From Bugula neritina (Eukaryota > Animalia > Bryozoa): a DNA stretch of 64,000 nt. The stretch is taken from NCBI GenBank assembly GCA_964035545.1, contig OZ037765.1, forward strand, positions 28,085,504 to 28,149,503, given 5' to 3'. A program made the translations under genes and the position numbers. Shown here one piece after another: positions 1 through 64,000 of this stretch (the first letter of the stretch is position 1; each line of letters begins with the position of its first letter). The notes below the pieces were generated by a model, which was not told the origin of the DNA, did no database searches, and was given only the letters and a program-made list of their open reading frames with translations.

Positions 1-790
1 AGCAGGTGAAAAAGTTGAATGAGTGTAATATATATTAGTTTGGAACCAAGATATAAACTACTCCCACTCTTATGTATAATCATCTTAGACATAAGCTAAT
101 ATAACTTAGTTATTGTGAAAACCCTTAAAAGAGTTCATGAAGATATGGAAAATGTTGCTCAAGTTACATTTTTATCAAATATGTAAAAGTTCAATAATTC
201 TTCGAGTAATGCTCAAATGAAAATATATGAGTTTGGAGCACGGAACTTCTTTTTATATACTTATATTCAAAGATGTTAATTTTTAACCAGTTGGAGTTTT
301 CAACTCTTTCTATTTCATGAGTAAGCAACTCTAGTTCCCACAAAATTTTTGCATCTTCTTTTATTTTAAACCAATATTTTCAGTTTATTCTATAAGAAAA
401 AGTATGTGGCTGATTTAAAGCCCTTAAAGCAAATGGTGTGAGACAGAACTCTTCCAGCTTTTCTATTTCTATAATTTTTTGCATTGCTAAAAAAGCATAG
501 AATTTACTAAAAAAACGATATATGAACTACAAAATATATTCTGCAATACAGAAAAGTAAAGAAAATCTGTATACAAAATCTGTTCAGTATGCACCATTTG
601 AAGATTAGTCTGTTCACACATTATTCCAAGCTTGTGGAATAATGTAAACTGTCCTAAATGAGCTAACATTTCTTTCATAAAACAGAAAAATCTATAATAT
701 GGAATAATAATGCATACTCCAAGTATCCTAAAATTGCTATGCATGTAACACTCTACAGTCTGTGCTGTGTTGAAGGAGCAAATGACCAAC

Positions 791-3700
791 CTGAGCTGCA
801 GCTTCTTCATAGCCTGTAGTTCCATTAATCTGACCAGCAAAGTATAACGAGTGGATCAACTTCGTCTCTAGTGTTTGCTTAAGCTGCCTTGGATCTATGT
901 AGTCATATTCCACACCATATCCTAAGCAGCAAAGTACTTGCATTAATATAAATAAATGAAACTATCAGCTTTATATATAAACACATACATTCCAAAACAT
1001 CCCCAGCGTACAGAGCAGAGCTATTATTATTTTGAATTGCACTGCACAGCCTGTGTAAAACTTCCAAACATTCACATCATTTTACTTTTACTTCATTTCT
1101 TTTTATTTTAAAAACCGCGAGTTTCAGATCAGCTGATTTGATGGATCAGTGAACAGTAACTACTACAATATACTGTAGAGTGAACACTAACTACTACAAT
1201 ATACTGTAGAGTGAACACTAACTACTACAATATATTGTAGAGTGAACAGTAACTACTACAATATACTGTAGAGTGAACAGTAATTACTACAATGTAATCT
1301 AGAGTGAACAGTAACTACCACAATATAGTGTAGAGTGAACAACCACCTGGCTGAGTAAGTTTAGCCTCTTCAAGGCCTACTATTGTGTTGACCAGTTGCT
1401 GTTGATATTCTGGAGGCATAGTGCAGGACAGTCCCTAAAACCAATAAACCAACTATGTAATACAAACAGGGCTGCAAGATTGTAATATCAAGTATTGGGA
1501 GGTGAAAAGTGAAAGCTGTAATAGTAAAAATTCTTACGTAGGATATTATGTTTGTTTATTATACAGAAAATAAGTAAATGGAATTTATATTTCAAGTCAA
1601 CTAATTTAGCATCATTAACCAAAATAAAAAAATGGCATAATAAAGTGATAACATAATTATTATAAATTTTTATCAACATTCTATTGTTGATGTTATCAAA
1701 TTAAGTTTATAAAATAACCTAAAACTATTAAAAAACAGAAACCGAAATAGCTAAACCTGAGGATATATAAGTGGAGCATCAAATCCTTCTGGTTCCAGCC
1801 ATATTTGGTGGCTATTTCTGTCTTTAAATTTCAGTATTTTGCTCTCTATAGATGGACAATACCTACAGATAAAGGTTTATATTTCCGGTATTAGCTAAAG
1901 CACGTCAATCGTGAATACGCCAGGAAAACGCTGGCATTTAAAAGTGTATCAGACTGTGTAATGGACAAGTTTTTACGTTTAACATTTCAACAATACTCGT
2001 CTTACTTCAAGTATAATACACAAGAATCCGTTTCACAAATCATTAGGATATTATAGTATTTGTTTCCTTTTTACTCCATTCTTTAAATAACTGAACCATA
2101 ACTGATTAAAAGCAGTGTGATTTATGGAAGAATTCATGTGTGCAACAAACGCACCAGAGATCTCTCAGTGTATTTTACAACTTCTTACAAAACATGCTAA
2201 AACTATGTAATGCAAAAGCGTAGCCTGGATTAATGTGTGTTTTGTTAGTTTTCAAATGCCATGAAGCGGAGATATTGAATTAGTAGACTATGTTGTCATT
2301 AAAATACTTTTTAATTTAACAAAAACAAAAAGGATTATACATACCAACAATGAGCGGATAGAAAAGCTCACAATTGACTTTTAATACTAATTGTGTACAT
2401 CAGTAAAATAGGCAAAGCATTAAGACATTGATCTGATTGAGAGTTTAAATACTTAATAGACATTCAATCAATATTTGGTATTATGTATCAGGCACATAAA
2501 AGCGTTGAGAGCTGAGGGCTGTCACAAGTTCATAATGATCAGTAGCAGCTTCAACGCAGAGGTGAAGGTTAGTTACATTCACACATCTTGTAATATAACT
2601 GCCTGCACAAAACTTAATCTAAACTTAGACTTGTTTAAAATGTGCAGCTCTTTTACATAAATATAAGAATAGTTAAATAATTTTTAAGATTAAAAAAGAA
2701 ATTGCTTAACTTGTTTCAAACTGTAATTCAATGCGAAAGGCCTAAGCTTAGGATACTTGAATCCATAAATAGTAAACCAGTAAACATACTAGTGTGTTTA
2801 AACATGGTGTAATCATTGTTTTAAAAACTCAACTTTGATTATATTCAATTGATGATTTATAGATTGCTAGCAACTAAGAAATATCTCGGAGGTGCTAATC
2901 CTTGAGACTGCCAAATGGAGGCAAGTTTAGGTTTTCTAGAGTTGGAAAATGCATCATTAGTAATAAATGGGCAGAGGAATTTAACAGAAGACTCAGCAAT
3001 GACAACAGGAGCTGCAACTACAGAATGGATAAATAATGAAGTGTATTTAAAGAATGAAAGACTTGTTGAGGGAATGTATTTAATGATGCTGGCAATATGT
3101 GGCACATCCCTTAACTTTGTAGTGCTCAGCCTGGTGTTCATCTGTAAGCCTTTACGAAGTTATATGAACGGTTTTATAGTGCACGGATGCGTACTTGACA
3201 CACTTAAGGTATAGTATAAGTTGATCAGAGAGCAAAACAGAATGATAATATACTTATTGTAAAATAGTGCTTTACAATTTAAAAAATATCTGGTAATGTT
3301 TAAACCATTAGGGTATCTAGTTACTAATTAATATGATTCACCACCTGGTCCAGCTTTTTTGGGTGTGGTCTGATGGTGTCATAAATAAGGGTGTATATTA
3401 TACCACTTGACATTCAGATGTACTGAAAGATGCAACCACTTTATACAGAAAAGCAGTTTAAGATATTCTTACTACATCAACTTCTGGCCGCGTTATAAAA
3501 TATTTTCTTTTTTATAGAGAACTTTTTAAGAAGCAGCTTGAAGGTTGAAATTAACTTTTTAAACATATAGTTGAGACTTGTGAGATTTTATAATAAAATA
3601 ACTAGTCTATCTTATTAAACTCAATCACAGCTTTATATATGGAAAAGTACTTTGTAAGGTAGGCCTTCTTGAGGATAGAGGGGTCTTGTAACCAGGTTGT

Positions 3701-6700
3701 TTTTGTGTGGGAGTTATAGTGAGTCAACCAAATTTGTGACCATTAATCAATTGCCTTTTGATCATATTCACCTATCAGAATACAACTTATTCGACGGTAT
3801 TGATTTATAATTGTCATCAAGCATTTAGTAAACATATCCAATAACTTATCAATGGAAGCAGCACTCACATTTAACAATCACAAAAACAGGCATGACAAGA
3901 CCTACTTCCATGTCACATATAGCAATGTCTTAGAGTAGCCATACTGGTACTGTTAATGTTGCAGTTAGTCTGTTAGTTGGAGTAAAATTATGGAGTTAGA
4001 GTTGCTGTTAGTGTTAAGCTTACGGTTAGCACATTATGATTATTGTTATTATTTTATTTAATGCTATTCACTTACTTATATATTTATATTTATTGACATT
4101 GTTTTTATACTACTTATTCTTTAGTATTTTATATATTGGTTATTTGCAGTACCATTTAAGAGGTACTAATTTAAAAAGTCCACATCTGTTGGTGGTTTTA
4201 GAGCGCCATGTGTATACCCTACGCACTAGCCATGCTACAGATCACACACCCTACAGCATCACAATGCTATGCTCTGGGGCTGTCATACATTGTTCTCCTT
4301 ACCGTCAGCATGTTCAATTTGCTGGCAATGGTGATGGCAGAAGCTTACGCTTTCCATGAGAGAAATGTGAGTAATGGCGACAAAGATAGAGGAAATGGAG
4401 CGGCAATGTGTATTATATTTGGAGTGATAACTATATATATTGGGAGTATTATTTTGCATCTTGGACCTACTTTGATAGGAGGAGAATTTAAATTCAACAA
4501 AGATGTTGGAAATTGCACGTTTGCATATGGAGAAATACAGGTATAGAAATAAAATATATATGAAGGTTTAATATGAATATATCATTGGCAACTAGAAATA
4601 TGATAGCAGCTTATTGCATACATGCTTTCGAATTTAGTAACTGACTAAAAAGAAATGACTGCCAGCTTTTATTTCGCTAGAAACTATAAATGGAGTTGCA
4701 GATGCTGTTTTCAGGTATAATTTTATGATTACTACAATTATAGATACAATTCTAATGTTTGAAGTATAGAGATTTAGATTCATTTTCTCGCTAATAATCG
4801 TCTGACGATAAAAGTGCCTTCTTAATTTTGTAATTATATAATGTTGAAGGTACCAATATTTCAAAATTTGTATGGAAAAGGCAAAATATTTTTCCTTATT
4901 ATTTGCTCTTTAACTATTTTATAGAACTTCATCGTACAAGCCATATGGATTATTATAGTGACTTCTACAATGGGAGTGCTATTTCGGTATATCTACAAGT
5001 TTTATCGACAACTAAAAGCTAACCAGCGATTTAGAATAACCAATCTGGCAAGAAATGCAGCTGCATATACCAGAGGACAATATCCCGATGACGATATTTA
5101 CGAAATGATTAATAAGCTCAAAAACAGGGTTAAAGTACTTTTTGCAATGGCCCTATCCTACTGCTTATGCTGGTATCCACTGTTTTTCTTAAGTTTATTC
5201 GATTACAAGTACAATCAGCCGAAATATTTGTACAGAGTATTAACAGTAATAGCATGGTCACACAGCGCCATAATGCCAATAATATTACTGTCGATGGATC
5301 GATCATTTGGGATATTTCATCAAATTCGAAAAGCTTTGGGAGAACAAAGGAGACGGAAGAATACATCAAGCCCTAGCACTCAGCCACTCACACGAGATGA
5401 TTCGACAATACAAGGCAGTCAGCATACGAGTCTATATAATCACACTATGAACACCGAAGGTCAAGCAATTCGCTACACAGATAGCCCCAAAACTAACAGC
5501 CAGGGCTATAAGGTCACTGTAGTGGATAGGGGAATCACAGACAAGCCCCCTAACTCTCCAGCACACGTTTCTACTAGGTTACTCTCTGACTATGATGATT
5601 TATCTTTAGAAGAAAGCCCCTTATAACAGTTCAACATTTTAAATATAATTAGCGTGTATATATCACATTTATTATGTCATTAGAAACTTGTACTAGATAT
5701 TTTATTGTAGAGATTATCATAATTCAAAATTGCAGTTGTACTGTTAATAGGAGCATCATAATTATTATATAATGTATATAATATATTTATATTTACAGTC
5801 CTTTTATACCACGCATGTGCTATAAACCAGCTAGAAAAGTATTTGTGAGTTCAGAGTTTAATGTAACTTTGCACTACATGAACTGAGTTGGTCACTTTAT
5901 TTCATTAACATAGATTGTTTTCTAACTTAATATGTTTTACCTGCTTTTAATATACATTACATTTCAGCCTATAAAAATTAATTCTGTTCATGCATTTATT
6001 GCAAAGTAAATCTTATTAAAAGCATATATAGCATCTAGAGCGCCATATCTTGAAAATGATAACACAAAAATATTTAGCCAAAAGTGCATGTTCTGTTCTT
6101 TGCAGTACAACTTTAGCTTCACAGCTACGAAGTTGTTTTATTGGGCAGTGCATGCAAACTGCTGCACTCAATAAATTATTTATGATCATTGATATTTGTA
6201 GAGACACTCAAGGTTTCCGCCAATTAGCAACAGCACTAAGTTATACGATGTAGGTGAGTGCTAGTGCTTGCAAGTAAAGATCTGCTTAACCAGGCATTTA
6301 ACCATTCACAATAAAACTAGAGTTTAACTTAGCTCTTACATAGTCACTAACACTAGCTATGCTGCCCAAGTAGTTACAAGTAGATGGATTAGACTGTAAA
6401 AATCTCCTACTTGAACTGGATGAAAATGTAATATGCAGTATTAGAAAATACTGCATATTACATTACAGTATATTATAGCATATTATACTATAATATACTA
6501 TATTATAGTATATATTGTAGTATAGGGGAGTATATTATAGAATAGGAAAGCATATTATAGTAGGCTATATTATAGTATGGGAGAATATTATAGTATAGGA
6601 AAGTATATTATAGTATATTGTAGCATAGGAGAGCATGGCATAACATATTGAATAAACCAATGCATTTTAGTAATAAATATGTGTCACGTGGTGTACCTTG

Positions 6701-9700
6701 GTGCAGTTCCAGATTCTTCTCTGATATGATAGTTTAAATGCATCGTGTCTTCTATTATTTTATGAGTATTTTTGTTGGTATGAGTCATGTGACACAACAT
6801 CTGCTGTGATGGCTGAAGACAAACCAAAAGTTATTCACAATATCAGCTAAACAAGTGCTACAGCTATAAAAGCAAAAGTTGTATTTGTGCAAAAAAACTT
6901 CTAAACATATTTCAGAGTAACACTATTCTGGTAATGACATACCAAACTGGTAAAACATCAGTATATATATCTAAACAAATACTTCAAGCATCACCGTTTC
7001 TGTAAAGAAACTCTGTTAGGTATAAACAAACATGCATAATGGTAATCACAGTTTAGCAAAAAATTTCCTTAGAGTGATCAATGCCAGGCTAGGGGAACGC
7101 ATGCCATGTTGTAACTTTTGCAATAATACAATTGAAGTGGCGGTGGCTTACAGCCTAAGAACATACCTCGATAGAAACCTTAGAATTCATGAAAGAAAAT
7201 GGAGTGGGGCTGTCATCTCCTCGCATTATTTGGCACTTACTAAAGTCAATGGTACTCTTGTCTATTCTTGGTGGTGTGCCTAAATTGTGTATCAATATCA
7301 AATATAACAATTAAATAAATCTACTAGGTAGTAAATTAATTTTCACATTCAATTTACTTTAAACAGTTCTAATTCATGAAACATAAAAAGCTTTTCAGAA
7401 TAAAAGTGCAGTCTCATAAATGTTTTCTTTCACCATCTCTACGCTCATGATAATTGTGATATATTAGAGTAATGCAATAACTTTGTACCAGTCCTCATGC
7501 GCCCCATTCTGAACCCACAATCTTCAATAATTTTAGCTAAGCCGACAGAAGGTTCATCTCCCATCCGGCCAGCACATCTGGTCTCTAGGCCGATATTTAT
7601 GGCACCTCTCAGGAATGTGCCTGTTGTGATTATCACTTTGCTGGCTTCTATAGCATTACCATCACCTACATAATATTATTGCTTAGCAAAGCTTATAAAA
7701 AACTTATCCTTTTATAGCAATTTTAATTGGCAAAGTTTCTAAAAAAATTGCTGGATTAAAGCAATAGAAATATTCTGATACATGCAGAAGGTGAAGCATT
7801 CAACAAATAATAAAACAAACTTTAGAATACATTTATTAAACTATTATGTAACTAATGCAGGCACACTAATCACCAAATTGCGGCTATTTTCAATAACCAC
7901 CAGGCATACACATTGTGCATATAGCCCACTAATAAATATATTTTAGAGCATTTATAAAGATTTACAATGATAAGAAAGCTATAAACCACACCGAGAATTA
8001 TTCCTTTACAAGTGTGAGTATTTGTGGCCACGTCAGACTGGTGTATTAACAAGTTTTCCACTGAGCCCTCCATTACGGTCAAATGTGGGTAGGACAGGAG
8101 AGTTTCTTGTATTAACTGTTTATACAACTTTCTGTCTATCTGTGCCCTGAGACCCTTCAAAAATAACAAAAATGTTTTATTTCTTTTGCCAACCAAATGA
8201 AATAAAGCTAAATTTTAAGATATTTTCTTAATAAAAACATTTTTTAGATTCATAACATAAAATTATAAGATATTTACCCAAACAGCTGGACCCTTTTTCC
8301 TGTTTAGAACTTTATATTGGACTCCACTTTTATCTTTATAAAATGCAGATTTAACATTCAACATTGTTTGTATGCATATAATGAGAGGTCATGGAAATCA
8401 CAAACAGCTGAGCAATTCAAATGATATTTAATGTCACTTCAACGTGTAACATGTCTCTCTATCTAAATATTTCAATGATGAATTTAAATATAATTGTGTA
8501 CATATTTCTGTTGCATTAATTAACTCACCACATATTCTTGCACAAATTCCATCAAGGGCATCAATTTCCCTTATAAGATGGCCTTTTCCAATGCCTCCAA
8601 AACTAGGATTGCAGGCCATTTCACCTAGAGAGTAAGAATCTTAATGCAACATTTGTAAACACATAATCTATCAAAAATGGAAAAATTGACCAAATTAATG
8701 CAGACAAATAATGGCCTGCAAAGATTAAATTCTGTTGCAAAACCAACATAAGTTGTATACTAACCTACAGAACTGAGTTTTTGAGTGAGAAGTAACGTGT
8801 CGGCCCCTGTACGAGCAGAAGCACAGGCAGCCTCTGTGCCTGCATGACCTCCACCAACAACAATGACATCATAGGCCTTGCCATCTTTTAAAGGTTTGAA
8901 TGCACGGCTGGAAGAATGTTTAATGGTACTATAGGAAATTATCCGATGTGATAATTTCAGAGGCTGTATAAAATAATGTAAAAATTTCAAGCCTTCAAAC
9001 ATTTCTTCTTTAAACAGTAATATGTCCAAAAAGAGGTTTTATTTCAAATTTACAATATAGCTTTCCATTATTTTGAGTTTCAAAAGATTAGTTTTAGACT
9101 TGCAGGATTCCTCTGTAATTTATGTTTAAATGGTTCCTAAAGTTATAAATTTAGTTGAAACTTAGTTGCTTTTTTATCATTCAAATTACTATCATCTGAA
9201 TATATATTACAAGTTATCTTACTTTTACTAACGCATTTTATTATTTTTGTTTCAAGTATAACTCAACAGTCTTCAGTTAAAATACAGATAGAAACAATTC
9301 AAAGCATTTTATTTCACGTGGTGAGTAAAATAGCATGATTATAATTGAAAAATAAAATTGGCAAACGCATGCACTAATATTATGTCAATATGCATAGATG
9401 TTATGTGATTGCTTTACTTTAAAACAATTGGCTGAGACTTGTACCAACAGTTATAACAGCTAATTGTTATAGTGTCACTATAATTAAACTCAATCAGTAC
9501 AAGTACATTAACTTATTTAACACTTCCATTAATTTACACTTACATTACCAATAAATTAGAGTTACTTTCTCATACAAAAGTAGAGTAAATCCCGATAGTG
9601 AATAGAGTTTATGTATTCACTATTTTAGTAATAAGGTTTAAGAATTGAAAGCCTGCAGCCCTGCATACAATCAAAAGTTGCAAATGGTGAACATATATAA

Positions 9701-10549
9701 TATTCAAAAACACATAAAATTCTAATTAGAGTAAAAATTGAGTGACAGAATATGTGGAGCCTGTCTGCAAGTGCCATGAAATGCTTGTGAAAGAACAACT
9801 AATAGCAATTAATTACAGATCAGCATAAATTTCCACATGCCGACCAAAATCAGAACAATACCACCCAAAATCAAAAGCTTAATCTGCAACCAATTGTGCT
9901 TAGATTTATGCTTAGACTTAAACAGAAAAGTAAAGTAAGACCATGAACTGTTGAGTTTAAACATATTACTAAACCAAAGTTATACACATTCTCATAGTAT
10001 GCTAAACAGCCAAAAAGCATTACATCATCTTAAAGAAATTTGCCTAGAAGTCTTGCACAATGAGAAATTAGAATTTAAACTTGTACCAATATTCACATGC
10101 TAAACTTCAAATTGTTTCATACAAATACTCATTATAATTATAATGATGCTTCCATAACCATATTTACAATCATTACTCATTATGGTTGTTGTGACAATAA
10201 TTCACATTAATATCAATGATAACTGTCTTCATAGTGCAAACAGAATAACCAGAGTACACTAATGATTATTATATCTTTAGATTAAATCAAGACTGTGCTC
10301 AAGTCAATCACAGTGGTAACATAGACATTGATTATTGATACAAATTATAATATTATTTTTTATTACCAATACTATTAGTATTCCTATTACTATTAGTATT
10401 AGTCACTAATGTTTTATGTTAAACTTAATATAATATTAATAATAATATTGATAATTATAAATAAATTATTTTTTAACATAACTTAATATTAAAGTTATTA
10501 TTAAATTTATCAAAATTACAATCAAATTAAATTTATTTGAACTCACCAT
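791..10549 (-). CDS. MTO1: Mitochondrial tRNA modification enzyme MTO1 (GidA/MnmG family), 3' part lies beyond the left edge
   Basis: Spliced exons in frame: 10549-10547 (ATG only), 8963-8765, 8624-8529, 8333-8278, 8154-7992, 7665-7489, 7279-7167, 6812-6697, 1862-1757, 1434-1347, 921-791. GidA motifs [95 protein letters not shown]. Confidence 0.96.
1149..1340. repeat. Minisatellite, ~31-bp unit (gtgaacagtaactactacaatatactgtaga), about 6 copies, in an MTO1 intron
   Basis: Visible tandem units; the array ends about 5 nt from the splice donor at 1346. Confidence 0.9.
2915..5626 (+). CDS. Orphan rhodopsin-like (class A) GPCR, SREB/GPR85- or GPR88-like, ~444 aa, nested in MTO1 intron
   Basis: Exons 2915-3208, 4202-4540, 4925-5626 join in phase 0 with GT-AG. 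Seven hydrophobic segments, TM1 Asn (GTSLN), TM2 Asp (HGCVLD), Cys at the top of TM3 and in ECL2 (GNCTF), TM6 CWYP, N-terminal NxS/T sites. Confidence 0.88.
6470..6630. repeat. Degenerate (tattatagta)-type tandem repeat in MTO1 intron
   Basis: Repeated tattatagta/tattgtagta units, some with purine spacers. Confidence 0.7.
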
Positions 10550-11100
10550 TTTGATATTTATGGTTGCTGTTTGTGCTATTAGTATTTGTCATCTACTTTT
10601 AGCTTTAATCGGTTTTATGTTCAGGTTGAGGTTCTACTTCTATTTCAACCCATTCATTTTGATTTTAAGTTTAAAAAAAGTTGATTGTTTTTAATTTTAT
10701 GTTGCAAATCTTAGTCAGTACGCGTATGTAAAATCTAGGCTACTGCAACGCAAAGAACAGCTTTAGTTCTATGTTTAAAATTAATGACAACTTTCAAATA
10801 AAACCCCAATTTTAATTTTATGCCTTTCATGCAGTTGACACCGGAAAAGCATAAGAATTTTTAAAAAATAAAACGATCGGATTCGTTTATATTGGATTCA
10901 GTTCTTTAGCTTTAGCTTTTTTTACTAATTGACGTATGCCTTTACTAGCGTCTACACAATTGATGCAAGTATCCCCGTGAAGTTTCTAAGTCGCTGTTGT
11001 TGAAATAATCAGTAGTAACAATTGAATTATTTTTAATTTGTTAACTGATAATACCTACTACAGTTACAGTTGGCTTTTAATTGCAGAGGTTTATCAAGCT
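10550..11100. promoter_or_regulatory. Putative divergent promoter region MTO1 (-) / LIN7 (+)
   Basis: Lies between the MTO1 ATG|GTGAGT exon (10549) and LIN7; locally CpG-richer (10720-10990). TSSs inferred, not observed. Confidence 0.5.
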
Positions 11101-11316
11101 TTTAAATTTCTTAAAAGCCGGAAAGCTAATAGTAATAGTAATAGTAGTATTCATTATATTATTATTATGATATTGATTAACTTTAACTTTAAGTTTTACT
11201 TTTTAGTTTAGAAATAGATCATCATCATCATGATCATTATCTGATTTACTTATTTACTTTTAAATCATTTTCATTTAATGATTTATTTATTTGATTTTAG
11301 TATTAGTATCATTAAT

Positions 11317-11510
11317 GGGAGCATCTGTGGTTTAGGAGTTAGACTTTAGAGCGTTAACTTAGTGAACACGAAATCATGAGAATGGGATAATGGGTTCGAA
11401 CCCGACAAACTCAAAGGCCATTGGACTTGGTGGTGTTAGGAAGAGCATCCAGTCATAATTGCTCCTGTGCTTCATCTGAATTAAGTCTGTAGCCCAATTT
11501 AATAAAAATA
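11317..11510 (+). mobile_element. tRNA-derived SINE-like element
   Basis: A-box-like tgtggtttagg, B-box ggttcgaaccc (~11393-11403), core ggtgttaggaagagcatccagtcataattgctcctgtgc, A-rich end; a related copy lies at ~54935-55080. Confidence 0.65.
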
Positions 11511-12246
11511 GTCATTAGGGTTTTTTTTCTCACAGATGATGACTATAAACTTGCATAAGTTTTTCATTAGTATCATTGAAATTAGTACTAGTACTACTAC
11601 TAGTAGTACTATTACTATCACTATTAGTATTACATTCAGTATTACTATTACTATTAGTATTAGTATCACTATTAGTATTACTTCAGATATTTTTCATTTT
11701 GAATTTGCTCACTCACGCTGACTCTGTGTGACTGTGAGTCACAAAACTACCAAAAAAAAGTTTGCCAATCCCAATGATAGTACTTATTTATTGTTATACT
11801 CATAGCCATTGTAATACTTAGTCTTAGGTTATACTTATAGCTATACATGTGTGATGTGTATTATTATCATTATAGTAATACTAATGCTGTTACAGTAAAA
11901 AACTAGTTCTGAAGCATGTATAAGACTACGCATGTTTGCTTTTATTTTTTATGAAGAAGGATAAATCAAATCAATGAAACTTTTTAGATTTGTGTCATTA
12001 GTTATTACTTTAAAAAATCAATTTATTGTTCAGACTATTTATTGACAAACAAAATAAAAAATACAAACAATATTTTCTTTAGTTCCAATGGAGAATAGCT
12101 AAACTTTCTTTTTGACTTTCAGGTTTTTTCTAAGCTGGGCAACTAGTTATTGCATTTTGTTCTTATAGCCAAGTGGCTAATACTTTTTTATTTGTTATTT
12201 TAGCTAAGCACTTCCAAATATATAAAGTTTGTATCTGGAAATAAAA

Positions 12247-14769
12247 ATGGAGCATGAACCACTGCAGCTATTGCAAGGTGAGTATGGAAAGCTAGGCCAT
12301 GTCTTCACAAAAGCTGTCTTTAAGGACGGGGACAGTTATGCACCTCTCTTGGAAAACTAAACCCCTTAAAAAGCAATTCACATACAACCACACAATCAAT
12401 ATTTGATAAAGTTGAAATGTCTCATTTTTAGAAAGTATCTTTAACTACTCTTCGCTATTTTAATCTTTTTATGTACCCTTTGTTAGAAAAAACAATAAAA
12501 TGCAGTTTTGCAGTTTTTAGCTAATACTTTATAGTACAAATGGTAATGATGTTGTGTGTTTGACATTGATTACTCCCATTATTGCATATTGAATATAGTA
12601 TATGCCTGGTACTACGTTTAAAGTATTAGATGTAGGGGTGCCCTCATTCACATCCTATCCCAATCCATAATTGCTGGGGAGAGCTTTGTCTTTTTATTTT
12701 AAACTGAGTCTTAAAAGTATACCAGTTTGTATGTTTTCAATACTTAACCAACTTGCCTTGCATCAGAATTATTGAATGTTTTATTCAATATATTAATTAG
12801 AGTTTCATTATCAACTGTGTTTTTTATTTTTAGACACAGAACGGGCGATGGAGCTGTTAGACTTGCTGCAGAAAAGTATGTTTATTATAGAATATAAAAG
12901 TATGAAGTTTTAATTCAAAGATAATGGTGATAGAGGGCACTAATATAGTAGTAGTTGTGTTAATACATTGTGAGATTTCCTGTAATTCCAGTAGTGTTGC
13001 GGGTTAAAAGTTAACACAAGTAGTAGAAAATATGTTAGTAGTGGGTGTAAGAGTCTTGGTTATTGCATACTTAGTGATAGTCTTACTATGGTTGATGTAG
13101 AACTGTTTATGTTTTCATTGTAATAAAATATAGTAGTGTTGGTAGCAGTTGCAGTCAATGTAATAGTAGTACTTGTATTGGTATCAAGTGTAGACCCCAT
13201 TCTAGATACTCTACAGTGTATACTTGAAGTTATCTTGTACAGGGGCTGATCCTTCAACCCCGATGCAACAATTGACTGATTTAAAACGAGTCCTGCAAAG
13301 TGATTTCTTCAAATCAGTGAGGGAGGTATATGAGCACATCTATCATACAGTGGAGCCACATGGTAATACAGAGATCAGAGCGCATGCCACTGCAAAGGTA
13401 GCCTCTATTTATTTAATTTAAAAGTTTAGTAGCAACTTGTAAATGATTCACAACAGTAGTCGTATTCATGTTTCTTAGGTTGTGGAATCTTGTTTATATC
13501 AAAAGTAATAGAAATTTGCTGTTTTTAGGCTACTGTTGCTGCTTTTGCTGCCAGTGAAGGTCATTCACATCCCCGTGTAATAATCTTACCAAAAACTGAC
13601 GAAGGGCTGGGATTCAATGTGATGGGTGGAAAGGAGCAGAGCTCGCCCATTTATATTTCTAGAATAATCCCAGGAGGCGTGGCCGACAAGCACGGAGGGC
13701 TGAAACGTGGAGATCAACTGCTCTCTGTGGACGGGGTTGTAAGTGGAACAATGTAGCACAATTCACCATCAAACACTGATTTATATATAAGTTATCGCAA
13801 TTTCATGTAAACAGGTTTTTTGTGTCTGAATGCGGTAATTGTTTTTAAAGTGCAACATTTTAGAATATAACTAGATAAATTGTAAATGTTGACATGCAAT
13901 TGTTTAGTTTAAGAGATGGCTGTCCCCTTGTGTGATAAAAATTAGAATAATACAAATATTAGAGAAATATCACCATTAAAGTATATGGCAAAAAGCAGCA
14001 AAACATTGCAAATATGCTGGGTGCAGTACACTTGTGTTTGGTTAATTTGGGATGAATATTAGGAGTTATTTCCTTTTGCTAAATTATTTTTCGCGAAACT
14101 AACCTAATATGTAGCATGTTACTATTGTACATATAGCTTTTCAATTAGTTGGAGCTTGACTGGTAAATAAAATAGTCATGTGTTCTTATTTTAAATTATT
14201 AGTTCCCTCTTTGATTTTTTAGATAACTTGTGCTGTAAATTTGCTATAAATTATTAAGTGTGTTTTGGAATTTAATATAGCATAATTGTGATCACACTGG
14301 TAATTCTATAATATAATATAAACCATTTCAAAATGTATATTTATGAAATTTTAATCAATTATATTCCAATTTAACTAATATCTCCTTTACAGAGTGTGGA
14401 AGGTGAGAGCCATGAAAGAGCAGTTGATCTTCTAAAAGCTGCCCAATGTAAGAACATATAATAAGAATATGCTAGTAATATAAATGCTTTTTTACTATTA
14501 ACGCTTTAATAATTCTTTATGTAATATAAGTTATTTTTAACTGCACAGAAAACCAGTTGTATTTATTGAATTGATTAGATTTTGATTGTTATTTAAATAC
14601 AATTTTTGTCACAGTTTACTGAAAAGATAATCACAAGTATTTTCTGTTTCTGTATTTATTTAATTCTTTTTTAGCTGAAGTAAAGCTGATAGTCTGCTTC
14701 ACACCTAAGATCCTTGAAGAAATGGAAGCCAGGTTTGATAAACAGAGGGGGCGGCGATTAGGACCTTAA
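12247..14769 (+). CDS. LIN7: Lin-7/Veli/MALS scaffold protein (L27 + PDZ)
   Basis: Exons ~12247-12277, 12834-12875, ~13242-13397, 13529-13737, 14393-14447, 14675-14769. L27 ([18 protein letters not shown]), [67 protein letters not shown]. Confidence 0.96.
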
Positions 14770-17357
14770 AGTTTTATTTAAAAACTTATGCCAGTCACTT
14801 TTACTACTATTAAAATAACCTAAAATGGCATAGAAAGACTTTGCTGAATGCATTTTGTTTGTGTTGATGTAGTATGGCATATACTGTATCTTTTAGATTT
14901 ATTGTAGAGTTCTAGTCAACGGCAACTATTACTTAGTCATTTGCTTTTTATCATTATTGTATTGAAGTAGTGCAGTAGAAAAAACTCTAGTCCTTTTTCG
15001 ATATCCAAAGTTAAACAATAATTTATTAAATAAAAGATGAGCGATGGGATTCGCTCATTTAGGTTTTTCATTTTAGTAACACCCAACCCCTAGGGCTGAT
15101 TTTCAACTCAAAAAGTTATTCATAAACTCTATCAGGAGACTCTACTATACCAGTTCTTTGAGTTCAGATGTATTGTTTGGCATGCTCATCAATTAGGCAG
15201 CAGTATGATTCTACATATATTTGTATTATAAAATTGAAATGAATTTGGTGTTGTGTAAGTTATTGCGATCTTGATGGCCATTCATTCTATATGTTGAACA
15301 AAATTTATTGAAAAAGACTTAATACTTTCAAGGAGACTTGCATAATATTATTTAAACTCCATGTTTGATGCCAAAGAAAGAAAAAGCTAAACTATGTCTA
15401 TATTTTGTGAAAAAATTGTTGCTTTAATTTTGCACCCAAATGTGATGTAGGTTTTGTTGCTATAGAAAGTTTTAAAGATATTAGATATATTTAATATTGC
15501 TTCTAGTTTTAGACAGTATAGAAATATTTATTATAATAAACAACACAACATTGTAATAGTCGTAACATATTGTCATTGCTTCAGAACCATGTATATATAT
15601 CAGAATCTTTTTCCATCGCAACCGCATGCTCACAATATATACACAATAACAAAAAATATTATACCAAGGTGATGATAGAGCAGTAAAGTTAAGACTGCAA
15701 ATATACAATAATAAATATGATGGAAGACTCACATCCATTAGAAGAATGAAGCATAATATAATTATGGTAATAAATATAAATTTAAAAATTAATAATGCTT
15801 AAATCAATATATAACTAGTTTCACTGTGCACTTAATCAACATCAGTGAAATGGACGGTCATATTGCTTTTAAAAATATTTGAATGAATTGTTTCATAAAG
15901 TTAATTGCCATCTGTCTTGAAATCTCAGTCAAAATATTTTGACAATTCAACATGAAATTACTTGGTTAAACTTTAACAAATGCCGGGCATTTGAAAAATT
16001 CGAAATTAAGACAGACAGTTCATCAGTTATTTTGCAACTTCTACTTCATATTATATCGGCTGATGTACTTGGTTAACCCTGCAAAAGACAAAAAGATCAT
16101 AAAGTCAAAATAGCAAGTCTAGCAGTTTAAAGACATTTTATTAGCATGATTTTGTTGAATATTCATCAATTTTACAATAGGGGATGCACTTAGTTATTTT
16201 TAATTCAAGTCAAACTCTAACAAGACATAGTTAACTTGCACAAACATTTTGGGTGAAAAGGTATTAGGCATTGTATATTTTAAATCACTATTAGAAAATC
16301 AGATTTTGCATCTACATTCTCAATACAGAAGCTTTTTTACTGTTGGAAATGTAAGTTTATCAACAGTTGGTTCTAATATTTTGTTGGAAGATCCCATTTT
16401 ATCTTTAAAACTTTGTATTGTTGTTAATGTAAAAATAAATGTGAATTGGTGCTAAAATATCAAGTTGCCATAAAAATCATGAATATTGTTGTAAATAATT
16501 AAGAATACATTAAGAAAGCCACAACAGTTTTATGCATTCTGTGAACCAACATTTCATGTAGGTCACCATAAAAGTCTGTTACCAGAAAAAGGTGGAGAGT
16601 TATTTATTCCACAATACAAATATGTTTATAATATTATATTGTGTAACCTGACACATAATGCACCGATGCAACACTTATGTCCTGTTTTTAATCCTCATAT
16701 ATTTATTCTAAGCAGATTTAGCAAACCTCAAGCTTTTTAATATAAAACTTGGTTGAGCAGCCAAAGACCTCTAAGTTTTAACAATGATTGGCCAGCTCAC
16801 CATGAAACCATAGATAAATTTTATTTGACAATTATTACTTTTTACATTCATGCATCGAGCCTTGCACTATATATAATTCAGCAATGCCCAATTATATTTA
16901 AAGAGTATATATACGCAAAAGTTGTTGATAATTATAATGCTTATATGTTGCCAATAATCATAATTTTTGTGTTCCAGCTATCAAAAAAAGTGATATGCCA
17001 ATAGAAGCTATACGGAAGAAAATGCAGATACTAAACATACAATCATGCAAACTAAAGAGCCAACTAGCAAATCAAAATGCCGATAGAGCACTTTCTAGGC
17101 GTGCGCATTGTATCAAATAATACAAAGGAATGCTTTTTTGTTAGTTTCAGTCGAACAACATATTCACAGAGGAGCACAACACTGCTGACATGCAAAGAAG
17201 ATTGAGTGGTGCACAATATTCACTTAACTTTATGCAGGTGAGAAAAGAAGCAAACTAGCAACTATGAGTGGATACAATGTTATGAAAACACTCAACACTA
17301 CATAGACGAACAAGCCAACTCACGTTGGAATTTGGTTGATTGAGCCCTTGCCTCTTT

Positions 17358-20300
17358 TTAATTATTATTTTCTTTTATAGTTTTTACACGTTTTCGAGCT
17401 GCATGTCCCCTATAAGCTGACTGAATACTTGTAGCTGCTTTTTGTTTCTTTTGCAAACTTTTCCTTGTTTTGTACCCTTTATAGTTTGCTTGTATCTTTA
17501 CAGCAGCTTGCTCTTTGTCTGGTTGACTTTTTATTTCAGCATCTTTTTTGTTGGTAGGCTTACTTAATTTTGTCTCTTCTTCAGTTGCATTATTTTCTTT
17601 TTTAGTTTTCATACTTTTTCGAGCAATGTGTCCCCTAAAAGTTGACTGAATGGTTGTAGCTGCTTCATGTTTCTTTTTCAAGCTTCTTCTTGCCTTGTAT
17701 CCCTTATAGTTTGTCTGGATTTTTAGAGCAGCTTGCTCTCTTTCCTGGTTTGAAGCTGACGAATCTCTTTTGTTGACTGGTTTTGCTGCAGTTTTAGGGC
17801 CAGATTTGTCGTCCCCTTTCTTCAGTGACTTCCTAACCCTATAACCTCTGTATGAAGCCTGAATTCTTGTTGCAGCAATTTCAGATTTTTCATTAGAAGC
17901 TTGCTTTGATTCATTTACTTTTTTATTATTTGCTTTACTGGTTTTTTGAGTAGGTTTAACAGGTTTTTTGGAATTACTTGTTTGCTTAGAAGTATTGTCG
18001 GGCTTTTTGTTGCTTTTGGCAATACGAGGCAAGGGCTCTTTCTTCCGTGGTGAGTCCAGCTCTTCCTCCTAAACAAAGCACAACTGTATCAGGCAGACTG
18101 GGGGAAAGACTGTCATGCCTGATTATATGAGGAACAAACAGAAAGAATATCAAAAATAAAACTCAAATATACAGGAGGCCTTTTTCTCTCCTCAATGAAG
18201 TTTGAAAGCCACATCAGTTTGTAGCGCTATATTATTGTGTACTCAACAAATTACCTCACCACCAACACCTCATAAACTCTTATGTTTTCATGGTTATGAG
18301 CTGAGCATTAGCATTAGCTGAGCTAATAGTTGGAAAATGTTCAAATGAAGAAACTGAGCTTTGCATATGTCTTGTACTACAGCAAAAGATAGGTCACTCA
18401 AAGGGTGGGCACACATTACAAGAGTGGGCAACTTATATATTACACTAATCATTCCAAGTTAGTTTTGCCATCCTCATCTACCTACTGATTGAAGAAGTGG
18501 TTGTAAACCAATGGTGCATACATGCCATACTATTATTGGTGTAACAACATACCCTAATTTTAATAAACATTCTCTAACCATGGCATGCATGTACATAATT
18601 TTAATTTTACTGACAATATGTTGCCTTTAAACTGAGTGTGTAATTCCCTCTCTCACCTCAACCTCTTCTGCCTGTCTCTTGTCAATAGGCACTTCTTCCT
18701 TAACCTGTTTAGATTCATCAACTTCTGAAGCCTTTTGTTTTCTGTTTTTTGATTTGAAAACACCACCTTCATCTACAATTAGTTAAAGTTATTTACTTTC
18801 GTGTATTGGTACTGCTAATTATTATTTTATAAATTTGAATGGTAACATTAACTTGTACACTCTTGTATACAAGAATGTTGATTCGTTAACACATATATCT
18901 GACTCTGTTTTTAATTTATTTACCATCAAAACACTATATTCGACGGTGTATTTCAACAGATACCATTATAAAAGTTATTTCCTAATTTTTCACCAGACAT
19001 AGTCTAAAATTTTTATTACACGTAAAAGCAAAATAAAAATATATATTATAAATAAAGATGTTGCGCATTATTATTTCTCATGAAAATAATATTTTTAGAT
19101 GAATATATAACAGCTTAGCGAGTGCATGCATGTACACCTGGGATGAATGCTATTCATTAAAAGAAAGACAGCGTAACTATATAGAAAGCAGAATATCAAT
19201 ACCAAGTGCACAATAATGATGTCATAATAATATGTAATTCGCAGTGCATGTGCAGAGCAAAATACTTGGTTGCTATGCATTAAATTATTCATTAGGTTTA
19301 CCTGTTCTTGGAGACACTGTAAAATGAGAAATTAGAGTGACACAGGCATATTACATGCTTATAAAATGAAAATCCTATTACATACACAGTAAGTTCATTT
19401 ATCAATATAATAGCACTATTATTTTTATCCTGCATGTAGGTTTAACTGTCTATTGCAACTCATTATAATCAATAACTCACAAACCTTTATCTAAATCGAT
19501 TTGAGAAACTTTCTTCTGAGTTTTCTTCCCTTGTGGCTGTTGGTTTTCCGTAGCAGCAGGCGGTTGTGTGGATTTCTTCTTCTCTTGCTTCTTGGAGGGC
19601 TCCTTACCTTGCGCTGTTGAAGTTGCTGGCTCCTTCGCCTTGTCGGAACCTCCTCGTTTGTGTTTAATTGGCCTCACAGGAATTCCCTCTTCCGTGTTGC
19701 TCGGCTGCTGACTGCCTTTCTTTTTCCCTCTAGTGATCAAGATACATGTGTATAAATCAATAGTGAATGAGATAATTTAGCATTTTATTTTTTTATATGT
19801 TATAGCTGCAATATATTTCAATCTTGCTATAAAATTATCAGTCAGCATATTTAGAGTGCAACATTTTAAAAGTTTCTAATGAGTTCACTATTGCATACAT
19901 TACAATGTTCGGTTGTTAATTCTGCATTAATATTGAATATTGATGCTATAAACAAACACTAAATGGAATCCGACATGCTTATTCACTAGCAACAGAAACC
20001 CTTGGAGATTTCAACAGCATTTCAGTGCTCAGTGTGGATAATATTATAATATAAATGTGTTTATATGTAAAATTCAGGCAGACCAATCTCATAGCAAAGC
20101 ATTACAACACACATATACAGTTTGATGTGCCATTCCTTATGCTAGAGCAGGTTATAAGGTTATAATATTATGTATTTAGTGGCTTTGCTATATAAATAGA
20201 TTAATAAAAAAAAGTAAAATTGGTTCCGGAGTTATACCTAAACGCATATGGATTTTTCATATGCTATCCTATTACTTTGATATAATTTTAAAACAAGTAT

Positions 20301-23300
20301 AGAAAAAGAAAAGTAGTTTAGCCAATAGTAATATAACATAATATTTACTTAGGTGGTGGACCATTATGAGATGAGTTGTTGGAAGGGGAGGAGCCCTGTG
20401 AGTCATCAGCGGTGCTCTCAGACTTGCTCTTGTTTTTCAGAGGCTTTAATGCTGGGTAACGCCTGCCAAACAGTACAGCAAAGTAACAGCTTCAACGCAC
20501 AGACAATTTAAAGGTATAAAACTTAAATTAAATTATAACACACAATTCAATTCTTACAAATTTGAAGATATTGTTTATCAAGAGCAATTCAGTTAATTTA
20601 GTTCATTGCACTCAAACAGGCTTCTACCACAGCAATTACTGACTTAGAAATTTGCAGGTTTTTATACATCTATGCAACTATCTCTGTTGAACATAGTGCA
20701 ACATCTTCTATAGTGGTTATTGATTATCAACTGAGAAATCAATTACTTTCTTCATTAGCATGTTTAGAAAGGGTGAAGAAACGTAAATGAAGCAGTGCAT
20801 TACTGTCATGACTCCGGCTCTTCCTCCGTGAAGAAAGGCTATACATATTTTATATAAAGCTAATTTATTGATTCCACCAAATTTCTAAATAGACAACATA
20901 TTGGCTTGGCAGAAAGCCATAGAAGGCAAAATATTAACACAATGCTTATATTGTGTTTTCCTAACTACCAGTATAGCTGTATAAAACAGCATATTGGTAA
21001 GTTGGCAGAGTATTATACGCTAACTCTAGGGTTCATAAAAGGTTTTGCGGCACCTTAGTTATTCTACAGTATAAAATTTCTTAACATCAAATTCTAATAA
21101 TTATTTTTGCAAATAAATTGCTACAAAACTGTAAAATGTTTCTAAACACAAAAAATTCTTTCATCAAATATAAAAGGAGCTTTACTATCGATCACAAGTT
21201 TTGTTGATGGCAAGTTAAATCAATGTGTTTGTATTGGAAAGTTTTTTTAATTGAATTAATTTTGTGATTAAACACCATCCACTTATGTTAAGTAGCAATT
21301 TACAAGAATTTATAGCAATGATTCTATAATGTTAATAAAAATTGTAGCATCTCTCACATATAATTAAGCAGTCTTTTAAAGGGCCAATGTCACACAAATG
21401 TCATTTTGAAATTTCACAAGCTAGTTTTACCTTTTCTGTTGCTGTTTTGGTGAGAGTGAGGTAGGCTGTAGCCCGTATTCTACATCTCTGAACTTCTCTG
21501 AGCCAACAGCAACATAGTATTCATTATTCTTCAGGTGTATACCTTCTGTTACTTCCTCTTTAGTAGAGTAGTCATATACACTATAAAATGATAGTTTCAT
21601 GAATAATAAGACTCTGTTCTCATAAACTTATTTTTTATTCTTAAACAGCAGCTATTCATAAAAAACGAGTCATAAATGTCACCGTAAGAATATAGACTGA
21701 GAAATGAAGCCATGTTGCCATATTATAATGAATAGCTGCTTAGCTTTATATAAATGTAGTCTCAGTTTTGAAAAGAAACTTTGGGAAAAAATCATTCAAT
21801 GATAAAAAATATGGTTACTCATTTTGTATATTTGCATTCCTAAAACTGAATATAGAGATAAAAGTGCAATAAACAACTCACTGGCGCACCGCTCCCGTCC
21901 TAAGATCTACCTTCTCATTCAATGCAATTAGAATTGTCTCCCATGTTTTCTGCACCCATGGCTTTAATAAAACTCTTTTAGCTGGTTCTAAAGTTTTCCC
22001 ATTTGTGTATACACTGCAAAATATTTGAAGCAACAAAATATAAAGAGTTTTTCACCAAAGTTAACAAAGATGTAATTAACCCAACACATAGCTATTTCAT
22101 ATCTTATTCTGAGTTATTTAGCAGCATTTGTATCAGCGCTATGGTTAGCATTCATAAAACAAATAATTGTCAAACAGGGAACATATATGAGATACATATC
22201 ATCAGTGTCATAATTATCAGAAAAATAGACATAATTATTGATTAGGACCAACAGCTTATGAATATAAACATTGCATTTACTTGTTCAAATGTTTTAATCA
22301 ATAGGAGCATTTGTATGGCAAATAGTGTGAGGGGTATGACTATCAGATTATGTACACATTCTACTTGGCAACTACCAAATAATCCCATAAATCCTTGTGG
22401 ATTGGTCATGAAAACAAACATATTGCACCTTGCAATACTCCCAACTTTCCTATGTTTTATAATGGAACACTAATCTTTGATTAAACTGAAATAATGTATT
22501 CATTTATAAACCGATCAAATTGAGAAACTCCATAGTTTATACACATTCACTGGCATATTTTCATTGTAAAGTATTATTGTGAATGTTAAAGAAGGTTGGT
22601 ACTATGACGTACTTCAATCAAAGAGTTTCACAATTATTTGTAAAGTTGTTTATACCAGCATAGGCAGATTATACAGTTGTATTAGTATTAGCCACATAAG
22701 CACCACAGAACATAATACTTTGACCAAAATCAAGATTCAACTCTCAAGCAACACTATGACAACAGCTAATTGGCTTTACTAAAGACAATTTCATTATAAA
22801 TAAATGCTACTATAAATGTCTAGCAACGCTGTAGCTATAGCCCGTAGGTAACAACTTTCTATACTTACAATACAGAAATAGGAGTTCTATCAATCTTTCT
22901 TATCTTTCCAGAGGCTATCACTTTATTTCTTCTCTAAAAATATTGGCACATTATTCCTATTACAGCTCCATTTTGTTTGTTTTTCGGCTCTATACCACTT
23001 TTGCAAAATTCTGGTTATAAAGATCAGCAAAAGCAAAAGTCCCTTAAGAATACAGAGTTAATAGTATTGTTTTACCTTGATGTATAATCATAGAAATAAA
23101 CATTATCATATGATACATGTACATTACACTTTTTTTAATTTTAGCATTTCGGCAAGTAGAAAAATCTTAAAATATTTTAGTACAATATATTCCATAGTGT
23201 GTTATATTATATTTTAATAATAATATAGTGAGAACACTGCGTACAACCTACCTCTGGGGAAGGCACATGTTTAGGCTTTGTTGTTATTTCTTCATATCTG

Positions 23301-24659
23301 TAAATGGTATTGATACTATTATATGTTTACAAAAGTAAAAAATAATGTATAACATGTGGGTACTAACGTTTAAAAGAAATGTCTGACCTACCAAGTACTT
23401 TTACATTTTAAACAAATTTACATGAGAATTTTATATAATTTATTATGTTAATGAACAGCATCGAACACATAATGTGTAACTTTTCATTATTAAATTAGAC
23501 AGCAATCTATAACTTTGGCTGAGTAAAAGGGAAGCTTTTAAAACATCATAGAAACATGAAGTGATGAGTTTGAGACTTGTGCATTGTGGAAACTTAACTG
23601 AGAAACAGCAATCATTGATTATATTACATAATGTTATATAATGTTATATGATGTTATATGATATTGTGTGATGTTGGGTCTTTAAAATTTTTATATATAT
23701 TTTAGGGCTTAGTATGTCTACTCAATAGAATTTGCAACACTTGCTGAAACAATAGAAGTGGTTCGAATTTATCACTGATTTAGTGATCTAGCAAAAAGCT
23801 TTTGGTTAGATGTTTACTGACAAAATAATAGCCTAAAAGCTGCAGGTTTAAATGTGTTTGCAATTGACTACAACTTAGAAATGGTCGATTTTTAAATATT
23901 GACTTCTAACCATAAATTAATGCATGTTGCACAGATCAGGTTAATATAAGAATTAATATGAGTATGGAAAAATTAATAAGTTATGCATAGACTACTTAAG
24001 CTTAAAAACAAATACTGTTGACTGTAAGATATTCATATATGTGCATGCAACATAATATATTTATGTAGTTATTCAACATTTGTGTATTTATTTTAATAGA
24101 AACTTTTATTTTCTTTCCATCACCGCAAAGTGCTAAGTTCTTGAGGATTGAGTATTTACATATTTTGAAGGCAGATTTTCAGTATGTTTGTAAGCAAATC
24201 TCTCTGATTTTCAATTTCCTAAAATTTCATTACTCAATAATAGCAGTAACAAAACTATCATGGCATAACATATCATAAATATTTATATTTAATCTTATTA
24301 TTATTCACACTCATAGTCATAGTGATCAAATTCAAACGCTAGGTTTGTGATAATGATTACATTATCAAAGTGAAAGTAACATACCCCAGTTTGACAAATT
24401 TTTGAGCACAAGCTACATATGATTTGCCAGTAACTAAGTCCGATAAATCTCCAACTGCGTGGCCATTGTCTGGTGTTCTTAATACTCGAACAGCTCCAAA
24501 TGCTGGTTTGAGAGAAGTTGTTACTTGCGAAAGAAATGATTCATAGTTTCTAGTCTGTCGGGGATTAATCACAAATCTACGACCAGTAAAGAATCTGTCT
24601 CCATTGCTGTATATATGGACTTTCTTGGCTAAAGGAACTTCAATGCCATTTTCTCCCAT
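17358..24659 (-). CDS. DCDC2: Doublecortin domain-containing protein 2-like, two DCX domains plus five C-terminal IQ motifs
   Basis: Exons ~24659-24385, 23297-23252, 22933-22869, 22014-21882, 21580-21431, 20462-20349, 19729-19485, 19316-19302, 18772-18657, 18068-17358 join in frame. DCX1 (YSNGDRFFTGRRFVIN...FGAVRVLRTP), DCX2 (VYTNGKTLEPAKRVLL...RTGAVR), and the DCDC2-like acidic motif DEGGVFKS...EVPIDKRQAEEVEEEE. Confidence 0.85.
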
Positions 24660-24828
24660 AGTTGCTGCAAAAACACTGCTATGAAATGCTACTTCTCAGT
24701 GTGATCATTATTTCAACAATAACTCAGTTTTCAATACGCCTCATGAATCAAGAACGTCTACTTGCTTTTGCACAACGTAAAAGAACGAGTTGTTCGCATA
24801 GCGATCTCTATTGGGTAAAATTTACGAG

Positions 24829-24850
24829 GTTGCTAAGATACGTAAACAAA
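24829..24850 (+). promoter_or_regulatory. RFX X-box-like site (GTTGCTAAGATAC) directly abutting a forkhead site (GTAAACAAA)
   Basis: About 170-190 bp upstream of the DCDC2 ATG; matches the RFX and FoxJ1/forkhead consensus. Confidence 0.55.
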
Positions 24851-25321
24851 CTGGATTAAATAATGAACACAGCAAGACTATCGTCGTCCCCTAATAAATG
24901 CAAATTCATGTACATATTATATTACAAAATATAATATATAGCTAGGTTTTATTGCGTCTCAGTTAATAAATTTACCCTAACCTGCATGTTTTGCTAAGAA
25001 TGCTATACTTCATACATAGAATATACTGATTAACTCAACAAATTTATCTATGATTGCGAGATAATGACATGTGCATCTCAACTTACTCTTGGTTTCGTTT
25101 TTGGAGAAAATAGGACATTTGCGCACATAATTAATGGCAGTAATTGGACTCTACACGATCATTATGAAGTTTTGAGCTTCAAATTACCAAGTTAATTTAT
25201 GGTCAATCTCAAGTAAACTGATTTAACTAGACTTTTTATAGTACTGTAGAGTAGTCTACAAACAAAATCTTATTTACAGTGCATTGCAGCAATAGCAAAT
25301 CAGACTTGTATCCTGAGAAGT

Positions 25322-25335
25322 GTTACCTTGGCAAC
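25322..25335 (+). promoter_or_regulatory. Canonical 14-bp RFX X-box GTTACCTTGGCAAC
   Basis: Matches GTNRCC-N2-RGYAAC; ~660 bp upstream of the DCDC2 ATG, just past the likely NNT polyA signal (~25395). Confidence 0.55.
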
Positions 25336-25598
25336 TGCAAAGTCTTACGAAGCAATGCTTTACTTAAAATACAGTCCAGATGTAGAAATCTGTATTTATT
25401 GACACAAAGTTTTATAAGTAGAAATAGAATAAGGAAAATACTAATCATTGGTCACATAAAAACAGTTTTAAAAATAAATTCAGATCCAACACAATAATCA
25501 TTGCGTAGTCAGCTGCTGTTACTGCAAAATATAAAAAAGTCCTTTCTTTGGTTTTCTTTCCGTTTTACAAATATTGGCTTGCCTACATTTTTCTACAT

Positions 25599-28500
25599 TT
25601 AGGAATAATGAGTAATCGTCTTAGCTAATAGCTCATCGCAAGTTTTCTTTGCGTCACCAAGCAACATGCCTACAAAAAGAACACAAATTATTTGTGTACA
25701 TACATGCAACAGAAAAATAACGTACACCAAGAACGAGAGATCACAGTTTTGCAGTGAATAGTTTGAGGTTAAGAATTCCGTGACAGAAAATTAATTTACG
25801 CCAGAAAAGGAGAGATTATTGTTGTGAATATTTCGAGGCTAAGAATTGTGACAAGTTAATGGCACAACATTAACATACCAACACGAACTTCAAATTATGA
25901 TATGTTCAATATTAAAATTCCATTATTTTAGTTATTCAAAGTTGTTTAGGAGCATTTTTCAAAAGGTTGATACCGAAATGAACACTTTCATAATGGCAGC
26001 TGGTGCATATTTTTAAAATTTCAAAACTAATGAGCCGTTGTCTCAATAATTAAAACATGTATTCTAATAAATTCAAGAATTATTATGCAGATACAGGGTA
26101 ATTCAAGTGCTTGTAAAGATTAGAATTAAGCGGCACCTGTGTTTTGTTTGAAGAAGATAGGGTTATCAACTGCTGCATAGCCCACTCCCAGGCTTCTCTT
26201 CATAACAACCACCTAAATCATGCATAATATACTCCATAACTCAATAGAAATATGATAATATTATGCAGGAGGCAAAATTTACAAGTGTAATGAATATAGC
26301 AATCGAAATTATTTAATATATCCGTATCAAGATCATAGATCTAAGAGACTCTAAACTCTATACGTAGACACTTATTAGACACATTAAAAACAGGTAATAA
26401 TTATTCTACAAGTTTCAACTATTATGAAATTACCACTGTGCAGAAGAGCTTACTGTAACATAGTTATACTTATGAGTGAACAGCTCATATTAGCTGGTTC
26501 TTCTAATTAAGGAACTAAAAACATCAATTTATCTAAAGAAACATGACTAAAAAATTCCAACAAGAATTCAGTTAAGAAAATAGTCAGCTACGAATAATCA
26601 GCTGAACGGTAGAGCTCTGGTAACGCACCTGCTGAGAATTCCACACTCTGAGAACAGGCATGCCGGCAATGATGCTGTTGGGGTCTTCTTCGGCAGCCGA
26701 GTTGACGGTATCGTTGGCTCCGATTACCAGCACAAGGTCAGTCTCTGGGAAGTCATCGTTGATCTCCTCCATCTCTAGTACCACGTCATACGGCACACCA
26801 GCCTCTGCCAGCAGCACGTTCAGCTGTCCGGGCATACGACCTTCAAGGTTAACAATAAATCTGTCAGCCTTTGGCCACACCAACACCTCTACCAGATGAG
26901 TGCATGCAGAGACAATACAAAGTGGTGTATACCTGCAACAGGGTGAATTCCAAATCTAACATTCTTTCCTTTCTTGGACAGAAGGCTGACGAGTTCAGCA
27001 ATAGGGTACTGGGCTTTAGCTACGCACAGGCCGTACCCGGGTACTATGATGATATTCTTACTCTCAGCTATCATGTCAACTACCATGTCGGAATTCACCT
27101 CTAAAAAGTAGAAAAAAGCAAATTACAAACTTGGACTGAATATGCCATTAATATAAAACTGTACATTAACCTCTAATTATAGGTTCATCAAGTTGCATGA
27201 CCTTATGATTGATAATTAACTTATTTCTCAACAATATAATGATACTTAAATCAATTGCATTAAAATTGATCCATCACTGTACAACTACTAATTAAAGAGA
27301 CTCTTGCTGGGACTGAGACAAGCAAGTTGCAAAAACATCAATAAAATATTCAAAACGTCTATTGGGCTTTAAACTGATTTTCAAATGTTTACTGCAATTC
27401 AACCACAACTATTTATTAGGCGCTAAAAACTTAAAGTTTGCACCTTAGCAAAACGAAGAAAAATTATATAAAGTTTCCGTATAAAATAAGCGCAACTAGT
27501 TGGTCATTTAAAAAACACAATCCTGCAAGTGTTAGTATGTCATTTCATGTTACCATTGACACATTGTAATCTCATCATTTAGAATAATCAGTACTAGCCT
27601 TTCTTGTATTATATGGAAACATAGGCCAATGCCAACCTACCAGTGTGAGTTCCTGTAATCTCCATAGGTTTGCCAGTCCCAGTAGAAGAAGTGCCATAAC
27701 CACCAAATATTACATTAGGGAGAGACCTATTCATAGCCTAACAATACAGTCATAGCATAAGAGTATTGATACAGTATTAAAGTTGGCATAGCCTGCAGAA
27801 GAATCTCAAGTATTATGCCAAACAGTACTGACTGCTCGATATGTTCTTTTATCCTTTAGAAAATTCATGAAAAAATGCTCAATTTTCTATTTGCTTTAAT
27901 AGAGACTATAAACAGTTATAAAGATTGCTTTACTGAGAACTACTGAATAACATCATAAGAGATGAGGTTGATACTCCCATACTGCTCTCCAATAAAACGA
28001 AATTAACTATATGTATATCTATAAGGCACTGACTTTTCGAATCTTATTTCTAGAAATATAAGGTTAATAACGGTTGACCAAAAGCGATAGAAAAAATAAT
28101 TTAGACAAGCAGGTTAGAAAAAGCATATGTGAAGAAAAAGTTTACTTAAATCTTATATAAATGTTGTGAAATGTTTTCCAACATACATTTACAATAAAAT
28201 AGACGAGTACAACACATCTGAGGTTCAAATTTTCGAAAACTGCCAGCAAATGTTTGATTTTAAGACCATCGCAGACGCATCTTGAATAATATATAAGAGA
28301 TTTATGATGAACTCGTCAGACTAAGCCAGTATTGTCACTGGATTTAGGAGCTTTATAAATATTTGCAGCTGGAAACTTGATATTCAAAAAGGAAACTGAC
28401 ATCAGCTTTTAATTGCTCAATTAATTACAATTAATTATTAAACATAACAGGATTGCATGCAAACTGGCTAATACTAAAACTTGACAACAATACTTACTAT

Positions 28501-31500
28501 TCGTGGCAACTCAACTAACACTAAAATCAAGCAATCAGCCGCACATTACTAGGAGTTAGCAATCACTGCCAGTAAACTACATCTATTACTTAGGCAGTTG
28601 TTAGTGCTCAGATAGAAGTGTATTAAACCAGGTTAAAACCATTTCACTCGTTACAGGTGAAAATAAAGATTTCAACTACTTTAGTAATCAATGCTATAAG
28701 CTGCATTAAGACATGGACACTGTGTAGTCCATGTAACTCTTAGAGTAATAAGCAAAGAGAATACTAATTCATTAAAATCTTATTCTGTTTCAAATAACAC
28801 AATTAATGAGTCACATGAGACGAAAAATGCTGGATAGATGACTCACCACACACATGATGTAGGAGAGAATAGCACCAGATGAGCCAATCAGAGCTCCCAC
28901 CACTGTCATCAGGTTGTTGTTCATCATGAAACCCTCGGCACAAAGGGCCCAGCCAGAGTATGAGTTTAGCACAGTGATTACCACGGGCATGTCAGCACCT
29001 AATTACACAACATGGTGACCAGTGGCAATCAGACATCCACCAAAGTTTTGCCATTGTGATAAATAATAGGTACACATTATCTTTACTTTTTTCAAAACTG
29101 CAGACAACAAAATATGAAATTGAAAGGCAAGGCTGTGCTGGTAAATACTATCTCAATATAACATCTAGCAAGACCACATTTAGCTAATAATGGTACTAAG
29201 CTAAAAGATGCAACATAAAGTCATCAACAGCATGTAAGAATTGAGTAAACATACCACCAATGGCAGCGGTGAGAGTGACACCCATCACACTTGACAGGGC
29301 GGTTGTACTTCCCAGCATGCCGAGCATGAGCGAGTAGTCTGAGGAGTTGAGGTAGGCACCCATGGCCGCGACATTACCCAAGGCCATGCCACCATTCAGT
29401 AGATTCTGCGCAGGTAACTTCATTGGGTCAGACTTAAGCAGACCTTAAAGGATGCATTACATCAATATACAATATGACACACCAAGTGCCTAGGAATAGA
29501 GGGTTTATTCTAACAGCTTTTTGCTGAAAACTAAACACCAAAACTCTACAATTATTTCACTCTACCAACTGCGTGAAATGCAATGAGTAAAGACAACACA
29601 AAAGCCTCACCAACCTTGCAACTTGCCGAAAGCAATAAGGGAGCCGGTGAAGGTGACTCCGCCAATGAAGGTGCCCAGAAACAGAGAGGTTTTGATGACA
29701 TTGGCGGCCGGGTCGGTGTCAAAGTGAGAATACTCAAACAGGAAGTTGGAGAAACAGGTGAGGACAGCGGCAGCACCCACTAAACTATGGAAGAGAGCGA
29801 CCATCTGAGGAAGGTCAGTCACTTCAATACGCTTAGCCATGACTGTGCCAATCAGTCCACCTAGAACAAACCAATAGTATTAATCATGGTCATGATATCC
29901 AATGAAAGAAAGCTATAGTTGATATATTTAGTTACAAGTAAGATAAAAGCATACCAAGACCCATTGTTGCTGCCATCTGAGTGATGACTTCAGCGGAAGG
30001 TTTCAGTAGCCCGAGAGTGGCTGCCACGCCAGAACTAACTCCCATAATACCAAGAGCATTTCCTACATGCAAATAATTATAGAATAGAAATTGTTATAAG
30101 CTGTCCTTTCTCATTTTTAGTTGTAAAACGGCTTAAACTGTATGTTTTGTGACCATCAGTTGTAAATAGAATTGAGAAAACAAGCTATGCCATGCAGAAT
30201 AAAATCTCCCACCTAAACAGCCTAGGAAACTAGAATAATGCCACAACAAATATTCTTAAAAAAGACAACAGTGCTAACTAATCTATAGGAAAATAGTGAT
30301 GTAAGCTGAAAGACAATTCCCAAGTATTGTTGATAAATTATATAGTAACAAGCATACCAACTCTTGCTGTTGACTGGGATGAAAGTCCAGTGAGAGATCC
30401 GATGCAGCAGAGAGAGGCACCGAGGTAGGCAGCTTGGTGCACCTCAGGGTACAGACCTGTTTGAGCAGCCACTCCGTAGGCACCAATAAATGCCAGGCCG
30501 GGAATAGCATACATCTTGTTGTACTCTGGAGGGTCGGCTGCATGTATCAACACAGTTGGGTAAAGTAACGGTAAGGAGAAACAACTGAATTCCCTGATTC
30601 CATATTATTCAAATAGCAATTATTTGAAACTAGTCGGTCAACAAGAAAGATAATAGGCCAATGTTTTCTTTTAGACTGAAACAATCAGCTACTTACTCGG
30701 CCGCTTGAACATGTCCAGCATCCTTTTCGTTACAACGAAACCGCCGCCGATGTTGATGCTGGAAATGAAGGCAGCAAGAGCAGCAAGGGTAGTGACGGTA
30801 TCGTTAGGCATATATCCACCGCCCATGAGCAACATGCCACCAACAGCAGTGATGCCAGAGATAGCATTGGTGACGGACATGAGAGGTGAATGTAAAGCAG
30901 GTGACACACCCCACACGGTGTGGTAACCTACAGAATATATGTATAAACAGTGTACTAATGCTGTCTTTAGTCATATGAGAGTTCATTTCCTGCCACTGGA
31001 TGACAGAGGATTTGCTGAGCAAGCTACAAGCTATGAATGTTAGCAGATACTACAGTCACGACGTGCTTTGAATACCAGCCATATAGTTTAGGATTGAAAG
31101 TTTGACTTGAGAAAAGTAAGTGAATTGTGAATGGCTACAAGAGTAACAAGTCTGAAACATGCACACATTAGAATATAGCTAACTACTACTACTCTGTGTC
31201 CATGTGCAGCATGACTTTGGAGTTGTGTACTTGCAATTTTCAGCACTAGACATAATATGCTGGTAGTTATTTACAGGACGCTGTAAGCATTCAGAAGCAA
31301 CAAGAACCTACATAACGCTTAAACTTACCAGTAAATTTGCAGTCATGACAATAAGTGAACAGTTTAATAACACATAACAAACAGGAAATGCTTTATTTAT
31401 ACCTGCAATTCCTGCCAGGGAGAATGTGGACAGCATCTGAGCGAATGCACTGTTAGGAGCTGCAACACCGAGTCCCACGAGACCCAGTAGTCCGGTACTG

Positions 31501-34500
31501 TAGAGTCCGGCCTCCTTGGCGTAATTGGCAAAATAGTTGGGCTCAGGTGGAGGCGCTTTCTCTACTTGAGCTGCCGGCGAGGCAGCTGGGGCAGCAGAAG
31601 TTTGAACCACACTAGCCGGCGGAGGCCACATCAGTTTGCCCTACAAATATTGCAGCCATTTTACTTAATTTAGTACACACTCCAAACCTCCAGTTTTTAG
31701 CTATATTTCACAATTTAGCTGCTAATGTATACGGGTTTTTGCTCTAAACTAATAAAAAATCAATAAATACATCCAAGTAATGAAGGTTATTTTTAATTTT
31801 GCTTAACTTCCCATGTTTTTCCTAATTATTTAATTAATCTGGATTTTCAGACCGTCACGGTTTTTTCATGACCGTCTGAAAAAACCGTGACGGTCTGAAA
31901 ATCCAGATTAATTAAATAATTAGGAAAAACATGGGAAGTTAAGCAAAATTAAAAAGAACCTTCATTACTTGGATGTATTTATTGATTTTTTATTAGTTTA
32001 GAGCAAAAACCCGTATACATTAGCAGCTAAATTGTGAAAAATAGCTAAAAACTGAAAATTTCGAGTGCACACTAAATTAAGTAAATGACCCACATGCATT
32101 CTTCCAGAGTGCGGCAACTAGACATACGAGATAGACATTCAACACATGAGCGCTATTGGCGAGAAGTACTTGCCTCATGAAGTATGATGCTACCACGAAC
32201 AACCTCATCTTCCAAGTTGATATTGAAGTGCTCCTTCTCTCCAATAGAGAGTAAGAACTTGGATATGTTGTTACCATAGAGTGTACTAGCTTGAGTAGGC
32301 AAACGGCTGGGCAGATCAGTGTAGCCTGTAAGAGTGAGAAAGATTGTATGCGAGTAGAAGCTACACGTTCGGATGTCACTAACCACTTTATTTATTTAAT
32401 ATATAGCATACAAGCCTATATTTATATACTATACATTAGAATAGAATAAATAGAAGTAATGCTGGGAAGATTTCACTATACATCTCTCCTGACTTGAACA
32501 TAACATCTCCCATGTACATGTACCACAGCTGGCAAAAGGTTTGCAGAATAAATCTTCTTTTTATATTTGATGCAGCTTTGCTAGATTTATGGTTACTATA
32601 AAAAAAACTACAACACTAAAGTTCCTCATAAATGAAAAATCAATTTTCTGCGACATACGCCATCTTGGTGCACATGTGAGCTGTAAAAAAGTTGACCTCA
32701 GTCAGGTTTTGTTTATTTAGTACTGTGGCAGCTTTACATTAACAGCATAGAAAGTCATATCAAACTCCATAGTCGCCAGAAACAGATGCTCATTATATAC
32801 AGCTTTATCAACAGTCATTATCTAAGAGTAGAGCCTCTCGGTGATAAGAGATCTCAAAACACATTTAACTTGCAATTGCAGATACAGTCAAACCAACTCA
32901 ATTAATATAGGCATTTGTACAACCCTGGAGTGTATCCACACATCATAGACTATATGTTGAGAATGAACACACTTTGGTGCAACTATTTGTCTTATTGGAA
33001 TGAATAGCATGGCCGAAGAAGAAACGATGTTAAATAAACTTATTCATGAGTAGACAAGCTGTATTCAGTAAAAAATAAAATAACTCAACATGGAGTATAA
33101 GTTACCTATATGAATGACATCGTGTATTTTAGCGAGTTGACCTGGCACTGTGGTTGCTACGTTACCACCTGCTTCGGCAGCAAGGTCAACAATCACAGAA
33201 CCCGGTTTCATCGACTTCACCATCTCTTCAGTGATGAGCTGCATTGGAAAAACGATAACATAATTCATGCGATCAGCTAGTAAGATTAGCATCCTGACAT
33301 TAACTACAATTACAATTCAACAATGCACACTTTATTTATCAGAAAGACTAAACCAGCTCCTTTCTAAAATAGTCAGGATTTCAAGTTATTGCATGTAGAA
33401 AAACAACATTATCATCGATCTTCATAATCCAATCCCAAAGTGCACATAAGTTAAGATAATAATAGTTATGGTGAGCAAGGGCCAAAATAAATGATGATAG
33501 CATCAACAGTCGCTGAAAATAACATAGAAAAGTTAAGCAGCTGCTTATGGAGTGACAACATAAAGCTCAACACGGATATCTTTCGATATACTTGCCTTAG
33601 GTGCAGGCTTTCCAGGTATCAGTGCTGTAGTGATGATGATATCACATTCTTTGGCCTGCTTAGCAAAGAGAGCCATTTCAGCTGCTATAAACTCTGGAGA
33701 CATTTCTTTGGCATAACCTCCTGCACCCTCTCCTGATTCCTGAAATATAGCAGTAACACCTGTGTGTCCAGGTAAACACATTCATAACTCAGAGAGTGTG
33801 TATCAAGAAACATTACTACCAACAAAATCAAATCCACAGAAATGTGAGTCAAACAGGCTTTCAGTTGGAGTAACCATTTAACACAGCATTGAACTATTGT
33901 TTATAAGTGGATTTTCACACCTCTATGTTGACTTGTAAAAACTCTGCTCCCAAAGATTCAATCTGCTCTTTCACAGAAGGTCTAACATCAAAACCTCTGA
34001 CGACAGCGCCCATACTTTTAGCTGTACCGATAGCTGCCAAACCAGCCACTCCACCACCAATTACCAATACCTTGGCTGGGGGAACTTTACCAGCAGCAGT
34101 AATTTGACCTTGAAAATTACAATAATCATTACACTCAAATAATTGCTAAATACCACAACATTTGATCACAGTTCTGTAAAAATAAAATTAACGCAGTACA
34201 ATAAAATAACAAAATGTTTGAAAAGTAATAAATTTATACTAACCAGTGAAGAACCTTCCAAAATGGTTAGCAGCTTCGACTACTGCTTTGTAACCAGCAA
34301 TGTTAGCCATGGAACTTAATGCATCAAACACCTGGGCTCTACTCACTCGAGGAATAGCGTCCATAGCAAACACGGTTAGTTCTTTTTTGGCCAACTCATC
34401 CACTAAAGCCTTGTTTTGAGCAGGATATACAAAACTTATCAAGTTTGCACGGCTTTGCAACAATCCCATCTCATCGCTAGAGGGTGCCCTAACTTTTAAA

Positions 34501-34844
34501 ACTATATCAGAGCCAAAAGCTTTATCACGGCTAACCAGGGAAGCGCCACTAGCAGCATATTCCTCATTCAAAAACTTAGCTTCAATTCCAGCTTCTTCTT
34601 CAACAGCAACATTGAAACCTTTTTTGGTTAGCAATGCGGTTGCTGCAGGTGATAATGCCACACGTTTCTCATTTTTAAACACTTCCCTTGGAACTCCAAT
34701 GGTCAGCTTGCTATATGCAATGCCGGGTATAGATTCGGCAGGCTTTTCATTTCCACTGCAGTATCTTCGATATGTCTTATGAAGTTGATTTCGCAGTGTT
34801 TGAACAGAAGAATTAGATACCTTTGCCAAGTGAAGCTTAAGCAT
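25599..34844 (-). CDS. NNT: Mitochondrial proton-translocating NAD(P) transhydrogenase
   Basis: About 17 coding exons in dI-dII-dIII order. Basic presequence, [127 protein letters not shown]. Confidence 0.98.
31660..32085. repeat. Long inverted repeat, 209-bp arms and 8-nt loop, in an NNT intron
   Basis: 31660-31868 is the reverse complement of 31877-32085 with no indels and about 9 mismatches. Confidence 0.95.
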
Positions 34845-35831
34845 TTTGAAGCCGAAGATACTTGCAACAGTATCTGAGACCGAAACTGTAAAAAAGGATG
34901 CATATTACATTTGTTACCCATCATACCAAACTTCTTCTGCTGCTATTTTATTAGTATCTTCATAATTTATATAGCACATAATAGTATTTATCATCAGTAG
35001 CTGACTTTAGATATAATTATAATAGGATGAACAAAAAAAAACAACTACTTTACAACTTTGGCAGAAATGACAGTTCTAACTAAGATTTAGCTATTGCTCA
35101 TTACTCATTAACATCAACATTAGACTTTAATTGAAAGGTCCATAATAAATATTTGCCATTACTTATAAATTAAACTTATAACATTAACTAATCATTTTTT
35201 ATCTAAAAATGCAATACCACTACCAGTTTCTAGCAGTAGCATCAGTATGAGTATTACTATCACTATGACTATCAGTATCACTATGAGTATGAGTGTGAGT
35301 ATGACTATAGACGTAGTCTATCACTGAGTCTAACTCTATGAGTATCAGTATGTCTATTACTATTAGATTTAATTTTATTATTACTATTACTATTATTATT
35401 AGTATTACCATCACTAATTGCTAGTGCTACTAAGTCTAATAGTAATACTAATAGTATTAGACTTAGTATTACTATTAGACTTAGAGTTAGTAGCACTAGC
35501 ACAGTGACAGTAGCAGTAGTACTACCATCATTATGATTATGTCTATTATTAAAATCATGCTTTAGCCAACTTGCAATCATTAAATTTTAAATATAAAATA
35601 AAAATTGAATATTAAATTTAATAAATACTATTTTAGTATTTAATATTCATAAAACAATAAATCATTATGATTATCATAATTTTAATTTAACTTATAATAT
35701 TTATATTGATGTTTAATTTTATACTAAAACTAGTGATTGTGGCGAGGACATCATGATCAACTTCAACATATTTTTTCAAACGAGTTATAATCAAGTTATA
35801 ATCATAATATTGATGCAAATAGGTTAATCAC

Positions 35832-36431
35832 CTGCTTAGTCTACCACTGCACAATAGCTGGCACCCCAGCAATCATTTTTATCCCGGCAACAGTTATTAA
35901 AATCCTTTGTCAAACTACTAGGCAGCGTGCGCCAGTTTTCTGACCCTTGACGTGCAAGTTCATTGGGGGGTCGTATGCAAAGCTTTTAAATATATATAAC
36001 TATAAAAGTTGAGTGCAAAATAATGTATACTATTTATAAAATTTTTTAGTTATTATTAAAATAATTTAAGTAAAATAAATGCATTGAATTTATTGTGTAA
36101 ACTTTTGAAATTACTTTTTGTTACTAGTTTCACCTCCTAGCTGCTACATGGAATGTCTTTCTTTCGGTCTTGCCAACCCAACAAATTATAGCCTTAGATT
36201 ATTTCAGTAAATACTTTATATCATTACTTTTGAGCATATCGATTTTATTTCTGGAAATTTTGAGCGTAGGCTTGCCTCCAAGGCTTTTCGAAAGCCGGCT
36301 TTTTTGCATAGGTGCTCACTACCATTTATTGCTGCAAGGAGTAGAGCTTTTCTGCCTCATTGTTTTGCTGGTGGCTCATCGCTGTTGCGTTTATCAAAAC
36401 TTACCTTACCACAGTATCAAAACGACTAAAT
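35832..36431. promoter_or_regulatory. Putative bidirectional promoter NNT/IDH2, including the NNT non-coding first exon
   Basis: Minus-strand donor CAG|GTGATT at ~35831 and acceptor ttttttacag at ~34887 imply a 5'UTR exon; IDH2 ATG at 36432; two GC-richer blocks flank an AT-rich core. Confidence 0.6.
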
Positions 36432-39395
<2,964 letters not shown>

Positions 39396-39956
39396 TTACT
39401 CACAACTTTTCTACAAATGAGGCACAACACTTACACTAGGCATTTTTCTATATGAAATAGTTTGACTTATTTTTGCTATATATTCATCCTGCCAAAGACC
39501 ATTAGCTATGTTTTTTGCCCAATTTACAGATCAACTGTTTTCTAAGATCTGATATTTAGCTGAAAGAAATTATAAATCAAAATTTTCTATGATATGTTCT
39601 GTTTTTGTAATTTTGGTAATAAATTGTCTGTAGTTGTATCAAGCTCTAAAATTTGTACACAATAGAGAGATTTGTTGATAGCTCTTCTTGAGTTTTGTGG
39701 TCTAATTTTAGTGCAAATTGATAAGAATTCAACAATACAAAGTACAGGCTGGTATGACAAGAAGTTAAGGGTTATGACATTTCATAGATTAAAATTAGGT
39801 AGTAATGTTTTATAACTTCGAGTTTAACAATATAGCTCAAATTGAGGTTTGTATTACCAAATCATTGTTAGCAAATTATTTTGCTTTCTTATCTACATAC
39901 ATAATCAAAAATTTAGTGCTCAGCTGGTGTCCGATTCAATAAATTGATGGCACATC

Positions 39957-42900
39957 ATGCAACCAAAGTATAAAACCAAGCAGAAACAGTCTCAAAAACA
40001 AAATTATTGGAATCGGTTAAAAGATGCTTTTGAGAGTTCCAAATATAGTGCGAGAGCATCTACCAACTTGAGTCTTGCATCACAAGAGCATAAACTGGCA
40101 GAAGTGAGTATTATTGTACTAGCTTTAAGCAAACAGTTACTATGTTGACTAGAAATTGCAGGCCAATAAAAATCTCAATTGAATACTAATTAGTCTGATA
40201 TTCTGCTCCCAAACAAAACTCGTGATTTGGGTTGAAAATATTTTTTAGGATCGAAAGAAATTGTCAGACATGATTGGATACTGCAAAAATCACTATCACA
40301 TAACCCTTGAAAATCCCATCAAATCAGCAGTTGTTAGCAGAAGAACCTTGTGTCCAAGAGTGGAATTTCAGAAACTCTATGCTGAGCGGCAAGATGACAA
40401 TGCAAAGGTACATGCGGAGCTGGTGAAATGATCATTTGTTGAAAATTGGTTCACAAGTTACAATTTAAATATAGAGTGTTGGTAGTAGAACCAGTATATT
40501 TGCAAATGCTTTGGTTACATTTTTCAACAGATCTGTAATAGCATAAAACGAACGGGAATAATATAACCAGAATTTCCCTGTAATATTTTAGTCTTTACTG
40601 CAATCTATGCTATCATATAGCATAGGTGTTATACATAGCACTGCTCTAAATAGTTGCATTATCGCAAAAATATACTGGTAGCTACTTACTTTGTAGTTGA
40701 TGAATTCCTAGAATGTGTTGCGGATTATTGACTGCCAGGGTATTTCTTCACATTATATAGGACGGGTTATACCTTTTAGATTTAGTAACTAACGACTGTC
40801 TATGAGTTTAAATTTTATAGAAACAAGTTTGGCAATTTAAATATTTGATGTTGAATTACAGCTTTTGAAAATATCTCTATGAAAAACACACTGCTTCGCT
40901 GTTCTAGAATCAACTATATTTAAAGACTGCGAAGTGGCGAGCAAAAAACAATCACCGAGGAGCATTCACGCCTGAACCTGAGCCATACAAAGAAATAGGA
41001 ATTCGCTCGAATAAACCAACAGAGTTTGAGGGAAAGACTATTTTTATAAATCAACTCTCTAGTGGTCTTACTTTGAAGGTGTTTTTTAGCTCTATATTTT
41101 TTTGTTTCACTCTATAGCTTATTTTATTATCCCAAAATGTAAAAAAACACTAAGCACAAAATTTAAAACTGCAAAATGAAAGAAAATGCATTGTTGCAAA
41201 AATATATATGAAAAGAAATGTGCAATATCCTTTTTAGGAAATTAGGAAACTGAAAAACATGGCACACAAACCATCACCTCATCATATTGGTGAGGTCAAA
41301 AATACGGAGGCTGTTGAGCTCTTCAAGTTTATGGTAAGTTAAACAAGAGTCTGACTTCACAATAAGTTAGTAGTTTTGGCGATTCTGTACTCTAGGTTGG
41401 ACTTGACTGTGTTAGGGATGCAAATAATCAGATTTGAGCAAATAAGGTTGTTTCAAGCTTGTAAAAAATGAGACAAACTCATTGTAGAGTGATCCTTATA
41501 ACTCGTGCTAATCTATTCAAATAGGATGACAAAAAAAGTTAAAAAAAATGTCACTCGTTGCTATGATTTTAAATCTTATTCGAAATAGTTATATCACACT
41601 ATGAAGAGGCTTTAAAACTCATGGCCCTGTATTTTTGCTATAAAATATTGAAGTGTCTTTCAGAAATCTAATCGAAAGACAAAAGATGCCAAAGAAGAAG
41701 CCTTGTTTAATATGAGAAAAACTAATTCTTCTGCACAAGAAGCTACCAAGAAGATGTATGAAATGTTGCACGAAACAGAACACCGACTGCTAGCAATACA
41801 GGCCGGAGGCAGTTATCTTCAACATTTAGCAGCTTGCAAGGTATTATGGTACTTCTTTAGTTTGTTAGAGTTGTCTCACCATTTAACCAAGGTATTGCAA
41901 CTCTTTTATTTATGCATTGACCATGCCACATTATACCTATTATAGCATGATGGACATTTTTGCTTGTTTCATCAACATAATGTATGTAATCAAACTGAAT
42001 GAGCTAGTCCATACTACATAACTTAGTCCTGTCAGAAACCTGTTTCTTCAAGTTGTACATAACTCCAATTGTCTACTTGTATTTTGTGTTAAATTTGAAA
42101 TTTTTCTAGAAAAGAAGAATAGTTCATGACATTTTGAAGCATCCGCATTTACACAGCAAGCACTATCATAAGTTTATTGCTGTCCCTACATCCGTGGATT
42201 CACATATTAACATAACTCAGCCTAAAAATATAAAGAAATTATCTGGAGCAAAGTCTATAAAAGATGTTGTCCATAGCAGTGTGTCAGTATTTAAAAAAAA
42301 TTTTGTAAAATTTTATTTGGAATTAATGTTCAGACTTCAAAGAAGCATTTTTATTTTACTGTGCCTGCATAATACGCCATTTTTCAGATTTGCTGCTAGC
42401 ATTGCAAAAACAAAGCAAAGACAGTTGTACTTTGATAAGTTGACCGCCATTTACATCGTTCTGTGTACCATGATGAACATGAAGCAGTCCCACCTGCAAG
42501 AGGTTCCTATATCATGGGAAGTGATGAAGAAACTAAGAGCTAAACCTCAACCAATACATCCTAAAAAGAGGCAAGTACTTGCATCATGCACCTGTTACAT
42601 TTCTTTTAAACAGTTTGTGCAAAGCCATTGATTTTAAATCCAATTTCAAGTTTTTGACATTTAGTGTCTTTGTGAATTATGGGCTAGCTGTTTATAAACT
42701 GGTTTGGTATCAGTTCCAATGTCAAATATTAAAACTTATGCAATTTTTAAACTTGCTTTATAATTTTAAAGTACCCAAAAATAATAGTTGATGTTTTTTA
42801 TTTTACATAGGTATACTTTTGGTGAATGTATTTTATAGTGTGTTTTGTTTCGTATACATTTAGCAATGTTACTGGAATTCAGCTATTAAAAAAGAAATCT

Positions 42901-45900
42901 CAGCTAGCTGCCATATATCGAGCAAAGACCTCTAAAAAGTTTCAGTCTCCTCTCATACAATTGACAAAGTATGGTATTTTACCAGATATACCTTCTCATC
43001 GCAACACAAACAAAGGCAGTGGTAAGGGTTAGCAGATGTAATGCAAAGCTCGGTTTTAGTTTACCTGGTTTCTGCGGCCTCGTGAAATATTAAAGTTTTG
43101 ACACTAGTAACTAAAGTGATAATTTAAAAAATAGCTTTTACCATATGAGTGTAATATTTGCAAGTATAAAGTTCTGTATTCTGCATTTATTACTTGTGTC
43201 AAGTTCATAATGTAATCTAATTATCCTAAACTGAATGTGTTATAATGACTCTATAAAACTTATACAGCATATGTGTTACCTTTTAAAACAAAGTAGTATA
43301 ATGAGGAGATAATTTTTTACAAGATGGCAGCAGAAATATACCTACCAACGCTATTTCTTCACACGGGACCCACGCGGCAGCGAGTTACTCTACGCCTCAG
43401 TAAGTTTTATGCTGTAGCATATATTACAGTACTACAACATATGTTGCAGTGCTATAACACATAATACAGCGCTATAACATAATTATATTACAGTGATATA
43501 ACATATATTACAGTGCTATAACATATTATATTGCAGTGATATAACATATTATATTGCAGTGATATAACATATTATATTGCAGTGATATAACATATAATGC
43601 AGTGCATATGACATCTATTACAGTTACATGAACCAAGTGTATGCTAAATAATAAACATTATTCACCATATTCTAACATAAAGATCTATAAATTTGTTTTC
43701 AAGGAATATTTTACTAAACATATTCTTTAGGAATAAATAAAACACAGTGTATAATTTGTATATTTTAGACAAAATTATAAAAATGAAGGTAAAATTTCTT
43801 TAATTGTGTTAACAGTTGCATAGTTTTACTAACTTATTTTGTGATTTGTTATACAAAAGTTACCTTTGGAACTGGGCTTAGTAGCCATAAGTAGTAATTT
43901 GAGCATTTATTTAGGTTCTACACATAACCTGGTGCCTGCTGCATCAGCAACAAGTCCTGTGAAAAAGAAACTGAAGCAAAATTATGTTTCAATAAGTGAC
44001 AAATCAGTAGCGGCCAGTGGAACAGTAAATTCTGAGGTTTACACTTGGGAGCAGTTTATAACTTGGGGCAATTCAAAAGCAACTAGTAAAGATAGAAAAA
44101 CCAAATTGGTTTTAGGAACTAAGTAAGTAAATTATATTTCATAAAATAAGCAAATTATTAGTCTAAATTACCATGTATAAACATGCATTATATATAACAT
44201 CAGATTTCGCTTTACTAAAATATGATGCTGCAATGATTGATGTAAATTTTAAGAAATCTTCTAAAGATGCAGACTCCAAGCATTACTAGAGGCATAGATG
44301 AATTTGACAGAAAAGCTTTAGCATATGCTAATTCATCCGCAATGGGAATAAAGAAATCTGTTTCTCACATGTGGCAGCTGATGCGAGGCTCCTTCATCCA
44401 ACGTCTTAAACAATCACTAGCAGACACTGACTACCATGAGAATAAAGCTCGCTCATCAGGAGAAATGAATAACCTAATGCAAGTAATATTATCTCAGTTA
44501 ACGGGCTTTGTGAAAATTTTCCTCCATTTTATCCAATTTGAGTTTTCAATATTGGATCAATCTTTAAATAAAGATCAGATAACTCCTGTTACAATATTTG
44601 CATCTGTCTGAAAATGGCTGGTTAACTGTATGTTTTATACTTGTAAAGAAAAAAGTTGTAAACTTGTGGAAACTGTCAATCTTTAATTAAAAAAGAAAAA
44701 TTCACAATCATCAGTTTTTGTACAGACCAACAGCTTTCCATCCTGTTTTACTTGTTCATGTTTGCTATATGAAATATTCTCATGTTCATAAAATAATCTT
44801 ACCTCATGTGTTATAAAGTAATCCATGTCTTCACAAGCCATAACTGCAATCAGCATTCATAACAAGTTTCACTGGCAGAGATTATCATAAAAAAGCAATA
44901 CCTGTGCATAAATTTGAATTGCTGTCAAAACTAATTAATTATTTCTTACCTATCTTCACCTATCTCCACACTGTCCTGTTTAAAGACAGGTGAGGATTAT
45001 TGTTTTGTCTAAACTCTTGCTTATGATGATCTACTAAGACTTGAAATTTATGAATAAAAATATTACAACCTAAATGTGTGTGTTTTAAAAAAAATATTAC
45101 ACACTTTTGGTTGATTGTTTATTGGAAGTTCATAGAGTTTATTTTATACTTTACTTTTCTCGTCTATTTTAATGCGAAACGTCTTTGGAGAATAAATGAT
45201 AAGATCACCAAAAAGTATGCCCTATGCAAAAATTATATACTAGAATATTATAACTTTTATTATTGAAATATTGCAACAAAAATTTTTTTCAAAGGAATCA
45301 CGCTAAAAACCAATTAATCAAAACAGTACATATGAATATTGTTTACAAAGCATTATAGAAATATTCTTACTTGATAAAATCAAAGAAAATTAGTATATAA
45401 TACATATGGTTGTATCATAAATGTGCAGGAAAAAAACAGGGTTTGATTTCACAAATCCAGTGAGCCATTTGAAATTGAACTGGATGAAGATCACATTGAG
45501 AGGGAATCGAATGATGATTAGAGAGATCAACAAAAGACAAAGGCAAGCTCTATTTAATGCACTTCAACTGAATTGTAACACTTGGTTAAATTTTATAATT
45601 AAGCAATTTATAAGATAATTACTACTTATGCAATAAATGAAAAAAGTATAGCACTTGGCATAATGCCCAATTCAAGGTTTTTGTCCCAAGTTAGAACTAT
45701 GTAGCTAAATAATACATACGAATGTAGTTGTCTTTGATCTATTTTAAAATATATATTCCATTACTTGTACGTGAATAATTATGATGAGAACTTATCACAT
45801 TGTAAAAAATACTTTTGATTTTCTTGATAGCCTATCTTGTTGTGATAGGAAAAATTGTACTTAAAGTGATTTGTTATTGCATTTCCCCTCAATTTATTCA

Positions 45901-48746
45901 TGCAAGTTTTTACACTTCAATCTAAAATATTATATGAAATTTTCTGATGTTGTTTATTAACTTGCTAGTTGCATAATATGCTATAATTATAATTTTCTTT
46001 TCTTCTAATCTGTTAAATAACAAAATATGTCTTTATAGCCCTAATTTTACTTAAGAGCACTTTGTAATTATGTATTATAGTAAGCATCACTGTTGTTGGC
46101 ATATTTGTGTTGTAACCTGTTTTTATAGAGAAGCTTTGTCAAGGTATGAATCAATCATACATTCGAAGGAAATCTCAGATACCACTAAATGGAAGCATAA
46201 ATGGAGTCAACATTTTCAATCAAAAAATAGAGCTTCTGAGTCAAAAGGACCAGATCAATATGTTGAATGGTATGATCATTTACAATATATACTTTATATA
46301 TGCTTTATAAAATATGCTTTGTGTTGTGCGTGGTGATCATGGTGTGTATGTGGGGGGGGGGGGGGTTAAATGTTGACGACTATAAAGTTTCATAAAATGG
46401 AGTGGACAACTACAATGTTGTTTATTTGCATGAAAAATGCTTGCCACTCGTCAGGGTGATATAAGCTGAGTATATGCACATGTATAAAAGATACTTTACA
46501 GAGCCAGAGTGTGTTCTGCAGAGCATTTCACTGTTTATAATATAATGTTTAGACCTGAGAAGTCCGAGCAAGTTGAAAATGCTGCTGGCATTTCAGCATC
46601 AAATATAATTAGTCCGCCCACTAAGTATTACTAGGATTACATAAACCTACTATAATTATAATCACTTATATCGCTCTACTCAATAACACATTTTAGTTGC
46701 TTCAACTTAAGCTTGTAGTCATGTGGGTACTAAGTAGCTTTACTAAACTATTAATTACTGAGCTATCATTGATTATTTCTCTACTGTGTAATCCATTTGC
46801 AGACTACTTCAGATTAGAACATAGCTAGTGGATTGAGTAATTGATAAGTAAACAAGGATTTAAAATACAAACATGGTTATCATGATGTTCAAATGCCAAT
46901 CAATCAACCAATTTTCTAAGATTTTTGCCTTATCATAGAGACACATTACAGAGAAAGCAAGTTTTGCACTGAAATACAATGTTGCAATGTATGCATAATT
47001 TTTACAAAATCCATCTGCAATATATCTTGTAATAATTGCTGAGAAATTCAGCTGTTTTTCTTTAGTTTATATTTCCTAAAATACAGTTCAAAAGATAATT
47101 ACATTCAATAGCTGTAAACTCTAATTAGCAGGTTGTTTGGTGCCCGACTTTTTAGATGATTTATGGCAACTCATTTACATCATAGGAAATGCAAACAATT
47201 AATCTGCAGCTGCTATAAATAGGATTCTAAATTGCTGATTGTAATAAGTCACAAACACAAATTGCAATATTTGCTTATCAAAAGGTAGAGTTAGAGATAC
47301 AGCAAATTTTCAACTTTTGTCGACTGGTTATATGTTATTATTAAGATCACTGGCCAGTAAGTTTGTTTATTTCCTCCAGATTCGACTGCTTTATCCAAAG
47401 CTTGAGCTATCACAGCTTCAATTAGCTGTTGCAGTCAACTAGTGTATTTTGAGATGTTTCAAATTTATTTTTTGACACCTATTTCTAAAATTTACAATTA
47501 TAAAATGCATTTTTCTACAAGCAAGTTTATATGATATTATTGTTTTAATTGTAGCCTAGAAGTACTGTATAAAGAAGCAACGAAAATTCAGCTCCACGAA
47601 AACCCATTAGTTATTCAGTTACTGAATAACATAAAACATGCACATTCTGATGATAGAATTAAATACATAACAATATTCAGGGGACAGGTATGTGTCAATT
47701 ACCAGCTGCTAACTTTTTATTACTGAAGTTTTGTATCGATCTGCTTTAAAGTGAACAGTCGTATTATAATATTTTTCATTTCTTTTGTTGCAGGTGAAAA
47801 TTCAAGCTATAGTAAGATCTTTGCCAGCGTTTGAGTTGTGCACATTACAGATGCAACAAGCTTTACAGGTTTGTTACATCAACCTACTCAGAGCATTAAG
47901 CTAGTCAAGCTGTTTCATGTTGACAAGATTAATTTGGTTGTTTACTAGTTTGAGAGCTGAGAGTTCAAAGTCTTCAATGAAACATTTGCGGCTTAACAAC
48001 ATATTACTTTCTATATTCGTTTGCATCATGTGGTTTTTTGGCTTAGTCAGTCTGCTCATATGTCTTACCAACAGGTGTTCATAGATCAATAATTAACTCA
48101 GCTAAAGGAGAAACGGAAAGCACAGAATTTACCAACAGGGCTATACATCATTTTGCTTTAGTAGTCTACAATTTTTTTGCTATTCATCAAAATAGTCAAC
48201 ACAAATTAGTTTTGTAATGTATAAAGGTGGTTTCGTGGCCCACCCAAGCAACTAAAATCAATTTCAAAAGTTTATAATGGGCATTCGCTAATTTTCCAAG
48301 CTGATAAACAAATTAAAGGTTGTTATTCTTAGGTTTTGATGAATGATTCAATCCTGGAAGTTTTTGCAGACATATAGAACATTAAAGTAATTCTAACATC
48401 AATATTTTGCTCGATGACAGAATTTAAAGTATCCAGAAATCTGAAGTCTTGTAGAGTTATATATTTTACTGATTGCTTGTTATAGTACGTATTAGTTGAG
48501 ATTCTGCAAGGAGAAATAGACATGCTAGTTCCAATGTTTCAATCCAGAGGTCTACCCATTCACCCAGGAGTCTTGGAGAACACCAAAGTTGCCAACTTGG
48601 ATTACATGAAGAAGCTTCCTAAACTGACAGTTAAGGATTACATTGGAACAAACAGGGTGCTGTCTTCCTCCCCACCTACACGCCCAGGGATGAGTAGAGA
48701 CATGATTGGTCGCTTACAGAAATATGTCATCTACGGCACACCTTGA
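39957..48746 (+). CDS. Uncharacterised large multi-exon protein, basic/Lys-rich, no family recognised
   Basis: In-phase GT-AG exons traced at 39957-40103, 40249-40407, 40908-41078, 41238-41333, 41664-41840, then ~42110 onward; further exon-like ORFs at ~42388, 42864, 43916, 44260, 45430, 46129, 47534, 47794; terminal ORF ending 48746 with AATAAA at ~48930. The 3' half of the model is tentative. Confidence 0.6.
43420..43605. repeat. Intronic minisatellite, ~18-23-bp unit (cagtgatataacatattatattg)
   Basis: Visible tandem units. Confidence 0.85.
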
Positions 48747-49413
48747 TACAGCTGACAATATATCCCCACTATATATATTGCCGTTGAAATCCAAGCAACT
48801 ATTGATATGCAATAACTATAATTTATATCATTTAGTGAACTCTACATACTATCCTACAATGTTATTTAGCAATGCTATTTTTATAAGAAGTGTATTAAAT
48901 GGTGCTGTGATTTTATTATAAACATTACAAATAAAATTTATTTATTTACCAGTACTATCTAATAATATTAACAGAAGGTTTATTCACACTAGCTTCAATA
49001 CAAAAACATAAATTCAGTAAAACATATATTATGTTAAAAGATAGATTTCAAAGTAGCACTGATAAAATAATACCAGGAACTGCTAGTAACAGCTAAAATC
49101 AACTTTCTTAATAATAAAAATATATAATTAAATTGCAGAGTTAAATAAAATATTAGTTTTAATAGTAAACCTATTTTATGTCAATACTTTATATTTATTA
49201 TTATTTCAGTTAAAGTTAGTACTTTAATTAATAATAATCATACCATTAAAAAATTCTTAACAGTAGCACTGCACTTACTAAAACTCCTACTATAGAGCAA
49301 CTACTTTAAATAATTTTACAACACTAATATTTTCTCTTCACTAATTAGAATTTTGAATAGAAATTAACTTGAAATGAGTATACAGTAGGTTGAGAACAAT
49401 CTCAACAATATTT

Positions 49414-51834
49414 TTATTCTAACTTGTAAACTAAGCAGTCATCAAATATTTCTCCCTGAGTATCCATTCCTCCATGGACCAGAATCATCTTACAGGTGTT
49501 CACTTTTGAAGAGTCTGTTTCCAGGTGATTAGATGCCCCTTTAAAAATATTTTATTTCAATTAATTTTATAACAAAACATAAAATAATATTACAGTACTT
49601 GATCTTGACATTATGTAATACTTCATTATAAATGCAGAACAATTATTATTGCACTAAAAATATTTTAGCTTCTCGTTGCAACCTTCTTGTGCCTCTAAGG
49701 AAGCACTGGCTAATGATTCAGAAACTTCTTCCACCTGTTTCTCAGAATCCATTTCTATACTCCAAGATATCACACAGCAAGCCATATCCAGTCTTGGAGC
49801 GGGTGGTGCTCCTGCAGCCAGCAATAAAATCAAGCAGTAAATATGCACTAAGGTTAAAGTTATTATTTAATATTTATTTATTAGCCTTCTCAGGTTGAAA
49901 TTTGATAACTTGTTTACTGAAGTTAAAGCCTATTTTACACAACAAGTCAATAATCTATTGCCATATTTTTATTTAATAAAATTAAAAACACACCTTCAAC
50001 TTGACATTGTGACCACTGCATAGTTGAAGTATCTAGTTTCCAAAGGTCATCAAGAGCCATGCCTTCTTTACTCATCCCCCCAAAAATATACAAATTGGTT
50101 CCCTCAGTTACTGCCGCATGGGCGGCTCTAGGTTCCGGTAAATTCCGCTTTTTTATCTTCGGAGTTATCCAACAACCCTTTTCTAAATCTAATACGTGGA
50201 GATCATTATAGAATTTGGACCCGGCCATTCCTCCGAAGCAGTATATCTTGTTTGCTATGACCGTCAATGAGTGACCATGCCTTGGCGACGGGCTTTCCCC
50301 GGATATAGAGAGGGAACTCCACGAGTTTGACGAGACATCATAGGAATAGACTTGCCTATCTTGCACAGGCTCAGTGCCACTTTTACCACCTGAGAATATA
50401 TACACGCAGTCGCCAAATGAGGCTGTAGTGTGGTGTGTTCGGGGAGAGGGTGCTGTTCCAGATGCCTTCACGCTAATCCATTTTTCAGTTTTCAAGTCAA
50501 AATACTGAACAAAACCTTCTGCAATGTTTGACTCTTGAGTTGCACCTGCCAACACGTAAACCCTGTCAGGCTGTGAGGATGGAATAAAGGAGATGTGCTC
50601 ATATCGGGAGTTGAAACCTGGTGGAGTCAGCAAGTTCCAGGAGAGAGTGTTGGTGTCTAAAGTATGAACGTCACTGAAACATTCACTTGGATTGGCTCCA
50701 CCGACAATGAGTACTTTCTGAGTCACACCATCGCTTGCGTCTGCACCTGTAGGAGAAAAGGAATTAGTTAGCTTATTTAATGTACTACACCACGCATATT
50801 GTGTGCTAAAAATCATTTGACCTAGACTTTAACCTGAACAGATGAAAATACTCTAAACATAGTAATGCATATTTCAATATCAGACAATATGGTGGGATGG
50901 TATGATAGCCAGCCATACAAGCTATAAAGTGTCTAATGATGGAAATACAGAATAATCATTCTTATACTTGTGTCAGCTTGAAGCATTTAGTCTGTGACAG
51001 CCTGATATTACAAGTAAGCTAAGGGCTGTGCCTCTCAACATGCTGGGAACATGGTTTGAGAGTCTTTGCTGTGACACAAAAGCCTTTATGATTAAACTCT
51101 TTTACATCTAGGTTTAAAGATTTACTTTCTCTGCCATGCACATATATAAAGCTGCTGAAAACAATTGTGCTTCAGCAGTAGAAGAATCTGTAGAATAAAA
51201 GTAGAACTTAGATAAAACTGATTTTTTTTTTCAAAAACATACATGTGTTAAATGTGCGAAAATACTTGAATTAAAATTTTTTGTCTAACCTCTAATTTAT
51301 TTTTAGTTTTAAAGCTCATTAACTTTGGCAGAGTTTTGAAGATTGAATGTCAATTATATAGACCTGCGACCAGAGCCGATAGCATGCCTCTGTACTGCTA
51401 GCTCATTTTATTTGCAAAGTTTTTCATTAAATTAAACCACAATCTGTGATTAACATCAGTTTTTTATTAGAAAGTTACAAAAACAAGCATTTATCTTAAT
51501 GAAAATGACAGAGATCAGGTATATGACCAAAAATATATTTAAAAACATGTCCCTTCCAAAATCTCTGTACAAATTAGGTTCTAGATTTTATTCAGACTCC
51601 ATTGTACAAAAATAGTTTAAAAGAAGATGCTACAAACATTTTTGGTGATAAAAAGATCTTGAACTAATTTTAATGTTATTCAACCACCAAATAAATTATG
51701 TATGAAGTCTTACTTGCTATAGACACAGATGTGTGACCGACTCTAAGAGATGGGCGATCACCAAATGCAGACACGACATACCAGAGACTAGATTTGGGGA
51801 TAACATTCTCTTCTAGTACAGGGTGTAGCTCCAT
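49414..51834 (-). CDS. RABEPK: Rab9 effector protein with kelch motifs (p40)
   Basis: Exons 51834-51714, 50746-~49994, ~49812-49684, 49538-49414. N-terminus MELHPVLEE...WYVV...RVGHTS, kelch repeats (IVGGANP, PSPRTHH, PSPRHGHS, FGGMAG), C-terminus HGGMDTQGEIFDDCLVY. Confidence 0.9.
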
Positions 51835-51836
51835 CT

Positions 51837-52061
51837 CTATAAGATAGCACAGATCGTAGATTCAACCAATTTAGTGGCTGTTTCACTCTGCTTCTGTGCA
51901 TTTGCCACAACTAGATACGGCCCCAGTTTAACGTCACCTGGGTTTAAGGCAGCTTCTTGACGTTTCTGCTGTTTAAATATTCTTGCTGCCGCGTCTTGGT
52001 ATCTCTCATCAATCTTTGTTTCCAAATATTTTAAACGTTTTGAACTGAGTTGGTTAGTCAT
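51837..52061 (-). CDS. Candidate 74-aa upstream ORF/microprotein on the RABEPK transcript
   Basis: ATG-initiated ORF, GC-richer than flanking intron DNA, preceded by acceptor tctttgacag (~52087), ends TAG-AG-ATG(RABEPK). No family recognised. Confidence 0.4.
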   Translation of the reverse strand: MTNQLSSKRLKYLETKIDERYQDAAARIFKQQKRQEAALNPGDVKLGPYLVVANAQKQSETATKLVESTICAIL

Positions 52062-54034
52062 AGATGATCATAGTTGGCAAGTTTGTCTGTCAAAGAAGAT
52101 GTATGAAACATTAAATATCAGACTAACAGCAACAATATGTACAATAATATAAAGGAACATAAAATCAAATAGACAAATTATAACTAACTTTAAAAAAAAT
52201 TTTTTTTTGCATTACTAAGAAGTTAGAGGTCTATCCAGCTTACCCAACATAACATCTAGTTCATAATACCTAATTGAATAATTTATAATACTGTTATGGT
52301 ACTTGTTTGGCAGTTTAGTTTTCCTTCTATTTTAAACCTTATTTTCAAAGTGCACAAAATTTTAGGCTAGAATATTCAAAACACAGTTGAAGTGCATCAG
52401 GTGAGTTAATTTAACAAATTGGCAAATTATACATTAAATTTCGCTGAAAATTTTACCACTATACTAAATATCCACAACTCTCCTGTATCATAAATAATTA
52501 CTATAAATATTTAAAGACACACTGGTGGCAGTATTTAAAATTTTGATTTTACTTTCAATCAACTAGTCACCCTGGTGTAAAATAGTATACTAATCTGTTG
52601 CTATAACAACCATTATAACAAACAAATGAGCCAATACTGCATTGATTGAGAATCAATAAATATTCTCATCCTAATTATTGAACCTTTAATTAACTTTTTA
52701 CTAATATGATTTATGCTGACTCTAAAAAAGACCTGATTAGACGTTATTAGCTACTTTTTCATACTGTAATTCACCCTCAACTCTGTAGAACCTATTCAAG
52801 CATGCAAAAGCATAGAATACCAGAAAATGATAGAAATTTCCAACAATAGATTTCAGTAGAGAATAATCATTGACTGATCTGACAATTTGATGGTTATTTT
52901 TATTACCAGTAAGTGTTTCTTTCACAAGGATGGTTATAACTGTCTAAACAGGAAATATGTCATATGATGCCACTGACCTTGAAAATCAGCAATTCTCTAT
53001 TAATGAACCTATTTTTATTACCATTACTCTTATAGCTGTCATAATCATTACCATTACTGTTGGTAATACTCAAACCTTACCCAAGTCACAGCAAGTTAAG
53101 GTGAAGATAAGGATAACCAAGTCAAGTCATTAGTCATGGTTCAGATGAAAAAATTAAGTCTAAGTCAAGTCTAGCCAACCAATGATTTGAAACAACTCAT
53201 TGAATTTAAATTTACTTGCAGGTGCCTATCAGTATCTAATAGATCGATTACAAATTACAATAAGCAGAAATTTGTAGATAGTTGTACTGTTAGTGTTACA
53301 TGCATTTGATTCATCAGCTTAAACAAAAACAAACCTTAAAACTAATGATTGAACTGTTAACTGCTTTGAAATTAATCTACAGTTATATTGAATAACTATA
53401 TTCATATTCATATTGAATTTTATATTCACTGAAAGTAAATAATAAATCAATAACAAAAAACTGGTGTGCTAGTCACGTAGTACGTAGTAGCTTTAGTAGC
53501 ACTACAAAGAAATTGGTAGATTACCATCAGTTTAAGTTTTAGTTGTTTCACTGTTATTTTATAGTTATACAAAAACATCATAATGATAATCATAATGATA
53601 ATCATAATGTTATGAGTTACAAAATAAAATTATTTTAAAGCTCAGCTGAAGAAGAAATTTCAAAGCTGAAAATATTAAATAAGATATTTAAGATATAGTA
53701 ATATTGATAATAACAATGGTAATGCAGTTATAATGAATAGTCATTACGATTATCATAATCATAATGAACTTTTAGTTTTATCTTCAATTTCAACTTCAAG
53801 TTTTACTTTTAGTTCAACTTCAACTTGAAGTTTCTTTATAAGTATGGAAATCTGTTTAGTTTGACTTTGAGCCTTGAAATTTGAGTTGAAAGCTTACAAA
53901 GCAAAATTTTAAAAATACTATCTATGTATAACATTTGTATGCAATGTTGAATAAAACAAATTGCTTAGAATAAAAACTGATTGAGTTTGGCATCACCATC
54001 ATCATGATCACATTTTTTTACCCTTTTCAAAAAG

Positions 54035-54260
54035 CCATACCGCCTAGGAACAGAGAGGCAAACGCTGCCAGTGCGGGTGCTCATCGTCCACCCTTGGATT
54101 TGCTTGACTTTGGCTATGTTACTAAGCGATTCGCTTCTATACGTATTGCGCGTGAGCGGAGTCGCGATATTTTCTCACCGGGTCATAGGTCATTGATAGA
54201 TTGGCGCGTAAAGTTAGACAGGTGGCAAGCAAATGAGCTGATTCGAGGTTGCAACAATAG
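54035..54260. promoter_or_regulatory. CpG-rich putative RABEPK promoter/first exon with DR1, CCAAT and E2F-like motifs
   Basis: Minus-strand donor GCG|GTATGG at ~54040; GGGTCAtAGGTCA at 54180-54192; ATTGG and TTGGCGCG at ~54200-54208. Confidence 0.55.
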
Positions 54261-54934
54261 TTATAAAAATATAAATAAAGTGATTAAATCATTATTCTAG
54301 TTATTATACAAGTTATATTTATTATAATATATAGCCAGGAGTGCACTTGATCAAACATACTGGAACTGCAGATAAATATTATAGATAGGAGTTTGCTCTT
54401 ACTGCAGGGGCTAGGTAAACAATCGCTTAGTTGACAGTAGTGAGTTAGGAGCAGGGTTTTTATTGCCTATTTGTGGCATGAGAAGTTTTCTCCTTTTGCA
54501 ATAGATCCCTTTCATTCCAAACCCGAACTCCAAACTATAAGTTATAAACTAAGTGAACACATTTCACAACTTTACCAGATGAAGAAAATTTACTCCAGCT
54601 TCATATCTTGGAGCTAAAATGTGACTAAAGTACCTTATAAGTTGCTGGAATTTTTCTATTAGTAACAGATCAAAATATGTGCTCACCACTATATTATTTT
54701 AAAAATTTTAGGTTAACAATAACTGACACTAATGGTGAAGCAAGCCATGGCTGTACAGGTTGAATCTAGTTCAGAAGAGTATTATAATAATATGCTTTTT
54801 TGAAGGTGAACTGAAAGTAGTTGCACTATGTCAAACAATTATATAATTAAATTCTGTGCCATATATGAAAGTCATTTTACTATCTTTTCTTGGTGGCTGA
54901 AAAGCCATTTGAAATGTTGCTATAACAATCCTGG

Positions 54935-55080
54935 TGAGAGTCCTATGGTCTAGCCTAATCTGCACGAGTTCAATCAAAACAGAATTAATATGGTGAGGTC
55001 AGGAAACTGGAAACGCATTGATCATAATTGCTCCTGTGCCACATCAAACACAGCCCTTAGCCCACGTTAAAAACTGGGAC
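54935..55080 (+). mobile_element. Diverged second copy of the SINE-like element
   Basis: Shares tcataattgctcctgtgc...catc...tagccca with 11317-11510. Confidence 0.55.
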
Positions 55081-56588
55081 CTTTTTTCAAGTCATTTAAA
55101 ACTTAGGAAATAGTTTTAAACTCAAACTTCAAGCACTTGAAGCAGCATGGCTAAAATTATTTGCAACTTAATTTTATCCATAGTAAATTTTCTCCAGATA
55201 TTTCGGCCTTCTATTTAAAAGGCTGTAGGCTACTAACATTTTACTAATATCGCAAATTGCAATATTCATAGGTAGTTATTTTTTCACCTGCATGATCTTT
55301 TAAGTTCTATAAATAAGTACCACATCTTCATTACATTATATTTTATAGCCTATATATTGACATTTTGATGACCTTTGTGATTCATCAGAGCAAGAGACAC
55401 ACCTGAGGGAACATGCCTAGGGGATAAAGTGAGTGGTTGTAAGCTATGCTTAGATGCTGTTAACTTTTGAGCTCATTCAATAGATGTGACTTGATTGAAA
55501 TACTAATTTAGAATACTAGATAGGATAGCCCAAGTTTGAATAACATATTTTATTTATTTCCGCTGCTGCGATCTAAATCTACCATTTCAGTAATACTCTA
55601 CAGTAAAGGCACACCACTATTACAACTTTTGGGGGCAACACTGTTCTACACTCTAAAGAGGTTTATACACCCACCACTTAACTACATCTGTGTTTTCATC
55701 TGCTATACAACTTTTATATTATCTATGAATGGGTGAATCAAGCACATTCAGCATGTAACACAATATATTACACAGATGAATCTTAAAAAGAAGTTTTTAA
55801 TTATCTTTAATAGTGTTTTAGTCGCAGTTATGCAAACAACTGCTGCATTATAATAGGCTTCGATGTTGTAACTGATATAACTAAAGTATTGCAAAATTCT
55901 AATTATCAGGGGAGAGAAAAAATTAGGAGTATTTTAAAATATATTATATTCTATGTGTAGAAAGAAAATGTGTAGACCTACAGAGATTTTTTATACAAAA
56001 TATATTTATATTTTGCCTTGACCAAAAGGGTATTCTTTGTTTAAGTTCCAGGACGAAAGATAAAATTATAGATAAATTGTTAAGGACTTTATTATGACTG
56101 AAAATAAAATGCTATCAATAGGTATTAAAAACACACTGAAAACTCTTGCAGCTAGCAGGTATAAACTTTTGCTTTATGTCTTATCACTTTTTAGTAAAGC
56201 ATGATAGTTTAAAAATAAAATATGGAGCTAGTCTGCTATCTACCATAGTTTTCTATATACCATGATAATATTATCATGATAATATAATATAAACATCACA
56301 TTAAAAGAATTAAATTATTAAAAGAATTATGTAAAGTTCATATAATTCACCTAACTATAATTATAAATAACACACATTTGCTTATTTTGCCATTTGTTTT
56401 TTTTATAATATTAATGAGCGCTGCATATATAAATTAACTGCAAATGAAATTAGAAGCATTTTAAAAATAGCATAAAAAGTTAGTTAATTTAAGATCTGGC
56501 ATCTACAAAACTAAAAATGAGTCAACAGAAAAGCTCAGCCAGCATCACAATGACTATTGGACATAAATTAGGACTAAAAAAAATTACA

Positions 56589-57449
56589 TCAAGAAATTCC
56601 ATCATTATCTGACGTGAACATTTTCCAATAAACTTCATACGACGCATTTATAATGCCCCATGAAAGTAAAGATCTTGTAAAATTTAAATGAACACCTCGA
56701 AACATTTTTCTCCAGGATCTATTTCGTTCATTGAATACCGTATTATATGTGTCTATAATGCCGATGAATTCTCCTCCCATTTTTGATTGCATTCTGGTCT
56801 TGATGACATTAATTGGATAGAAAGTTGTGCTTATACTAGCACCCAGGACAGCACCACTAATAAAGTCAGTACATATATTGCCTAAAGGAGTATCAGATGA
56901 TGGTAACATTTGTTTTAGAGGTTTTCTGATAAGAAAAAAAGCAGCATTGCTAGGACCATTTCTTATAAGAACGCAAGAAAGACCTCTGTAGTATTCACGC
57001 AATCCGTATGATTTAAGCGCAGAGGCAGCGTGAAATGTATTTCGAAAATGGCCATGATATTTCTTGTCTTGCATCAAAACTTGGATTCGTTCAAACGGAC
57101 AAAGTATCGCCTCCATACAACCAGCAATCAACGCAGCATTTGCATCACAAACTCTTTTATCCCATGTTGTGGTGGCCGATAGGTACATCCTATAGTGATC
57201 ATACATTCCAAACATTATAGACATGGAGGCTGTCTTTTGAGCCATCGGAGAAAGCATGCCACGGTATAAACTTCTGAACCCCTCTTTGTAAACTTGGTCA
57301 ATAGATTTGAAAAGACGGATGCCATGAAGTTGCTGCCTGAACATGATTTTGTGAATTGGGTATGTGATGGTAATGTTGGTGAAGGCAGCACCAGCACCAC
57401 ATATAAATTCCTTAGGATGAAATAGAGGTGCATTCTCTAAAATAGCCAT
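56589..57449 (-). CDS. SLC25A51: Mitochondrial NAD+ carrier SLC25A51/MCART1-like, 286 aa, single coding exon
   Basis: Carrier motifs YPIHKIMFRQQ, CPFERIQVLMQ, YPINVIKTRMQ and subfamily-typical QKT, RNGPSN and RSLLSWGIINASYE. ATG at 57449 just after the acceptor ttttgcag. Confidence 0.92.
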   Translation of the reverse strand: MAILENAPLFHPKEFICGAGAAFTNITITYPIHKIMFRQQLHGIRLFKSIDQVYKEGFRSLYRGMLSPMAQKTASMSIMFGMYDHYRMYLSATTTWDKRVCDANAALIAGCMEAILCPFERIQVLMQDKKYHGHFRNTFHAASALKSYGLREYYRGLSCVLIRNGPSNAAFFLIRKPLKQMLPSSDTPLGNICTDFISGAVLGASISTTFYPINVIKTRMQSKMGGEFIGIIDTYNTVFNERNRSWRKMFRGVHLNFTRSLLSWGIINASYEVYWKMFTSDNDGIS

Positions 57450-58419
57450 ACCTTCTGCAAAATAAACACAGTGATAAGCATATAGTAGGAAGATATCACA
57501 AATCATGCAAATTATTTAGAGTATGTATATAAAGAGGCAAACTGTACCTGCTCACGTTGACTTTGAAGTTCTCACTGTATTAGGCAGTGAGCTCCAGTTA
57601 GAAACGGAAGATGGCCACACATTTCTACAACCCATCAATTAGAATAGAAACATTTAAAAAGCTTAACCTATTGTAATTCATCATGGTAAATTATTCAATA
57701 AAGTTTGTTACAGCTCAAATGTTTCAAATAAAATCAATAATCATCATAGTTTGTTTCACCAAAATTACTTGTAATTAAATCTTCTTTACAAAAAACCAAT
57801 AACAGAGACTAAAAAATCTGTCACAACAAAATTAATTGAAAATAGAACGGCTAGTTAGCATACTCTAGACTTAATATTCTAACCTGAAAAAGTGGGCACG
57901 AAACGACTTGTGTCCGAAACGACATGCATCCTCAACTTTACGTTGATACTCATAATGACATTCAATATTATTATTATTATTATAATTATTATGTCAGCGT
58001 CACTGTCATAAATTAAAAATCAAATATTAATAAATTACAAATATTTACAACTGCATTTTGATTTTCATTTAGTGATTTACTAAATTAGTAAATGCAGGTG
58101 TAAATATGATATTAATTTTCATTCGGTTTGAAATTTACCATTTACTGTTTAGTTTTATTGATTAGAATCGTTTGATTTATAACTATTCTAATAGTGATTT
58201 AGTTTTACTAAGTAAATGTAATACTCTGACTCTAAGTCTAATAGTAATACTCAATGTTTTAATGTTTTACTTTTGGTGTTAGTTTGTTTTAAGAATAGAA
58301 TAGAAAATAAAATGGAATAGAAAATAAAATAGAAACATAATGTTAATCATAATGTTTTTATTTTATGAATAATGAATAGTAAATAATTATAATAAATACA
58401 ATAAAAATAAAATAGAAAC

Positions 58420-58640
58420 ATAATGAATAATGTTTTAGTATTACTATTACTATTAGTATTACTATTACTATTAGTATTAGTAATACTAATAATAATACTA
58501 GTACTAATAGTAATACTAATATTAATACTAATAGTAATAGTTATACTTATTCTTATAGTTAATGTTATACTTTTAGTTATAGTTATACTAATACTAATAG
58601 TATTACTATAAGTATAAGTATAACTTATACTTATACTTAT
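58420..58640. repeat. AT-rich hexamer low-complexity tract (tactaa/tagtaa/ttatac)
   Basis: Direct inspection. Confidence 0.85.
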
Positions 58641-58648
58641 AGTAAAAC

Positions 58649-58974
58649 TGAATTTTCTTATTGTATTACTCTTACTATTGGTAGTTACTGCCAGTAAAGT
58701 AAATTGCTACAGTTAGTAAGAATTACAAATACAATTACTGAATTACTATTAGTATTAGTATTACTAATAGTAATAGTATTAGTATTAGTAATAGTAATAC
58801 TAATACTAATAGTAATAGTAATACTAATAGTAATACTAATACTAATAGTAATAGTAATACTAATAGTAATAGTAATTCAGTAATTGTATTTGTTTTGTAA
58901 TTCTTACTAACAGTAGCAATTTACTTTACTGGCAGTAACTACCAATAGTAAGAGTAATACAATAAGAAAATTCA
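58649..58974. repeat. Inverted repeat with ~100-bp arms enclosing a (TAATAG/TAATAC) microsatellite
   Basis: tgaattttcttattg...ccagtaaagtaaattgctac at the left is mirrored at the right, with one substitution and one 5-nt indel. Confidence 0.9.
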
Positions 58975-60176
58975 TAGACATCATGACAGTAGCCTCAATT
59001 TGTTCTTTTGGGTAGGAAACTTAGCACTGATTATTTAATATTTAATATTTTATAATCAGAATGACTGAATTCAGTTTGTAAAATAAAATTTCTTGATTGA
59101 GTCGTTGACATAGTTGTTATTTTTATTATCGTTGCAAAGTTAATAGGCTAGGAATCACTGAGCTGGAAAAGATATTATTGAGTTCATTGCTAGGAATTAT
59201 ATGAATCGCCCGTTTTGACATTTATTCTACTTCGGCAAAAACAAGCTACAGTTTTACAACTACGTTTTACCATGGCACATGTATGTTCGAGAGTTATCTT
59301 TTCCTTTGCAAGTCTAAACTCGCTTGTGGTTTACGAACTGTTCCGAGCGGATTCATAGTACGACGCCGCAACAATAATTTATAGTGACTCAGGAAAGCAC
59401 AGATACAGTAATGCTTGAAACATGGCAAGAGGCAGTTCGCAGCAGAATACAAAAAAGTAGCAGATACTAGATAGAACTTTTAGTCGTACTGAAGTTGAAG
59501 CATTTTCTGAGATAGTCAAAGATATTGTTGCTTAGAAGACATAACAGGATAACGGGTTAACAAATATTACACTGTACCTATTACCTACTATTAAATTAAT
59601 ACTTGGCTGTTATTCAAGACCTTACAGGTAATACAATATTTACATAGTGTTGTTTATCTGGCACTGGGGCTCGACTCAACTCGACCTGGACATTTACAGA
59701 ACTAAGTGAGCTTCAACTTGATATTGGAAACAACAGCTGCTTATCATCATACATTAAATTTAATTTTAAAAGTAAAAGACTTGAAAAGTTGAAGTCAAAA
59801 CTGTAACATCTTCTGAGTTCTGACTATTTCAAAATAATAACATAACCTGTATTACTTTGTATTTTGGGATTGAGACTATATTATTCAAATCCAAGATGCA
59901 TATAAGTGGAAGCCTTCGATGCTGTGGGAATATTGTCTTAGCAGCCTTTTTGTGCCTGAACATTACATTTCTGGCAGCAACTGGAGCTCCATTGACAATG
60001 TCTGGAGTCAGCAATTACAAAGGTAAAAAGTAAAAATATCATAACGTTTGCATTTTGGAATTATATTCATATTGGCTATTGAGTAAACAGCAATATTTTA
60101 GACCATAAAATTGGATACTAAATATCAACTGCATGCTCAGATGCATGTTTATGTTGATGTTCTGATAGGTAGCCAC

Positions 60177-60254
60177 AGTGACAGTCACTGTAACTGACAG
60201 TCACTGTAACTGACAGTCACTGTAACTGACAGTCACTGTAACTGACAGTCACTG
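60177..60254. repeat. Perfect 16-bp tandem repeat (gtaactgacagtcact) x ~4.5
   Basis: Direct inspection. Confidence 0.9.
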
Positions 60255-63200
60255 GGTTAGTGACATGTTTGTTATTTCTTTAAAGCAGTTTTACAATTTC
60301 TAGATAGGGCCTATATACTTTCAGCCAGCTAATAATTATGTAATAATTATAATAACATTGGCTTTGATTTGCCCTCCATTCAATTGACATAACAATTTGA
60401 AGACTAGTCACTACTGGATTCTTGTCCTAGAAATGTTTAGCCTAATAGTAATATGTATTTCTTTTTACTTTCATCCAAGTAATACTAATACATAATAAAA
60501 TTATTCAAATATTGCTAAGTATTTATCAATGTGAGAAGAGAGTCATGACTTGATCCAATGGCTTTTTATACTCTTCCCATACTCTTATTGTTTACCTAAA
60601 AAGCAGTAAAATAGGAGAGATGTATAAATCGTGTTTATTGTTTGCTATCCCATATAATATGTTTGTCAAACTTTCCTTATCATAGCCAATATGTTCCAGT
60701 TAAACTGCGTACTAATGTATCATTAGATTATAAAAAGCAGTTACTAAAAATGAGCATCTGTAATCCATATACTTCGTCTCACTAATGAATGTTCATTATC
60801 ACGATACTAACTTTAGTATCATTACTTAATTTGAGTAAAATAATAAGTATCTGCTTTTATAGCATAGTTCCTTCCACTCTTTTCAGTTAGTTTCTCGCAA
60901 TCATTTCAATCTCTACCTAATTTGTACATAGGCTACTTCCTTCAAATCTAAGCTTCCCAGATTTATACCAAAATAGCTCTTGCCCTACAAAAATAATTTG
61001 TAATTAACAAGAAAAGCACTTTCTTCGCTTCTTTCTAGGAATGCAAGCTTTCGGTTTGAGAAAGTTTAGCTCTGTGGTACATAATACATTGATACATATT
61101 ATATTGGGTGTATATCAGATAGAGAATGTATTACAAGTGTATGTACATTATATTAAAAATGCATGCTTATAATATTTGTTATGGGTAAGATACTAGGAAG
61201 AGACTGTACTAGTATATAGAGTAGCACAACTTTTACTCTAACTTGATAAGTTGAAATAAGTTTTTTGGTGGGGAAAGTAAAAAACTCAAGAATGCCACCT
61301 GAGTGCATTCTAGCGAGAAAACTGATTGTTTACAGCACAGTTGGCAAGTCATTAATTATACCTTCTCCTAAGATTGTGATTGAGGTTAGGTGGTAAACCG
61401 CCAGTGGTAAATCCTAATAAACGGTCCATGACAAACAACCTCAGTAATTGGCTGTGTTGAAGCAGTCAAACCCCTATACTTCCAATAATAGGTTAAGCCT
61501 CTCAGACTTGCCCCTAAGTAGAGCAACCACCAGACTAAATTACTGCTTCTTTAATTGTGTCTCTCTCCACAAAAAAATCAAATTCTCTTAATTATATTTT
61601 CGTAGTTGGTAAACATTTTGCTTCGGATAATGATATATGTTTGTCTAAAGACCTTAAGTTGCTGAAATACTAAAACCTGACAAGTAGAAATATAATTATT
61701 ATGTAGCCGTGATTGAATTAAACCATTTCAAGTACAGGGATGTCTGATGGAGCAATTTTAAGTTGTGACTTATATCAATACTCTGTATCGCGTAGTTTAA
61801 CTACACAGTTTAGGTGTTGAGGTGGGAAAATAGATTCGCAGCTTTAAAATTAAATGAAATGTAATCTGTTACTTGATCAATAATTTTAACTTTTCCTCAA
61901 TCTGTAAATATTACAAGCTAGAGGCAGTAGTATGAAATGTGGCAAAGGAAGTTGTTTATAAGAATGGAGGAGAAAGGCAAGTGTGGGATGCCTGCCTACT
62001 GCTGCAGCTTAGTCAGGATGTTGTTGTGCTGTAAATAAATAGTTGACTGGCCGCAATGTGGCCCAGTAAATGCCATCATTTACCACAACACCTCATGAGG
62101 CTACACTAGTCGCTAATACAGAACAATGTATTTGCCGGGCCATGTGGTTTACTAGTGAGCTGAAATCGAAACAAACAGGGTCATTGATGCAAATTGCCAT
62201 AAATAAGCACAGCTATCACCACGGTGGCTTCTGTATGAATATTTACACTCTCTTTGGTCACCTACATAACAAAGTCCTCCCTCAACATACCCTCCTCACT
62301 TTTATCTCACCTTCTCTTTCTTGAAGCCCCGAATATTACGTCAGAGTAATCTACTTTATCTAAATGATATCAATGGAAGCAAATCAATACCACTTGGAAA
62401 AGCTCTGAATCATTTTTAGCAAACATCGCCTTTGTAATGGATATTACACAAGAGGAACTGACCTTTGTATACTAAGGACATGTTATTCATCTCGGCCATG
62501 TTTACTAAATTACTTGTTTGTAAGCATATATACATATCATACATACCATGACTAGTGCAGCAGCTTTGTACTAACAACACAAATTTATAGGGTTTAGGAT
62601 TACTAGTTTACCTACTGGATTTCAACACCTGCAGCTTTAGCTCAGCCTAATAATTTCCCCTTTAAAAAATTTCCCCGGTAAACCTATAATGATTCATTTG
62701 TTTTAAAATAACACTTAATAATTTATTAGTAGTCTATACCATTATAGGCTGTATACGCAAGTGTAATATATTCAAAGACATACGCAATGAATCTTGAAAT
62801 CACAACAACTATGAAATTTATGCCATTTATAATTACCTCCCAGTTAGAAAAAGTGTGTCAAGTCGAGCAATATGCAAAGATTATCTAAAATTAAGAATAG
62901 TTGACAAGTTGACAAGATTTTAGCAACTAACAATAATTTTTGGTACAAGTCTAAAGTGTGCAAGTATTTGTATCTGCGTTGCTGCCAAAAGATACTGAAT
63001 AGGAACAAACCTACGCGTTGAAAACTATAATTATTAAAAGCACGTATATAAAATAGCCTAAAAATAGAGATTTAAGTTACCATTTTAGGTGCATGCTCCA
63101 CTTAGCGTGACTGCACCAATCAAATTGCCTTTATTTGTTATTACGAAATAATAGGATATTTTCAATTACCTACCTAGACTTTTTAGTACATTATTATAAT

Positions 63201-63402
63201 ATGCCAAAAGAAGGTATTTAGAAAACTCCTCAGTAGTCTCAGTGGAAAAGTGATTTGACTTCCATTATTGTGGTTGGGTACCTCTCTTCTAGTAAACCTA
63301 ATTAGCAGTGCAGGCTGTCATGAATTGTTATCATCCTTCTCAATGTACACAAATAAAAACATCAACAATGAGGGTGTATTAGAGCCAACTGTTATACTTT
63401 TC

Positions 63403-63595
63403 CACTACTATTAGTACTACTACTCTACTACTACCACCACCAATACTATTATTACTACCACCACCACTACCACTAGTAGTAGTAGTACTACCACTACTAC
63501 TACTACTACTAGCAGTAGTAGTAGTAGTACCACTACCACCACCACTACTACTACTACTGCTAGTAGTAATAGTAGTACTACCACTACCACTACTA

Positions 63596-63633
<38 letters not shown>

Positions 63634-63703
63634 GCTGCTGCTACTACTACTGCTACTACTACTGCTACTGCTGCTGCTACTACTACTGCTACTGCTACTA
63701 CTG

Positions 63704-63740
<37 letters not shown>

Positions 63741-63961
63741 CACTACTACTACTGCTACTACTACTACTACTACTACTACTGCTACTACTGCTACTACTGC
63801 TACTGCTACTACTACTACTACTAATACTACTGCTACTACTACTACTACTACTACTACTACTGCTACCACTACTACTACTGCTACTGCTACTACTGCTACT
63901 ACTGCTACTACTGCTACTACTGCTACTACTGCTACTACTGCTACTACTGCTACTGCTACTG

Positions 63962-64000
<39 letters not shown>
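63403..64000. repeat. Compound (ACT)n/(GCT)/(ACC) trinucleotide microsatellite, runs off the right edge
   Basis: Direct inspection. Confidence 0.97.

Follow-up and report, generated by a model that had tools for sequence, protein, structure and literature searches.

Stable linkage of genes that are non-homologous and functionally coupled is rare in animals, and NNT and IDH2 are the main producers of NADPH in the mitochondrial matrix. Among the closest described systems are HSPE1-HSPD1 and HADHA-HADHB, co-regulated 5'-5' pairs whose members are partners in the mitochondrion (Irimia et al. 2012, PMC3514665), and functional coupling between NNT and IDH2 is itself treated in PMC3363418, PMC5426036 and PMC7542157. 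We analysed a 64,000-nucleotide stretch of the genome of the cheilostome bryozoan Bugula neritina (C1:28.09-28.15 Mb; hereafter the window), for which the original prediction had proposed a cluster of NNT, IDH2 and SLC25A51 within ~32 kb. Pfam matches, tblastn and PDB scores recovered all three genes where they had been called (Table 1). As a cluster of three, the proposal held in part: NNT and IDH2 stay paired across phyla, and SLC25A51 is tightly linked to them in bryozoans only.

Table 1 Features of the window (positions counted from its first letter) and spacing of the NNT pair in six other species.
Feature	Position or species	Strand	Description
DCX + IQ-motif gene	17358..24695	minus	directly downstream of NNT; DCX, IQ (Pfam)
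NNT (proton-translocating NAD(P) transhydrogenase)	25599..34844	minus	complete multi-exon gene; ATG 34844, stop 25599-25601
Divergent intergenic region, NNT ATG to IDH2 ATG	34845..36431		1,587 bp; putative shared/bidirectional promoter
IDH2 (mitochondrial NADP-dependent isocitrate dehydrogenase)	36432..39395	plus	~10 coding exons; Iso_dh (Pfam); exon 1 = predicted presequence
Stretch without recognisable gene	39396..49416		~10 kb
Kelch-repeat beta-propeller gene	~49417-52067	minus	Kelch_KLHDC2_KLHL20_DRC7 5e-60, Kelch_4 on 3' exon (Pfam)
SLC25A51 orthologue (mitochondrial NAD+ carrier)	56589..57449	minus	single coding exon; likely start Met 57449
NNT-IDH2 gap	Watersipora (bryozoan)		3.1 kb between annotated gene ends
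NNT-IDH2 gap	Tubulanus (nemertean)		1.5 kb between annotated gene ends
NNT-IDH2 gap	Mytilus (mussel)		1.8 kb between annotated gene ends
NNT-IDH2 gap	Owenia (annelid)		0.84 kb between annotated gene ends
NNT-IDH2 gap	Daphnia (crustacean)		1.3 kb between annotated gene ends
NNT-Iso_dh gap	Ornithodoros (tick)		4.6 kb between annotated gene ends

NNT and IDH2 were queried exon by exon rather than as joined spliced models. The NNT gene fits the fused dI-dII-dIII architecture (AlaDh_PNT_N/C, PNTB_4TM, PNTB) expected of a full-length NNT (~1060-1090 aa), with Pfam matches to AlaDh_PNT_N in exon 1 (34239-34844, minus; 3e-41) and to PNTB in the exon at 26584-26886 (1e-38). Residues 3-1060 of the Watersipora protein were covered by 14 tblastn segments running from 34841 to 25602 of the window, and a search of the species' own genome, which recovered the PNTB exons, revealed a single NNT locus on its chromosome-scale contigs. 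In the neighbouring isocitrate dehydrogenase gene, the C-terminal exon scored 110 bits against solved structures of mitochondrial IDH2, compared with 76 bits for those of cytosolic IDH1. The translation of exon 1, read directly, appears as a basic, Ser/Thr/Ala-rich presequence, and the own-genome search returned a single IDH1-like paralogue, located at 23.10 Mb of C2. By score, predicted presequence and this separate paralogue, the gene is classed as mitochondrial-type IDH2.

The SLC25A51 reading frame is open to 57506 (56589-57506, minus; 305 aa), contains three Mito_carr repeats (Pfam) and is 75% identical to a Watersipora SLC25A51-like protein. A protein search gave 851 matches, of which the best 120 reach E 2e-86; all named proteins among these 120 are SLC25A51 or SLC25A51-like and come from several phyla. 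One locus was found in the B. neritina genome, the sole other match being 22% identical and located on a small contig. By these sequence comparisons the window gene is the SLC25A51 orthologue rather than another SLC25 member, and NAD+ transport is its predicted activity.

Two unrelated genes were said to lie between IDH2 and SLC25A51. One of them, the Kelch gene, is real; exon 1 is 53% identical to positions 20642-20845 of the Watersipora locus (L009), where an annotated 376-aa Kelch gene is the next gene after SLC25A51. It is unrelated to NAD(P) metabolism. A more specific name for it was dropped, as an Atlas search led to generic Kelch propeller clusters only. The call of a second gene was rejected: six ORF pieces at 39.4-49.4 kb contained no family over the Pfam cut-off, with only two matches at E ~0.03, and no Rfam family was found in the window. 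On the other side of the pair, the DCX/IQ gene has a counterpart downstream of NNT in Watersipora, with exons 69-91% identical, and no match in the non-bryozoan loci.

We then compared the arrangement across nine genomes (Bugula neritina, Watersipora, Tubulanus, Mytilus, Owenia, Daphnia, Ornithodoros, Helobdella and Limulus). NNT and IDH2 are divergent (5'-5') and 0.8-4.6 kb apart in seven of the nine, representing five phyla (two bryozoans, a nemertean, a mollusc, an annelid, a crustacean and a tick), always as IDH2 (-) / NNT (+) in locus orientation. The pair was not found in Helobdella (leech), and in Limulus it did not appear within a distance of 10 kb. Six species other than B. neritina carry an Iso_dh gene of 445-469 aa head-to-head with NNT. 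In five of them, exon identity between the neighbour and the IDH2 of the window is 50-94%, in most cases at least 70%, and the scores of the neighbour's exons add up to more against IDH2 than against the IDH1-like paralogue, with small margins in Owenia and Daphnia. The C-terminal exons of the Tubulanus and Daphnia neighbours also scored higher against solved IDH2 than against IDH1. The sixth, the Ornithodoros neighbour, was counted as a pair member by its Iso_dh annotation, its conserved exons lying outside the compared locus.

As an internal control, we looked for the other window genes beside the non-bryozoan loci and found none in their flanks; the gene annotated 3' of NNT, where there is one, varies by species. 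Since the head-to-head arrangement is kept across five phyla while the other neighbours change, NNT-IDH2 is a conserved two-gene unit, with SLC25A51 as a loosely linked third gene. Judged from these gene orders, the pair is at least as old as the protostome ancestor. Protein searches with NNT, using a full-length query and a 12-sequence profile, returned only protostomes among the named proteins in the best 120 listed; clusters of N-terminal NNT fragments held one named protein only, from a flatworm. Among the papers that it covered, our literature search found no earlier account of NNT-IDH2 microsynteny.

SLC25A51 behaves differently. In the window it lies 17 kb from NNT/IDH2, and in Watersipora it is found at 26.516 Mb with NNT at 26.592 Mb (separation about 65-75 kb). 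The Watersipora locus is collinear with the window at unrelated neighbours as well (the Kelch gene, the DCX/IQ gene and an unnamed gene), so the bryozoan linkage of SLC25A51 amounts to ordinary synteny. The two genes share a chromosome in Tubulanus (SLC25A51 at 16.19 Mb, NNT at 13.59 Mb; 2.6 Mb apart) and in Mytilus (16.36 and 18.15 Mb; 1.8 Mb apart). The longest contigs that carry them in Babylonia (whelk) and Oratosquilla (mantis shrimp) are unequal in length, and therefore represent different chromosomes. Among the species compared, bryozoans alone have SLC25A51 close to NNT/IDH2. Assuming uniform placement on the 35.6-Mb chromosome (our own arithmetic), the chance of SLC25A51 falling within 17 kb of NNT-IDH2 is ~1 in 1000; with 20-50 candidate NAD(P) partner genes taken into account, it becomes 0.3-5%, which is not compelling across a scan of thousands of windows.

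The original prediction had named linkage limited to one species, or lost as fast as that of random neighbours, as evidence against itself; this describes SLC25A51 and does not describe NNT-IDH2. Its own caveat, that shared ancestral linkage plus local shuffling could bring the genes together, accounts better for SLC25A51. It also suggested a look for more NAD(P) genes nearby; own-genome searches revealed no malic enzyme, NAD kinase or sirtuin near C1:28.1 Mb, and the matches were located elsewhere (malic enzyme on C6, NAD kinase on C5, sirtuins on C3 and C4).

We also inspected the intergenic region between NNT and IDH2. It is AT-rich, contains a degenerate minisatellite at 35241-35492 (tandem repeat search) and has no CpG-island-like peak in its composition. 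A blastn comparison with the Watersipora intergenic region gave no significant block. Across the intergenic regions of six species, no conserved block or motif was detected, and unbiased 7-10-mers occurred at the level of chance relative to shuffles, the divergence being too great for this to count against co-regulation. Searches with patterns for NRF1, GABP/ETS, CRE, YY1, ERR, SP1, DRE and E-box yielded nothing beyond chance and no classic site in common. The gaps of 0.8-4.6 kb mostly exceed the distance that strict bidirectional promoters usually span (<1 kb), which we counted against promoter sharing.

Our preferred reading, which we hold to be probable, is that NNT and IDH2 form an ancient divergent pair, that they have been kept together by a short 5' regulatory region through which the expression of both is coordinated, and that SLC25A51 is not part of this pair. 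NNT reduces NADP+ with NADH by drawing on the proton gradient, IDH2 interconverts isocitrate and 2-oxoglutarate with NADP(H), and the two enzymes are biochemically coupled. The pair looks like a conserved 5'-5' pair of the HSPD1-HSPE1 kind and is probably co-regulated. SLC25A51 would have sat on the same ancestral chromosome and come near through ordinary intrachromosomal rearrangement in the cheilostome lineage, its position being incidental to the unit. NNT and IDH2 are not known to be adjacent in human or in other vertebrates, so the constraint would not be absolute.

The pair could instead be a neutral relic, its short gap offering few breakpoints and remaining unbroken in most lineages without any regulatory coupling. 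Such an account would suit both the failure to detect a conserved intergenic element or common motif and the loss of the pair, with no obvious effect, in Helobdella, seemingly in Limulus and in vertebrates, where it is not known to be adjacent. We nevertheless judge it rather unlikely, because the same 5'-5' orientation persists in at least six deeply separated lineages while all other adjacencies around NNT, IDH2 and SLC25A51 have been replaced, the products are direct biochemical partners, as would not be expected of a random surviving pair, and the arrangement agrees with what is predicted for conserved pairs under co-regulation (PMC3514665). Regulatory entanglement, in which one gene has enhancers located within or past its partner (a bystander arrangement or genomic regulatory block) with no shared promoter, is the second mechanism recognised for such pairs (PMC3514665), and gaps reaching 3-4.6 kb, as in Watersipora and the tick, exceed those of classic bidirectional promoters. 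Blocks of that type typically join developmental regulators to long gene deserts, whereas NNT and IDH2 are both housekeeping genes of metabolism, and their strict 5'-5' orientation across short gaps speaks for a shared promoter. We consider entanglement quite improbable.

The reading from which the analysis started, a selected trio of non-homologous genes linked for co-regulated supply of matrix NAD+ and NADPH, appears highly improbable and is largely refuted outside bryozoans. Three genuine orthologues do lie within 32 kb, their linkage recurs within ~75 kb in a second bryozoan, and of the five species in which SLC25A51 and NNT both sit on chromosome-scale sequences, three have them on one chromosome. 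Against this stand the distances and separate chromosomes of the non-bryozoan species, the conservation in Watersipora of neighbours that have nothing to do with the trio, at least one unrelated gene and ~10 kb without a recognisable gene in between, and the failure of the malic enzyme, NAD kinase and sirtuin searches to reveal further partners close by. A more elaborate scenario would combine a previously unrecognised NNT-IDH2 regulatory unit of bilaterian age, whose shared bidirectional promoter sets the stoichiometry of the two matrix NADPH enzymes, with its splitting in vertebrates only, by reciprocal paralogue loss after the two genome duplications (2R), and the recruitment of SLC25A51 in bryozoans into the regulatory neighbourhood of the pair as a nascent NAD(P) trio. 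Human 5p12 (NNT), 15q26 (IDH2) and 9p13 may be paralogous 2R segments, as suggested by their neighbours (FGF10/HCN1 versus FGF7/HCN4; SHB versus SHF). We consider this scenario unlikely.

A head-to-head NNT-IDH2 pair that goes back at least to the protostome ancestor is independent evolutionary evidence that the transhydrogenase and the NADP-dependent isocitrate dehydrogenase work as one system. This idea has long been proposed for matrix NADPH supply, the isocitrate/2-oxoglutarate cycle and reductive carboxylation, where expression must be balanced. For work in Daphnia, mussels and other tractable invertebrates, the intergenic region is a compact, testable candidate for bidirectional regulation. 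Furthermore, the three-gene cluster arises mostly from ancestral linkage at the scale of the chromosome, and cluster calls made from a single genome deserve caution.

Compared with known systems, NNT-IDH2 is most like the conserved ancestral microsyntenic pairs (CAMPs) of PMC3514665, in that its members are nuclear genes for mitochondrial proteins, are functionally coupled without being homologous and are transcribed divergently across a short gap. Like CAMPs, it has been kept across phyla with occasional lineage losses. It differs from them in being known here from gene order, with a putative promoter, and presumably in not being adjacent in human, so that human-anchored surveys would miss it. 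Metabolic gene clusters, including those for fungal and plant secondary metabolites and the rare animal cases, likewise link genes that are not homologous but act on a common metabolite pool; unlike in those clusters, only NNT and IDH2 are stably linked here, SLC25A51 showing chromosome-scale linkage outside bryozoans. That broader linkage is as would be expected of genes in one bilaterian ancestral linkage group (Simakov et al. 2022, PMC8809688), SLC25A51 and NNT-IDH2 being co-chromosomal in bryozoan, nemertean and mussel. Bacterial pntAB operons encode the same enzyme family (PNT domains), but animal NNT is a single fused polypeptide, and its link to IDH2 is made through divergent transcription rather than an operon.

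The real feature of this locus is an ancient, divergent NNT-IDH2 pair, and SLC25A51 is a loosely linked bystander that lies close to it in bryozoans, apparently by happenstance. All three genes of the trio, which the original prediction had read as a candidate mitochondrial NAD+/NADPH gene cluster, were confirmed in the window, positions 28085504-28149503 of contig C1, by Pfam, tblastn, scores against solved structures and named matches, the spliced genes being searched one exon at a time with no joined gene model. NNT exon 1 matched AlaDh_PNT_N (3e-41) and a 3' exon matched PNTB (1e-38) in Pfam; 14 tblastn segments, running from window position 34841 to 25602, covered residues 3-1060 of NNT from the second cheilostome bryozoan, Watersipora subatra, and the gene occupied a single locus among the chromosome-scale contigs of the source genome. 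For IDH2, Iso_dh exons ran from an ATG at 36432 to a stop at 39395. Its first exon, read directly, is basic and Ser/Thr/Ala-rich with an acidic residue at the last position only, a composition typical of a matrix-targeting sequence, which it putatively encodes. The mid-protein exon did not separate IDH1 from IDH2; the C-terminal exon was closer to solved mitochondrial IDH2 (110 bits) than to cytosolic IDH1 (76 bits), and a second, IDH1-like NADP-IDH was located on contig C2 at 23.10 Mb. SLC25A51 is one ORF with three Mito_carr repeats (Pfam), present at one locus in the source genome, with a W. subatra protein as closest named relative (75% identity). Its named matches, among those listed, were all SLC25A51, from Mollusca, Annelida, Nemertea, Brachiopoda, Arthropoda, Echinodermata, Hemichordata and Chordata; a 99%-identical copy is present on JGI metagenome contigs.

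Features along the window
Feature	Position	Strand	Remarks
GPCR fragment	2.9-5.6 kb	plus	
MTO1/GidA-type gene	7.4-9.0 kb (exons 7448-9038)	minus	Pfam GIDA on three exons
LIN7-like gene	13.2-13.8 kb (13206-13753)	plus	L27 domain exon, then PDZ exon
DCX+IQ gene	17.4-24.7 kb	minus	
NNT	25.6-34.8 kb	minus	
Minisatellite	35241-35492		Degenerate, 6/12/18-bp; ITI/SIS-type pseudo-ORFs; in NNT-IDH2 intergenic DNA
IDH2	36.4-39.4 kb	plus	
Kelch gene	49.4-52.1 kb	minus	
SLC25A51	56.6-57.4 kb	minus	
Minisatellite	58350-58920		Similar to that at 35241-35492; upstream of SLC25A51
Short conserved exon	59824-60030	ambiguous (frame also)	No Pfam family; 40% identity over 68 aa to part of a 197-aa gene upstream of Watersipora SLC25A51
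Trinucleotide-type repeat	63380-64000		Long; poly-Val, poly-Ser, poly-Thr or poly-Leu ORFs in all frames; strong negative GC skew

Of the two intervening genes that had been proposed, one was recovered, as the Kelch gene, but the ~10 kb between IDH2 and it held no recognisable gene. The MTO1/GidA-type gene, ~17 kb beyond NNT, is a nuclear gene for a mitochondrial tRNA modification enzyme, unconnected to NAD(P) supply.

With NNT set as the plus strand, six other species carried a 445-469-aa Iso_dh gene directly upstream on the minus strand. The gaps, measured between annotated gene ends, were 3.1 kb in Watersipora, 1.5 kb in Tubulanus polymorphus (Nemertea), 1.8 kb in Mytilus edulis, 0.84 kb in Owenia fusiformis, 1.3 kb in Daphnia magna and 4.6 kb in the tick Ornithodoros turicata; in the window, 1,587 bp separates the two ATGs. 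By tblastn, the neighbour's exons in the first five of these species were 50-94% identical to the window's IDH2 exons (mostly at least 70%), and summed scores favoured IDH2 over the IDH1-like paralogue in all five, with small margins for Owenia and Daphnia. The C-terminal exon scored 97 bits against solved IDH2 and 78 bits against IDH1 in Tubulanus, and 94 and 82 bits, respectively, in Daphnia; the Ornithodoros neighbour (445 aa, Iso_dh) was assigned from annotation alone. The pair was thus kept in seven of the nine genomes, representing five phyla. It is absent from Helobdella, whose NNT has an unrelated same-strand gene upstream, and in Limulus there is no IDH exon within 10 kb of NNT, itself 51 kb long. 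All nine genomes are protostomes, and full-length NNT searches named protostomes only among the matches listed; by parsimony, the pair dates to the protostome ancestor at least. Among the non-bryozoans with an annotated 3' neighbour within 10 kb of NNT, that neighbour varies: Tubulanus has fucosyltransferase genes there, Mytilus an EF-hand gene and Owenia Kazal genes. When all ORFs of the window were compared in six frames with the loci retrieved, no other window gene turned up outside bryozoans, indicating that NNT-IDH2 is the sole adjacency here to survive between phyla.

The Watersipora locus (OY755158.1) has SLC25A51 at 26,516,285-26,517,169, followed ~10 kb downstream by a same-strand Kelch gene of 376 aa, the IDH2 end at ~26,588,659, NNT at 26,591,801-26,611,778 and then a DCX/IQ gene, an order and orientation identical to the window's; tblastn also matched the window's first Kelch exon and its DCX exons there, along with the unnamed exon on the far side of SLC25A51. 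SLC25A51 lies ~65-75 kb from the pair in this species, and because unrelated neighbours are collinear too, the bryozoan trio linkage reflects plain collinearity, not selective retention. The caveat that shared ancestral linkage plus local shuffling might explain the trio gives the better account of SLC25A51: this gene and the pair share a chromosome in Tubulanus (16.19 Mb versus 13.58-13.60 Mb for IDH2/NNT, 16.7-Mb chromosome) and Mytilus (16.36 Mb versus 18.15 Mb for NNT, 82-Mb chromosome). Such chromosome-scale linkage in several spiralians agrees with membership of a single ancestral linkage group. The longest NNT- and SLC25A51-bearing sequences are unequal in size in Babylonia areolata and Oratosquilla oratoria, indicating different chromosomes. 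The human genes presumably have members of shared four-fold paralogy groups beside them (FGF10/HCN1 at 5p12 versus FGF7/HCN4 on 15q; SHB at 9p13 versus SHF on 15q), which would fit a single pre-duplication chromosome. Tubulanus SLC25A51 (OZ123233.1, 16.18-16.21 Mb) sits amid MFS, PTH2, RPN11/JAB, MRP-S35 and HD-domain genes, all unrelated to the window's neighbours.

By our own arithmetic, uniform placement would bring SLC25A51 to within 17 kb of the pair with a chance of ~1e-3 on the window's contig (35.64 Mb) and of ~1.6e-4 genome-wide (216-Mb assembly). The chance rises to ~0.3-5% if any of 20-50 genes would be accepted as mitochondrial NAD(P) partners; judged across thousands of windows, the proximity is unremarkable. 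The original prediction also suggested looking nearby for further NAD(P) genes; genes for NAD kinase, sirtuins and malic enzyme all lie away from the window. The three-gene cluster interpretation is only partly supported: the NNT-IDH2 adjacency is conserved, whereas SLC25A51 is tightly linked to it, among the genomes compared, in bryozoans only.

Searches of the source genome returned other matches. Seven small contigs (C35, C62, C86, C137, C228, C234 and C320) bear near full-length Iso_dh, PNTB, SIR2 and carrier matches broken solely by in-frame TAA/TAG, a pattern that would fit a contaminating or associated eukaryote reading TAA/TAG as sense, e.g. a ciliate, rather than bryozoan genes. An intronless Iso_dh ORF on the window's contig (C1:3639578-3640555, minus strand) spans the whole Pfam model (open frame 379 aa, E 6e-103; 326-aa stretch, 8.5e-105); it is of the IDH3/IPMDH rather than NADP-IDH type, and may be a retrogene or have come from a foreign source.

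Full-text literature searches returned no report of NNT-IDH2 adjacency, which the supplementary pair lists of microsynteny surveys could include; what the present analysis adds is the conservation of the head-to-head arrangement across phyla. The adjacency may have survived neutrally, or enhancer entanglement may keep the genes together. The intergenic regions examined yielded no motif in common, no conserved stretch of sequence and no CpG-rich core, and that of the window is AT-rich with its degenerate minisatellite. We favour a putative shared or interdependent promoter region, which would balance expression of both genes, on the grounds of their metabolic coupling and of the features of the pair itself. 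NNT and IDH2 are the two main, metabolically coupled sources of matrix NADPH, a subject on which three papers bear (PMC3363418, PMC5426036, PMC7542157). Co-regulated pairs such as HSPE1-HSPD1 and HADHA-HADHB are known among conserved ancestral microsyntenic pairs (PMC3514665), and NNT-IDH2 resembles them in being strictly 5'-5' with short gaps, in the functional partnership of its two genes and in its occasional loss from a lineage.
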